Of a stretch of 64,000 nucleotides of DNA, positions 1-64,000 are shown in pieces (positions within the stretch are counted from its first letter, which is position 1; every line of letters starts with the position of its first letter). The notes below the pieces were generated by a model. That model worked only from the letters and a program-made list of their open reading frames with translations, ran no database searches and was not told the DNA's origin. The position numbers and the translations under genes are program-made. This stretch comes from Candidatus Aenigmatarchaeota archaeon (GTDB taxonomy: Archaea; Aenigmatarchaeota; Aenigmatarchaeia; GW2011-AR5): NCBI GenBank assembly GCA_016187335.1, contig JACPJW010000001.1, positions 384,001 through 448,000 on the forward strand, written 5' to 3'.

Positions 1-14
1 GAAAAAACAAAGAA

Positions 15-281
15 TTATCTCCTTCTTCTGCCTTTTGTCTTTGGTTTTGCGGCTTCTTCATGCATCTGCTTCGCGTGCATCCATGTCATCTTCGCCAGTC
101 CCATCAGCCAGAACGCAACAATGTATTTCAGGAAAATTTTCAGTGTTGTGTTCCAGTCCGTGGCAAGATGCGCAGCACTTTGCTGGGACCAGAAAGCGGA
201 AAAAAAGAGCAAAGCGGACAGTCCTGCAAAGACAGAAGCGTAAGCGCCTTTGCCAAAGCATTCTTTGCACATGCTTATCAT
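15..281 (-). CDS. Small hypothetical membrane protein (two hydrophobic segments, basic C-terminus)
   Basis: 88-aa ORF with two hydrophobic stretches; no recognised family. Confidence 0.5.
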   Translation of the reverse strand: MISMCKECFGKGAYASVFAGLSALLFFSAFWSQQSAAHLATDWNTTLKIFLKYIVAFWLMGLAKMTWMHAKQMHEEAAKPKTKGRRRR

Positions 282-309
282 TTGCGAAAGGCAGAATTAA
301 TACTTTTCT

Positions 310-1293
310 TTAAAGATGCACATAGCCGTGCGGCGGTCTCCAGTCCCTTTCAGCAAGTCGGCCTGTTAATCTTCCTTGGCGTAGTGCTTCTGTTTCGTCA
401 AGTCTTCTTTTAACATAGTCCGTTTCTTCAAAACCACAAGCATTGTAAGCCTTCTGTGTAACTTCTAAGAATGCTCCAAGCCTGTTTTCATCAGGTCTCT
501 TTGAAACAGTTTCGCGACCTGCCAGTTTCAGTGCAGCATCACCGGTTCCGACCAGGCTGAATCCTACGGAAGGACCGACGTAGAAAAAAGGACCAGCAAT
601 TATCCTGTCGCGTTGTCTTTGTACTATTCCACGCACGCTGTCTTTGACGCAAGACTCATAAATCATCAATGCGCTTGCGCCATCTGGAACTCTAATTGGT
701 CCCTGATTCACTATCCATAGTCTTCCGTCAGGTGCGATAACTTTTTCCCAATATTGATGAACATTTCCTTCACCCATAGGGTTAAGGGACATTCTCCAAG
801 CATTAACGTAGCCGGAAGCATAAGGCATTTCATACGCATTTTCACATTTTCTCGTAGTTTCTGCAAGGTCAGTAAGCGTGGGTTTTCCGGCAAATCCCCA
901 TTTCGGCCATACGTTATTAACGGAATAAGCAAGATTCGTCGATGGCGGGCGTAGTGGCTTTGAGCTTAAAATTTGGTAAGCCTCTTCATCTCCAGGAGGC
1001 AGGCTCATTACCATTCTGATTTCTTCAGGTTTCAGTGCGAACGCCCTTGCCACTTCTTCAGGCGCCATTCTTAATGCTCGGTCAATTACATACAAACTTG
1101 TTTCGTAAAGTCTGAAGTCACGTTTTCTCTCTTGCTCAAGCATCCTTTGGATTTTTTCTTCGGTGAGAAAACGATAGTCAGGACGTTCCTCAATTTCCGA
1201 AAGGCTTCTTCGTTCGTATTGAACCAAGGGCCTTAGATCCTGTAGAGGGGTTCTGAGCAATTCAGATAGTTTAGGATGAGTACCAACAGACAT
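310..1293 (-). CDS. Hypothetical protein (orphan-like)
   Basis: 327-aa ORF with a TATA-like TTTAAATA about 25-30 nt upstream; no recognised motif. Confidence 0.65.
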   Translation of the reverse strand: MSVGTHPKLSELLRTPLQDLRPLVQYERRSLSEIEERPDYRFLTEEKIQRMLEQERKRDFRLYETSLYVIDRALRMAPEEVARAFALKPEEIRMVMSLPPGDEEAYQILSSKPLRPPSTNLAYSVNNVWPKWGFAGKPTLTDLAETTRKCENAYEMPYASGYVNAWRMSLNPMGEGNVHQYWEKVIAPDGRLWIVNQGPIRVPDGASALMIYESCVKDSVRGIVQRQRDRIIAGPFFYVGPSVGFSLVGTGDAALKLAGRETVSKRPDENRLGAFLEVTQKAYNACGFEETDYVKRRLDETEALRQGRLTGRLAERDWRPPHGYVHL

Positions 1294-1353
1294 ATACTAC
1301 TTTATAGTAACACTAATATTTAAAGATAACACCTTTAAAAACAAGAAACACAT

Positions 1354-1785
1354 TTACCCGACGTATTCCTGGCCTTCTTCCTTTGTCTTGACCATGGGAA
1401 ACGAAATAGGCGGCGGAAGCCTCAGCTCCATGGCGATATCAATGCCCTTTGACAGGCATTTGCGGAAAACAGCGTTAAGAACTTCCACGGCGAGATCGTC
1501 GTTTATTTTCTTTTCCTTTTTCCATTTGTTCAGGATGTTTTTCGCGTCTATGCTCTGGTACAGAACCTCGCCGGTGAATTCTATCTTTCCGATATCGGGC
1601 TCGTATTTTGTTTCAAAGGAAAACGCGAATGAGATGACATCGTCCATCCCTATCATGTTCACGTCTTTCTTTTCAATACCGGCTATTTTCGGGGTTGAAT
1701 TTATGTTTATATTGACGTTCCCCCTGGGCATTTTATCGCTTATTTCAGCGTTAACTGAATTTATGTTAAGTCCTATGATAGGCAC
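1354..1785 (-). CDS. Conserved archaeal hypothetical protein, possibly SecB-like fold
   Basis: Beta-strand-rich N-terminal half, helix, then LRLPPPI motif, reminiscent of archaeal SecB-like proteins (from memory, unverified). Confidence 0.55.
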   Translation of the reverse strand: MPIIGLNINSVNAEISDKMPRGNVNININSTPKIAGIEKKDVNMIGMDDVISFAFSFETKYEPDIGKIEFTGEVLYQSIDAKNILNKWKKEKKINDDLAVEVLNAVFRKCLSKGIDIAMELRLPPPISFPMVKTKEEGQEYVG

Positions 1786-1855
1786 GAAATCACCAACAAC
1801 AAAACAATCCGCGCAAACATTTAAATACGAAATCCGTTATTACTAACGTGGTTGT

Positions 1856-2386
1856 ATGAAAGTCCTTTTACTGCTTGCTGAAGGATTCTCCGAAATTGAC
1901 GCTTTCACGGTCGTTGACGTCTTAAGGAGGTCCGGAGTTGATGTTGAGACCTGCGGCCTTGCTTCTTCATCAGTCACAGGAGCCAGAAAAACCAAAATTC
2001 TTGCCGACAAAAAACTGGAGGCCGTCAATCACGACGATTACGATATCCTTGTTATTCCGGGAGGCCCTGGGTATAAAAACCTTATTAACAGCTCAGCTGT
2101 GATAAAAATAATAAAAGCGTTTGACACCCAAAAGAAATACATCGCGGCGATGTGCGAATCGCCGGTGGTTCTTGCGAAAGCAGGAATAATAAGCGACAAG
2201 ATAGTCACGGTTTATTCAGGCCTTGAGCAGCAGGTCCCAAGGCCCAGGAACGCAAGGGTCATAGTCGCAGGAAACGTAATAACTTGCCGTTCGCCTTCGG
2301 CGGCCGCGGATTTCGCGTTAAAACTGGTTGAGATAGCTGTAGGAAAGAAAGCAGCGCTGAAAACAAAGCAGGAGTTGTTTGCATGA
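1856..2386 (+). CDS. DJ-1/PfpI (ThiJ/YajL) family protein
   Basis: GFSEID, IPGG and AAMCESP nucleophile-elbow Cys motifs. Confidence 0.9.
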   Translation: MKVLLLLAEGFSEIDAFTVVDVLRRSGVDVETCGLASSSVTGARKTKILADKKLEAVNHDDYDILVIPGGPGYKNLINSSAVIKIIKAFDTQKKYIAAMCESPVVLAKAGIISDKIVTVYSGLEQQVPRPRNARVIVAGNVITCRSPSAAADFALKLVEIAVGKKAALKTKQELFA

Positions 2387-2610
2387 ATCTGAGCCCGCTA
2401 GAAAGGAAATTCCTGGAAATGGTTGCAAAAAACCAGTTGATTACGAAAAACGAGCTGAAAACAAAGCTGAATATAGACGGCTCGGCGCTGGACACGGCCG
2501 CATCCGGGCTTGTCAGCAAAAGGCTTGTGGCAACCGTCAGCCCCGTGGGCTCCACTTGTTATGCGATAACGCAGCACGGGACGCGTTTGCTTGAACAACT
2601 AAACGAATAA
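2383..2610 (+). CDS. Winged helix-turn-helix protein
   Basis: 75 aa with wHTH pattern ending YAITQHG; 4-nt overlap with the upstream stop. Confidence 0.7.
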   Translation: MNLSPLERKFLEMVAKNQLITKNELKTKLNIDGSALDTAASGLVSKRLVATVSPVGSTCYAITQHGTRLLEQLNE

Positions 2611-2664
2611 TTCCGTTCTTTGGCAATACTTCTTTAATAGTTTTTCCCAATTAACGTAACTGAC

Positions 2665-2752
2665 AGCCCCATGGTGTAGAGATAAACCGCATTATGGTCA
2701 AGCATGATTGCCTCTGGAGCAATAGACCCAGGTTCGAATCCTGGTGGGGCTA
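2665..2752 (+). tRNA. tRNA-Gln(CUG) with 15-nt intron at 15/16 (2680-2694)
   Basis: Acceptor AGCCCCA/TGGGGCT; anticodon arm ATTGC-CTCTGGA-GCAAT; T-loop TTCGAAT; GTGT/GCAT 4-bp helix with AG^A and TA^T bulges; splicing gives a 73-nt cloverleaf. Confidence 0.92.
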
Positions 2753-2754
2753 TT

Positions 2755-3256
2755 ATGAAACTGCTGATGAAATTGCGGGATGAGGATATAGAGCTCGGTT
2801 CCAAAAAACAAAAGAAGCCGAAGCAACGCTTTGCTGCACGGGCTGTTTTGTTTAATGGAGATAAAATTGCCCTGCTTCATGTAACGAAACAGAAATATCA
2901 TAAGCTTCCCAGAGGCGGCATGAAAGGAAAAGAAAAAAATAAAAGGCGCGCTTTTCAGGGAAATCATGGAAGAAACCGGATGCAAAATAAAAGTGATTTC
3001 AGAAGTAGGGAAAATCATTGAGCACAGAACGCATATGAATTTACTCCAGACATCCTACTGCTATATTGCAAAAGTAACAGAAAAGAGGCAGGAAAAATTT
3101 GACAAAGGAGAAGTAAAGCACGGATTCAAGCTTGGATGGGTTGAAATAGATTTTGCAGCAAAAATACTCAAAAAGGAAAAGCCGCAGGATTACGAGGGCA
3201 GATTTATTGTTCTCAGGGACCTGAAATTCATTGAAACTGCCGAAGGAATGATGTGA
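2755..3256 (+). pseudogene. NUDIX hydrolase split by a one-base frameshift in an A7 run (2933-2939)
   Basis: The N-half of the Nudix box (LPRGG..KE) is in one frame and REIMEETG is in the next; deleting one A restores EKIKGALFREIMEETG. Confidence 0.7.
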
Positions 3257-3261
3257 TTGCA

Positions 3262-3708
3262 ATGAACATTGAAAAGAAGCGCCTGTTCGCGCTGTTTATC
3301 ATAGGGACATTCATTTTGTCTACGATAGCCTTTGTGTTTGTAGGCCTTGCAGGAAGGGCACCTGAGCAGGAACGGCAGAAAGCAAAGACACTCACGTCTT
3401 ATGTTATTGCTGAGGATGTAGACAGCGCTACAGAAGCAGAATACGTGAGCAGGGGATACACTTTCCTGAAGTTTTATTATAATGAAACGGCGCCTTTATT
3501 TCTGGACGGTCTTCCCTCAGCAATGATGGCCGGCAATGATATGCAGCTTTTTGTTTTGAAGATTCGCGACACGCAGAATTATGCCAGAATTGTGAACGTC
3601 CAGAATGATGTTGAGCTGAAGAATCTAACGGAAGAAAACATAACCAACGAGCTTTGCATCAGGCTTATCGTCACGCCATTGGAATGCAGCCTCAGGAATG
3701 TCTCTTAA
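3262..3708 (+). CDS. Hypothetical protein with N-terminal membrane anchor
   Basis: KKR followed by a hydrophobic helix, then a soluble domain. Confidence 0.7.
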   Translation: MNIEKKRLFALFIIGTFILSTIAFVFVGLAGRAPEQERQKAKTLTSYVIAEDVDSATEAEYVSRGYTFLKFYYNETAPLFLDGLPSAMMAGNDMQLFVLKIRDTQNYARIVNVQNDVELKNLTEENITNELCIRLIVTPLECSLRNVS

Positions 3709-3794
3709 TGTCATCTTTGAACCTTTTCAGTGTTTTCGGGATATCATTTTCATTCACCTTCAGCAGCCTGCTCAGCTCTTTCAGTATTCTTCTC

Positions 3795-6497
3795 TCATCC
3801 ATGCAGATCCCTCTTTAGTTTTTCAATGGCATCGTCCAGAATTTCTTTTTTTGCCCCGAAGCCCTGCGCAAGATAAGGCGACCCGCCGCCTTTGCCGCCG
3901 AGATTTTTGCACAATTCTGAAACAAGCTTACCTGCATTTATTTCCGTGTTTTTCCCGGCGGATGCAAAGACATCTATCCTTTCATTTACGCCGAATAAAA
4001 TTAGAACTCGGTTGTCATTTGAAAGCTTCTTTGATATGGCATGAAGATTTTTTGCATCGCCAGGAATTTTCTCTATTAACATACCTTTCACGAACTTATT
4101 TTCCAACTCCTTTATCAGCAATTCAGCGCTTTTTTCTGATGATTTGATTTCTTCCTTTCTCAGGTTCTTCCATTTTTCAAAAAGTTCTTTGGCAGATTCT
4201 ATTACTTCTGGACCCTTTACACCAAGTATATTTTCCACTTCGCTGAGCAGCCTTCTCTTTTCTTCAATATATTGCTCGGCGCGCCTTCCTGCAACAATGG
4301 TTATCCTTACAACGCCGTCCTGTATGCGCTCTGTCGACGTTACCAGTATCCTGCCCACTTCTTCAGTGCTGGAACAGTGAGTGCCGCCGCACGCCTCAGC
4401 ATCAATAGTGGTTTTTCCATCGGTAATTTCTATTATCCGCAGATATTTTTCAGGAACAACGCCGCCTTGGTAAATGCGCATCCCGTAAATTCTTTCGGCC
4501 TCGGTGCGAGGCAAGACTTTCTTGTTTACTTTCATCTTCTTCGCGGCAATTTCATTGGCAATCTTCTCTATTTTTTCAACCTGTTCATCTGTAAGGGCTT
4601 CGTAATGCGTTACGTCAAGGTGGGCTTTTTCCCTGGTTTTTGCAGAGCCTGACTGCCACACATGGCTGCCTAGAACGCTTCTTGCGGCTGCATTTATCAG
4701 ATGGATTGAAGTGTGGTGCTTCATATGCTGCTCGCGGACAGCCCAGTCGATTTCTCCTGAAACGGTGTCACCTGCCTTGAAATTTACCTTATCTAATTTG
4801 TGGACAACAACGCCGCCGATTTTCTGGACATCGTAGACTTCACAGCCGTTTATTTTACCCGTGTCTGCGGCCTGACCGCCGCCTTCAGGATAGAAAAGGG
4901 TCTTGTCAAGGATTACGTTGTTATCAATTATTTTCAGAACATTCCCGGAAAATTTAGTTTCCCTGGGATTATCATAGAAAAGCAGCTTTGTTGGTTCAAT
5001 TCCTTCGACATTTAGTCCTTCTTTTAATTCTTCTTTTGCTTCTGCTTTTTCTGTCATATGTTTCTCGGATATTTCTGAATAAAAATCAGGAGGAACAGAA
5101 ATGGCGATGCCATTTTCTTTTGCTGCTTCCTCGACCAGTTCAGGGGTCACGCCATGCGATTCATAGAGCATGATAAGGTTTTTTGTGTCCAGTTTACCTT
5201 TGGCAATATGGGTTTCTACCAGTTTTCTGCTTTTCTTCTTCGTTTCACGGAATCTTCTATTTTCTACGTCCAGTATTTTTTCCAGCTCCGGCAGAGATCC
5301 CGAGAGGCGGGGATTAAAGTCCTTCAGTTCCTTGGCATGCATTCTGCATACATCAAACAGATCTATGTCAAAAGAGAATTCGTCAATAAAGCCCAGAGAC
5401 CTGCGCAACACGACCCTGAGATTGTATCCACCGCCTACGTTGCTCGGCAGGGCGCCGTCGGTGACTGCGTACAAAAGCGTTTTGCTGTGGTCGGCTATTG
5501 CGTATACAGCTTCCACAGGCCTTGTTATGCGAAGCAGTTCTTCCACGCTCATATCAAGATGGTCTGCTATTTTTTCCTTGGCTTTCTTGATGTCTGTTAC
5601 CTCATCAAGATTTAGGCCGGCAGATATTTTTGCGTAGTCCATAAAGAACTTCTTGTCGTAATCAACCAGTTTCTTTAATTTTTTCATAACAGCGCCAAAG
5701 ACAGCGTCATAGTATGTAGGTGTTCCCTGAGAGAACCACGCAAATCTTTCAAGCCCCGCACCCATGTCTATGACTTTTTCTTTCATATGGTTATAATTTT
5801 CCGGAGTCCCCACAAATTCAGTGAAAACTGCGTTGCCCAGCTCAAGCCCGCGAACGTAGTATTCCAAAGAGTAGCCGAAGGCATTAGGGCCCAGCCAGAC
5901 GTCCTCAACGAAATTTATTTCCTCTTCCGCAATTTTGAAAACTTTTGTGAGCAGCTCGAAATCAAGTTCAATGCACCTGTCTTTCCAGTAGCCGTTCTTA
6001 CCATCGTATATGGAGTGCTGCCCTATCATGACGAAATTGGTGCCATGACGCCCGGTAACGCCGGTATTGGGAATGTCGTTGAAACGCAGGCATTGCTGCG
6101 GTATTATCAGCGGGTTCGCGGGCATCTCAAAAACAGTTCTGCCGCCTACGCTGCGCTGGAACGCGATGATGCTTGCTATAGTGAAATACAAACCCGGGAA
6201 CCAGCGGCACACAACAGGATAGGAAGGTACAGACGCATGCCCGTTCTTCACGAAGAATTTCTCGATGTCGCGCCATGTCTGGATGTACGAGCGCTTCTTC
6301 GTAAGGTTTTTTCCTATAAATCCGTAGATTTCACACGGCGGGTTTGGGCATACTTCCCTGTCCTGCAGTGTCCAGAAATTGTTGCCGCAGTTTTTGCACT
6401 GTTTTCTGACAAAGCCGCGCTCTTTGAACGTTTCAACTAAATAGTATTTCTCGTATTCCTCGGAGAATTTTTTCTTCAGTTTTTCTTTTGGCGTCAT
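3795..6497 (-). CDS. alaS: Alanyl-tRNA synthetase (archaeal type)
   Basis: FTIASI, QQCLRF, FVMIGQH, IDMGAG, HHTSIH and ACGGTH editing motifs; C-terminal DHHA1 GGKGGG. Confidence 0.97.
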   Translation of the reverse strand: MTPKEKLKKKFSEEYEKYYLVETFKERGFVRKQCKNCGNNFWTLQDREVCPNPPCEIYGFIGKNLTKKRSYIQTWRDIEKFFVKNGHASVPSYPVVCRWFPGLYFTIASIIAFQRSVGGRTVFEMPANPLIIPQQCLRFNDIPNTGVTGRHGTNFVMIGQHSIYDGKNGYWKDRCIELDFELLTKVFKIAEEEINFVEDVWLGPNAFGYSLEYYVRGLELGNAVFTEFVGTPENYNHMKEKVIDMGAGLERFAWFSQGTPTYYDAVFGAVMKKLKKLVDYDKKFFMDYAKISAGLNLDEVTDIKKAKEKIADHLDMSVEELLRITRPVEAVYAIADHSKTLLYAVTDGALPSNVGGGYNLRVVLRRSLGFIDEFSFDIDLFDVCRMHAKELKDFNPRLSGSLPELEKILDVENRRFRETKKKSRKLVETHIAKGKLDTKNLIMLYESHGVTPELVEEAAKENGIAISVPPDFYSEISEKHMTEKAEAKEELKEGLNVEGIEPTKLLFYDNPRETKFSGNVLKIIDNNVILDKTLFYPEGGGQAADTGKINGCEVYDVQKIGGVVVHKLDKVNFKAGDTVSGEIDWAVREQHMKHHTSIHLINAAARSVLGSHVWQSGSAKTREKAHLDVTHYEALTDEQVEKIEKIANEIAAKKMKVNKKVLPRTEAERIYGMRIYQGGVVPEKYLRIIEITDGKTTIDAEACGGTHCSSTEEVGRILVTSTERIQDGVVRITIVAGRRAEQYIEEKRRLLSEVENILGVKGPEVIESAKELFEKWKNLRKEEIKSSEKSAELLIKELENKFVKGMLIEKIPGDAKNLHAISKKLSNDNRVLILFGVNERIDVFASAGKNTEINAGKLVSELCKNLGGKGGGSPYLAQGFGAKKEILDDAIEKLKRDLHG

Positions 6498-7024
6498 TTA
6501 GGATCAACACGAATCAATTGAGGACTGAACAGTAAGTGATTTCTCAATTTTTGAATGCCTTTGGATATTATTTTTTTCTCCACACGTTTTATTTTTCCGT
6601 CCCAAGGATCGTATAGTTTATACTTACCTGCATTTTCATCTATCAGGACAATATAGTGAGGATAATGAACATTATTTTGGAAAACAAAACAATCCAAGTA
6701 TAAAATTACAGGCCCGTATTTTAGATTCTTTGACACAAAGTCAAGATTTATTTTGGCATGAACCAAGTCTATTTTTTTATTAAATTTAATTTTTGACCAC
6801 GAGCTAAAAAGCGTCTTGCTCTCTAGAAATAGTTTTAATTTTCTATTATATTTCCTGGTAAAATATTCAAGGTGACCTAATGCGAAACTATTTTTGGAAA
6901 ACCTCAGGCTGTAGTTTATGACTTTTAGTTCCCTATTTTTCGTCGGTTTTATTTTAACTGAGTAAAAAAGAGCGCATGCTAAACATGTTTCATAAGTTGT
7001 TTGCCTATAGAATCTTGAAGTCAT
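6494..7024 (-). CDS. Peptidase C39-like papain-fold protein
   Basis: QTTYETCLACAL (Gln/Cys), HYIVL (His) and YDPWDG (Asp) motifs. Confidence 0.7.
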   Translation of the reverse strand: MTSRFYRQTTYETCLACALFYSVKIKPTKNRELKVINYSLRFSKNSFALGHLEYFTRKYNRKLKLFLESKTLFSSWSKIKFNKKIDLVHAKINLDFVSKNLKYGPVILYLDCFVFQNNVHYPHYIVLIDENAGKYKLYDPWDGKIKRVEKKIISKGIQKLRNHLLFSPQLIRVDPK

Positions 7025-7025
7025 A

Positions 7026-7703
7026 TTACCACTCAGCTTCAGGATTATCTTTGTTAATCAAAAATCTTTGCGTAGTCGCCCCGCAGAATTTCCGGACGAG
7101 CAAATCAAGCTCTTCCGTCGCTGTCTCTACCATATTGTCGAATCCCTCCAGAACTATGACTGTGTTTTCCGTGTTCTCGGTCAGCTTTGTCTTGTCGGAT
7201 TCTCTCCAGTTCCAGCGCCTGCAAAGAACATTGCCGGCATCGTCGCAATAAATTACCTCGCCTTTATAGGGATTCTCCCGGCTTTCAGAGTTCAGAGGCA
7301 CGAATGTTTCATCGCCTTCGGCAAATCTGAGATAAATATTTCCTTCTATCTTGTCGAGGTCTTCGCCGCCTGCAGGAATAACATATTTCAGGGAGATAAA
7401 ATTGTACAGATCAACTGTCTTGTTGATGTGAGGAATATCCCGCCCTTTCAGGACGCTCCTTATCAATGCTTCCGCAGAAGACCTGTAGTCGCTGGGTTTT
7501 GAACCAAACGACGAATAAATTTTCCTCCAGGAAGAAATTGACGGGTGCTGTAACAGGCCAGATTTTATCGAACCCCGGATTTCTTTCAAAAGCATGCTTA
7601 TTTCCTGGTTCTCGCCATTGTTGTCGATGCCCGCAGCTACGATTACTCCTATCCTGACGTTAGGATATTTTTGAAGCAGCTCCTCAGAAACAACTAATTT
7701 CAT
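7026..7703 (-). CDS. B3/4-domain protein (PheT editing-domain homolog)
   Basis: WRKIYSSFGSKPSDYRSSAEALIR, INKTVDLYN, CRRWNWRES. Confidence 0.9.
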   Translation of the reverse strand: MKLVVSEELLQKYPNVRIGVIVAAGIDNNGENQEISMLLKEIRGSIKSGLLQHPSISSWRKIYSSFGSKPSDYRSSAEALIRSVLKGRDIPHINKTVDLYNFISLKYVIPAGGEDLDKIEGNIYLRFAEGDETFVPLNSESRENPYKGEVIYCDDAGNVLCRRWNWRESDKTKLTENTENTVIVLEGFDNMVETATEELDLLVRKFCGATTQRFLINKDNPEAEW

Positions 7704-7767
7704 CAGTATACCTACTAATAATTAGAAAAACGGCTTTAAAAAAAGCAGGAAAATTCTGCAAGAATTT

Positions 7768-8073
7768 TCAGCCGAACAATGAAGCAAGTCCGGACGCCGC
7801 TTCCTCTGCCTTCTTCTCAAGGTCTTCCTCAGGCTCCTTCTTTTCCTCAGTTGCAGCAGGAGCTCCGGCTGTAGGCGCAGCTGCGACAGCAACAGGCATC
7901 GCCGCCTTGCTTATTACCTCGTCGATATTGACGCCTTCCAGTGCAGCTACCAGTGCCTTTACCTTGGCCTCGTCCGGCTGCTCGCCTGCAGCTTGGACAA
8001 CTTTCTTCACGTTGTCCTCATTAACAGGCTTGCCAGCGGAATGAAGCAGCAGTGCGCTGTATACGTAGTTCAT
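7768..8073 (-). CDS. rpl12: Ribosomal protein L12 (aP1)
   Basis: [12 protein letters not shown]-terminus; Ala-rich hinge; GLASLFG end. Confidence 0.97.
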
Positions 8074-8076
8074 TTT

Positions 8077-8901
8077 TTAGCCTCCTATTTGTTCAAATGA
8101 TTTTGATTCTCTGACTGCTTTGAGCAGCAGTTCATTGATGAATTCTTTCTCAAGTATGTTCGCTTCTATGCAAAGTGATCTGGTTTCAATGTACGCTTTT
8201 TGCAGTATCATTTCCATTGTGAGCTTTGTCGGATATACCGTGTTCACAGATAAATTGACTGCCCTGTGAACACACTGGATCAGTTCGCCCGTATACCATG
8301 ACTGGTCTATATCAAGAACATCCTTTGTGTATACAGTCCCGCTTTCATAAGACGCAACGAGGTCAAGGCCTATTTCCATAGGCTCCATTTTGAGCATGTT
8401 GAAAACGTTGACCATGTCTTCCGTTATCCTTTCACCGGCCTTTGCCACAAGCTTATCCTGCATGACAGCTATCTTGCCGGCCTGCACCGAGGTTTTCAGG
8501 CCTATCTTCTGCAGCGATGATATGGCAGGCCCGGGCGGCAGCGGCGTCGGGCCCTTAGGTATGACAATGTCGGACGGCGCAATGTCCCCGGCTTTTGCAG
8601 GCGCCGGCGACCTTGACTCTTTGAGTATTTTGTACAGACGGAAAGGATTGTCGTTGCTGAGGATGAGCGCAGGTTCCCCTTGTATTTTTTCCTTCAGGCT
8701 GCTTAAACCGGACTTTTCAAGGGCCCTGACAATCATGCTTTTCTTGCTCATCTTTATCACTGCTGATTCGCGCAAGGAGATCCTTATTTTCTGGAGTTGC
8801 CTGGCCGGAAGCTTGTGCATGTTAAGAATGCCCATAACAGAGTATTCCTTTATCAGGCGCGCAATTTCTTCAACTTCTTCAGGTTTTTTTGCCTTCAGCA
8901 T
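8077..8901 (-). CDS. rpl10: Ribosomal protein L10/P0
   Basis: QLQKIR, NDNPFRL, GPTPLPPGP; position in the operon. Confidence 0.95.
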   Translation of the reverse strand: MLKAKKPEEVEEIARLIKEYSVMGILNMHKLPARQLQKIRISLRESAVIKMSKKSMIVRALEKSGLSSLKEKIQGEPALILSNDNPFRLYKILKESRSPAPAKAGDIAPSDIVIPKGPTPLPPGPAISSLQKIGLKTSVQAGKIAVMQDKLVAKAGERITEDMVNVFNMLKMEPMEIGLDLVASYESGTVYTKDVLDIDQSWYTGELIQCVHRAVNLSVNTVYPTKLTMEMILQKAYIETRSLCIEANILEKEFINELLLKAVRESKSFEQIGG

Positions 8902-8905
8902 GGAA

Positions 8906-9511
8906 TCACCATTCAATTTTCACAGGACTGCTCATGGTAGTTTTCAGGTAAACGTTTCTTATCTGGTTCTTCCCCTTTGGAAGGGTCTTTGATATTTCAT
9001 CAAGTATTTTTTCGGCATTCTCCTTTATCTGCTGGTCAGACATTTTTTCATTTCCAGTGTAGACGTGCACGACAGGGTAATCCCTGACCCGCGCCCTGAC
9101 TGAATTTTTTAATTCGTTGACAGAGGCATTATGGTCCCTCCCGGGCGGAAGCAGCTTGGGCATTTTGCCGCGGGGGGCGAGATATTTGCCCAGCAGCTTG
9201 CCCACCAGGGGCATCAGGGGCGCTTCGCATACAAGAAACTCGTAATTTTTCACAAGTTCCCTCACTTTTTTCTTGTCCGCAGCAATACTCTCAATTTCAG
9301 CCTTGTTTATGCCGCCGGGAATCCTGTCAGAAATAATCCCGACACTGATTTCTTTCTCGCGGCCGTGAGGAAGCTGGATTTCTTTGGAAAACTTGTTTTC
9401 CGGTTTTTTCAGGTCAATATTTTTCAGATTGATGATTAAATCAAAGCTTTGGCTAAATTTGCACTTTTTGCCGTTTGTTCTGATATGTGATATTGCTTCC
9501 TGCAGTTTCAT
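8906..9511 (-). CDS. rpl1: Ribosomal protein L1
   Basis: FSQSFDLIINLKNIDL, LAPRGKMP, KTTMS. Confidence 0.95.
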   Translation of the reverse strand: MKLQEAISHIRTNGKKCKFSQSFDLIINLKNIDLKKPENKFSKEIQLPHGREKEISVGIISDRIPGGINKAEIESIAADKKKVRELVKNYEFLVCEAPLMPLVGKLLGKYLAPRGKMPKLLPPGRDHNASVNELKNSVRARVRDYPVVHVYTGNEKMSDQQIKENAEKILDEISKTLPKGKNQIRNVYLKTTMSSPVKIEW

Positions 9512-9590
9512 CTTAAAAACCCTCCTACAGGGAAAATCAGTCAGCCTGAATCCTGTAGTAAATTGGGTACTATTTTTAGTCAGTCAAAGC

Positions 9591-10082
9591 TTAAAAATGC
9601 ATTTTGCTGTCGTATACGCCTTCGTCTATTTCTTTCGTCACAACCTTCGGATCCTTGCCGTCAACAGTAACTCCGCATGATACGCACGTTCCTAATACCT
9701 GCTTAACTTTTTCTTTCATCGTAGTGCCACCAAGAGAGTCCTCTTTGGATTTTGATATTCTCACTATCGCGTCAAAAGGCAGGTCGCCAGCCAGCTTTCT
9801 TTGCTTGTTTTCATCCACCGTTGCTAATTTCTGCGCGTTCAGCTCTTTTCTTAGCATGCTGGAAACGGGCGGCGTGCCTACGGATATCGTATATTTCTTC
9901 GTTTCCGTATCCACAATCACTTTAACTGGAACCTGCATGCCTCCGAATGATTTTGTTTTATCATTTATCTGCGCCACAACTTCGCCCACATTTATTTTAA
10001 GCGGCGCCAGCGAAGGTCCTAAAGGCGGCGCAGGCGTTGCCTTGCCGCCTTCTACAAGCACTTCAACGGTTTCTTTGGACAT
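9591..10082 (-). CDS. rpl11: Ribosomal protein L11
   Basis: VEGGKATPAPPLGPSL, GTPPVS. Confidence 0.96.
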   Translation of the reverse strand: MSKETVEVLVEGGKATPAPPLGPSLAPLKINVGEVVAQINDKTKSFGGMQVPVKVIVDTETKKYTISVGTPPVSSMLRKELNAQKLATVDENKQRKLAGDLPFDAIVRISKSKEDSLGGTTMKEKVKQVLGTCVSCGVTVDGKDPKVVTKEIDEGVYDSKMHF

Positions 10083-10084
10083 GT

Positions 10085-10528
10085 TTATTCCTTTTTCTTT
10101 TTTTCGTACATTCTTACGGAATTCACGGATATCGTGACAGGTATCGGTATTGCAGCTTCAAGAAATTCAACAGTGATTTCACTCTTCGTTTCGTCAACGC
10201 GCGTTATCTTTCCTTTCTCTCCTCTGAAAGGCCCGCCGACAATTTCTACTACATCCCCGACTTCAAATTTGATCTCGCGTTTTTCGGCAACTATGAACTT
10301 TTCCAGATGATCTATGGAAACGTCCTTGTTTATCAGGCCTCGTATGTGGGGTATCCCCTTTGTCGCGGCTTCTATATTTTCCGATTCGCCCTCAATGAAT
10401 ATGTAGCCCCGCAGTTCTTCCGGATGGAGCAAAGACTTGATGGGTATGTTCTGCTTCTTAACGCGGGCCGCTACGGATTCAAGCACGATGTTTTCTCTTC
10501 CTGTAGTCGTTCTTACAGTTGCTATCAT
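10085..10528 (-). CDS. spt5: Transcription elongation factor Spt5/NusG
   Basis: NGN domain (TTTGRE, GYIFIE) plus KOW (GDVVEIVGGPFRG). Confidence 0.96.
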   Translation of the reverse strand: MIATVRTTTGRENIVLESVAARVKKQNIPIKSLLHPEELRGYIFIEGESENIEAATKGIPHIRGLINKDVSIDHLEKFIVAEKREIKFEVGDVVEIVGGPFRGEKGKITRVDETKSEITVEFLEAAIPIPVTISVNSVRMYEKKKKE

Positions 10529-10557
10529 AATACACCTCGTTTCATGAGTCGTACATT

Positions 10558-10734
10558 TTATAGTCCGCCAATTAGCTGCACAAGCAGAAATATTGCAAAT
10601 CCAACGACACCCAGAATGACCATGCCAACGCCTGTAATTTTTATGGATTGCCGGAATTCATGCTTGTCGGGCTTGTTACTGACAAGCAGAACCCTTCTGG
10701 CCTGCTGAATAAAGCCGGAGATTTTAGAAATCAT
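10558..10734 (-). CDS. secE: Protein translocase SecE/Sec61-gamma (not in the ORF track)
   Basis: Hand translation MISKISGFIQQARRVLLVSNKPDKHEF...GVVGFAIFLLVQLIGGL; conserved position between ftsZ and spt5. Confidence 0.92.
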   Translation of the reverse strand: MISKISGFIQQARRVLLVSNKPDKHEFRQSIKITGVGMVILGVVGFAIFLLVQLIGGL

Positions 10735-10779
10735 AGAAAATATTTATGCGTAAAGGTTAAAAACCAAGAAAACAGCAAA

Positions 10780-11856
10780 TCACTGGACAAAATCTATACC
10801 GAACATCTGCTCTATTTCTTTCTTCCTGTCTTTACCGATCATATGCTGGGTATACATCTTCGGCGACTTGGCACCGGTGATTATTACCATCGTTCTGACC
10901 GAGTCGCCTAATTCCTTTACAATCTGGGCGCCCCATATGATTTTTGCTTCCGGATTGAGCTTGGTCGCAACGGCTTCCACGATTTTCTGGCATTCTCTTA
11001 TTGTTATGTCAACGCCGCCGGAAACATTTATGAGGGCCCCACTCGCGCCTTCAATGTCAACATCAAGAAGCGGATTGTTCAAAGCGCGCTCTATCGCCTC
11101 CGTTGCCCTGTTCTCGGCTTCGCTGTCGCCCATGCCTATCATGGCCAGGCCGCCGCCGCTCATTACTGCCCGGACATCGGCGAAATCTAAATTCACCAAG
11201 CCAGGCCTTGTTACAAGTTCGGTGACGCCTTTTACGGCATTGACAAGAATTTCATCAGCCACTTTAAAGGCGGTTGTCAAAGAGACGTCTGGCACTATTT
11301 CAATCAGTTTATCGTTGGGTATAACAATAAGGGTATCAACTATTTTTTCCAGTTTCTCCAGACCGCCCGCGGCATTTGTCATCCTCTGCCTTCCTTCCAT
11401 CGAGAATGGCAGTGTAACCACGCCTACCGTCAGCGCACCGGCTTTTTTCGCAATGTCAGCAACAATAGGCGCCGAGCCTGTTCCTGTTCCGCCCCCAAGG
11501 CCGCATGTGACAAAAACAAGGTCTGTGCCTTCAAGAACTTTTTTTACATCGTTCTTGCTTTCCTTGGCAGCTTCCTCGCCTATGCGGGGGTCGGCGCCTG
11601 CACCAAGGCCTCCTGTGATTTCCTTTCCAATAAGTATTTTCACGTCGGCATCCGTGTAAAGAAGGTCCTGCGCATCTGTATTCACAGCGATTGTTTCCGC
11701 GCCAACGATGCCCACCTGCATAAGCCTGGAAATAGTATTGCCGCCGGCGCCGCCGCAGCCTATAACTTTTATTTCCGCCTTCTTGTTTTCCAAAAGTTTT
11801 TTCAGTTCTTCGTCTACCGGAGCAGTTCCAATATCCTTAGAAGAGAGAATGCCCAT
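10780..11856 (-). CDS. ftsZ: Cell division protein FtsZ
   Basis: GCGGAGGN, NTDAQDL, GGGTGTG, NLDFADV. Confidence 0.98.
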   Translation of the reverse strand: MGILSSKDIGTAPVDEELKKLLENKKAEIKVIGCGGAGGNTISRLMQVGIVGAETIAVNTDAQDLLYTDADVKILIGKEITGGLGAGADPRIGEEAAKESKNDVKKVLEGTDLVFVTCGLGGGTGTGSAPIVADIAKKAGALTVGVVTLPFSMEGRQRMTNAAGGLEKLEKIVDTLIVIPNDKLIEIVPDVSLTTAFKVADEILVNAVKGVTELVTRPGLVNLDFADVRAVMSGGGLAMIGMGDSEAENRATEAIERALNNPLLDVDIEGASGALINVSGGVDITIRECQKIVEAVATKLNPEAKIIWGAQIVKELGDSVRTMVIITGAKSPKMYTQHMIGKDRKKEIEQMFGIDFVQ

Positions 11857-11986
11857 TAAACCACTTTAACATATTATACGTCCCAGATATTTAAGCTTTC
11901 GGCGCGGTTTTTTTGGTTTGCGAACAAGCTTTAAATAATAGTAGTAGTAATAAGAGTAGTAGGAGAAATGTAAGGGAGACGTAATT

Positions 11987-12109
11987 GTGAAGCTAAGGTG
12001 TACGAAGTGCGATCATTCTTGGGAAACTAGGAAGGATTCCATGCCGGTTTTATGCCCAAGGTGCAAGTACAGTCTGTACTATCATAAACCTATAATCATA
12101 AAGAAGTAG
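11987..12109 (+). CDS. 40-aa zinc-ribbon microprotein (not in the ORF track)
   Basis: GTG start; MKLRCTKCDHSWETRKDSMPVLCPRCKYSLYY; GGGAG upstream; TATA-like TTTAAATA near 11931. Confidence 0.7.
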   Translation: MKLRCTKCDHSWETRKDSMPVLCPRCKYSLYYHKPIIIKK

Positions 12110-12755
12110 GCCTTTCGAAGACTTCCACGAATTTAACGGCTTTAGCTTTGGTATCAACAAACTTCATGACAAGGTAGATTATCCTTTCCTTTATTTCCAA
12201 AGGCAGCTTGTATTTCGTCTGCAATTCCATTTCCTCGCCGAATTTCGCCCTGAGATCGTCCACGCCGAAGAATTCTCCTATTGCCTTTACCTTTTCGTCA
12301 TCATTTTCTATTTTTCCCATTATCTCCAGATCATACCTCAGGATTTTCCCGGAAAGAGGATTGTTGAAGTCAACGCGCACGCGTCCGCCTGTAACGCTTT
12401 GCACCCTCCCTTTCATATCCCCAAAGTCAACTATCATGCCCTGCTTGGGCTCAATATTCTGCTGTTCAAAGACCTTCTCCGGAATTACCTTGATAAACTT
12501 TGGGTCTCTCTGGCCGAAACCGTCCTCAGGGTTTATCTCCACCGTGCGCTTTTCTCCGACTTTCATTTCTTCCAGCGCCTTTTCCATGCCCTTTATCACG
12601 AACCCGCCGCCGACTACAACGGGCACAGGGCCGTATTTTACCTTGGGGTTGTAGATGTTCTCCTTTTTAGCCACATCTTCGAATGTCAAGTCGAATATCT
12701 CGCCGGTTTCAAGGCGCCCTATATAGTTTATTTTTACGAAATCCCCCTTTTCCAT
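12096..12755 (-). CDS. FKBP-type peptidyl-prolyl isomerase (SlyD-like long form)
   Basis: GDFVKINYIGR, FDLT, VDFNNPLSGK. Confidence 0.93.
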   Translation of the reverse strand: MEKGDFVKINYIGRLETGEIFDLTFEDVAKKENIYNPKVKYGPVPVVVGGGFVIKGMEKALEEMKVGEKRTVEINPEDGFGQRDPKFIKVIPEKVFEQQNIEPKQGMIVDFGDMKGRVQSVTGGRVRVDFNNPLSGKILRYDLEIMGKIENDDEKVKAIGEFFGVDDLRAKFGEEMELQTKYKLPLEIKERIIYLVMKFVDTKAKAVKFVEVFERPTSL

Positions 12756-12902
12756 AAAATCACTCTTTAAACTTGGCAAAAATGCTTAAATTCATAGTTT
12801 TGATGAACAAAAAACCAACATGCATCAATTACAGGTGAATCACGCAAAACTCCCGAGGAAATCTTTTATAGATTGTTCCTGTTAGAAATATCAAGTGATT
12901 GC

Positions 12903-13190
12903 ATGCTCATAAAATCCACGAAGGACTGGAAGCAGTTTCTTGACTCGGAAGACGAGGAAAGGCTTAACCGCCTTTTGAAGGAAGCGGCGAAATACAGGGG
13001 GGCTTACAGGAATGCGGATGACGTTAAAATAGCGCAGCTTTGGTCGGCTTTGCTGGAAATGAAAAAAGAGAATGACAGCCTGAAAAGAAGGGTTGATGAC
13101 ATGGAGAGCATTTTTGAATTCGTTTACTCCAAAATGAAAAAAAAGCATGAAGAAAGGGAAGAGCTTTTCAAAAGCCTGGAAAAATTTTAA
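12903..13190 (+). CDS. Conserved hypothetical coiled-coil protein
   Basis: YRNADDVKIAQLWSAL followed by heptads. Confidence 0.7.
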   Translation: MLIKSTKDWKQFLDSEDEERLNRLLKEAAKYRGAYRNADDVKIAQLWSALLEMKKENDSLKRRVDDMESIFEFVYSKMKKKHEEREELFKSLEKF

Positions 13191-13224
13191 TAATCAGCAA
13201 AAACATATATTTCAGGTGAATGCA

Positions 13225-13707
13225 ATGCCGATAGCAGGAAATCCTTTAGGGGATTCTAATCCCGACCCAATTAGATGGGATATTTCAACAGCAATGCTTG
13301 TTCTGGCTAAATATAAGGATACAAACGGCGCTTATGTTCCTGATGAAGAAGAAACAGCATCATTAGCAAAGGCAGTTGATTATCTAAGAACAGGACTTCG
13401 CCCGAGAGTAGATCCATTTTCCACAGTGATAGAAGCGGATGAACTAAGGGCGTATGCGGTAATAGACAGGGCTGCTTCTAGAGAAGGTTTCACAAGGGAA
13501 AAATTAGGAACATACACCTCAATGTTGGAGGACCTGTCAAAAGGAAATCCGCTTAGACACGAATTCGCAGATGGAATCATGGAATTCCTTTCAAGTGTAT
13601 TGAGAAGTTCATTGGAAATGGAAGAGGAAGAAGAACGATTTAGGAACATTATATCTGGGCGCGGCCACGAGCCGTACACCGATTATTTTATGAACCATCA
13701 ACCCTGA
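13225..13707 (+). CDS. Hypothetical protein (orphan-like)
   Basis: ORF with CAGGTGA ribosome-binding site; codon style differs from neighbours. Confidence 0.6.
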   Translation: MPIAGNPLGDSNPDPIRWDISTAMLVLAKYKDTNGAYVPDEEETASLAKAVDYLRTGLRPRVDPFSTVIEADELRAYAVIDRAASREGFTREKLGTYTSMLEDLSKGNPLRHEFADGIMEFLSSVLRSSLEMEEEEERFRNIISGRGHEPYTDYFMNHQP

Positions 13708-13709
13708 AA

Positions 13710-16544
13710 TCATTCTACAAATATGCCCAGTTTCTGAGGCGTTGCCTGCTTTGCCTTAGAGTTATCGGACTTCGAAGCGTCTATCACTTCAATGGAACAG
13801 ATGAATTCTTTTTCCAGAAGCTGTTTCGCTTCGCCGAAAACCTGAAACTGCCTGCTTCTGGGAATCACAGGCTTCAGTTCGTTTATCTTGTTGTAAAGAG
13901 CCTGTATGAATGATATCGTCGCCTTGCCGTAAGCTCCGGTCTCCATTATCTCCTTTGTTATGTCGTTTATGGGCCTGTTTTTCCCTGCCAAGACTTTTTT
14001 ATAAACGCGGAATTTCCATTCGTCTGCAATGAACAGCGATATTTTTTTCGGCTTTATTCCGGCTATCTTTATTATCTGCTCAGCATCTTCCAGGGTTGAT
14101 AATATCATTTCCTCGGCTTTTTCAGATTCTTCGCTTTCCGCAGCAGCATCTGAAACAGGCCATTCGGCAGTTGCTGCAAAGCCTTTTCCACCAAGCATCT
14201 GCCACATTTCCTCGCAGATGTGGGGCGTTGCCGGGGTTATAAGCTTTATCGTAGTTTCCAGAGCGTTCCTGAGAATTTTCTTGTTGGCATTTCTGATATC
14301 TCCGCTTCTTCTGATATACCACCGCAGGGCATTTGTAGTTTCAAAAAGGGCGTAATGGACAGCGGTGCGAAATCTGGTTTCTTCGCAGTTTTCCGTGGCG
14401 TTTTTTATTATTTTCTGCATTCTGCTTTGGAGATAACTGTCGACATTTGAAATATTTTTTGACCCGGCTTTTTTGATGCCTTTGCATAAATCAAAAAGGA
14501 ATTCTATGCGCGACCTGTAGCTCTTTATGTTTTCAGAGCGCCAGTCAGCGTCGTCTATTCCTTCAGAAGAAGCCACGATGTTTATCCTTACCAAATCAGC
14601 ACCGTAATCCTTGAGCAGATTGTGCAGCGGTATTATGTTGCCCCTGCTTTTGGACATCTTTTCCCCTTCCACGTTGACGAAGCCGTTAACGCCGATGCTT
14701 CGGGGCCATTTTGCCTCAGGGAATATGGCAGCGTGATGGAACAAGAAGAAAGTCAGGTGATTCTGTATCAGGTCCTTGCCGCTGCCGCGGAAATCCACTG
14801 GGTAGAAATGATCGAATTCATGCTTCATCTCTTTGATAAGTTTTGGATTCAGCTTTGCCCTTTTGGAAATATCTTTAGGATTCCCTTTGCCCAGAAATAC
14901 GTAGTCGAACACCTCATCCGTAAGCTTTTTCGCTGGAATTTTCCTTTTGTTTATTGTTTTGGCTATTGTATAGTAAGCCATGTATATTGTCGAGTCGCTC
15001 AGGGTTTCTACAATCCATGAAGGGTCCCATGGAAGCGGAGTGCCCATCCCGCTTTTCCTCGTGCACGCCTTGTCTTTCAGCCAGTCTATTGTATTTTCGA
15101 AATTGTTTCTTGCCTCTTCCGGGTATATTGCCATTTTTTTCAAATGACTTCTTACGGCATTTTTCCACTTTTCATCGGAGAATTTCAGGAACCATTGGTT
15201 CTCCAGAATTTTCACGTGGTTCTTCGTCGTGCATCTGCAGACAACCTTGCCTGTTGTTTCCCACATTATGTCGGCAATCCCGGCCTGGACGAAGTTCTTT
15301 ATCAGGTATTCCTTGACGTCGCTCACTTTCATGCCGGCAAAAGCGCCGCATTTTTCATTAAGCAAGCCCGTATGGAACTCCTTTTTGTACACGGCGGAAG
15401 TGGCTTCTTCCAGTTTCTGGATGTCTTTCAGGGATTTTATGCCAGTTTTTTCGCTTACCTTTACAGCGGGTGCTTCGCCTAGCTCGGAATCTATAATTGA
15501 TACGGGCTCCAGTTCATCTTTCGTCGCGTTATATAATCCAAGCTCGTCTTTGTCAATAAGTTCTTTCAGAGCAACCCAGTCGTACGGAGCGTGCGCGGGG
15601 ACGCTCATCACTATGCCTGTCGCGTTATCAGGATTGACAAAAGCTGCAGGCAGAATGGGTATTTCCTTGTTGCCCAGCGGCTCAAGGCACCGCTTGCCTA
15701 AAAGTTCCTCGCCCTTTATCTTTGTTATTATTTCAACAGTTTTCAGCTGGTCTTTCAGCTTCGCGGCGGCTTCCTCGCTTATAATCCAGACTTCATTGTC
15801 CACTTTTGCTTTCACGTATTCCACAGCGGGATTGACCCAGATGTTCGTCACGCCGTAGATTGTTTCCGGCCTCAGCGTTCCGCAGGGCAGGAAAGCATCC
15901 TTGAAGCGGAACTTGAGCAATGTGAAATCAACAGGCGATTCGCCTTCCCCTTCAAGCCGGTCATGGTCGCCTGTCGGGCTCTGGTCATGAGGGCACCATA
16001 TCACCGGGTGTGTTCCCTGGACAACGTAGCCTTTCTTTCTGAGTGTATTGTATTGCCATTCAATGAACCGCGAATAAGCCGGCGTCATCTGCGTCGTCAC
16101 GAAAGTCCTGCGCCAGTCTATGGACATCCCGCCGAGCTTGAACGCTTCAATCCATTTTTTCATCCAGAACCGCACGATATATTTGACATCCTTCCTGAAC
16201 TTTGCAATATCCCGCTCGCTTGCGCCGAACTCTTTCATGGTTTCGATTTGCGTTTTATCGCCTTTTTTCAGCCGTTCCTGCAGTCCTAAAATCGGCTCGC
16301 CCGTGGCATGGAAGCCCTGCGGATAAAGTACGTTGAAGCCCTGCATTCTTTTGTAACGGGCGTAGAAATCGCAGCGGAACGAAGAATAAGAATGCCCTAT
16401 GTGAGGCGCACCGTTGACGTATGGGTAAGGAAACGTTATGAAGAACTTCTTCCGCTTCTCGGGATCCGCTTCAAATAAATGTTTCCTGTCCCATTTCTTC
16501 TGCCACTTCTTCTCGATTTTCTTGAAATTTAGCATAGCAAACAC
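13710..16544 (-). CDS. leuS: Leucyl-tRNA synthetase
   Basis: PYVNGAPHIGH (HIGH), KMSKS, CP1 editing GTLRPET. Confidence 0.97.
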   Translation of the reverse strand: MFAMLNFKKIEKKWQKKWDRKHLFEADPEKRKKFFITFPYPYVNGAPHIGHSYSSFRCDFYARYKRMQGFNVLYPQGFHATGEPILGLQERLKKGDKTQIETMKEFGASERDIAKFRKDVKYIVRFWMKKWIEAFKLGGMSIDWRRTFVTTQMTPAYSRFIEWQYNTLRKKGYVVQGTHPVIWCPHDQSPTGDHDRLEGEGESPVDFTLLKFRFKDAFLPCGTLRPETIYGVTNIWVNPAVEYVKAKVDNEVWIISEEAAAKLKDQLKTVEIITKIKGEELLGKRCLEPLGNKEIPILPAAFVNPDNATGIVMSVPAHAPYDWVALKELIDKDELGLYNATKDELEPVSIIDSELGEAPAVKVSEKTGIKSLKDIQKLEEATSAVYKKEFHTGLLNEKCGAFAGMKVSDVKEYLIKNFVQAGIADIMWETTGKVVCRCTTKNHVKILENQWFLKFSDEKWKNAVRSHLKKMAIYPEEARNNFENTIDWLKDKACTRKSGMGTPLPWDPSWIVETLSDSTIYMAYYTIAKTINKRKIPAKKLTDEVFDYVFLGKGNPKDISKRAKLNPKLIKEMKHEFDHFYPVDFRGSGKDLIQNHLTFFLFHHAAIFPEAKWPRSIGVNGFVNVEGEKMSKSRGNIIPLHNLLKDYGADLVRINIVASSEGIDDADWRSENIKSYRSRIEFLFDLCKGIKKAGSKNISNVDSYLQSRMQKIIKNATENCEETRFRTAVHYALFETTNALRWYIRRSGDIRNANKKILRNALETTIKLITPATPHICEEMWQMLGGKGFAATAEWPVSDAAAESEESEKAEEMILSTLEDAEQIIKIAGIKPKKISLFIADEWKFRVYKKVLAGKNRPINDITKEIMETGAYGKATISFIQALYNKINELKPVIPRSRQFQVFGEAKQLLEKEFICSIEVIDASKSDNSKAKQATPQKLGIFVE

Positions 16545-16580
16545 TTATGTTATTTTAACCTAGACTGATAAATTTAAGAA

Positions 16581-17066
16581 TCAGCGCAATGCGGCGGTTC
16601 TTTCTTGCATCCATTGTTCATGGTGTCTTGTTATCCATGTTAAATGTTTCCTATGTATTCTAGGATCTACATCTTCACCTTCTAAACCTTGCATCGTAGC
16701 ATTTATTGCAAGATTAAGTCCGTACACTTTCAGTAATTCTGCATTTACTGGATAAGTAGTAACTCTCCAGTCAAGCCCCTCGTTCTTTCGTATAGCATGA
16801 ACAAACAATACACGAGTACCCGTAGGTACTCTTTCAAAATCTTTCGGAGTTGATTGACCTTCTGGAACAGAATAAAAGCGTATCTTACCGCCTTTAACCT
16901 GATAAGAATTTGCATAAGGACTTTTTATTTCTACCGCTGTACTTTTAGGTCTACCACTGCCAACTCTTAAATTATAAGATTCTAAAAATTTTGGTGGTTT
17001 AATTTCATTTCCACCATTATGTCTATATCCATTTCCGTTGTTTGTAGCTCCGTGATATGTAGTCAT
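16581..17066 (-). CDS. Hypothetical protein (AT-rich)
   Basis: 161-aa ORF with GGTGA upstream. Confidence 0.55.
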   Translation of the reverse strand: MTTYHGATNNGNGYRHNGGNEIKPPKFLESYNLRVGSGRPKSTAVEIKSPYANSYQVKGGKIRFYSVPEGQSTPKDFERVPTGTRVLFVHAIRKNEGLDWRVTTYPVNAELLKVYGLNLAINATMQGLEGEDVDPRIHRKHLTWITRHHEQWMQERTAALR

Positions 17067-17191
17067 GTTCTCACCAAAAACGAAGAGAAAATAATTCAGC
17101 GCAACAAAATGCGCAAGATAATCAGGTCAGCAGCAAGGCTAAGAAGATAAAGAGAAAAAGAAAATTCAAGATTCATTTTATCACCGATTAT

Positions 17192-17503
17192 TTATTCATA
17201 AACTATCGTGACTTGGACTCTCCTAAAATACCCCGTTATAACGGTTCCTGACGGTATTTCTGAAATTGGTCTAGAAAGCTGTTCATTAGGAAGGGTATTT
17301 GCATGTCCCATTTTATAAGGTTCAGTAACGTCTGGACTTTTACCAGCACTTGAAGTAGGTTGTGTTGCTTCAGGAGTTTTATGGTAGTGCTCACATCCTT
17401 TCCGACCATGTCTTGGAATTCGGTCCGCAGGCTTGCCATTACAAAGGCTACTTAAGGGAGAATAGTGTTTACAACCTTCCCTCGCTTTATCACATTGACT
17501 CAT
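17192..17503 (-). CDS. Hypothetical Cys/His-containing protein
   Basis: Probable start MSQCDK after GGTGA; four Cys in the N-terminal part. Confidence 0.45.
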   Translation of the reverse strand: MSQCDKAREGCKHYSPLSSLCNGKPADRIPRHGRKGCEHYHKTPEATQPTSSAGKSPDVTEPYKMGHANTLPNEQLSRPISEIPSGTVITGYFRRVQVTIVYE

Positions 17504-17780
17504 TTTTTCACCATCGTTGAACATTCTCTCCTCTCCCCGTGCAGCAAAAATGCAAATCAAAACCGCAGAAAAGAGGAGCGAAGCATTATCGGCGCCTAGC
17601 GCTTGATGATAGACGCTAGGCTGACGTATCTCTTTGTCAAGTTCAGTATCCCGGCGTTTATCAACTGCTTCATACCAAGTCAATATATGCAATCCATGTG
17701 CTTAAATATCTTGCGGTTTGTCCCTACCCTACAGGAACAACATTGTGGGACATGGTGGGAATTAACCGTAGACGCATCCG

Positions 17781-17808
17781 TTTTGATGCAACTTTTTTGA
17801 AAAGTTGC
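17781..17808. repeat. Palindromic repeat copy (TTTTGA-NNN-AACTTTT..AAAAGTT family) in the tRNA-Arg trailer
   Basis: TTTTGATGCAACTTTTTTGAAAAGTTGC. Confidence 0.85.
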
Positions 17809-17810
17809 CA

Positions 17811-17936
17811 TGGGCGCGACGGGATTCGAATTCGCGAGTCATGGCTTCGCTCCATAACTTCCCGCGACCCCCTGCTTAGAAGGCTTGCATGTGATAAAAA
17901 TCACTAGATGCTCTATCCAAGCTGAGCTACGCGCCC
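17811..17936 (-). tRNA. tRNA-Arg(UCU) with introns at 29/30 (17885-17905) and 53/54 (17831-17860)
   Basis: Acceptor GGGCGCG/CGCGCCC; BHBs GCAT/ATGC (CT^A, AA^G) and CGCG/CGCG (GG^A, AA^T); splicing restores TCTGC-CTTCTAA-GCAGG and GCGGG-TTCGAAT-CCCGT. Confidence 0.93.
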
Positions 17937-18004
17937 GTTGGCAATTGAAAGTATAATTAGGGCTAATTTAAATAAAGAGTTCTATAATTTATTATCGGTG
18001 TCTT

Positions 18005-18769
18005 ATGACTCGCATCATAACTTGCACTTCCGGGAAGGGTGGCGCAGGCAAAACTACATTGGTTGCTAACTTAGGGCTTGCATTGCGCGAGCTGGGGCGA
18101 GACGTGATAGTCGTTGACGCCAACCTGACGACGCCAAATCTGGGTTTACATTTAGGAGTTCCATTGTACCCGACGACGCTTCACGACGTCCTCAAAGGCA
18201 CTGCGGACATCAAGGATGCCATTTACCGCCACGAAAGCGGCCTGAAAGTTATCCCTGCGGGTATATCCCTGCGCGACCTGCGGGGGGTTGATGCGCATGA
18301 CCTCCCTGAAGCCGTCATGGATCTGCTCGGGAGCGCGGAAATAGTGCTGATTGACAGCGCAGCAGGCCTTGGCAAGGAAGCTTTGTCGGCTATAGAAGCA
18401 TCAGATGAAATCATAATAGTCACGACGCCGGACCTTCCTTCTGTCACGGATGCCCTGAAAACAATGAAGCTTGCCGAGCAGGTGGGGACAAGAGTTACCG
18501 GCGTTGTCATAAACAGGGTCACAAAAATGAGGCACGAAATGACGACCCAGCAGGTTTCCAACATGCTTGACGGTCCTGAGATTTTGGCGGAAATACCCGA
18601 GGATATAAACGTCCATAGAGCCGTGGCAAGCAGGCAGCCTGTTGTCCATCACGTGCCGCATTCACACGCCAGCAGAAGCATAAAGGGCCTTGCCGCAACG
18701 CTTGTCGGGGAGCCTTCCTTGACAAAAGATCCATGGTACAAGCGTTTTCTCTCGTTCATGTACAGGTAA
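18005..18769 (+). CDS. minD: MinD/ParA-family ATPase
   Basis: SGKGGAGKTT deviant Walker A, DANLTTPNL, IDSAAG. Confidence 0.9.
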   Translation: MTRIITCTSGKGGAGKTTLVANLGLALRELGRDVIVVDANLTTPNLGLHLGVPLYPTTLHDVLKGTADIKDAIYRHESGLKVIPAGISLRDLRGVDAHDLPEAVMDLLGSAEIVLIDSAAGLGKEALSAIEASDEIIIVTTPDLPSVTDALKTMKLAEQVGTRVTGVVINRVTKMRHEMTTQQVSNMLDGPEILAEIPEDINVHRAVASRQPVVHHVPHSHASRSIKGLAATLVGEPSLTKDPWYKRFLSFMYR

Positions 18770-18878
18770 ACTTCCTAAAAGAACATAAGTTCTTTTGGGT
18801 CTTGGAACGCTTTGCTTTCCAAAGATTTCCAAAAAGTTTCATCAAAGCAACTTTTCAAAAAAGTTGCATCAAAAAGGG
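18766..18878. repeat. Composite of palindromic repeat units between minD and pheT
   Basis: AAAAGAAC-ATAA-GTTCTTTT, a degenerate CCAAAAAGTTTCATCAAA and GCAACTTTTCAAAAAAGTTGCATCAAAAAGGG. Confidence 0.75.
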
Positions 18879-18886
18879 TGGTTACG

Positions 18887-18976
18887 ATGCCGCGCAAAAA
18901 GAAGAAACGCCTGATGCAGGAAGAAGCTGAGCGGAATATCAGGCCGGTTAAGTGGAAGGCAAAGGGAAGAAGCTAG
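18887..18976 (+). CDS. Candidate 29-aa basic microprotein
   Basis: MPRKKKKRLMQEEAERNIRPVKWKAKGRS; GGGTGG upstream; stop overlaps the pheT stop region. Confidence 0.4.
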   Translation: MPRKKKKRLMQEEAERNIRPVKWKAKGRS

Positions 18977-20607
18977 GTTAGCGTCTTAATTATTTCTTCC
19001 AGATCCATCTCTAAAGCAACCACAGGCTTTTCCAGCTTCCAGTTATTTATCACTGATGGGTGCAATTCTCCGATAACACCTAAATGCTTTTTCCCGACGA
19101 AAATGTCAGCGCACCTGCCTTCAATGAATGAAGCATGGACACTTTTCTTCAATGAATATTTTATTCCCAGATTGCTGAAGAATGCATCCAGAACAGAAGA
19201 TAATTGTTCGTAGCTTATTTTTGAATCGCTGATGCCGGCAGAAAACTTTTTCATTATTGCTACACCGGTTTCCTGGTTTTCATCAGGCAGCAGAACATCG
19301 CCTACTTCAAAAATTTTCTGCGGGTAATCGCGGTGCTTGTTCTGGCTGAATGTTTTTATCAGCGAAGGAAGAAGGCTTGGTCTGCATATAGTGCACTCAA
19401 CTGTTACCGGGTTGAGAGTTTCACAGACTTCTTCTTCTCTTTTGTTCATTTTTGCGAACTCGTCTTCTTTGTTAGTAAGAATCATGCTCATGACTTCCTG
19501 AAATCCCAAGGCAGTCAGGGAATCACGAAGATAGTAAACAAAATCTTCCTTGCTTCTTTCAGCTATAGTAGGGACTTTGGGTATCTTGGGTTCAAATGTC
19601 CAGTAGCCTTTTCCTATTGCAGCATCCTCAACAATGTCCATCTCATGCATTATGTCCACGCGGTACGGCGGTACCAGAACATAGCCGTCATATTCGAAAC
19701 CCATTTTTCCTAAAAGTTCCCGGAATTCTTGGGGATTGAGGTCTAGATCAAGCAGTTTGTTTACATAATCAATGCTTACCTTCATTCTCCACGGCTTCAG
19801 GTCAGGCGTTATATTTTTCGTTTTGCCTATGACTTCTACTGTTTCCACGTCAAAGCCACGCTCTGCCAATGATGTTACCAGAATATTCAATGCCTGGTTG
19901 ATTGCCAGTTTATTTGTTCCTGTTATGTCTATGAATAAATTTTTTGTATGCTGCGTGACTCGCGTCAGCTCGCCGTTAATTATCGGCGGGAAGCTGAGAA
20001 CATCGCCGTTGCTGTCAGTTATTACAGGGTATTCCCTGGCGCCCTTTAGTATATGCGCGTATTCCTTGCCCTTAGGATGCTCATCCAGGATTTCCCCGAG
20101 GTTCATTTTTTCCTTCATGTCGAGAGGAATGAAGGAAATTTCTTTGGGCTTTGCTGGTTTGTAAGTGAACGGCGGCTTTACTTTGTCCAGATCATGGATA
20201 CCTATGGCTATTTTCTTTCTTTTCCTGCCGAAGGTCTCGTGTATCTTTTCCTGCAGCTGTATCAGCGAGCCAATCACGTAATCGTTGAGCTTTGCATTGC
20301 GCACGACAGCGGCAACAACATAAGGCCTGGACTCAACATTTTTTGCAGCCAGCTTTATGCCGCTTGACTTTGACTTGTATTTGGAAAGTCCCTTGCTCAA
20401 CCCCAGAAACGTCCGCAAGGCACGCGCAAACCCCTCGGGGCTCAGCAAATCAGGCCTGTTAGGGAATATCTCGTAATAAATCTTGCCGTCTTCCAGCTTC
20501 TCAAAGGGGCATCCCATCATGGGTATCAGTTCCGTTAATTCCTTTTCTGATAACTTCTTGCCTACAAGATTTTCTAGGTCGCTCAGGAAAAATTCTACTA
20601 CTGCCAT
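18973..20607 (-). CDS. pheT: Phenylalanyl-tRNA synthetase beta subunit
   Basis: PNRPDLLS, LQEKIH, SFPPIIN, RVDIMHEMD, FEVGD. Confidence 0.96.
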   Translation of the reverse strand: MAVVEFFLSDLENLVGKKLSEKELTELIPMMGCPFEKLEDGKIYYEIFPNRPDLLSPEGFARALRTFLGLSKGLSKYKSKSSGIKLAAKNVESRPYVVAAVVRNAKLNDYVIGSLIQLQEKIHETFGRKRKKIAIGIHDLDKVKPPFTYKPAKPKEISFIPLDMKEKMNLGEILDEHPKGKEYAHILKGAREYPVITDSNGDVLSFPPIINGELTRVTQHTKNLFIDITGTNKLAINQALNILVTSLAERGFDVETVEVIGKTKNITPDLKPWRMKVSIDYVNKLLDLDLNPQEFRELLGKMGFEYDGYVLVPPYRVDIMHEMDIVEDAAIGKGYWTFEPKIPKVPTIAERSKEDFVYYLRDSLTALGFQEVMSMILTNKEDEFAKMNKREEEVCETLNPVTVECTICRPSLLPSLIKTFSQNKHRDYPQKIFEVGDVLLPDENQETGVAIMKKFSAGISDSKISYEQLSSVLDAFFSNLGIKYSLKKSVHASFIEGRCADIFVGKKHLGVIGELHPSVINNWKLEKPVVALEMDLEEIIKTLT

Positions 20608-21818
20608 AACACCGCTTCCCTCAGCAATTTCAGGTCATTCTTGTAATAGAAATTCCTGATATCATTCATACCCATCTTGAGCATTATCAGCCGCTCAAGT
20701 CCAAGCCCCCACGCAAGTACAGGAACGTCAATGCCTACGGCTTTGCACATTTCCGGCCTGAATATCCCGGACCCGCCCATCTCAATCCACTCCCCCTTTT
20801 CTTCAAAATATATCTCCGGCTCCGTTGACATCTCCGTGTAAGGGAAGTAAGCCGGACGAAACCTTACTTTGAAGCCCATCCTCTGGTAGAATTCCTTCAG
20901 GTAGCCCAGCAAATCGCGGAAACCTATGTTTTCATCAAGAACTATGCCTTCTATCTGGGTGAATTCTGCCGTATGCTTGTAATCTATGCTTTCATTGCGA
21001 AATGTCTTGCCTATGCAGAAGACCTTTGCAGGCGGCGTAAGCTTGCTCATCTCGCGGATGGAAACTGCTGTCGTGTGCGTCCTTAACACAGCTTGTTTTG
21101 CAATTTCCTCGCTCCATTTGTAGCGCCATCCCAGCGAGCCTGTGCCGCCTCCGTTTTCATGAGCAGCCTTGACCTGATTAACAAGATTTTTGTCAGGTAA
21201 TTTACATTTTTTAGGGTTTTTCATGTAGAAAGTATCCTGCAATTCCCTGCCTGGATGATCCTGCGGCACGAACAGCGCGTCAAAGTTCCAGAAAGAGCTT
21301 TCTATCAACGGACCCGACGCTTCCTTAAAACCGAGGTCAAAAAATATATCTCTTATTTTCTGGATATAGAAAGAAACGATATGCTTTTTGCCGGGCTGAA
21401 TTTTCTGACCGGGAACTTCAACATTATACGGTCTGAATTTCCCTAGACGCCAGTCCCGGGTTTTTATCATTTCTTCCGTAAGAAATATAATTTCCTTTTC
21501 AATTTTTCTCGATTTTTCCGCAAGCTTCCTCTGGATCAGGACAGAAAGGATGTTTTCGTCAACTTTCTCCCCTCTGGATATTTTCTCCAGCGCCAGCTGC
21601 TCGGGGAAGCTTTTCGGTTCTTTGGCAAGATGGATTTTGCCTCCCTTCACTTCCACCCAGCCCTTTTTCTTCGCCCATTGTATGGCTATGGAAAAATTCT
21701 TCATCCTCCCTTTCAGCAGGTCAAAGGAAACTGGACCCTCTATAAGCAGCTCAACAAGGTTTTTTTCAGGCAAGCCTTCTTCTAGGTATTCTTTGCCCTC
21801 CTCTGTCAGCGCATACAT
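20598..21818 (-). CDS. pheS: Phenylalanyl-tRNA synthetase alpha subunit
   Basis: FWNFDALFVPQDHPGRELQDTFY, LRTHTT, YFPYTE, WGLGLER. Confidence 0.97.
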   Translation of the reverse strand: MYALTEEGKEYLEEGLPEKNLVELLIEGPVSFDLLKGRMKNFSIAIQWAKKKGWVEVKGGKIHLAKEPKSFPEQLALEKISRGEKVDENILSVLIQRKLAEKSRKIEKEIIFLTEEMIKTRDWRLGKFRPYNVEVPGQKIQPGKKHIVSFYIQKIRDIFFDLGFKEASGPLIESSFWNFDALFVPQDHPGRELQDTFYMKNPKKCKLPDKNLVNQVKAAHENGGGTGSLGWRYKWSEEIAKQAVLRTHTTAVSIREMSKLTPPAKVFCIGKTFRNESIDYKHTAEFTQIEGIVLDENIGFRDLLGYLKEFYQRMGFKVRFRPAYFPYTEMSTEPEIYFEEKGEWIEMGGSGIFRPEMCKAVGIDVPVLAWGLGLERLIMLKMGMNDIRNFYYKNDLKLLREAVLWQ

Positions 21819-21871
21819 GATAATCACTTGCTTTTCCGAGTCTTAAATATTGGATTCTGGTAAATTTTTTA

Positions 21872-22228
21872 TCAGCGGATAAATCCCCATCCACGTCTTC
21901 GAGGCATTTGATCTGGATTTTCTGCCTTTGGATAAGCAGCATGCAGGCACCCGCCTGTGCACTCATTATCCAGTACAGGCCTTATACTTACCAGTTCATC
22001 TCCACGTACCAAACCAGCACGAATGACGGAACCATAAGGACATCCTTTATGGCATTTAATTCCTCTGACAGTAGCGCCATCATATGTGACAGCTTCGCAT
22101 TCATGCGTGCCCTCGGGTAGAGACGCTCCGGTCAATATAGTTGCCTTGTCTCTTCTACTTCCTGCTTGTTCTATTTGTTTTGCAATGTATCCGCTTATTC
22201 TTGGGATTCCGTTTCCATCTGAACTCAT
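21872..22228 (-). CDS. Hypothetical Cys-containing protein
   Basis: 118-aa ORF with GAGGTG upstream. Confidence 0.5.
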   Translation of the reverse strand: MSSDGNGIPRISGYIAKQIEQAGSRRDKATILTGASLPEGTHECEAVTYDGATVRGIKCHKGCPYGSVIRAGLVRGDELVSIRPVLDNECTGGCLHAAYPKAENPDQMPRRRGWGFIR

Positions 22229-22486
22229 TTCTCAGCACCTCTTTTCTATTTTCCTGCCTAACTGCTTATCGGGCACAGCAGAACGCTGTGCCTAGATGTA
22301 AAAGAAAAACTCAAAAAATTCCGTGCAGAAGTTAGACAAGAAATCAGTATAACAACTAATCAGAACATTCCGGTTTAGCGAAGAAATTGGTACGGCATCA
22401 GTCCACCCTTGTAACATAATAATGAAGCGCTCAAATATATAAATTTATCTGAGCCGCTTTTAAAAACATCTTGGCAAAATAAGATT

Positions 22487-23947
22487 ATGTCAAATACAGC
22501 GGAGATAGAAAAGATAGCGCTGCGAAGAGGCTTTTTCTTCCCGTCATCAGAAATTTACGGGGGGCTGTCCGGCTTATATGATTACGGCCCTCTGGGAACG
22601 CTGATGAAAAGGAAATGGGAGGGACTGTGGAGAAGGTTCTTTCTCGGACTGGACGAGAATTTCTACGAGATAGAAGCAGCTGACATAATGCATGAAGGAG
22701 TTTTCATTGCTTCCGGCCATCTTCAGAGCTTTGTTGACCCTGTCGTGAAATGCAAGAAATGCGGTTATGCGGAAAGAGCTGACCACATCCTCGAAGATGT
22801 CCTGCAGGAAAAGTTTGAAGGACTTTCGCCGCAGCAGCTTGACGAGATAATAAAGAAGCACAATATAAAATGCCCGAAATGCGGCGGCGCGTTTCAGGAA
22901 GTTGGAATTCTGAATATGATGTTCCCGCTGAATGTCGGCGTGGACAAGCCAGCTCGTGCCTATCTAAGGCCCGAAACGGCGCAGGGTGCCTATGTAAACT
23001 TCCGTAGAGCCTTTGAGGTATTACGCAAAAAACTTCCGTTGGGCTTGGCAATTATAGGCAAAGCCTACCGCAACGAGATATCGCCGCGTAATCTGCTGAT
23101 AAGGATGAGGGAATTCACGCAAGCAGAATTACAGATCTTTTTCAATCCGAAGAAAATAGACGAGCATCCTGATTTCAACGAAGTGAAGGATTACCCGTTG
23201 CGTATTTATTCCGAAGAAAAAAAGCTGAAGTTCACCGAAGAGCTGTCGTCCTCACAGGTTTGCAAGGAGCAGAATTTGCCGGAATTCTACGTTTATTACA
23301 TGGCGAAAATCCAGCAGTTTTATCTTGACGTGCTCAAGATAGACCCCAAGAAATTCCGCTTTCGTGAATTAAGCAAAGAAGAAAGGGCGTTTTACAACAA
23401 GTACCACTGGGATGTAGAGTTAGAGCTGAGCGATGGTTTCAGGGAAGTCGGCGGCATCCACTACAGGACTGACCATGATTTATCAGGGCATCAGAAAGTG
23501 TCGAAGCAGGACATGTCTGTTTTTGCTGACGCCGAGAAGTTTGTTCCCCATGTCCTTGAACTGAGCTTCGGGGTGGACAGGAATATTTTTGCCCTGATGG
23601 ATTTGTCTCTGAAGAAAGGAAAAGAAGGAATGATTTTCGCTTTCCCGAAGATAGCTGCGCCTTATGACGCTGCCGTGTTTCCGCTGGTAAGCAAGAACGG
23701 CCTTCCTGAAAAGGCCCGGGAAATATTCGGAATCCTCTCAGGCTTCACCATGCTGTACGACGAGTCAGGCAGCATCGGCCGCAGATACGCTCGGCAGGAC
23801 GAGGCAGGAACGCCTTTCTGCATCACCGTGGACCATCAGACGCTTGAGGACAATACCGTCACGGTCCGCGACAGGGATACTACAAAGCAGGTAAGGGTGG
23901 GCATAAACGAGCTAGCAGAAAAAATATCAGAAATGCTTTCCGAATAG
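22487..23947 (+). CDS. glyS: Glycyl-tRNA synthetase (alpha2, archaeal/eukaryal type)
   Basis: IYGGLSGLYDYGPLG, LRPETAQG, RNEISPR, ELSFGVDR, GSIGRRY. Confidence 0.96.
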   Translation: MSNTAEIEKIALRRGFFFPSSEIYGGLSGLYDYGPLGTLMKRKWEGLWRRFFLGLDENFYEIEAADIMHEGVFIASGHLQSFVDPVVKCKKCGYAERADHILEDVLQEKFEGLSPQQLDEIIKKHNIKCPKCGGAFQEVGILNMMFPLNVGVDKPARAYLRPETAQGAYVNFRRAFEVLRKKLPLGLAIIGKAYRNEISPRNLLIRMREFTQAELQIFFNPKKIDEHPDFNEVKDYPLRIYSEEKKLKFTEELSSSQVCKEQNLPEFYVYYMAKIQQFYLDVLKIDPKKFRFRELSKEERAFYNKYHWDVELELSDGFREVGGIHYRTDHDLSGHQKVSKQDMSVFADAEKFVPHVLELSFGVDRNIFALMDLSLKKGKEGMIFAFPKIAAPYDAAVFPLVSKNGLPEKAREIFGILSGFTMLYDESGSIGRRYARQDEAGTPFCITVDHQTLEDNTVTVRDRDTTKQVRVGINELAEKISEMLSE

Positions 23948-23948
23948 A

Positions 23949-23975
23949 TTTTTGATTAAACTTTTTAAAAAGTTC
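23949..23975. repeat. Palindromic repeat copy between convergent glyS and CBS genes
   Basis: TTTTTGATTAAACTTTTTAAAAAGTTC. Confidence 0.85.
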
Positions 23976-25116
23976 ACCTGAACTTTCTCAGCTGCCCGCT
24001 TTTCTTGGCGGCTTCGTGCCTTTGTACCTTCCCGTATTTTTTCTTTATTTCCCGTTCCAGCTTGCCCAGAACATCCTGCGCAACGTCAAGAGGCTTCCAG
24101 CCCATTGAGTGAGACACGAAAAGCCCCAGCGGCGTGCCTATTCTCGCGCGCATCACATAGCGGATTTTCTTATCGCCACCGCCATGGTCGTTCTGCCTCT
24201 CTACATGAACAAAGAGATATTGTACGCTGTCCATCATCCTCCCGATTTTCTGGACAAATCTTGTTGTTGCCTCGTCCACGCCGGCAATCAGTTCGCTGCT
24301 TTCGCCGTGAAGCCCAGTGACTTGCACGTAAACCTGTTTTTTAGGGCCTGAAACGAGCAGTTCAAGGATATCCTTTGGGGTTATTATTCCCGGCTCGCCG
24401 TTCATGACGATAACTTCTTCGCTTTTCTGCAGTAAGTCCAAAGCCCTTTCCAGAGGAGAGTTTTCTTTCAGTATGGCAGCAGCATGCATGAAAGATTCCA
24501 CGCCAGCACTTTCAGTGGACATCTTTTCGCTGGCGCCCCGCTCCTTTGTTTTTCCTCTCATCTCCATTTTTTCTTTTCCTTCGAGCAGCTTTATCATGTC
24601 CAGCGTCCCTACGACCCCGAGAACCTTTTGGCCGTCGATAACAGGGACGCGCGATACGTTTTTGTTGAACATGATTTTTTTGACTTTCCCGGCATTGTCA
24701 CCTTTCGACACGCACTCACACTTGACAGCAATATCCCCGCAGGTTTTCTTCGTGTTCATCAGTTTTGATGCAACCTTGACAACATCATATTCGGAAACAA
24801 TACCCACCAGATTCCCTTTGTCCACAACAGGAACAGCCCTTAATCCCGTGTTCAGTAGGAGTTCTATGATTTTCTGCAAGTCATGCTCCGGCGAAGCAGT
24901 GGAAGTGCTCGTTACGTAGTTCTCAACCTTTGTTGACTGTATGTCTATGTCCTTTGTAACAATGTTTTTCAATTCAAGCAGCCCGAGAACATTCTTCCCT
25001 TCAACGACAGGAAGCCGGTGGATATTGTATTTTTTCATCTTGGCCAATGCCGTGTTCAATGTGTCGCCCCTTCCGCAGGTTATCACGTTTCTGGTCATGA
25101 TTTCGCTTACTTTCAT
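23974..25116 (-). CDS. Four-CBS-motif protein with a C-terminal HPF/RaiA-like domain
   Basis: Repeated CBS motifs (VSEIMT, LPVV, GIVSEYD, VPVID, GIITPKD); C-terminal beta-alpha-beta-beta-beta-alpha pattern ending QDVLGKLEREIKK. Confidence 0.8.
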   Translation of the reverse strand: MKVSEIMTRNVITCGRGDTLNTALAKMKKYNIHRLPVVEGKNVLGLLELKNIVTKDIDIQSTKVENYVTSTSTASPEHDLQKIIELLLNTGLRAVPVVDKGNLVGIVSEYDVVKVASKLMNTKKTCGDIAVKCECVSKGDNAGKVKKIMFNKNVSRVPVIDGQKVLGVVGTLDMIKLLEGKEKMEMRGKTKERGASEKMSTESAGVESFMHAAAILKENSPLERALDLLQKSEEVIVMNGEPGIITPKDILELLVSGPKKQVYVQVTGLHGESSELIAGVDEATTRFVQKIGRMMDSVQYLFVHVERQNDHGGGDKKIRYVMRARIGTPLGLFVSHSMGWKPLDVAQDVLGKLEREIKKKYGKVQRHEAAKKSGQLRKFR

Positions 25117-25223
25117 GAAAACACCTAGGGTTTATGCCTTACTCTATAGAATAGAGTAAATAAATTTATACAGATGAAATCTGGGAAAAATTTCTTTTTA
25201 AGGTTAATTGTTGTCGTTTATTT

Positions 25224-26504
25224 ATGGCTAAAGACGGTAAATCCAAAAAAGAACATGTAAGAGTCATGGTAAGAAATTTTGAAGTAGGTAGTGACGAATT
25301 ATTCATAATAGCAGGCCCTTGTTCTGTTGAAAGCCGAGACCATATCATAGAAATGGCTTATTTAGTTAGAGGTGCTGGTGCTGATGCCCTACGTGGCGGT
25401 GCTTTCAAACCACGCACAGAAGCTGGTAAATTTGATGGCTTGAAAGAAAATGGTTTAAGGTATCTGGTTGAAGCTAGAGAAAAGACAGGATTGCCGATAG
25501 TTACTGAGATAATGGCAATAGAAGATATCCCATTATTTCAACAATACGGTGTTGATGTATATCAAGTAGGAACAAGAAATGCCCAGAACTTCCCCCTATT
25601 ACATGCACTCGGAGATCTTGGTGTAACTGTTTTGCTGAAGAGAGGAATGGGAAACAAAGTTGAGGAATGGCTAGGTGCTGCAAGTCATGTAGTTTCAAGA
25701 AGGAATAAAAATCTGATTTTGTGTGAACGAGGAGTGTCTACATTTGATTCTAAGTTATTCAGAAACATGGCGGATATTGCAGGAATGGCTTACGCAGAAA
25801 TGGAAGATAAATATCCGGTTTTATTTGACCCAAGCCACGCAACCGGTATTAGAAAACTTGTTCGTCCAATGTCTCGCGCTGCTGTTACAGCAGGCGCTGA
25901 CGGGCTTTTAATAGAAGTTCATGATGATCCGAATTACGCAAAAACAGATGGTCAACAGAGCATATACCCACGTGAGCTTGAATTTTTAATAAAGGAAGCT
26001 AGGCGACTTAGAGCAGAATATATTGATTCGACGGCAGGACATGAAAAATGGATGGAAAAGCTGCAACCTAACATGACAATATACTTTCAGAAGGAATATC
26101 TAGATGATGTATGCGCTTTATTGGGATCTGATGCAGAGAGATTGAGGGTCAGGTCATACGGAGAAGACACAGGAATTCTTCAGGCAAGGGTAAAGACAGG
26201 TCATGTAGGAAAATTAAAACAAAAAGGCGGTTATGCTATCGGAAGACTTTCGATGTGGAGTTCAGGTCCTGGAGAACCAGCTACAATACCGATGGCGAGT
26301 GTTGAGGCAGGGGGTCAACCAAAAACAATTCTAACCCTTTACGACAAAGAATTATTAGAAGACGCAGGTAAAAAGACAATAGACCAACGATACACACATC
26401 TTAGAAGATTACAAGTGAGACAATCGCACCCGGGAGATTTAGAACTTATAGCAAAAGCCTTTACGACTTATACGGATAGACCTCTTATTCTATATCAACC
26501 ATAG
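25224..26504 (+). CDS. aroF: DAHP synthase (class I-beta) with a C-terminal extension of about 160 aa
   Basis: IAGPCSVES, RGGAFKPRT, QVGTRNAQN, LKRG, CERG, DPSHATG, IEVH, DGQQS. Confidence 0.85.
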   Translation: MAKDGKSKKEHVRVMVRNFEVGSDELFIIAGPCSVESRDHIIEMAYLVRGAGADALRGGAFKPRTEAGKFDGLKENGLRYLVEAREKTGLPIVTEIMAIEDIPLFQQYGVDVYQVGTRNAQNFPLLHALGDLGVTVLLKRGMGNKVEEWLGAASHVVSRRNKNLILCERGVSTFDSKLFRNMADIAGMAYAEMEDKYPVLFDPSHATGIRKLVRPMSRAAVTAGADGLLIEVHDDPNYAKTDGQQSIYPRELEFLIKEARRLRAEYIDSTAGHEKWMEKLQPNMTIYFQKEYLDDVCALLGSDAERLRVRSYGEDTGILQARVKTGHVGKLKQKGGYAIGRLSMWSSGPGEPATIPMASVEAGGQPKTILTLYDKELLEDAGKKTIDQRYTHLRRLQVRQSHPGDLELIAKAFTTYTDRPLILYQP

Positions 26505-27113
26505 TCAAGGCTTATGTCTTGTAATAGCGTAGTAGGTCACGTCTCCTTCGTTATCCACAATCGCCCATAACATCCTTGCTCGTATGTTGTGGGCAAGCCT
26601 GACAGAGCGCGAAAGTTCCTGGAACGACATGGTGAAATCCTCCGGCACCGAGAAAACTATCCATTTCGTGTGCTCTTTGGCGGATTTCGGCCCTTTCTTC
26701 AGCTGCACGCCCCTTTCATACACGCGGAAGTCGCAGCCGAACTTGAATCCTGTCCTGACAAGCAGCCCGCGCTCCCTGAGGTCTTCGTAAACGCGGTAGC
26801 GCTCCGTGAACCTTTTGTCCAGAGCAGAAGAATGCCTGAACAGCTCGTCGAATGTTATTTGTTTCTTGCTGCTGTCAAAGACCCTTATCCTGCCGCGCTT
26901 CAGCAGCAGGCACGCTTCTACCAGAGCCAGTTCAAGCCTGTCAGGAAGAATTTTGCCGTAATAGCCGGGCTCGTAAACGCTTTCAAAGTTTTTCCATGCA
27001 ACTGCTTTGTTCTCTTCCAGCGTTGTATCCACAACTTCTTTGAAAGGCTCCGGCTCCACGTATTCCGGTCTATCCTCTTCAGAATCATGCTTTTTCTTGG
27101 ACATTTTGAACAC
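26505..27113 (-). CDS. endA: tRNA splicing endonuclease (catalytic-type subunit)
   Basis: LALVEACLL, YEDLRERG, TGFKFGCDFRVY, H, VRLAH, AIVDNEGDVTYY. Confidence 0.94.
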   Translation of the reverse strand: MFKMSKKKHDSEEDRPEYVEPEPFKEVVDTTLEENKAVAWKNFESVYEPGYYGKILPDRLELALVEACLLLKRGRIRVFDSSKKQITFDELFRHSSALDKRFTERYRVYEDLRERGLLVRTGFKFGCDFRVYERGVQLKKGPKSAKEHTKWIVFSVPEDFTMSFQELSRSVRLAHNIRARMLWAIVDNEGDVTYYAITRHKP

Positions 27114-27248
27114 CTGAGAGGATTATGGATTACCAAAGCCTAGAGTATTCCTTATCATCAATGAAAATTATTTCCGTTTGACAGAAGCAAGGTATGGGTC
27201 TATGCCCCCTTACTTCATGTTTTTGTTTTTATGACAAAGCTTAAAAGA

Positions 27249-27812
27249 TTAAGCGTAGTTTGTCTCGCCCGTTGCGCAATTGACGGTCAGATTTCCGCTG
27301 CATATGATTTTGTCATTCTCGATGCGCCACTGCTTCACCGTTGCGCTGTCCACATCGGATATTGTGCAGCATATGGATTTCACTGAGTTTTTCACAAGGT
27401 TCTTGTAGCCTATTGCAGATGCAGACTGGTTGGATTTTATGCTGTTTAACTCATTTCTGCATTCGTTCAGGCTGCTTTCCGACGAAGTTCTCAGGCTTGA
27501 CAAATCGCCCTCGCACTTGCCAAGGCTTGCCGAATTACTCTGCAGATTCCCGGAACACTCGTTATAAAGAGCCGTTTTGTCATTAAGGCTTTTTGCGCAA
27601 TCCACGCGCGCAGTTGAAATAATCTTCAGGTCCTCTTTGGTGTTGTTGAGCTCCGATTCAAGCTTTGTGGTGTAGGTCGTGTAGCCTGTAAAAACAGTTC
27701 CTACGGAATAAAGCACAAAAACAACAAGCACGGCAATAAGCGCGATTCCTATTTTTTTAGTATCTATATTCATCTTGCCCGGCGGCGCGTATTCGTAACC
27801 CATAATTACCAT
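27249..27812 (-). CDS. Membrane-anchored extracellular coiled-coil protein with periodic Cys
   Basis: N-terminal transmembrane helix; heptad region with Cys spaced roughly every 14 residues. Confidence 0.7.
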   Translation of the reverse strand: MVIMGYEYAPPGKMNIDTKKIGIALIAVLVVFVLYSVGTVFTGYTTYTTKLESELNNTKEDLKIISTARVDCAKSLNDKTALYNECSGNLQSNSASLGKCEGDLSSLRTSSESSLNECRNELNSIKSNQSASAIGYKNLVKNSVKSICCTISDVDSATVKQWRIENDKIICSGNLTVNCATGETNYA

Positions 27813-27880
27813 TTCGCCGGGGCGATATTAATAGGTTGCCTTTAGAAAGCAGCAAAGAAAGCGTAATGCGGGTGTGATTT

Positions 27881-27912
27881 AACCCTTTTAGAAAAAGCGT
27901 CACGGAAAAAGA
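27881..27912. repeat. Repeat in the tRNA-Phe trailer, similar to the tRNA-Val intron
   Basis: AACCCTTTTAGAAAAAGCGTCACGGAAAAAGA vs 49013-49043 GACCCTTTAGAAAAAGCGTCTACGAAAAGGG. Confidence 0.75.
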
Positions 27913-28149
27913 TGGGAAGGGAGGGATTTCCAGAACTTTTCATCGTTTTCCTCGAAGAACATCAGTTCTTCGGTATCTCGGAGAACTATCGTTCTCCGCA
28001 GATGATCGAACTTTTCTGAAAAGTTCGTTTGGACCCTCGACATTCCCGGCGTAGCACCAATCAAGTGCTATGCTCCACGGTCTTCAGCCGTGTGCTCTCC
28101 CAGGCTTTGCCAACCGAAAAAATCATTCTCGGTTTTGAGCTACCTTCCC
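27913..28149 (-). tRNA. tRNA-Phe(GAA) with three introns: 14/15 (28106-28135), about 44/45 (28043-28074) and 59/60 (27927-28027)
   Basis: Acceptor GGGAAGG/CCTTCCC; anticodon arm CACGG-CTGAAGA-CCGTG; BHB TCCA/TGGA perfect; AGCT/GGCA one mismatch; variable-region BHB imperfect; spliced length 74 nt. Confidence 0.88.
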
Positions 28150-28568
28150 ATGGATGGAAAATATACTTTTTTCGTTTTCAAAGCTTCCAACGCTATTTTT
28201 ACCGGTTCGAAAAGCGGTTTAGGCAGATTTTTCAGGTCAAACCACTTAAGTTCGCTGATATTTTCTTTGTCGACAATCCTTGGCTTGCCGGATTTTATTT
28301 TCGCAGTAAATTCCACATCAACGTAGTGTTTTTTGCCGTATTTCATTATGTCGCTGATGCACAGCAGCCTTAGATTACCGACTTCAAGTCCGACCTCTTC
28401 CTTTACCTCTCTCTTGGCGCATTCTTCCAGCGTCTCGCCAAATTCAACATGGCCGCCGAACCCTGACCATTCTCCTTCGCCGTGAGAGCCCTTTCTCCTG
28501 CCCAGCAAAATCTTGTTGCCCTGTATTATCTGGCATCCTACGCCTACCAGAGGCCTTTCCTTTCTCAT
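28140..28568 (-). CDS. NUDIX hydrolase (MTH1/NUDT15-like) between tRNA-Asn and tRNA-Phe
   Basis: GGHVEFGETLEECAKREVKEEVG; start MRKERP 4 nt after tRNA-Asn; stop inside the tRNA-Phe 5' end. Confidence 0.88.
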   Translation of the reverse strand: MRKERPLVGVGCQIIQGNKILLGRRKGSHGEGEWSGFGGHVEFGETLEECAKREVKEEVGLEVGNLRLLCISDIMKYGKKHYVDVEFTAKIKSGKPRIVDKENISELKWFDLKNLPKPLFEPVKIALEALKTKKVYFPSMGR

Positions 28569-28571
28569 GAG

Positions 28572-28690
28572 CGCCCCGGGACGGACTCGAACCGTCGACC
28601 TTCTGCAATTAGTCAAGAAATCCAAAAACTTGCTTGACTGTTAACAGCCAGACGCTTTAGGCGTCTATCTACCTGCTGAGCTACCAGGGC
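28572..28690 (-). tRNA. tRNA-Asn(GUU) with introns at 22/23 (28657-28668) and 39/40 (28606-28639)
   Basis: Acceptor GCCCTGG/CCGGGGC; helices AGGT/GCCT and GTTA/TAAT with 3-nt bulges; splicing restores TCTGG-CTGTTAA-CCAGA. Confidence 0.92.
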
Positions 28691-28727
28691 ATGCGTAGAA
28701 ATAATCTGAGAATTAATATTTAAAACG

Positions 28728-29576
28728 TTAGAAGAAAGGCCTTATTACAAGCGCGGTTCCTGCGATAATGAACAATGCGCCAATGAGCCTTCTTATCAGG
28801 TCTCCTTCCTTGTGGAACAGGTATCCGCCGAGAACGCTTATGACAATGCTCATCTGAACTACTATGGCTACGTTGCTCACGTCCGTCAAATTATACGCCG
28901 TTATCTGCGAGAAATACCCGGCGGCAGCCAGCAAAGAAACGGCTATCATAGGCATTTTCATCTTATGAAATGAAGCCTTAACTCTGTCGGCCCTGCCAAG
29001 CGCGGCTGGGGTAAGTATCATTGTAGGAAAAAGAAATACGAGAAATCCGTAGAATGCCGGGGTGAAATAAGCCAGACCTGTTTTGTCGATTACCGCTACC
29101 AAGCCCATAAGAAATGCGTTAATCAAAGTCAGAATTATACCCTTCTTGGAAATCCTTTTCAGCGGGTCTTTGTGCCATGCAAGGATTACAGCGCCTATCA
29201 GCAGCAAAAAGACGCCGAGGAACTTGTTAATCGTTAGCGATTCCTTCAGAATCAGCATAGAAAATATCAGCGTGAATAAAACGCTGGTCTTGGACAGCGG
29301 ATCCCTTACAGAAATATCAGTATGCTTGTAAGCTTCGAGGCCCGTCACGTTGGCCAAAACGTACAATGAACTCGCAAGCAGGACAATCAGCCACGCAATG
29401 TAGCTGGGCGGGAAGCTGGCTTCCCTCACAAACAGGAGAAAAAAGAAAGCCGCTGAAAAGACGTTGAAGAACCATGCATACACTATGGTGTTTTCCGTCT
29501 TCATTATATGCTTCTGGACAAGATTCCCCGCGCCGTAGCAAAGAGCCGCGAAAAGCGCGAGCAGTTCCCATGACAT
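28728..29576 (-). CDS. EamA/DMT-family transporter
   Basis: Ten hydrophobic segments arranged as two repeats. Confidence 0.9.
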   Translation of the reverse strand: MSWELLALFAALCYGAGNLVQKHIMKTENTIVYAWFFNVFSAAFFFLLFVREASFPPSYIAWLIVLLASSLYVLANVTGLEAYKHTDISVRDPLSKTSVLFTLIFSMLILKESLTINKFLGVFLLLIGAVILAWHKDPLKRISKKGIILTLINAFLMGLVAVIDKTGLAYFTPAFYGFLVFLFPTMILTPAALGRADRVKASFHKMKMPMIAVSLLAAAGYFSQITAYNLTDVSNVAIVVQMSIVISVLGGYLFHKEGDLIRRLIGALFIIAGTALVIRPFF

Positions 29577-29600
29577 TAGAATACCTTGAGAAACAGGCTT

Positions 29601-32315
29601 TTAATCCAGGAAATCGCCCTTCTTCAGCTTATTAGGAAGGTAGGTCTCGGACATGAACTTAAGGCCGCGGTGCGACAAAGCTTCTATCTCGGCTTTTATT
29701 CCTTTTTCTATCATCAGGTTGATTTCCTTCTTCCATCTCGGGTTCTTGCTAAACCACTCGTAGTTGAGTAGTTCCTTCGCGCGCTTTATGTCAACTTCCT
29801 TGCATTTTATTGTCGCTTTTTTCAGGTCATACTCAAATATATCCGATATAGTAAGACCTATGTATCTGGCTTCCGGTGTCGCAATCCGATCTGAGACGTG
29901 AGCTAGGCTTATGGATCCGGATTTGATAACTGAATAAATATAGAAGCCGTACGAATCACTGTCGCAGCATACATATACAGGCAGCTTGTGATCTTGGTTC
30001 AGCCTTTGTATCAGCAGCCTTGTTCCGCGTGATGGCTGCCCGCCTGTGCCGATCAAAACGCACTTCTGTTTCTGCCAGAACTTGTCCTCATGAAGCCGCT
30101 CAAAGCCTGCGTTCTTCTCCACGACCAAGACAAAGTCCGCGTTGACTTTTTTGAAATCTATTTCATCCACGGTGCTCGGTATGGACCATCCCCCGCTTCC
30201 GAGCTTTGACCAGTCTATGCTGTCGCCGCGGTCTTCAATAATAACGTTGCCGGCGACAATGCCCTTTCTGTCGGTGGTGAGGTGCAATTGCTCGCGCAGA
30301 ACGTCTATAGCCACTTCTATGTCAACAATTATAGGGTCAGAATTATGTAGAATTATAAATCCATTACCACCAATGAAATTCTCAGTAGGTTCGACTGAAA
30401 GATCAACTGTATATTCAGGAGTTGGAGCGTCATTTATTTCAACTATCTTGTCCCACATAATGTCACTATTAGCTATGGTTTCAAGTTCGGATACCAGCTG
30501 TAAATCTGGAGAATACTTTTGTAACTGCATCAAGGCGTTATATAACACAGGTCTGCTTATCGATTCGTTTTTATTTTCTATATAACTCCATGAAAAGTGG
30601 TTCCATTCAACACGATCCTTACAGGACTTTCTGACTTTTTCTACCAATTTCCCTATGTTTGGTATCCTGTCAGAAGATACGTCGTGTTTCCGCGGCTTAC
30701 TGAATCTTTTATCATTGATTATTTCAGCCATCAATTTTACATCTTCTCTATTACCTATTCTAATTTCATATGCGTTATGGTGATTAGGATTTTGGACGCT
30801 TCTTTTATAGCGATAAATTCTTGCAAAAATTCCAAGCCTAAGCAGTAAAAATACCAATCCGTTAGCCAGCTTTTCGCTAGTTGTGTGGTACCTTAATCTA
30901 AATTTTGGAAGAAAAGTACTACCGTCTCCAAGCATAAACGAGAAAAGAAACATCTGTATACAATTTTCAGGTGAATCAAGCAAAACACGCGGTATTTCTT
31001 TATTCCATGCTCTGCAAGGCTTATACCCAATAACATAAGTCAATATGTGACTCAAAGTATCGTAACCTACATTTAGCTTATAAACTCCATCTTTACCTAA
31101 ACGTATCTTTCCGCTTACACAGCTTTTACCAAATGATTTTTCAAAGCAAATCATAAACTGCTTGAGAAGCTCTGAAGATTTGTTAGAAATAGCTACATGG
31201 TATGATTTTCGTGGTTCAAAAAGTGAATGCGAGCCTTCGCTCAAAAGAAGCCCTAGTACAAATCCTAAATTTTCATCTTTTTTTATTAAAGCGTTGTAAT
31301 AGTTCTTTGCACCCCTTCTTCCAATTTTTATTTTAGGAAGCAGATCTGAAATATCAATTCCGGTCGTTTTTACGACTTTAATTGGAATTGTTTTCCAGTT
31401 AATCCAGTTGGCTTTAACGTCAGACCATACATTCTTGTATCCGAAGTCATTTGAAATATTTTTTAGCTTATCATTACCTATAAGCCTGATTATTTCTTTT
31501 ATCGTGTCTTTATCCGATTTTATGTAAAATTCTTTTAATACACTTTCAGGGCAATTTTCAATAAGCTTTTCTAAAATATTTATATGATCAGAATTAACAC
31601 CGACTTCTATTTTTCTTGGGATGGCTATCCAGTCTCCTATCTTTAGTTCTGATGTTTTTATGGATACAGGTTTTCCTTCAGAATTTGTAAACAAGCTGTG
31701 AGATTTAGTTACTTTGACACGCCTGCCACTTGATGTGATTATTTCCTTTACAATGTTAGGCGGGTGTTTCATTACCATCAGAACTTTCTGCTCCTTAATC
31801 CTGTAATTTTCATCGAAAGCGCAAACCTTAATGTCGCCAACTAAAATCTTCTTTTTATTACCATCATCATAAATAATTCTCCCAAATTTTTCAGCATGGT
31901 CTACGACTTCGCTTGCTTGAGCTATTCTGAGTTCATCGTTTATTCTTACCAACAAAGGTTCATCGGGGCATACAGACTCGCTCTGCTCGTCAAAGGTATT
32001 CTCGTTGCTGTCCGGCAGTGTCCTTTTCAGGTTGTAGTACATGTCTCGGATGCTGGCATGGATTTTCTCATCAATGAGCGATTTACAGAAAGCACCGACC
32101 ATAAGCGTCTGCATGAACTTCTTGGAGTGCGCGACGTTGAAGTAATACCTTTTTGCTGTCTTGGTGCCAAGCCTGAGCTGGCCGGTTTTCCTGTCGTAAA
32201 CTACGTTGGAAAGAGCGCGTATTGGTATCTCTATGTTCGGGTTCTCGCCTTTCTCTATGTCATGCACGACTTTCTTGCCCAGAACATTCAGTTCCTTTCT
32301 TACGTCTTTTTCCAT
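29601..32315 (-). CDS. top6A: DNA topoisomerase VI subunit A, intein-containing
   Basis: IRDMYY catalytic Tyr region, VVEKNAGFERL, TGGQPSRGTR, DSDSYG toprim, KAEIEAL. Confidence 0.95.
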   Translation of the reverse strand: MEKDVRKELNVLGKKVVHDIEKGENPNIEIPIRALSNVVYDRKTGQLRLGTKTAKRYYFNVAHSKKFMQTLMVGAFCKSLIDEKIHASIRDMYYNLKRTLPDSNENTFDEQSESVCPDEPLLVRINDELRIAQASEVVDHAEKFGRIIYDDGNKKKILVGDIKVCAFDENYRIKEQKVLMVMKHPPNIVKEIITSSGRRVKVTKSHSLFTNSEGKPVSIKTSELKIGDWIAIPRKIEVGVNSDHINILEKLIENCPESVLKEFYIKSDKDTIKEIIRLIGNDKLKNISNDFGYKNVWSDVKANWINWKTIPIKVVKTTGIDISDLLPKIKIGRRGAKNYYNALIKKDENLGFVLGLLLSEGSHSLFEPRKSYHVAISNKSSELLKQFMICFEKSFGKSCVSGKIRLGKDGVYKLNVGYDTLSHILTYVIGYKPCRAWNKEIPRVLLDSPENCIQMFLFSFMLGDGSTFLPKFRLRYHTTSEKLANGLVFLLLRLGIFARIYRYKRSVQNPNHHNAYEIRIGNREDVKLMAEIINDKRFSKPRKHDVSSDRIPNIGKLVEKVRKSCKDRVEWNHFSWSYIENKNESISRPVLYNALMQLQKYSPDLQLVSELETIANSDIMWDKIVEINDAPTPEYTVDLSVEPTENFIGGNGFIILHNSDPIIVDIEVAIDVLREQLHLTTDRKGIVAGNVIIEDRGDSIDWSKLGSGGWSIPSTVDEIDFKKVNADFVLVVEKNAGFERLHEDKFWQKQKCVLIGTGGQPSRGTRLLIQRLNQDHKLPVYVCCDSDSYGFYIYSVIKSGSISLAHVSDRIATPEARYIGLTISDIFEYDLKKATIKCKEVDIKRAKELLNYEWFSKNPRWKKEINLMIEKGIKAEIEALSHRGLKFMSETYLPNKLKKGDFLD
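30342..31976 (-). mobile_element. Intein (545 aa) with LAGLIDADG homing endonuclease in Top6A
   Basis: DEQSE|SVCPDEP...GFIILHN|SDPII; VKVTKSHSLF block B; LGLLLSEGS and FMLGDGS motifs; AT-rich. Confidence 0.93.
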
Positions 32316-32353
32316 AGAATCACTTTCCCAAAATATGGTTCCATTCCGCTTTA

Positions 32354-34006
32354 CTATTCTTCTTCAGCTTCTTCAGGCTTTTCTTTTTTAGGGTTCGACT
32401 GCGCAGCCGCCAGCTGCGGCGGCTGGACCGTTTCCAGCTCTTCGAAATCTTTCATCTTGTTCTTGTTTTCTATTATGGACAGCAGCTTCTTTTCTATAAC
32501 AGCATCCTTGTCGCCCGTGAGAACGGACAGCGACGAGGCAACCTCCTTTGCGTACCTTTCAAAAATCTGTATCCTGCGTTTCTGCTCGCCGGCGCGCCGC
32601 TTTCCCGAAAGGTAGCGGGACAGCTCACGTGCCGCGTCCTGTATTGCCAGCTTCATTTCCTTGACAATTTCCGGGTACGGCGCAATGGCTTCTTTGCTTT
32701 CCGAAACGAAGGGCACCCACACGGACGACATGTGTATTACGAGAATCATGGGGCCTGATGGCAGCGAGTTCTTCGGATGCTGCAAGCCATACCGCTTCCA
32801 GTCCACGTCCTTGGCAGCTTCCGTCGTTGCGCAAGCGCCTGCTTGGTAGAGAAGAGGCACCCTGTTTGCAATTCTTATCACGTCTATCTGCTCTTCCAAA
32901 GCGCCTACATTGCCGAAAACGATGCCGATTTCAATCTGGAAAGGCATGCCGCGATAAACTTCACTTTCCCTTCCAATCACGGTTATAAATTCAGCCTGCG
33001 GATATTCCTTTTTCAGGCTTTTCTCGAGCTCTGCTTTCCCTACAGGCGACAGGCAATCCAAAGGAGGCCTTTGTATCTTGACTTTCTGCATGGCGCTGAG
33101 CAGTTTTTCTATTCCCGCCCTGTCAAGCGCCTGGGGCTTTCCGTTCGGATCTATTTTTGCCGTTTTGCATATTTCCTTTGCTGTCTGCGACCCCACGGAA
33201 GAGAACTCGTTTACAAGAAATGACTGCACGGTCTTTGAATTTGTTTTTGACAGGAACCGCTGCAGAATTCCGAACTCAACGCCGTAGGGGTGCATTCTCA
33301 TTTCCTTCGGCGGCTTCGGGAGATCGTCAAAGCTCCTTGGAAATGCCATCTTTGTTCCGTCGGGGGCGTGATAATTTATCTTTGCGAAAGGGTTTGAGAT
33401 GCTCGTCTGCTTGAGATAGTCGTCAACGCCCTGCGTTTTCCTGTAGCGCCCGACAACATCAATTTCAACTTTAACGCCGCGCTCCAGCCCGTCTTCCAGC
33501 GTTTCTTCCTTCACGATTTCCGGCTCGTTCTTGCTTGTGTTGATAAAAAGCTCGTAGTAACTGACCTTTTTCTTTTCGTCGGTCCTGGACCATACCTTTG
33601 TGGGGGAGCCTGTTGTAAGCTGCGAATAGAGCACCACAGCGGAAATTCCTATGCCCTGCTGGCCTCTTGACTGGCGAAGACGGTGGAACTTGCTGCCATA
33701 AAGCAGTTTTCCGAAAATTCTGGGCACTTGTTCTTTCACGATGCCCGGTCCGTTGTCCTGTACGGTCACGCGGAAGCGGTCCTCCCCGGTCTGCTTTATT
33801 TTCACGTTGATGTCCGGCAGAATGCCTGCTTCCTCGCATGCGTCTAGGGAGTTGTCCACGGCTTCCTTTACGGTCATCAGCAGCGCTTTTGTCGGGTTGT
33901 CAAAGCCCAAGAGATGCTTGTTTTTTTCAAAGAACTCGCTTATTGATATTTCCTTCTGCTCTTTAGCAAACTCCTCAGCGGTTTTTTTCGGGGATTTGTC
34001 AGACAT
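32354..34006 (-). CDS. top6B: DNA topoisomerase VI subunit B
   Basis: EAVDNSLDA, DNGPG, GSKFH, RGQQGIG GHKL motifs; ANRVPL. Confidence 0.97.
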   Translation of the reverse strand: MSDKSPKKTAEEFAKEQKEISISEFFEKNKHLLGFDNPTKALLMTVKEAVDNSLDACEEAGILPDINVKIKQTGEDRFRVTVQDNGPGIVKEQVPRIFGKLLYGSKFHRLRQSRGQQGIGISAVVLYSQLTTGSPTKVWSRTDEKKKVSYYELFINTSKNEPEIVKEETLEDGLERGVKVEIDVVGRYRKTQGVDDYLKQTSISNPFAKINYHAPDGTKMAFPRSFDDLPKPPKEMRMHPYGVEFGILQRFLSKTNSKTVQSFLVNEFSSVGSQTAKEICKTAKIDPNGKPQALDRAGIEKLLSAMQKVKIQRPPLDCLSPVGKAELEKSLKKEYPQAEFITVIGRESEVYRGMPFQIEIGIVFGNVGALEEQIDVIRIANRVPLLYQAGACATTEAAKDVDWKRYGLQHPKNSLPSGPMILVIHMSSVWVPFVSESKEAIAPYPEIVKEMKLAIQDAARELSRYLSGKRRAGEQKRRIQIFERYAKEVASSLSVLTGDKDAVIEKKLLSIIENKNKMKDFEELETVQPPQLAAAQSNPKKEKPEEAEEE

Positions 34007-34036
34007 TATTCCGGACTCCTAAGGTTTGAAAGTCGC

Positions 34037-34057
34037 CGAAACTTCTCTGAAGTTTCG
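34037..34057. repeat. Palindrome related to the repeat family
   Basis: CGAAACTTC-TCT-GAAGTTTCG. Confidence 0.55.
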
Positions 34058-34090
34058 TGCGAAATGCTTTTGCCTGCAATGCATTTTATT

Positions 34091-34585
34091 TTATACGAGG
34101 AGATGAATTCTTTTTATGCCAATGGATTTGTAAACACTTTTATGCGAGTGCCCTATAATTAATCTCTCAACGGCGCCTCTGGCCTTTTCTGCATCCTCGT
34201 ATCTGCCTATAATCGAGACAGTTCTGCCGTAAACGGATATGAACGTCTTCGTCATAATCTCTATGTTTTTTCTGGCCTTGCCTCTGGTTCCAATTATCCT
34301 TGAGCGAACCCTTTTTAATGCTTTTTCGTTTTTCGGAAGCGGTATCATGTCAAGGGTGTATTCCTCGTCCAGCAGGTACATGGACCTCTCAGGAGAAAAC
34401 CCGCGCCCTATGGCCTTCACTATGTTTTCCGCGTTCATTACGCGGAGCGCATCGCCCTCTATTTCAACATCTTCATTCACAGATATTTTTACTTCTGCAA
34501 GATTTTCTATCTCCTTTTTTACCAGGCCGCCTTTTCCTATCAGAACGGCAAGTCTCTCTTTTGGTATCTTGACAACCCTGAGCAT
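34091..34585 (-). CDS. KH-domain RNA-processing protein (Dim2/Pno1/Krr1 homolog)
   Basis: LIGKGG, KAIGRGFSPE, IIGTRGK. Confidence 0.92.
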   Translation of the reverse strand: MLRVVKIPKERLAVLIGKGGLVKKEIENLAEVKISVNEDVEIEGDALRVMNAENIVKAIGRGFSPERSMYLLDEEYTLDMIPLPKNEKALKRVRSRIIGTRGKARKNIEIMTKTFISVYGRTVSIIGRYEDAEKARGAVERLIIGHSHKSVYKSIGIKRIHLLV

Positions 34586-34589
34586 AAAA

Positions 34590-34880
34590 TCACTCTACGA
34601 GAAGTATGCCTTTCCTTTTCAGCCACGAAGCCTCTGTGGGGTTGTATTTCCATATTATGTCGCCGCTTTTCTCTCCTTGCACGCTCCACGGCTCTACGAG
34701 GACGGCATCGTCCTTCCTTATCCATATCCTTTTTCTCAGCTTGCCCGGTATCCTGCATATCCGCATTCTGTTGTCCTGGCACCGGACCATGAGCTTGTTG
34801 GAGCCTAGCATGGATTCTACTATGCCCAAAACTTCCTTGCCCCTCGGGATCCTCACGCGGAATACAGGCTGCTCAACCAT
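34590..34880 (-). CDS. eif1a: Translation initiation factor aIF-1A
   Basis: MLGSNK, CRIPGKLRKRIWIR, VEPW. Confidence 0.96.
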   Translation of the reverse strand: MVEQPVFRVRIPRGKEVLGIVESMLGSNKLMVRCQDNRMRICRIPGKLRKRIWIRKDDAVLVEPWSVQGEKSGDIIWKYNPTEASWLKRKGILLVE

Positions 34881-34884
34881 GAAA

Positions 34885-35505
34885 TCACCTTATGGAATAA
34901 TAGTCCCTGTAAAGCTTCTTTCCTTTCTTCTCCGTTATAAGCTTGTAGCTTTTCTTTATCTGAAAATTTTTAAGCATGCCAGCAATCCTTGCCGCGGTTC
35001 TTTTGTCGATAAATTTAACGTTGCAGCCGTCTTTGTCGCTTTCCGAAAACGCTTCGCCTTCCCCGGTCAGGAGAGAAACCTTTCTGATTATTTTTTTCAT
35101 TCTGTCGCCTCTTATCTGGAAGATTGCCTGGTAGTATCCGCTCAGCAATTTAATGCAGGAATCGCACTTTCCCCTTTCTATAAGGAGCGGCACTGTTTTT
35201 TTCTCTCCCTTTATTTTTTTGCTGGGTTTAACGTAACCGCTGCATGAAAATTCCGCCTTGCCGTTGCCAACCCTGATATTCATGTCCGATATCCTGTTTC
35301 TGGAAGATACCTTGCTTTCCAGTATTTTTTCCAGAGTGTTTTTTACCCACCCTTTGTCGTAATAAGCGCCGCAGCTGGTGCAGTGCCTGAGGAGTATTTT
35401 CTCCGGCACTTCAAAAAGGCTCCTGCTTTTCAGGAAGCATTTTTCACAGTAGTTGCTGGAGAAAACAGGCGAGCCGCAAACTATGCATATCTGCTGCGTT
35501 TTCAT
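34885..35505 (-). CDS. NMD3-related protein (short form)
   Basis: CxxC pairs, CDSC..LSGYYQAIFQIR, KSYKL. Confidence 0.85.
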   Translation of the reverse strand: MKTQQICIVCGSPVFSSNYCEKCFLKSRSLFEVPEKILLRHCTSCGAYYDKGWVKNTLEKILESKVSSRNRISDMNIRVGNGKAEFSCSGYVKPSKKIKGEKKTVPLLIERGKCDSCIKLLSGYYQAIFQIRGDRMKKIIRKVSLLTGEGEAFSESDKDGCNVKFIDKRTAARIAGMLKNFQIKKSYKLITEKKGKKLYRDYYSIR

Positions 35506-35550
35506 GCGATGAAATTTGCTGTAAAGTATAAGAACACATGACGGATACAT

Positions 35551-35640
35551 TTTTTTGACAGAACTTTTTCCTAAAAAGTTCTTTTTGATTAAACTTTTTC
35601 CTAAAAAGTTCTTTTTGATTAAACTTTTTCCTAAAAAGTT
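35551..35640. repeat. Three tandem 30-bp palindromic repeat units
   Basis: (C/T)TTTTTGA(TTA/CAG)AACTTTTTCCTAAAAAGTT x3; units 2 and 3 identical. Confidence 0.95.
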
Positions 35641-36695
35641 TAGAAGAAGACCTTCCAGAACAACAGGCTCAATTCAAACTGATCGCCGCCAATTGATGAA
35701 AGGAGAGAGCTTTCCGAAAAAGACGGCGCCGGTGTTTTCTTGAAATTGTCCATTTTGTAATGTTCACCGGAAGCCCACATAAGCGCCGCCTTCGTAAGGT
35801 TCTTCGTCTCCTGCGCGCCCTGAGTGTCTTTTGCATAGTCGTATCCCGAAAACCACACGGTTCGCCCATGGTTGTTCACAATGAACTGGTTTATCTTCAC
35901 ATAGGATATCTGGTTTCCTGGCGATGTTATTATAACGGACTTGTCCGTTACTTCAATCTGGTTTACGCCGCCGCCTGAAAATTCGCTGAATGCCGCGCTG
36001 GCGGGGTCTTTGCCAGTTAAGCCTCTGTAATATTTCGCTATCTTGTAAGAAACCTTTGAAGGCGTTACGGTGCTGTAAAATATTCCTTCGCCCCCGCCGC
36101 TCCCGGTCCACCTCAAATCAAAGACGCTGTTCATGAATCCGTCGCTTACCTGGTTTTCCGTCAGGTGCCCGAGCATGAATATTGTCCCGCCGCCGTCAAG
36201 GAAGCTGTTCAGCGCTGACATGTACGGATTGAGATTCTCATACCCGATTATGAAGGCAACGTCGGTCCGGGGGTTTATGTTGTTCAGGTTGTCGAGCCTC
36301 TGGATCCTCACGTCTATTTCCCTGTCCTTGTAGCCGAAGCGAAGAGGTGCAAGGAGAGATTCAAGGTCATCTTTCTCTGTTTCACTGCAGAAGCATTCGA
36401 CGTAAATTATGTCGTTGGGAATATCCCTGACTTCCAGCGAGAATTCTATGTTAGGGGGAAGGGTTTTCCTAAGGTCGTTGTTCAGCGAAGCTGCGTCATT
36501 GTTCTTCACATAGCCGGCAAGTTTGCCGCTTTTTTCCAAAGCAATAAGCGATTCCTTTGTCCTGGTGCTCAGAACCACGTCGTCCCACGAAGTCTGCTGC
36601 GTTGTGGGCAGGAAAAAATAGGATACTGAGGCTATGAGGATTATGGAAGCTATGATGGCTTCAAGCACCCTTATGAAACCTTTCATTATACCCAC
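35640..36695 (-). CDS. Pilin-like protein with class III signal peptide
   Basis: MKG|FIRVLEAIIA followed by a hydrophobic segment; located in the pilus locus. Confidence 0.75.
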   Translation of the reverse strand: MGIMKGFIRVLEAIIASIILIASVSYFFLPTTQQTSWDDVVLSTRTKESLIALEKSGKLAGYVKNNDAASLNNDLRKTLPPNIEFSLEVRDIPNDIIYVECFCSETEKDDLESLLAPLRFGYKDREIDVRIQRLDNLNNINPRTDVAFIIGYENLNPYMSALNSFLDGGGTIFMLGHLTENQVSDGFMNSVFDLRWTGSGGGEGIFYSTVTPSKVSYKIAKYYRGLTGKDPASAAFSEFSGGGVNQIEVTDKSVIITSPGNQISYVKINQFIVNNHGRTVWFSGYDYAKDTQGAQETKNLTKAALMWASGEHYKMDNFKKTPAPSFSESSLLSSIGGDQFELSLLFWKVFF

Positions 36696-36729
36696 CTTCG
36701 TCCTTGCTGCGACCCCATTTCATTTTTCA

Positions 36730-37227
36730 TCATGCGACGCCTACTTCTATGCTCACCCTTTCTTTGCTTTCCAAGACCCCGTATCTTTTCACGAGCGACT
36801 GCGGCAAAACAAGCGTAGCGACGGGCGGGGCGCAGTAAACATAAACCTCGTTTGTTTCCACGTTGGTTATGTTTATGACGACAGCGAAATTGGGGTCGCC
36901 AGTTACCAGGTCCCTCACATTGTTGTAGTTATCGCTGCACATCCCCTTCAGGGCGTTTATTTTCTGCATTGATATGACATATTTTTCCGGGGTTGACAGC
37001 CCGATTCTCTTCACGTTGCCGCTGTTCCAGTTTTTTGGTGCTCCCTCGTCCAGAAGAAGCGCTTCGGACATGGAAAAGCTTCTTGACCTCAGGGAAGATA
37101 CCAGGGAGCCCTCGTGAAACTGCGGCACGTTGTTGGCCACGCTTATAATCAGAAAAAAAACCGTGCCTAAAAACACAAGGACAGAAATGATAAACTCTAT
37201 GTTCACTACTCCCTTCATTTTGAACAC
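36730..37227 (-). CDS. Pilin-like protein
   Basis: MKG|VVNIEFIISVLVFL. Confidence 0.75.
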   Translation of the reverse strand: MFKMKGVVNIEFIISVLVFLGTVFFLIISVANNVPQFHEGSLVSSLRSRSFSMSEALLLDEGAPKNWNSGNVKRIGLSTPEKYVISMQKINALKGMCSDNYNNVRDLVTGDPNFAVVINITNVETNEVYVYCAPPVATLVLPQSLVKRYGVLESKERVSIEVGVA

Positions 37228-37245
37228 CGATACGATTCTCTGTCT

Positions 37246-38196
37246 TCACGCGAACCCGGCTTTTATGACCAGTACGAATATGAAGAAGCCGCTCAGCGTC
37301 ATTATCAGGCTGTGCTTTATTCCCGCGGAAACGGAATCGGACACTATCTGGCCAGCTATAAGCCCGGAAAAGAATCCCTGGATGATTATCATGACAAGGA
37401 ACAGCGAGCGGTAGTAAGACTCCGGCGCCTTTGCCGGGCCGAAATCAAGCGAGGACGAAACGCCCATGAACAATGAGCATCCCAGGCATTCCGGGCTGTT
37501 CGACGAGATGCATGGCGTGCACGGGTTCGGGTTGAATTCCTGGAATATGCCGGCGATGCTTCCGCCTGTGCCGCCCGGCTGCAGGAGCGGTATAAGGAAT
37601 TTGAGCAGCGCTATGCTGATTCCCAGGAATATGAAGAATATTGCGTACATCATAAGCACCTGCTGGTTAAGCAGGGAGGATTTTTCTTCCTGGACTTCCT
37701 TTATCATTTCAATGTTTTTCGCAAGCGACTCCATCGTATCTTCTATGCTGCCGCCGGATTTGTTCGCCTCATGGATTATCATTATGGACCTGACGATTAT
37801 CCTGCTGTGCCTCATCCTTTTCGCCCAGTCATTGAGCACCTTTTCCAGCGGGATGTTCCAGCTGAGCTGGTTGTCTATCCTTTTTATCTCGGCGGTGAGC
37901 GGCCCGTAATCGGATTTTGCCGCGGATTTTATTGCCTGCAATACAGTAAGGCCAGCCCTTTGCGATTCCGACAAATCCCTGAGGAAGTTCGGGAACTCTT
38001 TTTCGTACGCCCGCACTTTCTTGAATTCAAAGAACCTGTAAAGGCTGTAAGGTATTGTCAGGACTGCAAGACCGATAAATACAAGGTTCAGCGCAAGAAC
38101 TATGTCGCCGGAAAGGATTCCCATGGCCAGCAGGGAAATAAAAATAGCCGATGAAACCAGGATAATCTTCCTGCCATGGCTTAGTTTTTTCAGCAT
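37246..38196 (-). CDS. Type II/IV secretion F-family (TadC-like) membrane platform protein
   Basis: EFPNFLRDLSES..AG, YGPLT.EI, IQGFFSGLIAG. Confidence 0.9.
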   Translation of the reverse strand: MLKKLSHGRKIILVSSAIFISLLAMGILSGDIVLALNLVFIGLAVLTIPYSLYRFFEFKKVRAYEKEFPNFLRDLSESQRAGLTVLQAIKSAAKSDYGPLTAEIKRIDNQLSWNIPLEKVLNDWAKRMRHSRIIVRSIMIIHEANKSGGSIEDTMESLAKNIEMIKEVQEEKSSLLNQQVLMMYAIFFIFLGISIALLKFLIPLLQPGGTGGSIAGIFQEFNPNPCTPCISSNSPECLGCSLFMGVSSSLDFGPAKAPESYYRSLFLVMIIIQGFFSGLIAGQIVSDSVSAGIKHSLIMTLSGFFIFVLVIKAGFA

Positions 38197-38202
38197 GATG
38201 AT

Positions 38203-39075
38203 CTACTCTTCTATAGGCGATATTGACTTTATCAAAAGGATAAAGCCCACGGAGATAAGCGGTATCAGTATGAACACTATGAATGTCTGTATTGCTATCG
38301 TACCGAGTCCGCCCGAAAGCGCCGCCACTATTGACGACAGTATTATAAAAAATATTGAGCCGGTTATTATCAGCGTCAGGTATATCTCCATGAACAGCGA
38401 AAGGTCCTGAGAATATTTTCTTATTTTTCTTCTGTACTCGCCCATAAGCTCTTCGGATTTCTTTTCAAGGTATTCCGCAAGGTTTCCCCCGGAAGAAGTG
38501 ACGTTGTCTATGCCCCAGAAAAGCTCTCTCAACTCCGAGGACGGCGTCCTTCTGGCCTGCCTCCTCATGGCGTTTGAAAAAGTCATTCCGAACACTTCAA
38601 CATTCTGGACTATTTCCCTTGCTTCCCTGCTCACTTCGCCGTACTCTTCAAAGCCTGCCAGCGTCCTGAAAGAGTCTATAGGCGGCAGACGCGACGAAGA
38701 CATTGTGGCAAGGTATGAAACGGCGAAAGGCAGGGCCTTGTTAATCTTGCTGCTCCGGTTTTTCGATGCGGTCACGGGGTAAGAATAAAACAGGAAAAAA
38801 AGAATTCCCGACAGCGTAAAGGAAAGAGTGAGGCCAAGAATGATTGATGTCACAACAGGGAATCCCAGAAGCCCGAAGATGAAAGCGGACAGGGCTGCCT
38901 CAACGAGAAAGGTTACGGAAACGGCAAACAGCGCTATGGAAATGTATTCTTCCAACGTGTACTTGATGCCCGCCTTCTGCAAGTCGTCCTGCAAATCGCT
39001 CAGGTAATTCTTCAAGGACTTGCTGAGGCTGCCGAATATTTTGTAGGCAATAGCAGCATAATTAGGCATATTCAA
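38203..39075 (-). CDS. Type II/IV secretion F-family (TadB/C-like) membrane protein
   Basis: LPFAVSYLATM, YGEVS.E, TPSSEL.E. Confidence 0.9.
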   Translation of the reverse strand: MNMPNYAAIAYKIFGSLSKSLKNYLSDLQDDLQKAGIKYTLEEYISIALFAVSVTFLVEAALSAFIFGLLGFPVVTSIILGLTLSFTLSGILFFLFYSYPVTASKNRSSKINKALPFAVSYLATMSSSRLPPIDSFRTLAGFEEYGEVSREAREIVQNVEVFGMTFSNAMRRQARRTPSSELRELFWGIDNVTSSGGNLAEYLEKKSEELMGEYRRKIRKYSQDLSLFMEIYLTLIITGSIFFIILSSIVAALSGGLGTIAIQTFIVFILIPLISVGFILLIKSISPIEE

Positions 39076-40909
39076 TCCTCTGCAGCAAGAACTCGGGAGC
39101 AGTATAGAACAAATTGAATACGGAACCTAATTTCTGGTAGTCGTTGAGGTTTTTTTCAGCAGACCACTTCAGGACATTTGATTTTCTTTTTATGTCCTCG
39201 TTTATTTCTTCTTCTGATGCTCCGGTTGTTTCGGAGATTTTCTTAAGCAGCGAACTCTTGTTAACTACAGTGTAGGAATCATTTTTGGGGTTCCACCTGA
39301 AAACCTCGTTGGATACCACGGAATTGCTTCTCCTGTCGTACCCGAGGATTTCTATTACAGAAGAAATCCTCCTCTTGTAGACGCGTCCGTACTTCACCCT
39401 TTTGACGAATATTATCACGTCCAGGTTCTGTATAAGCCCTATAGGAAGGCTTATCGGCGGCGTTGAAAGCCTGTCCATAAGCTTGTTGAAATTTTCCGCA
39501 TGTATTGTCGACAGGCCGGCATGGCCCACGGCCATCTGCTGGAAAAGAACGTACGCTTCGCGCCCGCGGACCTCGCCGACGATTATGTAGTCAGGCCTCT
39601 GCCTCAGTGATTCTCTGAGCAATTCAAACATGTCAACCTTGCCTTCTTCCGACAGCGGAGTTCTTGCCACTTCCGATATCCAGTGGGAATGCGGCAGCCT
39701 CAGTTCCGGCGTGTCCTCTATGCTCACTATTTTCATCTGCGGCTTGATGAACAGGGAAAGCGCGTTGAGGAGCGACGTCTTTCCGGTAGCAGTTCCCCCG
39801 GATATGAGCAGGCTCTGGTTGTGCTCTATAAGGTACCAGAAATACGAGAGCATCTTCAGGTCGCACGTCCCGAACTTTACCATGTCCACGGGTGTTAGCG
39901 GCTTTTCCGTGAACATTCTTATGGTGAAATTGCTGCCGTGCATTGCAACGTCGCTGCTCAGGGTTGCCTGGACCCTTGAGCCGTCGGGCAGCGCCCCGTC
40001 AAGGAGCGGCTTCGCGACAGAGATAAGCTTTCCGCACCTTTCGGCAAGCTTGTTTGCAAAGGAATCAAGGGAGTCCTTGTCGGAGAACTTTATGTTAGTC
40101 CTCATTGAGCCGAGCCGCGGGTCCCTGTGGTAAATAAAAATAGGGATGTTCATGCCGTCGCAGGATATGTCCTCTATCTGCTTGTCCTTCAGGAGGGGCT
40201 CTATTTTTTCCAGCCCGACAAAATCCCTTATAACGTAATACATGAGGACGTCTACATCCACGTCAGGCCCGGCGCGGAAATAAGAGAGCGCACCCTCAAA
40301 TATTTTTTTGATGTAGCTCGTGGCGTCGCCCCTTACTTCCCCGAAGTTCACGTCAATCTTTTCCTGTACATACTCCTTTATTTCCCTGAGCAGCGCAGAG
40401 CTTTTCTCGTCAAGCTGCGGCTCAACAATGTCGTAGACAATTTCATTTATTTTCGGATTGAAGTAAATATGGGCGTAAGCGAAGACGCGCTCGCCCTTTT
40501 TCGGCTCCGAGGGTATTAGCGGATATGTGATGTTGATTCTTCTCATCTCAATTGTTTCTTCAGTCATGCCGACGCTTTCAATAGTCGGGGACTCGGCGGT
40601 TTCAGGTATTTTTATCCCGCCTTTTACGAATTCCTTCATATCGTAATCTTCCGTCAGTATAACAGGTATGGGGCCTGCCGGAAGCGCTGCAGCAGGCGGC
40701 GTTGAATACCCGCGGAATTCTGAAGAAGAATCAGGCTGCGAAGAATGCGGGCTGATATCCTGGGAAATTATACCGGGTTGTTCTTTGGCTGGCTGGGTTT
40801 TCACTTTTAGCCTTATTTTCTTCAGGCCGGTGGAAGTTTTCATGGAAATTAACACGGTCTTTTCCGGCCATGCTTCCTTTTTAGCGAGTTTTATCTTCAT
40901 TCCAAACAC
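39062..40909 (-). CDS. Type IV pilus assembly ATPase (VirB11/ArlI family)
   Basis: GGTATGKTS, SIEDTPEL, RQRPDYIIVGEVRG, STIHA. Confidence 0.95.
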   Translation of the reverse strand: MFGMKIKLAKKEAWPEKTVLISMKTSTGLKKIRLKVKTQPAKEQPGIISQDISPHSSQPDSSSEFRGYSTPPAAALPAGPIPVILTEDYDMKEFVKGGIKIPETAESPTIESVGMTEETIEMRRINITYPLIPSEPKKGERVFAYAHIYFNPKINEIVYDIVEPQLDEKSSALLREIKEYVQEKIDVNFGEVRGDATSYIKKIFEGALSYFRAGPDVDVDVLMYYVIRDFVGLEKIEPLLKDKQIEDISCDGMNIPIFIYHRDPRLGSMRTNIKFSDKDSLDSFANKLAERCGKLISVAKPLLDGALPDGSRVQATLSSDVAMHGSNFTIRMFTEKPLTPVDMVKFGTCDLKMLSYFWYLIEHNQSLLISGGTATGKTSLLNALSLFIKPQMKIVSIEDTPELRLPHSHWISEVARTPLSEEGKVDMFELLRESLRQRPDYIIVGEVRGREAYVLFQQMAVGHAGLSTIHAENFNKLMDRLSTPPISLPIGLIQNLDVIIFVKRVKYGRVYKRRISSVIEILGYDRRSNSVVSNEVFRWNPKNDSYTVVNKSSLLKKISETTGASEEEINEDIKRKSNVLKWSAEKNLNDYQKLGSVFNLFYTAPEFLLQRIEYA

Positions 40910-40917
40910 CAGAACGC

Positions 40918-41388
40918 TTACCCGCGCCTTATTTTTATTGTCTTCCCGTCCAAGTATATTTCTGCCCTGCCGGCTGTACTCAGGACCTCACCGCTCAGGC
41001 AGAAAATACCTTCAATACTACAATCTGTCTGGGCTATGTTAAATAGTTTTTGAGATACTTTTGTTTCCGGATCGCTGAAATCGTAAACTATAACGGAATC
41101 ATCCTTGAGGGACACGACATAAACCTTTCCCGATATTTTATCCGGCAAACTTATCACTGCAGAAGAATTCTGGGCTGCTGTCCTGACAACGCCTGCTGCC
41201 ACGACATCCCCGATGTTGCGGAAATGGTCCTTTGTGGAGACGCTGTTAAGCGATGCCTGTATTGTGCTGAAGCTGAGAGCAACATGGGCGGTTATCAGGA
41301 CTCCTATGGCAAACAGTAGAACTTCGTTGACGACGAGATGCTGGCCCTTCATTCCCTTATTAAGAATATTATTTTTCCTTTTTTTCAT
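40918..41388 (-). CDS. Pilin-like protein
   Basis: NKGMKG|QHLVVNEVLLF class III signal. Confidence 0.75.
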   Translation of the reverse strand: MKKRKNNILNKGMKGQHLVVNEVLLFAIGVLITAHVALSFSTIQASLNSVSTKDHFRNIGDVVAAGVVRTAAQNSSAVISLPDKISGKVYVVSLKDDSVIVYDFSDPETKVSQKLFNIAQTDCSIEGIFCLSGEVLSTAGRAEIYLDGKTIKIRRG

Positions 41389-41430
41389 AAATATTCTTTA
41401 TTGAGGCCGATAATAAAGATGCGGAATAAA

Positions 41431-42150
41431 TCAGATTAAGTCCAGATTTATGACGGTTTTTGTTATGATCTTGCCGTTTTCTTCCGTTTCCGACGTGCCT
41501 TTGCTTTCAATTATGATTGAGTGGTCAAGGCCGGCGCTTTTGACCTGGTCTGAAGTGAGCACAAGAGAATAAACCCTTATAGTCTGCGTTTTCAGCGGCA
41601 CATATCGCAGCGTATAAGATGTCAGGTACTTGTTTTCGTCAAGCTTCACGCTCTTGACGCACAGGATGCCTGCGTCGTCAGAGCCCCATGCCCCTTCCGA
41701 AGCCGTGCACGTGCTGTTCTTCAGCGGTATCTCCGCGCCCGTGGCGTATATCGTCCCTTGCGTATCTGCGTCGAGCTGGATTACCCAGCCGTTCGGGCTG
41801 CTGTCTATTTTCACGATGCCTGACGCCGTGATTTTCAGCTGGTCTCGTCCGCCGGTGTTTGCAACTGTCTTTATCTTGCTGTCCAGGGTTTTCATGAACT
41901 GCTCGCTGCTCTGCAGCAGCGAGACGTCCTTGTTTTTCTGTATAAGGGGTATTCCCCAAAGATAGACGGATCCCACGATGCCGATCAGTATCCCGCTCAG
42001 GAGTATCGCCGTGACAGCCTGTTCCTGGCCTTTAGAGGAGAAAAACCAAGGTTTTTCTCCCTCTACCCTCTTTTCCTTATTATTTTTTGATAGAACTTTT
42101 TTGTAAAAAGTTCTTCTCATTCCCTTATTAGAAATATTATTTGACATCAA
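41431..42150 (-). CDS. Pilin-like protein with an extended signal-peptide N-region
   Basis: SSKG|QEQAVTAILLSGILIGIVG; the N-region contains two palindromes. Confidence 0.75.
   Translation of the reverse strand: MMSNNISNKGMRRTFYKKVLSKNNKEKRVEGEKPWFFSSKGQEQAVTAILLSGILIGIVGSVYLWGIPLIQKNKDVSLLQSSEQFMKTLDSKIKTVANTGGRDQLKITASGIVKIDSSPNGWVIQLDADTQGTIYATGAEIPLKNSTCTASEGAWGSDDAGILCVKSVKLDENKYLTSYTLRYVPLKTQTIRVYSLVLTSDQVKSAGLDHSIIIESKGTSETEENGKIITKTVINLDLI
42037..42114. repeat. Two palindromes inside the pilin leader coding region
   Basis: GGAGAAAAACC-AA-GGTTTTTCTCC (42037-42060) and a TTTTTTGATAGAACTTTTT..AAAAAGTTCT family copy (42083-42114). Confidence 0.85.
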
Positions 42151-42252
42151 AACCTAATTGTTTTCAAGGGTAATTAAGCTTTTCCAGATTTGGTAAAGCA
42201 AAGCTTTCCAAATCTTCAAGATGAATCAAAGATTTATCTTAGAAGAAAAAGT

Positions 42253-42660
42253 TCACACTATGGGCGCGGCTGGCATTCTTGGTCTTGCCATTTTCTTGGA
42301 CATCGCTGACATGAGGATGGCATTAACGCGCTTTTCTAATTTTGCCAGACGCTCGTCCATCTTCCTTTCAAGCTGTGGCGACTCTTCCTTTACTTCCTCG
42401 CCTTCTATCTCAACCCGTGCCATGAAATCATCCAGTCTTGCCGTCAGCGCGCTCACGGACTGAATAGTGCTGTTCACCCTGTCAACCATCTCCGAGTTGC
42501 TTTTCACTATTTCATCCACAATCTGCTGGTTTGTCTTGACTATTTCCATCAAATCCTTCATCAATTCCTCGGAACCGCCGGACCGCTCAATCTTGTCAAC
42601 CCTTTTTTCCAGCCGCCTTACCGGATTCATAGGCACAAGCTCGTATTCGTCTTCTTCCAT
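42253..42660 (-). CDS. Conserved coiled-coil protein next to the pilus locus
   Basis: MEEDEYELVPMNPVRRLEKRV followed by heptads; GGTG upstream. Confidence 0.75.
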   Translation of the reverse strand: MEEDEYELVPMNPVRRLEKRVDKIERSGGSEELMKDLMEIVKTNQQIVDEIVKSNSEMVDRVNSTIQSVSALTARLDDFMARVEIEGEEVKEESPQLERKMDERLAKLEKRVNAILMSAMSKKMARPRMPAAPIV

Positions 42661-42681
42661 GAACAATACACCACATATCCG

Positions 42682-42709
42682 TTTTGATAGAACTTTTTTG
42701 AAAAGTTCT
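42682..42709. repeat. Palindromic repeat copy
   Basis: TTTTGATAGAACTTTT..GAAAAGTTCT; shares the ATCCG flank with the copy at 17776-17808. Confidence 0.85.
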
Positions 42710-42746
42710 CTTTTATTATATTTGCAAAAGCGGTATAAATAGGTTT

Positions 42747-43064
42747 TCACGATCTCAAAGAGCTTCGCTCTTTGAGAATGTCCCCGAAAGCCCGGCAGAA
42801 ATATTCCTTTGCACGCATAACGGCTTTCTTGCCCTCAGGCGTCAGCGAGTACACAATTATTTTGCCCCTTTTATCCCCCTTTATGAGGCCCTTGCTTTTC
42901 ATGTCCTTCAGCGCAGGGTATATCGTTCCTGCCTTGGGCTTCTCGCCCCGGCGCTTCCCTATCTCCCCGGCAAGCTGCTCGCCGTTCATCTCCTTCTTTG
43001 ACAGAAGCCATAAAACCTGGAAGGACAGCATCCCCCGCATGTCGCAGCCGTGATCATGTTTCAT
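42747..43064 (-). CDS. PadR-family transcriptional regulator
   Basis: MRGMLSFQVLWLL, GTIYPALK, YSLTPEG. Confidence 0.9.
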   Translation of the reverse strand: MKHDHGCDMRGMLSFQVLWLLSKKEMNGEQLAGEIGKRRGEKPKAGTIYPALKDMKSKGLIKGDKRGKIIVYSLTPEGKKAVMRAKEYFCRAFGDILKERSSLRS

Positions 43065-43144
43065 AGCAATTATAGGGCATCCTATATATTTAAATACATG
43101 ACCGATACATAATATCGGATATCCTATATGCAGGAAGTGATGAA

Positions 43145-43747
43145 ATGGCGTTTGACAAATTGGGAAGCGATGAAAGCATTGAAAAGGCTGTGGCTTCCTT
43201 GAAAGCCAACGGCATAGAAGCCTTTGTGGTTGAGAACGGCGAGCAGGCAAAGCAGAAAGCCCTGGAAATGATACCGGAGGGTGCGGAAGTGATGAACATG
43301 ACCTCCGTCACGCTTGATGCAATCGGCTTGACGGAAGAAATAATGTCTGGAAGGAATTCCGTCCGCAAAAAACTTATGAGCATGGACAGGACCAAGCATG
43401 GCAGCGAGATGAAAAAACTGGGGATTGCGCCTGATTACGCTGTCGGAAGCGTCCACGCCATTACCGAAGACGGCAAGGTGCTTATCGCTTCCGCTTCCGG
43501 GAGCCAGCTTCCCGCTTACGCTTACGGGGCAGGCAAGGTTATCTGGATAGCAGGCACCCAGAAGATTGTGAAAAATCTGGAGGAAGGCATGAAGCGGATT
43601 TATGAGTATACATTGCCGCTGGAGGACCAGAGGGCGAGGATAGCATACGGCGTCGGGAGCGGCGTCAACAAACTGCTGGTTGTAAACAAAGAATTCGCGC
43701 CCGGAAGGATAACCCTGATACTAGTGAAAGAAAAGCTCGGTTTCTGA
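43145..43747 (+). CDS. LUD-domain (LutC/YkgG-like) protein
   Basis: SVHAITEDG, ASASGSQL, GTQKIV, RITLILV. Confidence 0.85.
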   Translation: MAFDKLGSDESIEKAVASLKANGIEAFVVENGEQAKQKALEMIPEGAEVMNMTSVTLDAIGLTEEIMSGRNSVRKKLMSMDRTKHGSEMKKLGIAPDYAVGSVHAITEDGKVLIASASGSQLPAYAYGAGKVIWIAGTQKIVKNLEEGMKRIYEYTLPLEDQRARIAYGVGSGVNKLLVVNKEFAPGRITLILVKEKLGF

Positions 43748-43786
43748 TGTCTGTTTTGATGCTTAAACAAAAAGGAGTTGGTTGAA

Positions 43787-43918
43787 ATGTGCGTTGGTGC
43801 AATGAGAGGCTTCCTTACAAAGGAGGAAAAAATAGAAATGCTCAAGGAATACAAGGACTCCCTGGAAAAGGAAGCCGACGGGGTTGAGGAAAGAATCAAG
43901 GAACTGGAAAAAGACTGA
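43787..43918 (+). CDS. 43-aa coiled-coil microprotein (DUF5320-like; not in the ORF track)
   Basis: AGGAG site; MCVGAMRGFLTKEEKIEMLKEYKDSLEKEADGVEERIKELEKD. Confidence 0.75.
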   Translation: MCVGAMRGFLTKEEKIEMLKEYKDSLEKEADGVEERIKELEKD

Positions 43919-44019
43919 TTTTTTCTTTGTTTTTTATAAATTTTTTCTGCTGCTCAGGCATGAAAGGGAGCTGGAAAAAAACCAGCAGCCTGTCGAGAAG
44001 CGCAGGAAGAAATGAAAAA

Positions 44020-44122
44020 AGAACTCTGAGAAGTTCTGCCCTTTTGGTTAAACTCCTTCGAAGAACAAAGTTCTTCGAGGTCTCAGAGAAACTTCGTTTC
44101 TCTGCAGATTTTGGAAAAGTTT
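44020..44122. repeat. Composite multi-hairpin intergenic element homologous to the tRNA-Phe 59/60 intron
   Basis: CGAAGAAC-AAA-GTTCTTCG and CAGAGAAAC-TTC-GTTTCTCTG followed by CAGAT, collinear with 27950-28003. Confidence 0.85.
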
Positions 44123-45767
44123 ACTCCATGTCCATGTCTTCGCCGCCGGGCATTCCGCCAGGGCCGCCTCTCGGCATGCCGCCGCCGGACTTTGACGTTA
44201 TGACGTCGTCTATGCGCAGTATCATTTCCGCCGCTTCCGTTGCGGACTTGATGGCCTGCGTCTTTATCTTCAGCGGCTCGACGACGCCGTTCTTCTTCAT
44301 ATCCTCTACTTTTCCGTTGACAACATCTATGCCGTAAGCGGATTTTCCTTTGTCGTGCAGCGTCCTTAACTCTACAAGAAGATCAATAGGATCGCGTCCA
44401 GTGCTTTCAGCCAGCGTTCTTGGAATTATTTCAACAGCCTCGGCAAACGAATTTATTGCCAGCTGTTCTCTTCCGCCGACGGATTCTGCGTATTCCCTGA
44501 GCTTGCGGGCGATCTCTATCTCTACGGCTCCGCCGCCGTAGACAACCTTGCCTACTTCCAGGGCAGAAATAACACCCAGGACTGCGTCGTCCATTGCGCG
44601 CTTCGCCTCGTCAACAACATGCTCCGTTCCGCCGCGCACAAGAATGCTTACTGATTTAGGATCCTTGCAGTCGCGGACAAAGATCATCTCTTCGCCGGCA
44701 ATCTTCTGCTCCTCAACTAATCCGGCATAGCCTAAATCATCCTTTGATATCTCTTCCAGGTTCGAAACGATGTTGGCGCCCGTGGCTTTTGCCAGCTTTT
44801 CCATGTCGCTTTTCTTCACGCGCCTTGCAGCTATAGTGCCTTCCTTGGCAAGATAATGCTGCGCTAAATCATCAATGCCTTTCTGGCAGAAAACAACATT
44901 GCATCCTGTCGCTGACACCTTCTTTACCATTTCCTTGAGCATCTTTGTTTCCTGCTCGAGAAACGCCTGAAGCTGGTCAGGTGATGTTATTCTTATTTCC
45001 GCGTTCGTTTCGGTTTCCTTTACCTCCAGAGCCACATCCAGCAGCACTATTTTCGCATCCTTGACGCGCTTTGGCATGTTAGGATGCACAACTTCCTTGT
45101 CAATGACAATTCCCTTTATCAGTTCCGTGTCGTCAATTGAGCCGCCCTGCTTCTTCTCTATTTTCACATCGTCCTTGTCGATGACAACCTTGCCGTTGTC
45201 CTGTTCCGCGACCATCTTGACAGCTTCAACGGCTAATTTCGCCAGGGATTCCTTTGCCGCTTCGCCGCCCTTCCCTGTCATTGCTGTCATCGCTATTTTC
45301 TGCAGCATTTCCGTGTCATTAATGTCAATGTCTTCGCCTATTTCCTGCAAAACTTCCAGCGCTTTTGTCTTCGAAAGCCTGTAACCCCTTACGATCATCG
45401 TGGGATGTATTTCCTGCTCCAGAAGACCCTCTGCTTTCTTCAGCAATTCACCAGCAAGAATTACTGCCGTGGTCGTGCCGTCGCCGACCTCGTCTTCCTG
45501 CGTCTTCGCCACTTCAACAATCATCTTTGCGGCAGGATGCTCTATTTCCATGTCCTCCAGTATTGTCGCGCCGTCGTTGGTTATGGTGACGTCACCTATA
45601 GAATTAACAAGCATCTTGTCCATGCCGCGCGGGCCCAGCGTAGTCCTTACAGACTCAGCAACGGCTTTCGCTGCCATTATGTTGCGCGACTGCGCGTCCC
45701 TTCCAGTGTTCCTCAAAGTGCCTTCCGGCAGGATGAATATAGGCTGTCCGCCAAGCTGGTTCACCAT
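44121..45767 (-). CDS. ths: Thermosome (group II chaperonin)
   Basis: [37 protein letters not shown] tail. Confidence 0.98.
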
Positions 45768-45813
45768 TTCAAATACACCTCGTTAATAGAATTTCTTTCC
45801 ATGCACGCTTTCA

Positions 45814-45843
45814 TTTTTGACGCAACTTTTTCCTAAAAGTTGC
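45814..45843. repeat. Palindromic repeat copy upstream of the thermosome gene
   Basis: TTTTTGACGCAACTTTTTCCTAAAAGTTGC. Confidence 0.85.
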
Positions 45844-45919
45844 CGTATACTTTCATGCACATACATAGAAGAAGCTAATCTTTAAAAGGGTTGCGGTGCG
45901 GCTTAGCGTGTCACACAAT

Positions 45920-46498
45920 TCACAGGAACGACAGGCCGTAGCTTCCCAGATGAAGCCTGTAGTGAGACCTTACGTTATCGCTTCCAAAATAGTTCAGCAG
46001 GCCGAGACTTCTTGCCGCTTTCAGCGCATGAGTCCATGCGAACCTCTCTGAAAATCTTTCGTATTCCTCATCCCCGAACGCTTTTATGCAGAATTCATGC
46101 ACGGCCGCCAGCTGCTCAGAGTAAGACCCTGACAGGCTGCCGTGGCATAGTAAGGCATGGAGCGAGTCGTAAGTTTTTGCATGTCCTATTTCATGAAAAG
46201 ACGACAGGATCCTTATCTCCCTTTCCCGCAGTTTCGGAATGCTTATTTGTATCTCCGGCACTGGCCTTATGACGCCGTTCTCCCTTATGCAAATTTTGAA
46301 ATTGGACCTGACAGGAATGAAAGTCCATCTGCCATTTTCCAGCAGATCGTTGAGCCTTATTACGCTTCCATTTACACGGTAGTCGAAGAAATAGTTGCCA
46401 CCTTCATGGGATTTGTCTTTGTAGAATGAAACCCCGTTTCCATTTTGATATTCGATTGAGCCCTCTTCGTATATTCTTGATGTAGGATTAGTATTCAC
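45920..46498 (-). CDS. Hypothetical protein with HExxH metal-binding motif
   Basis: FHEIGHA and downstream SERFAW. Confidence 0.6.
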   Translation of the reverse strand: MNTNPTSRIYEEGSIEYQNGNGVSFYKDKSHEGGNYFFDYRVNGSVIRLNDLLENGRWTFIPVRSNFKICIRENGVIRPVPEIQISIPKLREREIRILSSFHEIGHAKTYDSLHALLCHGSLSGSYSEQLAAVHEFCIKAFGDEEYERFSERFAWTHALKAARSLGLLNYFGSDNVRSHYRLHLGSYGLSFL

Positions 46499-46500
46499 GT

Positions 46501-47400
46501 TTAGCTTCCATCACCCTTCTTTGCTGCTCTGACAATGTCCCGCTTTGTCATCTCCTTCAGCTCATCGGCAGGAATAACCGGGATTTCCAGTTCCATTCTT
46601 TTCTTCGTGACAACAATGACGGGTTTTTCGGTTATTTCTGAAAACGCCAGCATATATCCCTCGTTCTTCTCCACTCTTTTCTCGTTTTCTTCAGCATCGG
46701 AGAATACCAGAAAACGCTCCTTGTCATGCGTTTTGGCAATGATGTTGAAAGGCGCCTGGTAAACAAAGGAAGTTCCAAAGCCCTTCCTTTTCAGCTCTTT
46801 TGATATTGCCCTTTCAAATGCAGTCCTCGGCTCTTTGCCTGCCTCTTCAAAAGAGAAAGAAGTGAAGTCAATGCTTCTCGTTACGGAGCCCAGCAGCCGC
46901 TCCATTTTCTTCGCTATAACATATTTTGATTTCATCATTTTCCTTTCATGTTCGTAGACGTTCTTCTTTGTCGTGCCCAGTTTTTCCGCCAGTTCGCTCT
47001 GAGAGAATCCCCTGCCCTCTCTGGCATCCCGCAGCAGTTCTGGATCCACTTCGGCAAAAAAGCCGCCCCTGAACCTGTAAATCAGCGGGTTTATGTTGTG
47101 CACAAGAATATTTTCAAGCGTCTTAGGCGTGAAGGTGGGTATATCAAACCTGTCGTATATCACATTGTCATGGAGCTTCTCGCGCCTTGTCCAGATGCCT
47201 ACCAGGGCGGGCGAGGCGTCCAGATTTGATGACAGCGTTTTCAGGTTGTCTGATTGCTCTTCCTGGAAAGAATCAACGTTCTCAAGAACCTTCAGCAGAA
47301 TCACTTCCTGCTTCCTGGCTATTATGTCAAAGCACCCGCTGTATTCGCTGTAATCGTAGTCAGACCTTTCCAGGATACGCCCGATTTCCTCCCTTAGCAT
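46501..47400 (-). CDS. Archaeal HTH transcriptional regulator (COG1395-like)
   Basis: FDIIARK, KVLENVDSF, YDRFDIP, cro-type HTH SQSELAEKLG. Confidence 0.85.
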   Translation of the reverse strand: MLREEIGRILERSDYDYSEYSGCFDIIARKQEVILLKVLENVDSFQEEQSDNLKTLSSNLDASPALVGIWTRREKLHDNVIYDRFDIPTFTPKTLENILVHNINPLIYRFRGGFFAEVDPELLRDAREGRGFSQSELAEKLGTTKKNVYEHERKMMKSKYVIAKKMERLLGSVTRSIDFTSFSFEEAGKEPRTAFERAISKELKRKGFGTSFVYQAPFNIIAKTHDKERFLVFSDAEENEKRVEKNEGYMLAFSEITEKPVIVVTKKRMELEIPVIPADELKEMTKRDIVRAAKKGDGS

Positions 47401-47501
47401 GCATAACGTTTTCGGGAAAACTTTAAAACAATAATATCCAAGCAGATATTCAAAGAGCCAATTCAAAAGAGCTTGAAGCACTTTGTGCTTCGTTCGGCTA
47501 T

Positions 47502-47660
47502 GGGCCGGTAGCTCAGTGGTAGAGCACCTGTCTTATACGACGTGTTTTCTTAATTGGAAAAAGAAAACATTGCTAAGCCAGCAGGGGGTCGAGAGTCCGA
47601 TACAAACTTTTCCAAAAAGTTTGATCAAAAGGGAAAGTTGCGGAATCCTCTCCCGGCCCA
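47502..47660 (+). tRNA. tRNA-Ile(UAU) with introns at 37/38 (47538-47579) and 59/60 (47602-47646)
   Basis: Acceptor GGGCCGG/CCGGCCC, A73; BHBs CTTA/TAAG (TA^C, CC^A) and TCCG/CGGA (AT^A, AT^C); spliced anticodon loop CTTATAA. Confidence 0.9.
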
Positions 47661-47703
47661 TTCGGCTCTTTCAGAAAATGGCGGAAAATGTAGCAGAATA
47701 AAT

Positions 47704-48177
47704 TTATCCCTGGTACGTTTGCCTTCTTTCCCTGAACTCCAGTTTTTGCCACGAATCAGAAAGCTTTTTAGAAACCTTCGACAGATCCGGTTCAAATTCT
47801 CCGTTCCAGAAGTCCCAGACCTTCTTGATCCATTCGGCTGTCGCGTTTTCATCCGGCTTGAGCGTCAGCATGGTGTTTTCCCATTTCAGGACCTGTATTT
47901 TCTTGTACAGCCTGAAAAGCTGCGTTACTTCCCTTTCCGTGAGCATGTTCTGCTCGTAAATGCCGGAAAACGAATCGTAACCGGAAATTATGGGCTCTAT
48001 TATCTTTTCCGTGAACATGAACAGTTTGTCTGACATCTCCGTTCTTATCTCGTCAAACGTCACTTCCTCGTCCTCAAGCTCCAGCTTGAACGCGGCTTTA
48101 AGGTCCGTCAGCTGGGGGAGCCCGAAGCGCTCTTGGATATTTTTGTATTTCTGAAAAGTAGGCTGCATTTTAGGCAC
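47704..48177 (-). CDS. Conserved hypothetical protein
   Basis: 157-aa acidic helical ORF with typical host codon style. Confidence 0.7.
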   Translation of the reverse strand: MPKMQPTFQKYKNIQERFGLPQLTDLKAAFKLELEDEEVTFDEIRTEMSDKLFMFTEKIIEPIISGYDSFSGIYEQNMLTEREVTQLFRLYKKIQVLKWENTMLTLKPDENATAEWIKKVWDFWNGEFEPDLSKVSKKLSDSWQKLEFRERRQTYQG

Positions 48178-48464
48178 CTTCAGCGTTATTTTTTTCTAAA
48201 TCCAGGCAAAAATAAAAAAAGACTGATTTAATTGATAACAAATAAAGTATTAAAGCCTATTTCTGAAAAAGCACGAAGAAAATTTTGGAAAATTTTTCAA
48301 TGTTGCCGCATTTTCAGGAATCAAAAGGCTATTTCAAACCTCAGAAGGAAAAAAAGAAGCAGTAAGTATATGGCAATCATCCCGAGCACAACGTATTTTT
48401 CTTCTTTTGGCATAATTTTATTTCTTTGCCACGCTTAAAAAGATTTTTGCCTTATTTTTTCGGT

Positions 48465-48971
48465 ATGACAGAATATTTTGATGTCGTGGACGAAGGAAAC
48501 AGCGTAATAGGAAGGGCAGCAAGGGAAGAATGCCACTCCAAAGGCTTGTGGCACAGGGCTTCGCACGTAATTATAGTTAATTCTAAGGGCGAGCTGTTAT
48601 TGCAGAAAAGGAGCATGAAGAAGGATCTGTACAAGGGGTACTGGATTGACGCAGCAGCGGGCCATGTGGACAGCGGAGAAGCCTATGAACACGCAGCAAA
48701 AAGGGAGCTGAAGGAAGAAATTGGAGTAACCGCTGCATTGATGCAGCTTTTTGATTTCAAGAAACAAACGGGCAATGACAATGAAATAATTAGGGTATTT
48801 GCAGCGAGGCACGACGGGCCGTTTTTTCCCAACAAGGAAGAAGTCGATTTTGTCAAGTTTTTCACTCTTGAGGAAATAAACGAGATGCTGAAAAAAGACA
48901 AATTCACCCCGGCAACCCTGGATATTCTCAAGGAAATAAACAGGGACCCGTCAATACTAAGCAGGTTTTAA
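48465..48971 (+). CDS. NUDIX hydrolase of the IDI-1/YfcD-like group
   Basis: DVVDE, HRASHV, LLLQKRS, AAAGHV, AKRELKEEIG; lacks the IDI-1 catalytic Cys. Confidence 0.8.
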   Translation: MTEYFDVVDEGNSVIGRAAREECHSKGLWHRASHVIIVNSKGELLLQKRSMKKDLYKGYWIDAAAGHVDSGEAYEHAAKRELKEEIGVTAALMQLFDFKKQTGNDNEIIRVFAARHDGPFFPNKEEVDFVKFFTLEEINEMLKKDKFTPATLDILKEINRDPSILSRF

Positions 48972-48996
48972 TCCTATTCTTCCGTAATTTTAGAAA

Positions 48997-49109
48997 GGGC
49001 TTGTAGTCTAGAGACCCTTTAGAAAAAGCGTCTACGAAAAGGGTTGGAAAATGGTTATGACGTCGCCTTCACACGGCGAAGGTCGGCGGTTCGAATCCGC
49101 CCGAGCCCA
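48997..49109 (+). tRNA. tRNA-Val(CAC) with 40-nt intron at 15/16 (49012-49051)
   Basis: Acceptor GGGCTTG/CGAGCCC; anticodon arm TCGCC-TTCACAC-GGCGA; helix GTCT/GGAA with AG^A and AA^T bulges. Confidence 0.93.
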
Positions 49110-49111
49110 TA

Positions 49112-49134
49112 GCAACTTTCTGGAAAAAAGTTGC
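49112..49134. repeat. Palindromic repeat copy in the tRNA-Val trailer
   Basis: GCAACTTTCTGGAAAAAAGTTGC, starting 2 nt after the discriminator base. Confidence 0.8.
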
Positions 49135-49162
49135 ATTTAAGCATTACGATATTAGTGGAAAT

Positions 49163-50152
49163 ATGAAATCAACAGCGGCAGCCAACGCGAATATTGCGCT
49201 GGTGAAATACTGGGGCAAAAGGGACAGCAGGCTCATTCTGCCACAGAACAGCAGCATATCCATGACCTGCGACGGTCTCACGACAAAGACAACTGTAGAA
49301 TTTTCCGAAAAATACGGCAAAGATACTGTGCTGATAAACGACGAGGAGCTTGTGAAGGACGAGCGTGACATATTAGGCCACATAGAGCGTATCCGAAGCA
49401 TGGCTGGAATAAAGGAAAAGGCAAAGGTGATTTCTGAATCTAATTTCCCTGTAGCTGCAGGGCTTGCCAGCAGCGCTAGTGGCTTTGCTGCCCTGACGCT
49501 TGCAGCAGCAACAGCTGCAGGTTTGAAGTTAAGTGAAAAAGAATTGACAATACTTTCAAGGCAGGGATCCGGTTCTTCATGCCGCTCAATTCCTGAAGGC
49601 TTTGTGGAATGGCACAAAGGAATCGCCGCGGACGGCAGCGACAGCTATGCGGAAAGCATTGCCGGCAAAAATCACTGGCATGATTTCAGTATGATAGCCT
49701 GCATTGTGTCAGAAGCGAAAAAGAAGGTCAGCAGCCGCGCAGGCATGGCGCAGACCGTTGCAACATCGCCTTATTATGACGGATGGCTGAGAACGGTTGA
49801 TGAAGACCTGAGAAAAATCAGGGAAGGAATATTGAACAAAGACTTTTCTTTGGTCGGCATTACAGCAGAGCAGAACTGCCTGAAGATGCATGCGCTGATG
49901 ATGACAACGAGGCCTTCCATAATCTACTGGATTCCTGCAACGCTTGAAATTATCCATCACGTTCAGGCGTGGAGAGAAGAAGGAATAGAGTGCTATTTCA
50001 CGATAGACGGCGGACCGCAGGTGAAGGTCATGTGCCTAGAAAAAGACGAAAAAGAATTAAACAAGAGATTGCTGGATCTGGAAGGCGTCAAAAAAACCGT
50101 GTTATGCAAGCCCGGTGATGGCGCCCAGCTTATAGGAGAACATTTGTTCTGA
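49163..50152 (+). CDS. mvaD: Diphosphomevalonate decarboxylase
   Basis: ANIALVKYWGKRD, AAGLASSASG, GSGSSCRS, SRAGM, TIDGGPQV. Confidence 0.95.
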   Translation: MKSTAAANANIALVKYWGKRDSRLILPQNSSISMTCDGLTTKTTVEFSEKYGKDTVLINDEELVKDERDILGHIERIRSMAGIKEKAKVISESNFPVAAGLASSASGFAALTLAAATAAGLKLSEKELTILSRQGSGSSCRSIPEGFVEWHKGIAADGSDSYAESIAGKNHWHDFSMIACIVSEAKKKVSSRAGMAQTVATSPYYDGWLRTVDEDLRKIREGILNKDFSLVGITAEQNCLKMHALMMTTRPSIIYWIPATLEIIHHVQAWREEGIECYFTIDGGPQVKVMCLEKDEKELNKRLLDLEGVKKTVLCKPGDGAQLIGEHLF

Positions 50153-50157
50153 TTGGT

Positions 50158-50901
50158 ATGAAAGTAATCGCACTTGATTTTGACGGCGTCATTGTAGACA
50201 GCATCGGCGAGCACTATTACCTTGCTGTTTCAGCCTTTGAAGAGATGAGAAGGAACGCACAAAAATTCAGAAACCTCAGGAAGAACTTCGATTTTTTCCG
50301 CAGATTCGCAAAGGTAGCCGAGGATTTTTACGCATTTTTCGTCATGATGGAACGCGGCAAGATTCCAAAGGACGAAAAAAAGCTTGTCGCAATGCGCGAT
50401 GAAATACTGAAAAAGGAAAAGAAAAACGCCGAAAGTTTTGCGAAAATTTATTTTGACATAAGAAAAAGAACGAAAGGCAGCGAAAATTGGGCAAGGTTTT
50501 TCAAGCCAAATAAGAAGTTCGTGAGCATGGCAAGGAAGCTTTCTTTGGAACATCCCATATTCATAGCGACAACAAGAGACGGAGAAACCGCTTACAGCAT
50601 TCTCCAAAGACTCGGCGTTGAAATATCCATGGGAAATATTTTATCAAAGGATGACACTACAAACAAAGGAGAGCAGATGAGAATAATAGCCCAAAGAAGC
50701 GGCGCCAGTCTTGGCGACATAATCTTCATTGAGGATAACTTCGAGAATCTCGTGGAATCTTCCAAGACAGGCATAAAGCCCGTCCTTGTTGAATGGGGTT
50801 ACAACACGCCTAGCCAGAGAAAAGAAGCCAGGAAACTCGGCATACCTGTCCTTAAGAAAAAAGGATTTGAGAAGCAGCTTATGGAAATAATTGGGAATTG
50901 A
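50158..50901 (+). CDS. HAD-superfamily hydrolase inside the mevalonate cluster
   Basis: LDFDGVIVDS, IATTR, FIEDN, WGYN. Confidence 0.85.
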   Translation: MKVIALDFDGVIVDSIGEHYYLAVSAFEEMRRNAQKFRNLRKNFDFFRRFAKVAEDFYAFFVMMERGKIPKDEKKLVAMRDEILKKEKKNAESFAKIYFDIRKRTKGSENWARFFKPNKKFVSMARKLSLEHPIFIATTRDGETAYSILQRLGVEISMGNILSKDDTTNKGEQMRIIAQRSGASLGDIIFIEDNFENLVESSKTGIKPVLVEWGYNTPSQRKEARKLGIPVLKKKGFEKQLMEIIGN

Positions 50902-50905
50902 TAGA

Positions 50906-51934
50906 ATGATTACCGTCTCCGCACCGGGAAAGGTTCACCTGATAGGCGAGCACGCTGTCGTATACGGCGAGCCTGCAATAATAGCTGCTATAGGTAAGAG
51001 AACTTTTGTAACACTGGAAAAATCCCCTTCATTTGTTTACAAAGACGGCAGGTTTGACGAAGCCACGGAATTTTCCTTGGAAGAAGCCTTTGAGAAAGCC
51101 GGTGAGGCGAAAAAATTGTGGCAGGAATGTTTTGAAAAAAAGGACTTCTCGCAGCTTTTTGCTTTTGTAAAGAAGGATTACTACGGCAATTACAGAAAAG
51201 CCGCCGTCGGCTTGCTTGCGAAGAAATTCGGAATTGACCATGGACTGAAAATTCATATTCACTCAGAAATCCCGGCAGGCTCCGGCCTGGGTTCTTCTGC
51301 CTCTCTTGCGGTTGCTTTAACAAAAGGGCTTGCAGAATTTGCCGGAAAGAGACTATCCTTGGAAGAAATATACAACACTGCCTTTGAGCTTGAGCATTTT
51401 ATTCACGGCACTCCGTCAGGCGGCGACCATTCACCGCCATGTTATGGAGGCTTGATATGGTTCCAGAGAAGCCAGCCGAGAAACATAATAAAATCGCTGA
51501 AGCAGGAAATCCCATACCAGCTGGAAAACTTTGTTCTTGTTTACACAAAGGAGCCGGAAAAAAACACGGGCGAACTGGTGCAGGCAGTAAGAAACCTGCC
51601 TGAAGATTACAGAAACCCAAGAATTAAAGAAATAGGCTTGATGACGGAAGAAATGAAAGGCGCACTGATCAGGAAAGATTTCTTTAAAGTGAAGGAACTG
51701 ATGAATAAAACGCAAAGGATTCTGGCAGAGCTTGGCGTTTCCGTTCCGGAGATAGACGAGATTCACGAGGCTGTCAAAGCGATAGGCGGCGCGGCAAAGC
51801 TTTCGGGCGCAGGCGGAGGCGGCGTTATGATCTGCTATCACGAAGACAATGAAAAACTCAACGAAACAATCCGCTCCCTGGGCTACGAGCCTTTGGAAAC
51901 GGACTTGGGTGTGGAAGGAGTTAGGGTAGAATGA
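50906..51934 (+). CDS. mvk: Mevalonate kinase
   Basis: APGKVHLIGEHAVVYG, PAGSGLGSSA, HGTPSGGD, KLSGAGGGG. Confidence 0.93.
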   Translation: MITVSAPGKVHLIGEHAVVYGEPAIIAAIGKRTFVTLEKSPSFVYKDGRFDEATEFSLEEAFEKAGEAKKLWQECFEKKDFSQLFAFVKKDYYGNYRKAAVGLLAKKFGIDHGLKIHIHSEIPAGSGLGSSASLAVALTKGLAEFAGKRLSLEEIYNTAFELEHFIHGTPSGGDHSPPCYGGLIWFQRSQPRNIIKSLKQEIPYQLENFVLVYTKEPEKNTGELVQAVRNLPEDYRNPRIKEIGLMTEEMKGALIRKDFFKVKELMNKTQRILAELGVSVPEIDEIHEAVKAIGGAAKLSGAGGGGVMICYHEDNEKLNETIRSLGYEPLETDLGVEGVRVE

Positions 51935-53034
51935 TTCATTATTCCGCTCCCGGCAAGCAGTTCATATCGGGCGAATGGTCTATCCTTGAAATGGGCAACG
52001 TAGGCGTCGTTGCGGCCGTGAACAAACGAGTGCACGCTGTTGTTCAGGCTGCTGAAAAAATTACAATAAGCATAGATGATTTTGCTATCAGCGGTCTGGA
52101 AGCGGATTGGAACGGGAAGGAGATTGTTATTTCAGGCGGCCATGAAAAAGAAAAGCTGCAGTTCATCAAGGAATCCATGGAGACAACGCTGCGTTTCCTG
52201 CAGGACAAAGGCATCAAAACAAAGCCGTTCAAAATCCGCAGCTGGGGCGAGCTTTCGCAAATAATTGTGAATGGCGAAGCCAAGAAAATCGGCTTCGGCT
52301 CGTCTGCTTCGGTTACAGTGGCTGTAACCGCGGTGCTTCTGGATTATCACGGGTATGAAGCAAGCAAGGAAGAAATATACAAATTAGCGACAATAGCTCA
52401 TTACTTCGCGCAAGGAAAGGTCGGCTCTGCCTTTGATGTTGCCGCATCCACATATGGCGGCGTCTTTGCTTATTCCCGTTTTGATCCTGGCTGGCTGACA
52501 AGCAAAATAGAAAGAGTAGAAAGAATTGCAGACATAGTGAAGGAAAAGTGGCCCGGGTTCTTCGTGGAGCAGCTCGAAGTCCCTGCGGATTTTTACTTGC
52601 TTATTGCTTGGACAGGAGAATCCTTTTCCACGTCCGCAGCCATAAAAAAGATGAACGAGTTCAAGGCGGCAGATTCCGGGCAGTACCAGGAACTTATTGG
52701 AAGGGTTGCAAATACGGCCCGAAGCGTTGCTGATTACTGGAAAAGAAAAGAACGGTCTTCGGTGCTGGAATTGCTGCGGAAGAACGAGGATTATTTGCGC
52801 GAGCTTGGGGAAAAATCCGGGGTTCCTATAGAAACGCCTGCGCTGAAGCTATTGGCAGATATTGCAAACAAGTGCGGCGCTGCCGGGAAGCTCTCTGGCA
52901 GCGGCGGCGGAGACTGCGGCATCGGCGTATGCTTTGATGACAGGACGGCTGGAAAAGTTAAGGAAGAATGGGAAAAAGCAGGTTTGTACTTTGTTGATGC
53001 CACAATAGACTATGAAGGCGTCAAGAAGCATTAG
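51931..53034 (+). CDS. mvaK2: Phosphomevalonate kinase (GHMP, MvaK2/ERG8 type)
   Basis: APGKQFISGEW, KIGFGSSA, GSAFDVAASTYGG, KLSGSGGGDCG. Confidence 0.9.
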   Translation: MIHYSAPGKQFISGEWSILEMGNVGVVAAVNKRVHAVVQAAEKITISIDDFAISGLEADWNGKEIVISGGHEKEKLQFIKESMETTLRFLQDKGIKTKPFKIRSWGELSQIIVNGEAKKIGFGSSASVTVAVTAVLLDYHGYEASKEEIYKLATIAHYFAQGKVGSAFDVAASTYGGVFAYSRFDPGWLTSKIERVERIADIVKEKWPGFFVEQLEVPADFYLLIAWTGESFSTSAAIKKMNEFKAADSGQYQELIGRVANTARSVADYWKRKERSSVLELLRKNEDYLRELGEKSGVPIETPALKLLADIANKCGAAGKLSGSGGGDCGIGVCFDDRTAGKVKEEWEKAGLYFVDATIDYEGVKKH

Positions 53035-53219
53035 GCCTTTCTTTTGGCTACCCGGGCGATGTAGCCGGCGACCTTGTTCCTTACTATCTTGCTTTCAAAT
53101 AATTTCAGTTCCTCAAGGATTTTCTTGTTTGCTTCAAAATCCCTGGAAAATCTGTCAGGGAATTTTTCCAGCAGGTCGTTGCTTACGCCTTTGATGTCAG
53201 ATGTCATTATATTGCCCAT
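53031..53219 (-). CDS. rps17e: Ribosomal protein S17e
   Basis: MGNI, FSRDFEANK, RNKVAGYI. Confidence 0.93.
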   Translation of the reverse strand: MGNIMTSDIKGVSNDLLEKFPDRFSRDFEANKKILEELKLFESKIVRNKVAGYIARVAKRKA

Positions 53220-53296
53220 TTTTTCACCGTGAACCTTCCATTTGGATTGCTTCTTTTCCCGAAGGTTTTAATAGTATATAAAAAACTTAAATATCC

Positions 53297-54271
53297 ATGA
53301 AAGCCTTTGTCGTAAAATCGCCAATAGGCGTCTTCGCCTTCAGCGAAAGCGGCGAACTGGTTTACTACAGGGTATTCAGCAGCGATCCGCCAAAGGCGCT
53401 GCAGGAGTTTGAAAGCGTTATCGACAAAGACTTCATAGACGACCTGAAGGACTATGAATTAGCAGAAGACAAGGGCGCGCAAATGATTCTCAGAAAGCAC
53501 TTCCGGGAATATGCATTGTCTCTGGGCTTTGCAAAAAGCAGCGAGGAACTGAATAAATTTCTTTCTTCTTTTGCTGCGCTGCTCTCGCGCAAGAGGATGA
53601 AGCAGCAGATGAGTCGCGACAGGCTCATTATACAGGCATCCAACGCTTTGGAGGACATAAAGAAGACAGAAAACCTGCTTTCAGAGCGGTTCAGGGAATG
53701 GTACACCCTTCATTATCCCGAGCTGAAGAGCGTTAAAGCAGAAGATGTCATCAAATACGGCCCGCGCGAAGCGTTCCCCGATTTTAGGGAAAGCGTCGGC
53801 GTTGATCTGGCGGAAAACGATTTAGAAATAATCCTGGAGCAGGCAAAGACCCTGAAATCCGTGCAAGAGCACAGGAAAAGCCTGGAAAGGTATATCCGGA
53901 ATGCCGCAAGGGAAGTGATGCCGAATTTTTCATCTCTTATTGAACCCTTTTTGGCAGCGCGCTTTCTTTCACTGGCCGGCTCTCTGGAAAAGCTGGCCAA
54001 GATGCCTGCCTCGACGCTGCAGCTGCTTGGCGCAGAGAAGGCCTTGTTCAGGCATCTCCGTGAGAAAGGAAAGTCGCCGAAATACGGCATCCTGTTTTTG
54101 GACACCCGCATCCATACTGCGCCTGACGAGCAAAGGGGCAAAATAGCCCGCGCCATATCGTCAAAACTTATGCAGGCCGCGCGCATAGATTTTTACTCAG
54201 GCAGGGAAGAGCCGCGCCTGAAAGCAGAGCTTGGTCAAGAAATAAAGAAAATCAATGAGGAAAGGAAATGA
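53297..54271 (+). CDS. nop5: Box C/D RNP protein Nop5 (Nop56/58)
   Basis: REWYTLHYPEL, LQLLGAEKALFRH, PKYG, RGKIAR. Confidence 0.95.
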   Translation: MKAFVVKSPIGVFAFSESGELVYYRVFSSDPPKALQEFESVIDKDFIDDLKDYELAEDKGAQMILRKHFREYALSLGFAKSSEELNKFLSSFAALLSRKRMKQQMSRDRLIIQASNALEDIKKTENLLSERFREWYTLHYPELKSVKAEDVIKYGPREAFPDFRESVGVDLAENDLEIILEQAKTLKSVQEHRKSLERYIRNAAREVMPNFSSLIEPFLAARFLSLAGSLEKLAKMPASTLQLLGAEKALFRHLREKGKSPKYGILFLDTRIHTAPDEQRGKIARAISSKLMQAARIDFYSGREEPRLKAELGQEIKKINEERK

Positions 54272-54918
54272 AAGAGATTTTTCCCGGCGTGTTCAGGTCA
54301 GGCAAAGACTTGCTTACTGTTAATTTAGTTCCCGGAAAGAGGGTCTACGGCGAAAAGCTGCTTGCCAAAGGCAGGCAGGAATTCAGGGAATGGGTCCCCC
54401 AGAGGAGCAAGCTTGCCGCAGCGATAATGAACGGGCTACAGAACATGCCGATGAAGCAGGGCAGCAGGATACTCTATCTAGGCGCAGCATCAGGGACAAC
54501 GCCGTCGCACGTGAGCGATATTGTTGGCCATGACGGAATTGTCTATGCCCTGGAATTCTCTGAACGCCCGTTCAGGTCACTGATAGAGCTGGCGCGAACC
54601 CGCAAGAACATTGCCCCGCTGCTTGCTGACGCGCGGAAGACAGAGGATTATTACTGGGTCGAGGCGTGCGACATTCTATATTGCGACATCGCGGACCCCC
54701 AGCAGACTGAGATTGCTATCCGCAATTTTGAAGAATTCATTGCCGAAGGTTTTCTTTTACTTTCAATAAAATCACAGAGCATCGACGTTGTCAAGGAGCC
54801 GCTGCGCGTTTACGAAGAGGAAAAAAGGAAATTAGAGAAAGCGGGATTTGACGTTCTTGAACTGATCGACCTAGAGCCATACGAGGAAAAGCACTGCTTC
54901 ATCGTAGCGAAGAAATAA
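54268..54918 (+). CDS. flpA: Fibrillarin-like rRNA 2'-O-methyltransferase
   Basis: VYGEK, RSKLAAAI, YLGAASGTT, CDIADPQQ. Confidence 0.96.
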   Translation: MKEIFPGVFRSGKDLLTVNLVPGKRVYGEKLLAKGRQEFREWVPQRSKLAAAIMNGLQNMPMKQGSRILYLGAASGTTPSHVSDIVGHDGIVYALEFSERPFRSLIELARTRKNIAPLLADARKTEDYYWVEACDILYCDIADPQQTEIAIRNFEEFIAEGFLLLSIKSQSIDVVKEPLRVYEEEKRKLEKAGFDVLELIDLEPYEEKHCFIVAKK

Positions 54919-55971
54919 TCACTTGCACAGCTTCGCCAGGTGCTCCTTGAACTTTTCCCAGTCGCTGGTATTCAGAGTCGCGCCGGCTGCGGCTTCGTGC
55001 CCGCCTGCCGATGCTTTCAGCCCACGAGCGGCTTTCTGCAGCAGCTTTGCCACATCCATGCCGCTGTGCGTTCTTGCGGACATCTTCGCTTTCGCGCCGC
55101 TTTTCTCGTAAACGACAATTATTTTGTTCTTGTGCTTTTCCGCCAGCTTTGTTGAAATTATGGAAGAAATATTGTATCTTGATTTTATGCCGTACAAGAC
55201 AAGTCTGCCTAAAATCTCCGAGTTAACTTCGGCATCGGCGAACGTCATGTCAATTTCCGACTGCAGTTCCCTGTAGGCTTCCGTCATCTTTTCCGCGTCT
55301 TTGCTTTCCAAGAATTCTTTGTAGTCTTCGTGCCTTGCCAGAACGTTCACGATTTCCTCGCACGTCATTTTTTTCGTTGCTCTTGACGACTCGATCATGA
55401 AAGAAATCATTGAAAAATCCCCCATCGCATCATGGCCGTATCTATTTTTCACTTCGTCAACAAGCTCCTTTGAGTGGGAAAGGTCGTAATCCGCAACCAT
55501 GCCTATTGCGGCGACCCATAAATACTGCGAAATATCGTGGACCCTTGAGCAAATCTTGTAAGCTAAATAAGAAGTGGACTGGTAGATCTTTGGATTCCTG
55601 AATCGCGGGTTGTAATGCACGACGTTGCCGCTGTTTAAATTTTTGAAGACCTGGTGGTGGTCGATAATCAGGATGTCGCAGATGCCCTTCAGCTTTTTTA
55701 CAACATCCTCTTTCTGGTCTATGGCCATGTCAAGAAATATCATCTTGTTGGGCAGAGAAGTCTGAACCCTTTTTATCAAATTTTTCTCGGGCGGCATAGG
55801 CTGCGCTATGATGAAAGGCTTCTTCACGCCGTTCTTTTCCAGGGTTTTCATGACGAGCAAACAGGAAGCAATGCCGTCGCTGTCGTTGTTGAATATGATG
55901 ACTACGCCGTCTTTTGCCGTTGTGTTCTTCAGGAACTCTACGGTCTTGTCTGTTTCAGTCATGACAATCAA
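54919..55971 (-). CDS. DHH-family phosphoesterase (RecJ-like)
   Basis: NDSDG, LDMA, IDHH, DHHA1 GGHEAAAG. Confidence 0.88.
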   Translation of the reverse strand: MIVMTETDKTVEFLKNTTAKDGVVIIFNNDSDGIASCLLVMKTLEKNGVKKPFIIAQPMPPEKNLIKRVQTSLPNKMIFLDMAIDQKEDVVKKLKGICDILIIDHHQVFKNLNSGNVVHYNPRFRNPKIYQSTSYLAYKICSRVHDISQYLWVAAIGMVADYDLSHSKELVDEVKNRYGHDAMGDFSMISFMIESSRATKKMTCEEIVNVLARHEDYKEFLESKDAEKMTEAYRELQSEIDMTFADAEVNSEILGRLVLYGIKSRYNISSIISTKLAEKHKNKIIVVYEKSGAKAKMSARTHSGMDVAKLLQKAARGLKASAGGHEAAAGATLNTSDWEKFKEHLAKLCK

Positions 55972-56072
55972 CAGAATAATTGAAGGAAAGGCTTAAATGA
56001 AGTTCAGAATGTTGAGGCAGAAGTCCCGGGCAAAGCTCTGTTGGAGGCAGAAAACCAATCTCCCTTTTGTTC

Positions 56073-59000
56073 TTACTTTATTTTCTTTATCTCTATACCT
56101 ATTTTCCTGCCTTCAAAGTCCAGTTTTTCCCCTTCCGCCTTCGCGAACACGACCTTCGCCGCCCCCACTTCGTTCTTTATTTCTTTTTCCCATTTCTTCA
56201 GTTCCCCGGCCCCTTCTATTTTCAAGGCAATTTTGTCCATGACAACAAGCCCTGATTTCTTGCGCATATCCTGCACTTTTCTGACAACCTCGCGGAGCAG
56301 GGCCTCTTTTTTCAGCTCGTCGGTGAGCAGCGTGTCCAGTTCCAGCTTGCCGCCGTCAAAGGGAACGCCATTGTTCGTGTTTGCAAAAACAGCGGCTTTG
56401 ACATTGCACATATTCTTTATTATTTCTGCAAAAGGCTTGAGATTCTCTTTGCTGTCCACTGTAAGCTTTGCCAGGGGCCACCTTATTTTTATGTTGCTTT
56501 CATGCCTTTGCGAGTTGGATGCTTCGACAAGGTTTTTTACGATATTCATGGCTTTCTCCGCCTTTGCGCTGATGTATTTTGAATCGTACTTAGGCCAGTC
56601 CCTGGTATGCACGGATTCCTTTTCGCCGAGGATTTCGAGGTTTATCTGCTCGGCGAGATACGGCGTTATAGGCGCTAAAAGCTGCGATGTTTTTTCTGCT
56701 ATCTCGTATAAGGTGTAAAAGGCCGCTTCCTTGTCTTTCCCTGAATACGCCGGCCATACGCGGTCCCGGATCAGCTTTATGTACCACCTTGAAAAGTCGT
56801 TTACTAGGAAATCATGCAGCTCTGTTACGGCCTTGTGGCCGTTGTAGCTGCAGAAATGCTGGGTGCAGTTCTTTATGGTGGTGTTCAGGCGCGAAAGAAT
56901 CCATTTGTCCTCTATATTCAGTTTTTTTGGCATTGAACCGCTTGACGCGTCGGTCTGTTTCGGTTTTGTTGCGTAGGTCTTCACGAAATTAAAGCTGTTT
57001 TCTATCACAATAAGAGACCTCGCAATGGCTTCAACGTCCGGCCACTTGAAGTAGAAGTCATCCCACGGCGCGCTTGACAGCAGATAGAAGCGAAGCACGT
57101 CCCGGCCGTATTTTTTTATAATGTCCTCCGGCTCGACAATATTTCCTTTGCTCTTTGACATTTTCACGCCGTGAGCGTCAAGTATGAAGCCGTGGAAAAG
57201 TATGTTCGTGAAGGGCTTCTCATCAAATGTTATTACCGACGTTATCAGCTCGGCGTTCCACCAGCCTCTGATTTGATCCGGGCCTTCTGTCTGGAAGTCG
57301 CTTGGCCACAGTTTCTTGAACAACGCCTTGTTTTTCGGGTAGCCGAGGGATGCCCATCCGGCAAGGCCGGCGTCAAACCAGACATCAAGGACATCGGCTA
57401 TCCGTTTCATCGCAGAGCCGCACCTGCATTTCAAAAAAACGTTATCAATGTAAGGCCTGTGCAAATCACGGGGTATTTCCGGCAATTCGTCAGCGGAGCC
57501 GATGACCTTGACGCTTTCGCATTTCTCGCATATCCATATCGGCAGCGGTATGCCCCAGTAGCGCTGCCTTGATATAGGCCAGTCGCCGAGGTTTTCAAGC
57601 CAGTTGTTGAACCGTTGCTTTGCCCATTCAGGGTACCAGTTCACATTCTTGTTTTCCTTGATGAGCTTGTCCCTTATCTTCGTCACGCGGAAGAACCACT
57701 GCGACACGGATATCAGCAGCAGGGGAGTGCTGCAGCGCCAGCATTGCGGGTAGTCGTGCGTTATCGTTTCCTCCTTCAGCAGCAGGTCTTTTTCCTTCAG
57801 CAGTTCAATTATTTTTTTGTCGCTTGCCTTGACAGGATTTCCAGCAAAAGCACCGCATTTCTCGTCAAAAGTGCCGTTGATTTTCACCGGAGATATTATG
57901 GGCAATTTGTTTTCCAGACCGACTTTGTAGTCCTCCTGTCCGTGCCCGGGGGCGGTGTGGACAAGCCCGGTGCCGTCTTCCATGCTCACGTACTGCTCTG
58001 AAAGCACAACCTTGTGCGCGCCTTTGAGCTGCTGCTGGAATGTAAAAATGTCCCGGAGCGGATGCTCGTATTCTGTCCCAGCCAGCTTTTTTCCGGGAAA
58101 CGTTTCCACAATGCTGAATGGCAGTCCGGCTTTCTTCATAACAGCTTCAAGAAGCGGCTTTGCCAGGATAAGAAATTCAGTTCCACCAGAACTTTCCACC
58201 ATTACCTTGACATATTCGTGCTTCGGATGCGCCATGATGCCTGTATTAGCTGGTAACGTCCACGGCGTTGTCGTCCATATGACCAGGAACACGTTTTCTT
58301 GTCCTTTCACCGGAAACTTAACATAAATAGAAGGGTCCTTGGCTTTGCTGTATTCTATTTCGTTGTACGCAACGGCTGTTTCGCAATTATGTGTCAAGAA
58401 GCCGTTAGTTATAAAGTTGTGATGAGTTTCAACTGCTATATCACATACTTTCCGTTTCCCCTTATATTTTATAGAATTTATTTCATCCCAAATAAATCCG
58501 TCTCTGAGGTCTTTTGCAGCATTTTTTAACCATGCATCGAATGCAGGGGTATATTTGGCAGCACGAACTGACTTAGACTTGCCATAAACCACATGCCTTA
58601 CATAAAGTTCAGGTAAGTTAAGCATAATTGCGATTTTGCTGCAAGGGATCTTAGAATGTCTTAGTGATAAGATCCTACCTTTCAATTTTCTGTATTGTTT
58701 CTCAAGTGATTTTTTGTACAGAAGATAGCCCAAAACATGCGAAGCCCTGATTTTTCTGTATTTACAGTACTCGTATCCTAAATACCGTATGAATTTAATG
58801 AGGTTGTAATCGTTGCAATCTATACTGATAGTGGTCTTCGATTTTTCTATTTTATTAACAATATTTCTTTCTGTTTTTATTTCTCCTGTCGATACCCCAA
58901 ACTTATTGATAAGCGCGCATATCTGTTTTGCAAATTCCATCCCGTTTTCTTCTAGATGTCTATTTTTTGTAAGGTAAAGCCTCAGGCATTCAAATCCCTT

Positions 59001-60590
59001 TCCATATTTTCTGGGGCTTATTATCTGGAGTTCGCTTCCGAAGTAAGATGCCAAAAATTCCCTTGTTAATTTTTTATTGGACTTTATCCATTTTGGCACA
59101 AATGTCTTTGTTTCCGTCTTTTTTCCTATAGGACAGCCTAGCGTTATAAGCAAAACAGCCAAAGACAAAGAATAACATCTCATGGATGTTGTAAATCCCT
59201 TTATTGCTCTGCCATTTACGACAGATTTAGTTGGCACGGTTGAAATATCCGAATGGCTAAAGCCAAGAATCTTTAGGTCTTTTTGGATTTCTTTTAAATC
59301 TTCCTCTTTTCCGCAGAAATCTATGCCAAATACCGGGAATTTTCTGTTTTTAGATGTACGTACAACAATAGATCCATCACCAAAAATATGACCTGCCAAT
59401 CTGGCTAAAATAAATGATTTTGTAGATTTACTGTGAAGAGGTATCAGTTCTTTATCTTTCAATTCATTTATTATAGAATCGTAGCGCGTAAACGTATTTA
59501 CTTTTAAAATTTTTGCTACCCATGATTTTGAAACTCTTATTTTGAAGGCGTTTTGTATTTCTTTAATAATTTTAGTATATGAATAGTTATTTTTTCTAAG
59601 TTCGGCAACAAAGTTCTTAATTTTAATTTTCGAATGACTTGTAAGGTCGTTAAATTTATGCAGATCTCTGAAAACTATATTTTCTAAGTTCTGCAAAGTA
59701 AACATTACATTATTCTCATTTACAAGAGCTTTGCCTGTTTCCGTAATTTCCGGCAGTCTGCTTTCCACATTATTATATACGGCCACTTTGGTTCCTATTC
59801 TGAGCTTAGAAAGAGTCATCCATCCATCTTGCGTCCAGAACGGATGATCACTCGAAGCGATTAGTTTCTTTCCTGTTAGCGTTTTTACAAGAAATACATT
59901 ATCTTCCAATTCCACATAGCCCAGAGGTTTTGCCGTAGTTAGAAGTTTAGAATTAGTATCAACAGCTACAACCGTGTTGTGTTTCCAGCAGCCTTTCAGT
60001 TCTCCTATTTTTCTTGTTCCCCCTTCAACAAGAATAGTAGAATTAGGATCAACGCATCTCGGGCATACATGCACCGGATAAAGACCCTTGTAGAGCAGTC
60101 CCTTGTCGTAAGCGGTCTTGAACGTGTGCCACGCGCCCTCTATGTACTCGTTGTTGTACGTTATGTAAGGGTTGTCCCAGTCCATCCACACGCCAAGATT
60201 CAGGAACTGGTTATTCATGACAGAAATGAACTGGCTGACGAACGCCCTGCATTCCTTGTTGAATCTCTCGACGCCTAGCCTTTCTATATCAGCCTTTGAT
60301 TTTATCTCCAGTTTTTGCTCGACCTTGTTTTCTATCGGCAGCCCGTGGGTGTCGTAGCCCGGCTGGTCCCATACGTCGAAGCCGGACATGCGCCAGAATC
60401 GGATGTAGCTATCCTTCAATATTTTGTTCCAGGCAGTGCCTATGTGTATGTAGCCCGTGGCGTAAGGCGGGCCGTCAAGGAAGTAGAATTTCTTCTTTCC
60501 TTTTCTTTTTGTCTTGGCCTTCTGGTAAATGCCGTCTTTTGCCCAGAACTCGGCGATTTCTTCTTCTTTTTTCTTGCGGCTTTCTATCAT
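56073..60590 (-). CDS. ileS: Isoleucyl-tRNA synthetase, intein-containing
   Basis: DGPPYATGYIHIG, WTTTPWTLP, GTGLVHTAPGHG, ISRQRYWG, KMSKS. Confidence 0.96.
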   Translation of the reverse strand: MIESRKKKEEEIAEFWAKDGIYQKAKTKRKGKKKFYFLDGPPYATGYIHIGTAWNKILKDSYIRFWRMSGFDVWDQPGYDTHGLPIENKVEQKLEIKSKADIERLGVERFNKECRAFVSQFISVMNNQFLNLGVWMDWDNPYITYNNEYIEGAWHTFKTAYDKGLLYKGLYPVHVCPRCVDPNSTILVEGGTRKIGELKGCWKHNTVVAVDTNSKLLTTAKPLGYVELEDNVFLVKTLTGKKLIASSDHPFWTQDGWMTLSKLRIGTKVAVYNNVESRLPEITETGKALVNENNVMFTLQNLENIVFRDLHKFNDLTSHSKIKIKNFVAELRKNNYSYTKIIKEIQNAFKIRVSKSWVAKILKVNTFTRYDSIINELKDKELIPLHSKSTKSFILARLAGHIFGDGSIVVRTSKNRKFPVFGIDFCGKEEDLKEIQKDLKILGFSHSDISTVPTKSVVNGRAIKGFTTSMRCYSLSLAVLLITLGCPIGKKTETKTFVPKWIKSNKKLTREFLASYFGSELQIISPRKYGKGFECLRLYLTKNRHLEENGMEFAKQICALINKFGVSTGEIKTERNIVNKIEKSKTTISIDCNDYNLIKFIRYLGYEYCKYRKIRASHVLGYLLYKKSLEKQYRKLKGRILSLRHSKIPCSKIAIMLNLPELYVRHVVYGKSKSVRAAKYTPAFDAWLKNAAKDLRDGFIWDEINSIKYKGKRKVCDIAVETHHNFITNGFLTHNCETAVAYNEIEYSKAKDPSIYVKFPVKGQENVFLVIWTTTPWTLPANTGIMAHPKHEYVKVMVESSGGTEFLILAKPLLEAVMKKAGLPFSIVETFPGKKLAGTEYEHPLRDIFTFQQQLKGAHKVVLSEQYVSMEDGTGLVHTAPGHGQEDYKVGLENKLPIISPVKINGTFDEKCGAFAGNPVKASDKKIIELLKEKDLLLKEETITHDYPQCWRCSTPLLLISVSQWFFRVTKIRDKLIKENKNVNWYPEWAKQRFNNWLENLGDWPISRQRYWGIPLPIWICEKCESVKVIGSADELPEIPRDLHRPYIDNVFLKCRCGSAMKRIADVLDVWFDAGLAGWASLGYPKNKALFKKLWPSDFQTEGPDQIRGWWNAELITSVITFDEKPFTNILFHGFILDAHGVKMSKSKGNIVEPEDIIKKYGRDVLRFYLLSSAPWDDFYFKWPDVEAIARSLIVIENSFNFVKTYATKPKQTDASSGSMPKKLNIEDKWILSRLNTTIKNCTQHFCSYNGHKAVTELHDFLVNDFSRWYIKLIRDRVWPAYSGKDKEAAFYTLYEIAEKTSQLLAPITPYLAEQINLEILGEKESVHTRDWPKYDSKYISAKAEKAMNIVKNLVEASNSQRHESNIKIRWPLAKLTVDSKENLKPFAEIIKNMCNVKAAVFANTNNGVPFDGGKLELDTLLTDELKKEALLREVVRKVQDMRKKSGLVVMDKIALKIEGAGELKKWEKEIKNEVGAAKVVFAKAEGEKLDFEGRKIGIEIKKIK
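58386..60056 (-). mobile_element. Intein (557 aa) with LAGLIDADG endonuclease in IleRS
   Basis: VCPR|CVDPNST...GFLTHN|CETAV; ASSDHPFWT block B; LAGHIFGDGS; AT-rich. Confidence 0.94.
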
Positions 60591-60769
60591 CGTTGAACAC
60601 CGGAAAATACCATAACGGAAAGAAAAGGGAAATCCCAGGCATAACCTTTCTTTTCCGCCTTAATTACCCTTTTAAACCTAACTCTGTTGCTTAATTTTTT
60701 AAGCATTGAATGGTACTCTTATTAATCAAAGCCAGTGAGGTCATGTAGTCAGTTCTCGATGGTGCTTTC

Positions 60770-61207
60770 ATGACAGAATGCGAAATGTGCGGCTGGAACG
60801 GCGATTTGGTCAGGGCCAACGTCGAGGGCACGATCCTGAGGGTCTGCAAAAAATGCTCCGTCCTGGGCGCAAAAATGGAAGAAGCGAAAACGGAGCAGAA
60901 GCCGCTGAGTTTAGCCAGAAAGATGGAAATCTCCGAATTCGTGCCGGATTTTGCCGAGAAAATAAGGCACGCCAGGGAGTCAGCAGGAATGAACAAAAGC
61001 GACCTGGCGCGCAGGATTGGCGTGAGCCCGTCATTGCTGTCGCGCATCGAGAAGGGCATGCGCCCTACCGATGCTTTGGCAAGAAAGCTGGAAAAAGAGC
61101 TGAAGATAGGCTTGTTCTACACGGACACATTGACCACGGTAAAGGCGGAAAGAACGCCTGAAGTAACCCTAGGCGACGTCGTTGAGCTGAGGATAAGGAA
61201 GAAGTAG
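60770..61207 (+). CDS. mbf1: Archaeal multiprotein bridging factor aMBF1
   Basis: CEMCG...VCKKC Zn ribbon, cro-HTH, TLGDVV. Confidence 0.92.
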   Translation: MTECEMCGWNGDLVRANVEGTILRVCKKCSVLGAKMEEAKTEQKPLSLARKMEISEFVPDFAEKIRHARESAGMNKSDLARRIGVSPSLLSRIEKGMRPTDALARKLEKELKIGLFYTDTLTTVKAERTPEVTLGDVVELRIRKK

Positions 61208-61324
61208 TTTTTTCTAAAGCGGACATTCCATTTCCGATGGTTATCCCACGTTTTCTTATTTAAGTCTTGGCAAATTATTAGCAAAAGCAAACTGACTGAT
61301 ACACTTTGTACGTCAGTCAGGAAT

Positions 61325-61499
61325 GGCCATTAAGAATCGGCATTGCTGGTAATGACTTAATCATGGCCGCCATGGTGTAGAAAGCCCTTTTTGACGCTTC
61401 GCTTATCAAAAAGCGCTTGCGGAAATAATTAGGGTTTGCAAATTGGTAGCATCGGAGCCTGTGGAGCTCCTTGGCTGGGTTCGAATCCCAGTGGCGGCC
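61325..61499 (+). tRNA. tRNA-His(GUG) with 63-nt intron at 15/16 (61381-61443) and a probable 40-nt intron at 2/3 (61328-61367); without the latter the gene starts at 61365
   Basis: Encoded G-1 opposite C73; acceptor GCCGCCA/TGGCGGC; anticodon arm GGAGC-CTGTGGA-GCTCC; helix GTGT/GCAA with AG^A and AT^T bulges. Confidence 0.9.
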
Positions 61500-61529
61500 C
61501 TAAATTATTGTTATGATTAAGAAAATAAT

Positions 61530-62417
61530 TCAATAACATAAATTCAAGCCAAGATGTCTGTCCAACTGTTCTTTTGCCATTCTTTGTTCTCTGTTGTTAA
61601 GATGCCAATATCGAAATGATTCTCTACGACAAAGATCCGTTCCTTCGTAGCATTCCAATAAATGCGGATACCCTGCGCCTATTATTCTCGGCTTCCCACC
61701 GTATTGGGAAGCCACGATTATTGGCGTGTCAAGGCTGTTTGGCGACAAGTTTGCAGGATAGAAAGTGATGTGCATTTTTGCCGGGTCAAATTCGAAATAG
61801 GGCACTATGGTAAATCCATTTCTCTTGTAATCAAGCTCTACAGGCCTTTGTTGTGCTCTTTTCCCCCGTCGCCTCAATCCTTCGACAAGATTTCTGTAAA
61901 ACTTGGAAGTTTTTACAGGCGATGCCAACAGTGGCATGTTTGCACTCTTAACATATCCGCTTGGTGTATCATAATTTGGTTCGATTTCACCAAAGCGGAA
62001 GGAATACCAGAAGAAGTGCTTACCGGTAGTTTCTACTGCAATGCCTCTTATGTGAGGAGTTTCATAAGATGATGGCGGAAAGCCAAATTCATCCCTTCCT
62101 GAAATATCTAGTCGGGGCCAATGAGATGCCGGCTTAACAGAAATAAAACATGGGACATTCAATCCATCTATATTGACGTCTCTGACCAATATAGGAACAT
62201 CATTTCTTGTCCACAGGCGAAATTCCTTCTCATCTTTATCCCCACGTCTGTTAATGAATACATGCCACTTAACTGTTGTCAGGCCTGCGCTGAATTCATC
62301 TTCTGTAAAAATTCGCCTTCCTTCAAAACCAAGCTGCCACCAGAATAAGTACCTTTTGTCTATTATCTTTTCCCCATCTAGTTTGTCAACTAGGCTTCTG
62401 TCAATCATATATAACAA
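61530..62417 (-). CDS. Hypothetical protein (AT-rich, orphan-like)
   Basis: 295-aa ORF convergent with tRNA-His. Confidence 0.6.
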   Translation of the reverse strand: MLYMIDRSLVDKLDGEKIIDKRYLFWWQLGFEGRRIFTEDEFSAGLTTVKWHVFINRRGDKDEKEFRLWTRNDVPILVRDVNIDGLNVPCFISVKPASHWPRLDISGRDEFGFPPSSYETPHIRGIAVETTGKHFFWYSFRFGEIEPNYDTPSGYVKSANMPLLASPVKTSKFYRNLVEGLRRRGKRAQQRPVELDYKRNGFTIVPYFEFDPAKMHITFYPANLSPNSLDTPIIVASQYGGKPRIIGAGYPHLLECYEGTDLCRRESFRYWHLNNREQRMAKEQLDRHLGLNLCY

Positions 62418-62469
62418 GAATCAGGAAAATATTTAGCTGTAAAATAAACCACAGAAAATAAAATCAGCC

Positions 62470-62745
62470 CTATCCAGTCCTCTTTATCACGTGCCAGCCG
62501 AACTCGGTTTTCACGGGCTGGGAAATCTGGTCCTTTTCCAGAGCGAATGCAGCCATCTCGAACGTCCTGACCATCATGCCCCTTCCAAAAGAACCAAGGT
62601 CTCCGCCATGCTTTCTTGACGGGCATAAAGAATGCTGCTGCGCAAGCTCCGCGAAGCTCTCGCCTTTCTTGATCTTGTCAAGGATAAGCTTTACTTCCTG
62701 CTCAGTTTTCACAAGGATGTGCGAGCATCGCACTTGGGATGGCAT
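62470..62745 (-). CDS. ppiC: Parvulin-type peptidyl-prolyl isomerase
   Basis: CSHILVK, SLCPS, GGDLG.FGRGMMV, TEFGWHVI. Confidence 0.95.
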   Translation of the reverse strand: MPSQVRCSHILVKTEQEVKLILDKIKKGESFAELAQQHSLCPSRKHGGDLGSFGRGMMVRTFEMAAFALEKDQISQPVKTEFGWHVIKRTG

Positions 62746-62811
62746 CGTTCAATTTACCCACAAAAACTTTATATATTTCTTAGTAGGTTAATACAGACGG
62801 TGACAGAATGA

Positions 62812-63039
62812 CCGGCTCAAGAAGGGATCTACTTCACTCGGCGCAGGAAGCGCGGTTCAGTTAGTTTACTTAATTCTCAAAACAGGTTTTCTGTCACCAT
62901 TGATGACCGCGGAAGGATATTCATCCCGGCAGAGATACGAAGGTCTTTCGGAATGACCGCAGGCGAGACGCTGTTCCTTTACCCGATTACTTCTGAGAAT
63001 GCTGTTTTGATTAAGAGAGGTGTTGGAAATGCTAAATGA
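62812..63039 (+). CDS. AbrB/MazE/SpoVT-family DNA-binding domain lacking an in-frame standard start codon
   Basis: Hand translation FSVTIDDRGRIFIPAEIRRSFGMTAGETLFL; the upstream ATG at 62808 is in a different frame. Confidence 0.65.
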   Translation, partial: PAQEGIYFTRRRKRGSVSLLNSQNRFSVTIDDRGRIFIPAEIRRSFGMTAGETLFLYPITSENAVLIKRGVGNAK

Positions 63040-63664
63040 TTGTCTACTTTTCATATTCGATCTTGATGGAACGCTGTATTCTAAGGATAGGGAAAAAAAT
63101 TACTACAGAGAGCTTCAAAAATTGAGGAAAAGATTCATTGCTAAAACATTAGGCGTACCATTGAAAGAAGCGGATAGAATTCTTGCAGGTCTAATCAGCA
63201 ATTATGGTGAAAATATAGATATCACCTTAGAAACCGAATATGGTGTACCAAAGCCGAGATACTATGCAGAAACTGCAGGTTCTGTTCCTGTTGAAGACAT
63301 AATTTCTTATGACCCAAAACTACGTTGCATCTTATGTCAAATAGACTCTACGAAATCTGTTTTGACAAATGCACCTAGTGTCTGGGCAGAAAAAGCGATA
63401 GGACAGCTAGGAATTGCAGACCAGTTTGGCTTGGTAATGACATGTGATGACGGCATCGTAAAGCCGCAGGAAGAAGCCTTTCTAAGGGTATGCAGAGGCG
63501 CCGCTGTGGAACCAAAAAGAGCCATTGCCGTAGGAGATAACCCTCAACGGGACTTATACGTTCCAAGAAAGCTCGGGATGAAAACTGTTTCTGTGGGTGT
63601 TTTTGACACAAATGCAGATTTCTTCATAGATTCCATTTACGGGTTGCCAGAAATTTTGAGGTGA
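63029..63664 (+). CDS. HAD-superfamily hydrolase (nucleotidase-like)
   Basis: FDLDGTLY, LTNA, KPQEEAF, VGDNPQRD; GAGGTG site upstream. Confidence 0.9.
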   Translation: MLNDCLLFIFDLDGTLYSKDREKNYYRELQKLRKRFIAKTLGVPLKEADRILAGLISNYGENIDITLETEYGVPKPRYYAETAGSVPVEDIISYDPKLRCILCQIDSTKSVLTNAPSVWAEKAIGQLGIADQFGLVMTCDDGIVKPQEEAFLRVCRGAAVEPKRAIAVGDNPQRDLYVPRKLGMKTVSVGVFDTNADFFIDSIYGLPEILR

Positions 63665-63673
63665 TAGTCATGG

Positions 63674-64000
63674 GTGAATTACTTCATCGGCGAGAAAGTT
63701 GAAGGCAGTATCTTTGTGCTAGATGACGCAAAGCCTTTTGGGATAAAGTTTCCAGATGATTACGAAAAACTGCTCAGAAAAAATAACGGCACTCTGAGAG
63801 TCATTGATGCAGAAGAGCTTACTTTTTACTTGATGTATTTTATGGAAACATCAACTGGGCAGAAGCCTGTTACCCTTATAGGAAAGGGCGGTGCATTGAC
63901 AGGAGTTCTTCTGAGGCGCAGAGGATTCTCAAAACAAATGAGTTTTGCGGATGTTGAAAGGACTTACAGCAGCGATGGAAATGGTACGAAGATAAACTAC
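63674..64000 (+). CDS. Partial hypothetical protein running off the window (possibly PRTase-like)
   Basis: Open frame from GTG: MNYFIGEKVEG...LIGKGGALTGVLL...; GAGGTGA upstream. Confidence 0.5.
   Translation, partial: MNYFIGEKVEGSIFVLDDAKPFGIKFPDDYEKLLRKNNGTLRVIDAEELTFYLMYFMETSTGQKPVTLIGKGGALTGVLLRRRGFSKQMSFADVERTYSSDGNGTKINY

Follow-up and report, generated by a model that had tools for sequence, protein, structure and literature searches.

A dispersed hairpin repeat as a candidate source of some 59/60 tRNA introns in an Aenigmarchaeota genus

RESULTS

All seven tRNA genes of the window are interrupted

The host is a tiny groundwater archaeon with a 1.01-Mb genome, from which a stretch of 64,000 nt (the window) was analyzed. 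For comparison, we used a congener, a same-genus genome that is 56% complete (0.5 Mb) and has 70-80% DNA identity. The window contains seven tRNA genes, all of them split, and the gene for the splicing endonuclease EndA:

2665-2752, plus strand: tRNA-Gln(CTG), intron at 14/15 (2679-2695, 17 nt) of unique sequence
17811-17936, minus strand: tRNA-Arg(TCT), introns at 29/30 (17885-17905, 21 nt) and 53/54 (17831-17860, 30 nt), both present in the congener
26505-27113, minus strand: EndA (tRNA-splicing endonuclease), 202 aa, with PF02778 (N-terminal) and PF01974 (catalytic); single alpha-type subunit
27913-28149, minus strand: tRNA-Phe(GAA), D-loop intron at 14/15 (28106-28135, 30 nt)
about 28040-28071, minus strand: insert of about 32 nt in the variable region of tRNA-Phe(GAA), without a BHB motif; identical in the congener
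27927-28027, minus strand: 59/60 intron of tRNA-Phe(GAA), 101 nt, three hairpin modules, with a family-1 repeat copy at 28003-28030
28572-28690, minus strand: tRNA-Asn(GTT), introns at 22/23 (28657-28668, 12 nt) and 39/40 (28606-28639, 34 nt)
47502-47660, plus strand: tRNA-Ile(TAT), canonical 37/38 intron (47538-47579, 42 nt), also in the congener
47602-47646, plus strand: 59/60 intron of tRNA-Ile(TAT), 45 nt, nearly all of it a family-1 copy (47601-47635), with distal arm GGGAAAGTTG and CGGA-AT
48997-49109, plus strand: tRNA-Val(CAC), D-loop intron at 15/16 or 16/17 (49013-49050 or 49012-49051, 38-40 nt)
61366-61499, plus strand: tRNA-His(GTG), G-1 encoded at 61365, D-loop intron at 15/16 or 16/17 (61-63 nt)
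61382-61442, plus strand: D-loop intron of tRNA-His, carrying family 2 (AAGCCCTTTT..ATCAAAAAGCGCTTGCGGAAA)

ARAGORN and Rfam recognized only fragments of these tRNAs, and a splicing solver guided by BHB motifs (two 3-nt bulges around a 4-bp helix, or a relaxed form, at the exon-intron junctions) yielded seven cloverleaves, which match the interruptions listed in the first-pass annotation. After in-silico removal of the inserts, all seven scored 33-34. At 11 of the 12 inserts the solver found a BHB motif, with 3-4 of 4 pairs in the central helix plus a flanking helix, and removal of these 11 restored a canonical cloverleaf, as had been claimed. The earlier count of 12 clear introns thus stands as a count of inserts, but not for the Phe variable-region insert (placed at about 44/45), for which no acceptable BHB was found: its best candidate had 3 of 4 central pairs and lacked flanking helices. 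A further intron, previously thought probable at 2/3, is unnecessary, because all seven acceptor stems are intact.

With standard tRNA finders, this 1-Mb genome yields two clean tRNAs; it is only the inserts in their tRNA genes that make genomes of this kind seem poor in tRNAs. PF01974 has one match in the whole genome, the EndA gene inside the window.

A hairpin repeat family is dispersed through the genome

The family-1 repeat comprises 35 bases, NN-AACTTTT-loop-AAAAGTT-N'N'-ATCAAAA, followed by (C/G)GGAA when read along host transcription. It has 13 copies in the window, where about a dozen had been proposed, and 86-121 in the 1.01-Mb genome (121 being regular-expression matches), versus none in the reversed-sequence control. 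With nhmmer, the family-1 profile gave 179 matches (E≤1) in the genome and none in the reversed genome. The outer NN bases are complementary in 109 of 114 copies, with nine pair types; the repeat has a sharp left boundary, and its ATCAAAA tail carries 1.3-2.0 bits per position. On one strand of the element, a conserved TTTTGAT adjoins the 9-bp stem. Copies within the genome are 93-100% identical over 28-31 nt; orthologous copies have diverged.

An independent profile, built from 76 copies that all lie outside the window and have no tRNA-like flanks, recovered the introns of Ile (E 1e-7) and Phe (1.5e-4) as well as the Arg trailer (1.4e-7). The window tRNA genes with family 1 are Phe and Ile, in their 59/60 introns, Arg in its trailer, and, weakly, Val in its trailer; no others were found. 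Hence the proposal that the larger introns carry the repeat is borne out for the Phe and Ile 59/60 introns, but the His intron carries a separate, related family 2, and the match of the Val intron is marginal (15 nt, E 0.02). Eight introns are unique sequences.

Copies lie at gene ends and in stable-RNA genes

Apart from the two introns, family-1 copies of the window are placed as follows:

17777-17810, minus strand: copy in the Arg trailer, starting 2 nt past the discriminator base; the congener has a copy
18826-18878, plus strand: tandem of one partial and one full copy, past the 3' end of gene 18005-18769; the congener site is empty
23949-23979, minus strand: copy whose left arm, TGAAC, holds the TGA stop of gene 23974-25116; the congener site is empty and already reads TGAAC
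35551-35644, minus strand: three tandem copies with a period of 30, beginning on the TAA stop of gene 35640-36695; the congener site is empty
42084-42114, minus strand: copy in an open frame, in a type IV pilin-like leader (MRRTFYKKVLSK...KG/QEQAV); the congener ortholog lacks it
42678-42708, minus strand: copy between genes 42747-43250 and 42253-42750; the congener site is empty
45811-45843, minus strand: copy flanked by a conserved TATA-like box and by the start of gene 44121-45767; in both congeners
49109-49136, plus strand: degenerate copy (E 0.56) in the Val trailer, where the congener has a strong copy

The repeat thus occurs in intergenic DNA, tRNA trailers, a coding leader, and BHB-bounded introns, as first described. 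The coding copy, earlier assigned to a signal-peptide region, is the one at 42084-42114, through which the frame stays open from the sole ATG of the pilin-like open reading frame (ORF), the putative start codon. Among the 43 copies with a long ORF upstream, 20 have a stop codon inside the stem base. These placements show copies to persist at the least damaging places: on stop codons or directly after them, 2-3 nt past tRNA 3' ends, in the putative pilin leader, and in stable-RNA genes.

Between minus-strand genes, copies follow the orientation of the flanking genes 54:6; between plus-strand genes the ratio is 10:12. About 77% of the copies are on one strand, more than gene orientation accounts for, and every tRNA intron inspected with its flanks has its copy in sense orientation. 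GC skew and gene-strand bias, considered for a possible link of copy orientation to replication, show no flip along the 918-kb contig.

We looked for BHB motifs at the intergenic copies and found none; their flanks are direct tail repeats and are not complementary. A promoter reading of the element was rejected, as the element is found downstream of genes and the tRNA genes are preceded by ordinary TATA-like boxes. Likewise, a C/D-box reading of 'TGATGA...CTGA' was rejected, the letters in question being variable stem and loop positions.

In 59/60 introns the element is predicted to form the inner helix of the BHB

In tRNA T-loops, the predicted structure makes the element the inner helix of the BHB: its 5' arm and two loop bases would pair with the distal GGGAAAGTTNN, and four further bases with T-loop positions 54-57. 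The minimum-free-energy fold of the Ile T-arm with its intron was indeed the full helix-bulge-helix-bulge-helix (hBHBh'). An intron-specialized subfamily combines a CC loop with a distal GGGAAAGTT, and in 59/60 introns 1-2 nt separate the element's sharp left end from the 5' splice site.

The exon and intron 4-mers are complementary in six of six 59/60 introns (TCCA/TGGA, TTCA/TGAA twice, TTCG/CGAA twice, TCCG/CGGA), two of which are 95% identical yet differ at a compensating base. On the predicted pairing, the central BHB helix of these introns is kept by compensatory change. Furthermore, near-identical 59/60 introns are present in three different tRNAs: that of Phe is 94.8% identical over 97 nt to C2:236574-236670 and 88.9% identical over 81 nt to C2:716690-716770, with different exons in each case.

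Introns and repeat copies differ between congeners

The 26 family-1 copies in the congener's 0.5 Mb compare with 86 here and with 0-8 in 39 other genomes of the family or order (reversed-pattern control, 0). The congener is empty at 11 of 15 comparable sites and shares the other 4, gain versus loss not being polarised with this single outgroup. The empty sites are those at 18826, 23949, 35551, 42084, and 42678, the Ile and Phe 59/60 sites, and C2:69821, 79114, 81063, and 81527-81699. The repeat is therefore insertion-polymorphic between congeners, including in orthologous tRNA genes, for which the first-pass annotation had suggested such a comparison. Wherever an empty site could be read (six of six), the host already has 2-6 bases that match the left arm. 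At one post-stop site, the two species hold two different subfamilies.

For the Phe 59/60 and Phe D-loop introns, the uninterrupted congener alleles equal the predicted spliced sequence exactly. At Ile 59/60, the congener T-loop is uninterrupted and of the same 7-nt length, with one base different. tRNA-Asn has two introns here and three in the congener, and tRNA-Val one and two, with none in common in either gene. Between the two congeners, introns have turned over massively, for the most part without the repeat. At 70-80% DNA identity they share few noncanonical introns, so intron gain or loss must be very fast.

No block orthologous to a second 20-kb synteny query (C2:234500-254499) was found in the 56%-complete congener. 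In three groundwater DNA runs, the contigs belonged to the same strain and broke at tandem repeats, yielding no usable insertion polymorphism.

Of 20 copies sampled from genera that have 1-8 of them, 15 lie within tRNA (introns or trailers), 23S, or SRP RNA genes. The same 21 specified bases are found in DPANN, Methanosarcinales, ANME-1, Thermoplasmatales, Altiarchaeota, other archaeal phyla, and some bacteria. Many of the copies in other phyla are likewise in tRNA introns; in Methanosarcinales and bacteria, the module lies within larger intergenic repeats without tRNA context.

Search for a mobilizing enzyme

In this genome (90.8% complete), no Y1 or TnpB match was found above the cutoff. A TnpA-like C-terminal remnant of 45 aa is present, with no copy of the repeat beside it. 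Across the phylum, 54 of 301 genomes have a Y1 transposase. At 18 sampled tnpA loci, 14 from the phylum and 4 from repeat-holding Methanosarcina and Acutalibacter genomes, the element was absent within about 1.5 kb, or less where the contig ended. The HUH or IS200/IS605 partner with matching hairpins that had been envisaged was thus found neither in this genome nor at these loci.

DISCUSSION

On balance, we lean toward a proliferating hairpin repeat that is spliced by EndA and founds 59/60 introns, as one intron source and not the source. A short nonautonomous hairpin repeat would be proliferating in this Aenigmarchaeota genus. Its spread is most likely at the DNA level, each new copy being copied from another and placed by a few bases of left-arm microhomology, which the few readable sites suggest would be supplied by host TAA, TGA, GAA, or TGAAC. 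In a T-loop, the single EndA would excise the insert and a ligase would reseal the tRNA, so that the element founds, or is, the 59/60 intron. The first-pass annotation had proposed that a MITE/REP-like element drives new noncanonical introns. The hairpin family exists and the single EndA gene lies in the window, but family 1 is carried by 2 of the 12 inserts and a related family by one more, besides the eight unique introns. Since most intron turnover occurs without the repeat, the idea that it seeds introns would apply to a subset only; the repeat would be one concrete yet partial route of intron gain in archaeal tRNA genes. Several observations count against this reading. The stable-RNA enrichment in low-copy relatives is unexpected from neutral DNA insertion alone, the 21 bases recurring across phyla hint at a possible constraint by a conserved partner, element orientation is tied to transcription, both at genes (54:6) and in tRNA introns, and no transposase was found for the repeat among this genome and the 18 sampled loci.

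Because 15 of 20 copies lie in stable-RNA genes where the element is rare, it could just as well have begun as an intron module and then have escaped into intergenic DNA. The hairpin plus tail would originally have belonged to BHB introns of stable RNAs (tRNA, rRNA, SRP RNA), moving by recombination, gene conversion, or an EndA/ligase RNA intermediate, with intergenic escape in this genus only. The tRNA-intron copies in other phyla, the intron-specialized subfamily, the position of the left boundary next to the 5' splice site, and the near-identical introns of three tRNAs agree with such an origin. However, intergenic copies lack the distal arm and the four exon-matching bases, the larger repeats of Methanosarcinales and bacteria have no tRNA context, and the left-junction microhomology fits DNA copying. 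We hold this origin only as a tentative alternative.

The 54:6 co-orientation would also suit a selected, sense-read cis-element at transcription-unit ends, perhaps a hairpin of the 3'-UTR or trailer by which RNA 3' ends are protected or marked or antisense transcription is blocked; on this reading, the intron copies would be secondary. Copies sit on stop codons and, in both congeners, 2-3 nt past the discriminator of several tRNAs; T-runs are ≤4 on the sense strand in 80% of copies, versus T≥5 on the antisense strand in 59% (67/114); and cross-phylum conservation and the post-stop site held by two subfamilies point the same way. Such a signal is nevertheless unlikely, given that 11 of 15 sites are not kept between congeners, that related genomes of the same gene content have from 0 to 86 copies, that copies form tandem arrays and one is in frame in a coding region, that orientation is 10:12 between plus-strand genes, and that the element has no known binding protein. 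Quite improbable is mobilization of single-stranded DNA of the REP/RAYT or IS200/IS605 type, with TTGAT and hairpin as the site of a trans-acting Y1 (HUH) transposase now lost or unassembled here. TTTTGAT next to the stem recalls the GTAG that adjoins the hairpin in REPs, and TTGAT is the ISDra2 target site or TAM. Both PMC2806898 and PMC8612924 name TTGAT together with ISDra2. The strand bias beyond gene orientation, the Y1 transposases of the phylum, and the TnpA-like remnant fit as well, but this genome has no intact Y1 or TnpB gene that we could find, the 18 tnpA loci lack the element, copies stand in direct tandem and not as inverted REPIN pairs, and the left junction falls at varying points of the arm, where HUH cleavage would be precise.

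Returning to a proliferating repeat that founds introns, the locus offers a tractable case for how archaeal tRNA introns arrive: the donor sequence is known, sister species hold filled and empty alleles of the same tRNA genes, the predicted splice helix is confirmed by covariation, and the intron core is common to about 100 non-tRNA copies. A more far-reaching idea, which we put forward as rather speculative, is that the hairpin-plus-ATCAAAA module might be a general vehicle by which archaeal stable-RNA genes gain BHB introns, through an undescribed movement (EndA/ligase RNA exchange or microhomology-primed copying) and under constraint by a conserved partner.

Among known systems, bacterial REPs and REPINs likewise place a short conserved single-stranded motif by a covarying hairpin, reach tens to hundreds of copies mostly just downstream of genes, and expand in lineage-specific bursts. 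In contrast to REPIN-RAYT systems, no RAYT/Y1 gene was found in this genome, the copies form direct tandems instead of inverted pairs, orientation follows transcription, and copies lie inside RNA genes as predicted spliceable introns. The ends of IS200/IS605 elements and PATE-type derivatives (e.g., of ISDra2) share the TTGAT directly 5' of a hairpin on one strand, the strand bias, and the lack of target-site duplication; unlike these, the repeat has one hairpin, a variable left junction, and no autonomous partner with such ends at the 18 sampled loci. As Rickettsia palindromic elements do, this small palindrome may leave a reading frame open (42084-42114, the putative leader), but there is one such case in the window, most copies are extragenic or intronic, and the sequences are unrelated.

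Also similar are the transposed, or paralogous, tRNA introns known from Thermoproteales (Fujishima et al. 2010, summarized in PMC4090602; remeasured in bioRxiv 10.64898/2026.10.13.758758), in that near-identical BHB introns occur in tRNAs of different identity and were gained recently. Taken as introns at least 80-90% identical in tRNAs of different identity, this type includes the Phe 59/60 intron, at 95% and 89%. Unlike in Thermoproteales, the intron core here is the dominant dispersed repeat of the genome, with most copies outside tRNA genes; the module recurs in other phyla, and the host, from DPANN, has a single EndA of alpha type.

Interrupted tRNA genes of the window

The source genome, which comes from groundwater, is present on two contigs (1.01 Mb; 90.8% complete). 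ARAGORN detected 2 clean tRNAs in the entire genome, while the Rfam tRNA model gave 21 matches at E ≤ 1, the majority of them with large insertions. The 918-kb contig C2, which contains the window, has approximately 60% of its genes on the minus strand and shows negative GC/AT skew nearly throughout, with no visible replichore switch.

Introns were predicted with a solver that enumerates candidates with bulge-helix-bulge (BHB) geometry (four nucleotides of helix strand followed by two bulge bases, then the cut, a single bulge base and the inner helix, repeated on the 3' side), takes out up to three and rates how well the remaining sequence fits a cloverleaf. The solver first reproduced a hand analysis of tRNA-Asn. 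After removal of the predicted introns, near-maximal cloverleaf scores were obtained at 7/7 tRNA loci.

Predicted introns in the tRNA genes of the window (BHB solver)
tRNA-Gln(CTG): 14/15
tRNA-Arg(TCT): 29/30 and 53/54
tRNA-Phe(GAA), 27913-28149: D-loop 14/15, and 59/60
tRNA-Asn(GTT): 22/23 and 39/40
tRNA-Ile(TAT), 47502-47660: 37/38 and 59/60
tRNA-Val(CAC): single D-loop intron, 15/16 or 16/17
tRNA-His(GTG): single D-loop intron, 15/16 or 16/17

The first-pass annotation was confirmed, with corrections: its intron positions are those found by the solver, save two points. At the proposed ~44/45 intron of tRNA-Phe, the variable region carries a 32-nt insert with a 6-bp hairpin (28040-28071, minus strand), for which a search found no acceptable BHB. 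This insert is 100% identical in a genome of the same genus (the congener), although the adjoining introns differ; given both observations, it may be a very relaxed intron or an arm retained in the mature tRNA. The probable 2/3 intron is superfluous, since the acceptor stems of all seven tRNAs are intact. The tRNA-His gene encodes an extra G-1 (61365) and has C as discriminator, a combination usual for archaea.

A dispersed hairpin repeat

A repeat search of the window revealed a family whose unit (the element) has the form NN-AACTTTT-loop-AAAAGTT-N'N'-ATCAAAA-(C/G)GGAA in the orientation of the gene upstream of it. The pattern AACTTT-N1-12-AAAGTT has 121 matches in the source genome, and the commonest 12-mers of this genome are all derived from the element. 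Its left edge is sharp, tail conservation is 1.3-2.0 bits/position, and the bases NN and N'N' at the outer end of the stem are complementary in 109/114 copies, with nine pair types. One variant has the loop GCTGCTCC.

We built a profile from 76 copies, all outside the window and none with tRNA-like flanks. It found the 59/60 introns of tRNA-Ile (E 1e-7) and tRNA-Phe (E 1.5e-4), the tRNA-Arg trailer (E 1.4e-7) and ten further window sites. Since there were 179 matches in the genome (E ≤ 1) and 0 in the reversed genome, the refuting condition set in the first pass, a similarity no greater than in shuffled A/T-hairpin controls, does not hold for these copies. The proposal that the larger introns carry repeat sequence thus held for the Phe and Ile 59/60 introns. 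The His intron belongs to a second family: three other loci share its AAGCCCTTTT..AAAAGCGCTTGCGGAAA, two or more of these being D-loop introns of other tRNAs, and the group is linked to the element by a common tail, ATCAAAAAGCG, also present in a composite intergenic insert. When each intron was compared with the genome by blastn, the Val intron had a single match, of 15 nt, in the Phe trailer (E 0.02), and eight introns were unique sequences.

The element is also found within the leader-coding region of at least two type IV pilin-like proteins (window 41431-42150, minus strand; C2:81527), behind the identical start context 'GGGAATGAG'; the leader reads ...KG/QEQAVTAILLSGILIG.

Orientation of the copies

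All intron copies examined with their flanks are in the tRNA sense direction. The ratio of co-oriented to opposite copies was 54:6 between two minus-strand genes versus 10:12 between two plus-strand genes; therefore, part of the orientation bias is linked to transcription and part is a strand bias of its own. T-runs are ≤4 on the sense strand in 80% of copies and ≥5 on the antisense strand in 59% (67/114), a difference that fits selection against termination inside transcripts.

The splice motif of 59/60 introns

The Ile 59/60 intron begins with one base followed by the hairpin unit and ATCAAAA, and ends with a distal arm (GGGAAAGTTG) and CGGA-AT. The minimum free energy fold of T-arm plus intron (ViennaRNA) comprises the T-stem, UCCG/CGGA, two 3-nt bulges and an inner helix, in which the 5' arm of the element and two loop bases are predicted to pair with the distal arm. 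Among six 59/60 introns of the genome, exon positions 54-57 and the intron 3' 4-mer covary (TCCA/TGGA, TTCA/TGAA twice, TTCG/CGAA twice, TCCG/CGGA), and the Phe intron differs at exactly the compensating base from an intron of another tRNA that is 95% identical to it. This covariation is strong evidence that the central BHB helix forms and matters.

The sole gene for the tRNA-splicing endonuclease EndA (26505-27113) encodes a single alpha-type subunit of 202 aa. Several DPANN lineages with heavily disrupted tRNA genes are reported to have alpha4-type EndAs carrying an extra loop (PMC5829648). In the congener, an insertion of approximately 4.5 kb separates the EndA gene from the next one, and there are no syntenic counterparts of the three genes at window 25224-26504, 45920-46498 and 48426-48971.

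Comparison with the congener

The congener (56% complete) has 70-80% identity to the source genome in common genes. Comparison of orthologous tRNAs showed that the Ile and Phe 59/60 introns of the source genome are absent from it. Its tRNA-Ile shares the 37/38 intron and has an uninterrupted T-loop (TTCGATC), with a strong element copy in the trailer. Its tRNA-Phe lacks both the D-loop and the 59/60 intron, its GCTCAGCCTGGGAGAGC and T-loop TCCAAAT being the predicted spliced sequences; it has an additional intron near 28/29 and an element in the trailer. In 2/2 cases, a trailer element in the congener corresponds to an element in the 59/60 intron, with no trailer copy, in the source genome. 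The congener's tRNA-Asn has three introns (16/17, 30/31, 38/39) versus 22/23 and 39/40. Its tRNA-Val has two, at positions unlike ours, and a common trailer element. The two species agree in both tRNA-Arg introns and in the trailer element of this gene, and the congener has one more intron. Judged by this tRNA-by-tRNA comparison, intron turnover between the two species is very fast and mostly repeat-free.

Element sites compared between the two species
Window, empty in the congener: 18826/18846, 23949, 35551 (x3), 42084, 42678
Contig C2, empty in the congener: 69821, 79114 (350-nt module cluster), 81063, 81527-81699
Window, intergenic, common to both: 45811

At C2:76478, the two genomes carry different subfamilies directly after the same stop codon. 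The intergenic cluster at C2:79114 contains several hairpin modules, one of which, GAAGAAC-loop-GTTCTTC, recurs in the Phe 59/60 intron.

At six readable empty sites, 2-6 host bases already match the left arm (TAA, AGAA, TGA, TGAA, TGAAC, TAACTT), so the inserted DNA begins at differing points within the arm. In this small sample of six sites, insertion looks like microhomology-guided copying and not like a precise transposase cut.

Distribution in other genomes

The element count was 86 in the source genome and 26 in the congener, against 0-8 in 39 further genomes from this family and order; a reversed-pattern control gave 0 in every genome. A stricter 21-base pattern matched at least 118 loci (chance expectation roughly 1-20). 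The matches listed, often tRNA introns or trailers and elsewhere components of larger repeats, include Micrarchaeota, Woesearchaeota, Iainarchaeota, Nanoarchaeota, Altiarchaeota, Methanosarcinales, ANME-1, Thermoplasmatales and Methanocaldococcus, as well as some Clostridia and other bacteria. Methanosarcina sp. MSH10X1 (NZ_SCHL01000001.1) has five hairpin-plus-tail copies in a perfect tandem array (period 83, identical spacers). In bacteria (Clostridia, Cloacimonadota, Oligoflexales), hairpin-plus-ATCAAAA is part of a larger repeat that recurs there, in which a GC-rich hairpin and 'AACCCG/ACCCCA' precede it.

Origin and spread of the element

We lean toward a non-autonomous hairpin repeat whose copies would spread at the DNA level. 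In T-loops, the inserted element would provide the inner BHB helix, and EndA would thereby render the insertion harmless. This reading covers a subset of introns only. The first-pass view that new introns arise from the repeat or are expanded by it is partly supported, for T-loop introns in which the element forms the predicted inner helix; most introns are repeat-free, and the search for a mobilizing enzyme found none.

That the element is instead a module born in introns, from which it escaped, is possible though considerably less probable. Of 20 copies sampled across eight other genera, tRNA introns hold 12 and a tRNA trailer one, two are inside 23S rRNA genes and one is beside or within SRP RNA (the rRNA and SRP RNA locations being in other genera of the family); few are plainly intergenic. 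We consider a selected 3'-end signal unlikely. In its favor, among the 43 copies near which a long sense-direction ORF ends, 20 have the stop codon at -5 to -2 of AAC, inside the stem base.

Mobilization by an HUH-type enzyme, the IS200/IS605 partner suggested in the first pass, appears very improbable. No Y1 transposase or TnpB match above the cut-off was found in the 90.8% complete source genome. Y1 transposases occur in 54/301 genomes of the phylum, and no element was detected within ~1.5 kb or less of 14 Y1 loci of the phylum or of four in element-bearing Methanosarcina and Acutalibacter genomes. C2:791846-791974 holds a 45-aa frame ('...FFSRGKLANSIGYATFDVIERYVRNQEKHH') that is similar, below the cut-off (18 bits), to the C-terminal tyrosine region of IS200/IS605 TnpA and is possibly a decayed transposase. 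On the side of such an enzyme is the sequence TTGAT, the target site of ISDra2: its place beside a hairpin in the element recalls ISDra2, as a resemblance only. TTGAT and ISDra2 are named together in PMC2806898 and PMC8612924.

Follow-up and report, generated by a model that had tools for sequence, protein, structure and literature searches.

A double-hairpin repeat family is present in a tRNA-Phe T-loop intron and between genes of an Aenigmatarchaeota genome

Results

A tRNA-Phe gene with three introns near the splicing endonuclease gene

The 64,000-nt stretch of DNA analyzed here (the window) corresponds to C2:384001–448000 of G000, the host genome, which is an Aenigmatarchaeota genome of 1.01 Mb in two contigs with 47% GC, a completeness of 90.8%, and predicted coding sequence over 82% of its length; relatives are designated G001 and so forth. 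The thermosome loci nearest to that of the window are found in Candidatus Aenigmatarchaeota groundwater MAGs, and the DNA runs that contain the window stretch are groundwater metagenomes. The minus strand harbors a tRNA-Phe(GAA) gene at 28149..27913 (237 nt), which is interrupted by three introns and goes undetected by ARAGORN and Rfam alike in its unspliced form. Once these introns are taken out in silico, ARAGORN calls tRNA-Phe(gaa), with the acceptor stem GGGAAGG/CCTTCCC and a discriminator A at 27913. A second ARAGORN “Phe” call obtained with introns allowed (C2:254229) is in fact a tRNA-Leu(GAG), and the gene in the window is the sole tRNA-Phe(GAA) found in G000. The D-loop intron (≈29 nt; 28107..28135, minus strand) has boundaries that are ambiguous within A runs; its removal restores the D-arm GCUCA-GCCUGGGA-GAGC, and relative G015 harbors an intron at the same D-loop position. 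The variable-loop intron (≈32 nt; 28043..28074, minus strand) has putative boundaries, and its removal gives a variable loop of GUGUC. The T-loop intron (101 nt; 28027..27927, minus strand) lies at position 59/60, is predicted to adopt a BHB fold, and restores the T-loop when removed in silico. Positioned 0.8 kb from the tRNA gene is that of the tRNA splicing endonuclease EndA (26505..27113, minus strand; Pfam tRNA_int_endo_N and tRNA_int_endo, E = 1.5e-27), the enzyme expected to excise the T-loop intron together with the repeat that it carries. A 187-aa ORF beside EndA was rejected as a second endonuclease subunit, being without similarity to EndA.

The minimum free energy fold of 28042..27917 contains a full hBHBh′ motif (z = −5.9) comprising the T-stem GAGGG/CCCUC, a 4-bp helix UCCA/UGGA, 3-nt bulges AAC and AAU, and an intron-side 10-bp helix of GAACUUUUC with GAAAAGUUC. 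A cut past the second bulge nucleotide would give a 7-nt T-loop, UCCAAAU, in which position 55 is occupied by an unusual C. The intron is modular. A hairpin module that we denote H1 is found at 28003..28026 (minus strand; from sequence and fold) and reads, in the RNA sense, GAACUUUUC-AG-AAAAGUUC followed by GAUCA; its 5′ arm is the intron-side helix of the BHB motif. The 3′ end of the intron (27929..27948, minus strand; from the fold) consists of AAACGAU, a second H1 3′ arm GAAAAGUUC, and UGGA, the last of which pairs with T-loop nucleotides 54 to 57. The intron cargo between them, at 27949..28002, is copy A of a double hairpin (DH, a name coined here), whose two hairpins branch off within the 10-bp helix and which is a member of the repeat family described below by both nhmmer and covariance model. 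A C/D-box or K-turn assignment of the TGATGA...CTGA sequence beside H1 was dropped on reading, since the orientation is wrong in the intron RNA and tandem G-A pairs are lacking.

The exon block at 28105..28075 is kept in 17 relatives, in which this 31-nt exon pattern matches tRNA-Phe. Among the 11 orthologues displayed from these 17 matched relatives, none has an intron at position 59/60 of tRNA-Phe and most are without any intron; on this comparison of gene sequences, the T-loop intron appears to be a recent gain. The T-loop reads UUCAAAU in all displayed relatives and UCCAAAU in G000 only. The intron base that faces position 55 in G000 is a G, and the C55 change is therefore compensated within the BHB helix.

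Sister introns in tRNA-Ala and tRNA-Asp

A scan for this architecture reveals eight T-loop introns at position 59/60 in the genome. Such an intron is found in tRNA-Ala(UGC) (C2:≈236580–236680; acceptor GGGCTGG/CCAGTCC with a G3:U70 pair) and in tRNA-Asp(GUC) (C2:≈716685–716782), identical to the tRNA-Phe intron at 95/101 and 83/98 positions, respectively. Transposed introns are recognized as introns of at least 80% identity in at least two isotypes within one genome, and the Phe, Ala, and Asp introns show this relationship; the Thermoproteales families of transposed introns are the positive control in a bioRxiv survey (10.64898/2026.10.13.758758). Since a DH-bearing intron is common to the three tRNAs, it has been copied or homogenised between T-loops. 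Among the three introns, the 4-nt segment changes in concert with the T-loop of its host (UGGA/UCCA, UGAA/UUCA, and CGAA/UUCG), and the splice motif is therefore kept in each of them. Searches of G001, G004, G012, G014, and G015 gave no full-length homologue of the intron, only module-sized pieces.

Copy B and other copies in the window

Copy B of DH (44054..44108; covariance model scores of 64.5 bits on the plus strand and 43.4 bits on the minus strand) is intergenic and lies 3′ of a thermosome gene (44121..45767, minus strand; Cpn60_TCP1). It splits an H1 module on the minus strand, as read from the sequence, into a 3′ arm plus tail at 44040..44053 (GUUUAACCAAAAGG in the RNA sense) and a 5′ arm plus loop at 44109..44123 (UAAACUUUUCCAAAA in the RNA sense), the latter overlapping the thermosome stop codon at 44121–44123. 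Over 73 nt, B is 88% identical to an 88-nt composite of H1 and DH that is present in both G000 and G001. An extra hairpin, AGAACTCTGAGAAGTTCT, at 44020..44037 precedes a T-run when read in the thermosome sense; it is a frequent companion of the composite and recurs beside DH copies at C1:7906, C2:83901, C2:653367, and C2:894297. Copy B is absent after the thermosome stop codon in G001 and in 17 other relatives displayed, which have unrelated sequence there; the G001 thermosome shares 91% protein identity with that of G000 and has the same C-terminus. The window contains one more full DH copy in a split H1 at 18772..18825 (C2:402772–402825, plus strand), 2 nt past a gene end, and a partial copy at 42739..42778 (C2:426739–426778, minus strand) that was detected with nhmmer and the covariance model.

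Copies A and B are collinear and differ by compensatory changes

The sequences of A and B are present at 27950–28003 and 44056–44109, where the original prediction had aligned the intron with the intergenic element; the string it gave for the second is right, and that for the first is one C short (27950 begins CCTCGAAG, with CCTCG rather than CTCG). Global alignment yields 45 identical columns of 56. The local alignment score of 50 was reached by 0/5000 dinucleotide shuffles (14.6 ± 2.7) and by 0/5000 shuffles that retained two perfect hairpins of equal arm and loop lengths and composition (12.8 ± 3.1). Single-sequence nhmmer searches of the whole 1.01-Mb genome are reciprocal (A to B, E = 0.018; B to A, E = 0.019), and an intermediate copy at C2:77645–77697 matches A with E = 8e-4 and B with E = 1e-8. 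The proposed collinearity therefore stands by alignment, by pairwise E-value, and against composition-matched random hairpins. It extends over the 54-nt cargo and not over the splice-signal parts of the intron, which come from the H1 repeat module.

That the A–B likeness arises from chance or convergence of AT-rich GAAC/GTTC hairpins is a reading to which we give virtually no weight. The pair is absent from the output of blastn-short, and similar palindromes are abundant in the genome; this reading is nonetheless refuted by the composition- and hairpin-matched shuffles, by the reciprocal nhmmer E ≈ 0.02, and by the family search, in which the unpaired linker and flanks are conserved over ≈50 copies. 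The 8-bp core stem of the first hairpin is the same in A and B, and the loops of both hairpins differ. In the second hairpin, CGGAGAAC/GTTCTCCG in A becomes CAGAGAAAC/GTTTCTCTG in B, corresponding to a double change that turns a G-C pair into A-T, along with one extra A-T pair. The compensatory changes, the added pair, and the loop variation that had been described for these stems are thus all real.

DH constitutes a covarying repeat family

Iterated nhmmer searches identify 44 DH sites in G000, and a covariance model (R1) built from 33 full copies gives 93 matches over both strands, or ≈50 sites; both strands score because DH is a pseudo-palindrome. The ≈54-nt unit consists of hairpin 1, the linker GGGATCT, and hairpin 2 in the opposite polarity, each hairpin being 8 to 9 bp in length with a conserved base, one bulged nucleotide, and a variable upper stem. 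The conserved unpaired parts are TTCC ahead of hairpin 1, the GGGATCT linker, and GCAGAT past hairpin 2. The existence of a single family of ≈50 sites with conserved unpaired parts and intermediate copies bears out the earlier view that the intron cargo and the intergenic repeats share ancestry. 

The stems covary strongly, and their structure is preserved across the family. In hairpin 1, 97.2% of cells are paired versus 81.9% in shuffles and 27 to 53% in slid controls; seven of the ten pairs vary on both sides (63 cells), and the covariation score of 0.53 compares with 0.22 and was reached by 0/500 shuffles. MAFFT misaligned hairpin 2, the stem of which is 8 or 9 bp long, and realignment with the covariance model was imperfect, with strands mixed; the hairpins were hence parsed by script. 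This yields 26 distinct hairpin 2 stems of 7 to 9 contiguous pairs, with G-T accounting for 2 of 211 pairs, and pairing is complete in all 20 distinct 7-bp stem tops, the 5′ arms of which share just 57% identity; these hairpin 2 counts come from our own parser, which was fitted to the structure and thus inflates the percentage paired.

DH sites avoid genes, with 48 of 50 outside predicted coding sequence (p = 2e-33). Their orientation relative to the upstream gene is sense in 19 cases and antisense in 20, and tandem, convergent, and divergent spacers are occupied roughly as available. Stems that are nearly purely Watson–Crick, taken with the absence of a strand or gene-end preference, fit a strand-symmetric, DNA-level repeat. 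Weaker DH copies are found in the introns of two more tRNAs (C2:522828, in the D-loop, and C2:256722). One DH copy lies inside the span of a 23S rRNA model. No Rfam family matches DH at the gathering score; the window gives tRNA matches only, and A and B give sub-threshold chance matches. DH is present in 31 genomes among 41 relatives, with 0 to ≈124 matches each, and in 14 of 151 sampled genomes of the phylum, which belong to its own order and to two other families of the class. On this distribution, which is patchy within the order, a pan-archaeal DH module was rejected.

DH is a discrete unit associated with a second repeat, H1

Three independent lines of evidence define the 54-nt DH as a discrete unit. 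The tRNA-Asp intron and a 46-nt T-loop intron at C2:104251 agree at 41 of 44 positions, and the single 54-nt gap in this comparison is exactly DH. Contigs of runs X8 and X9, from a 2024 groundwater study, join 27948 to 28003 and skip the 54 nt of copy A (ends TC..GA), leaving GAUCA^AAACG, which corresponds to a simple H1-type intron; this empty site was seen in contigs only, at a likeness threshold of 85%, with a shorter side of 37 to 38 nt, and with the interval recorded as “between: not known.” The X9 contig is syntenic with the window from ≈27546 to 30233, with a likeness of ≈88 to 90%. Finally, the sequences that flank DH in other genera are unrelated to those in G000. The filled and empty forms probably reflect insertion of DH, although its precise deletion would look alike. 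Two metagenome scans for the empty-site contig, one with the junction pattern and one with a 30-mer from the loose end of X9, gave no match, and a pattern search of 44 family genomes was likewise negative.

The H1 module consists of a GAACTTTTC..GAAAAGTTC hairpin and a ATCAAAACGG tail. The genome contains 119 H1-like palindromes, versus 0 to 1 in shuffles, and 91 of them have the tail. DH occupies two contexts relative to H1: after the ATCA of the H1 tail, as in the T-loop introns and about six intergenic copies, and within the H1 3′ arm, with AAA^GTTT as the target, as in B and six others (seven split-H1 copies). The 88-nt H1::DH composite at C2:77615–77702 is 100% identical to one at G001:C79:19442–19529, G001 being a genome of the same genus, and the flanks of the two are unrelated. 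The flanks of the G001 composite are syntenic with G000 C1:14253–17105 (67 to 80% identity), from which the composite is absent. Sequence identity at non-homologous sites thus shows recent mobility of the composite. No target-site duplication is seen at DH borders or at the two identical 88-nt copies. Searches for a Y1/RAYT transposase (PF01797) and for TnpB (PF07282) were negative in G000 and in relatives rich in DH copies, among them G004, G012, and G018, and neither gene follows DH copy number.

Discussion

We favor, with a probability of about 0.72, an explanation in which DH is a palindromic repeat, neither coding nor autonomous, whose spread or turnover takes place at the level of DNA and which is passive cargo in the tRNA-Phe intron. 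DH would move alone, nest into H1, or ride as a passenger of whole H1::DH composites, and would persist only where it is harmless, that is, between genes or in BHB introns. The splice signal of tRNA-Phe would be supplied by the H1 arms and by the four intron bases paired with T-loop nucleotides 54 to 57; since this signal derives from H1, another repeat, DH looks like passive cargo. Copy A, seated at ATCA^AAAC of the H1 tail, would be transcribed and then excised with the intron by the splicing endonuclease, with no contribution to splicing, and copy B would represent nesting of DH into the 3′ arm of an H1 that landed right after the thermosome stop codon. Possible routes for such movement are recombination of one copy with another, template switching at the palindromes, and the action of some recombinase.

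A different view holds that DH is a functional RNA structure, either an mRNA 3′ stem-loop stabiliser or terminator or a protein-binding hairpin pair, that is selected on RNA folding and that in the intron serves the folding of the intron or pre-tRNA or the stability of the excised circle. Many DH copies do lie near stop codons (0, 2, 3, 5, 13, and 15 nt), B is followed in the thermosome sense by another hairpin and a T-run, and the strong stem covariation is accompanied by conserved bulged bases, a conserved linker, and a strand-specific T-G position near the base of hairpin 1. The bulges and linker could mean that a function at the protein or RNA level constrains DH. Against an RNA-level role, orientation to the upstream gene is random (19 versus 20), divergent spacers, which contain promoters only, are used nearly as available (6–8 of 43–48 sites versus 24% expected), and G-U pairs make up only 1 to 2%. 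DH is, moreover, dispensable in paralogous and orthologous introns, has no Rfam family match, and varies in closely related genomes between 0 and over 100 matches. On the strength of the random orientation, the scarce G-U pairs, and the dispensability in introns, an RNA-level function is disfavoured and in our estimate unlikely, and a terminator or 3′-stabiliser in particular was rejected for want of bias in orientation or intergenic class. We consider it slightly less probable still that DH serves as the DNA target of a recombinase or other DNA-binding protein and enters T-loops by site-specific recombination with duplication of the tRNA 3′ end, as integrative elements do. Behind an intact tRNA-Phe, G007 and G029 carry one or two rounds of a series that comprises an inverted T-arm piece, GGGTTCA, a DH-like double hairpin, and a second copy of the tRNA 3′ end beginning with AATCCC. 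This arrangement has the signature of direct repeats that Sugahara et al. 2012 (PMC3293823) give in their model, and a pseudo-palindrome with a conserved base and linker resembles dimer-binding sites. The three DH-bearing introns of G000, however, are without duplicated tRNA ends and carry DH in the H1 tail rather than at the exon junction; most DH copies are far from tRNA genes, and no candidate recombinase is linked to the family among the profiles searched (PF01797 and PF07282).

The further claim that these elements are “selected for structure” is upheld insofar as structure is preserved, and this at the level of the family, since the A–B pair alone contributes two compensatory events. On these data, selection and palindrome-templated correction are indistinguishable, as are constraints at the RNA and DNA levels. 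A mutational origin of the compensatory pattern, whether through template switching within a strand or through gene conversion involving arms or copies, is a tentative possibility that we place well short of even odds; it bears on selection only and is compatible with DH as a DNA-level repeat. Stems that are almost perfectly Watson–Crick with few G-T intermediates, the appearance of the added pair of B on both arms at once, and sister introns that look homogenised (95/101 identical) are all what correction would produce, whereas the conserved single-base bulges and the mismatch at the hairpin bases stay “uncorrected,” and stems that are free to differ between copies speak for limited inter-copy conversion.

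The DNA-level repeat that we propose is akin to REP/REPIN-like repeats on the one hand and to transposed BHB introns on the other. Like REP, BIME, and REPIN sequences (PMC3116915, PMC2817692, and PMC3733652), DH is a short extragenic palindrome with tens of copies in opposite-polarity doublets, in which compensatory change keeps the stems and copy number varies widely among relatives. Unlike those of bacteria, it resides in a genome without a RAYT/Y1 transposase, its host is archaeal, and copies are also found in tRNA introns and in the span of a 23S rRNA gene. REP palindromes are expected to bear GTAG or CGTC as a terminal tag on one side (PMC3733652); neither is found in the DH alignment, the consensus of which ends in TTCCTC... 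and ...GCAGAT. MITEs (PMC10969869) resemble DH in being small, non-coding, structured, and multi-copy, with identical copies at non-homologous sites and with nesting, but DH shows no target-site duplication and no parent insertion sequence or transposase was found in searches for Y1 and TnpB, and at 54 to 88 nt the unit is below most MITEs in size. In the 88-nt composite, the H1 arms are candidates for terminal inverted repeats. REP, REPIN, and MITE are the nearest repeat classes, from which DH differs in RAYT, tag, and duplication.

As for the intron, near-identical introns in different tRNAs of Thermoproteales have been termed intron transposition, with the mechanism given as unknown, by the account in PMC4090602 of Fujishima et al. 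2010. As here, those introns are near-identical (83–94%), share a non-canonical position and a BHB motif in different isotypes of a single genome, and are recent gains relative to sister lineages. In contrast to Thermoproteales, the host here is a DPANN member of the Aenigmatarchaeota, the intron interior is traced to an intergenic repeat, and empty forms exist; no link from an intron interior to an intergenic repeat family is described in the literature that we searched. The mobile-element model for Caldiarchaeum (Sugahara et al. 2012) likewise involves strain-level heterogeneity of a tRNA locus in intron content and, as in G007 and G029, tRNA-end duplicates beside inserted sequence, but the Caldiarchaeum insert is 1.9 kb with a recombinase gene, whereas the variable unit here is 54 nt with no gene. 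What is new is the DH family as a unit of its own, with its covariation statistics and two insertion contexts, along with empty sites at the paralogous and population levels and an identical 88-nt composite in two genomes.

We also entertain, as a conjecture that is possible but doubtful, that the H1 and DH modules create and enlarge archaeal BHB introns and are a prokaryotic counterpart of “introner” elements. The inverted-repeat arms of H1 would become the intron-side helix of a BHB motif, the endonuclease would erase the insertion from tRNA, rRNA, and other RNAs, and DH would nest there later. If true, this would supply the missing arrival route for non-canonical archaeal introns. These observations bear on the gain and enlargement of archaeal introns, for which a survey of the Asgard archaea published in 2026 did not find an arrival route (bioRxiv 10.64898/2026.10.13.758758). 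In practical terms, the tRNA-Phe of G000 is wholly overlooked by standard tRNA finders. With ≈50 DH copies, ≈120 H1 copies, and one EndA gene in 1 Mb, this genome is a compact system in which to ask whether repeats found new introns. An intergenic repeat family accounts base by base for the interior of an intron, and filled and empty versions are available from paralogous introns and from related natural populations, as is an identical composite at non-homologous sites of two genomes. Nested insertion of small palindromic DNA into introns thereby becomes directly testable, and archaeal tRNA introns can, on this interpretation, grow by uptake of small mobile palindromic DNA.

Compensated T-loop change in tRNA-Phe

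In-silico splicing of tRNA-Phe(GAA), which is encoded on the minus strand of the window and interrupted by three introns, leaves a C at T-loop position 55 (UCCAAAU), and the T-loop reads UUCAAAU in 11 of 11 relatives among the matches listed. Absence of U55 is uncommon in a tRNA. The intron base that pairs with C55 is a G (intron segment UGGA; pairing segments at window 28030-28033 and 27929-27932), and thus the C55 change is compensated within the BHB helix. In the relatives G007 (locus L078) and G029 (locus L077), tRNA-Phe is complete and without introns, and extra segments are found just 3′ of the gene, once in G007 and twice in G029. Each segment comprises an inverted T-arm piece, GGGTTCA, a double hairpin resembling the ≈54-nt double-hairpin repeat (DH), and then a duplicated tRNA 3′ end that spans AATCCC through the discriminator. 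This arrangement resembles a scar left by recombination or integration, with the double hairpin in the T-loop.

Surroundings of tRNA-Phe in the window

A further recurrent module, CCCTTTT-loop-AAAAGCGTCACGGAAAAA, occurs as its reverse complement immediately 3′ of tRNA-Phe (window 27873-27910). It makes up the body of a number of other tRNA introns, among them those in the T-loop at C2:455584, C2:464656, and C2:717627. A NUDIX ORF on the minus strand (window 28140..28625) extends into the initial bases of tRNA-Phe (overlap, window 28140-28149), with its stop codon inside the D-stem. Its upstream end overlaps a two-intron tRNA (window 28572-28690), and therefore its true start must lie farther downstream. 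A distance of 0.8 kb separates the triple-intron tRNA-Phe from the sole EndA (tRNA splicing endonuclease) gene in this genome (window 26505-27113); the intervening 187-residue ORF matches no Pfam family and shows no similarity to EndA.

DH copies in a 23S rRNA match, predicted ORFs, and larger repeats

A complete DH copy (C2:210375-210425, locus L050) is located within the match to the archaeal 23S rRNA model, adjoins a CCCTTTT..AAAAGCG..CGGAA module, and may represent an intron or an expansion segment of the rRNA. Two copies fall inside predicted ORFs (C2:192749-192785 and C2:83212-83262): one is close to the 5′ end of a 587-residue ORF, which probably starts farther downstream, and the other, within a 307-residue ORF, may be an in-frame insertion. 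Some copies are nested within repeats of 150 to 300 nt that have near-exact duplicates elsewhere in the genome (C2:128004-128056 and C2:820196-820248; C2:205485-205591 and C2:897429-897535; C2:132798 and C2:136812), one pair of which is inverted; the genome therefore also holds larger composite repeats.

Repeat variation between genomes and populations

An 88-nt composite of H1, the hairpin-plus-tail repeat, and DH is 100% identical at nonhomologous sites in two genomes of the same genus (C2:77615-77702 and L158:1501-1588, the latter G001:C79:19442-19529), located in both between a stop codon and the following start codon. Contigs of the related population from groundwater metagenome runs X8 and X9 skip or replace additional blocks of the window, each ≈95 to 115 nt (34011-34125, 35534-35632, 32872-32967, and 40698-40812), at least one of which (35534-35632) coincides with a tandem array of H1 hairpins. 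Differences in the presence or absence of repeats seem to be common between these populations.
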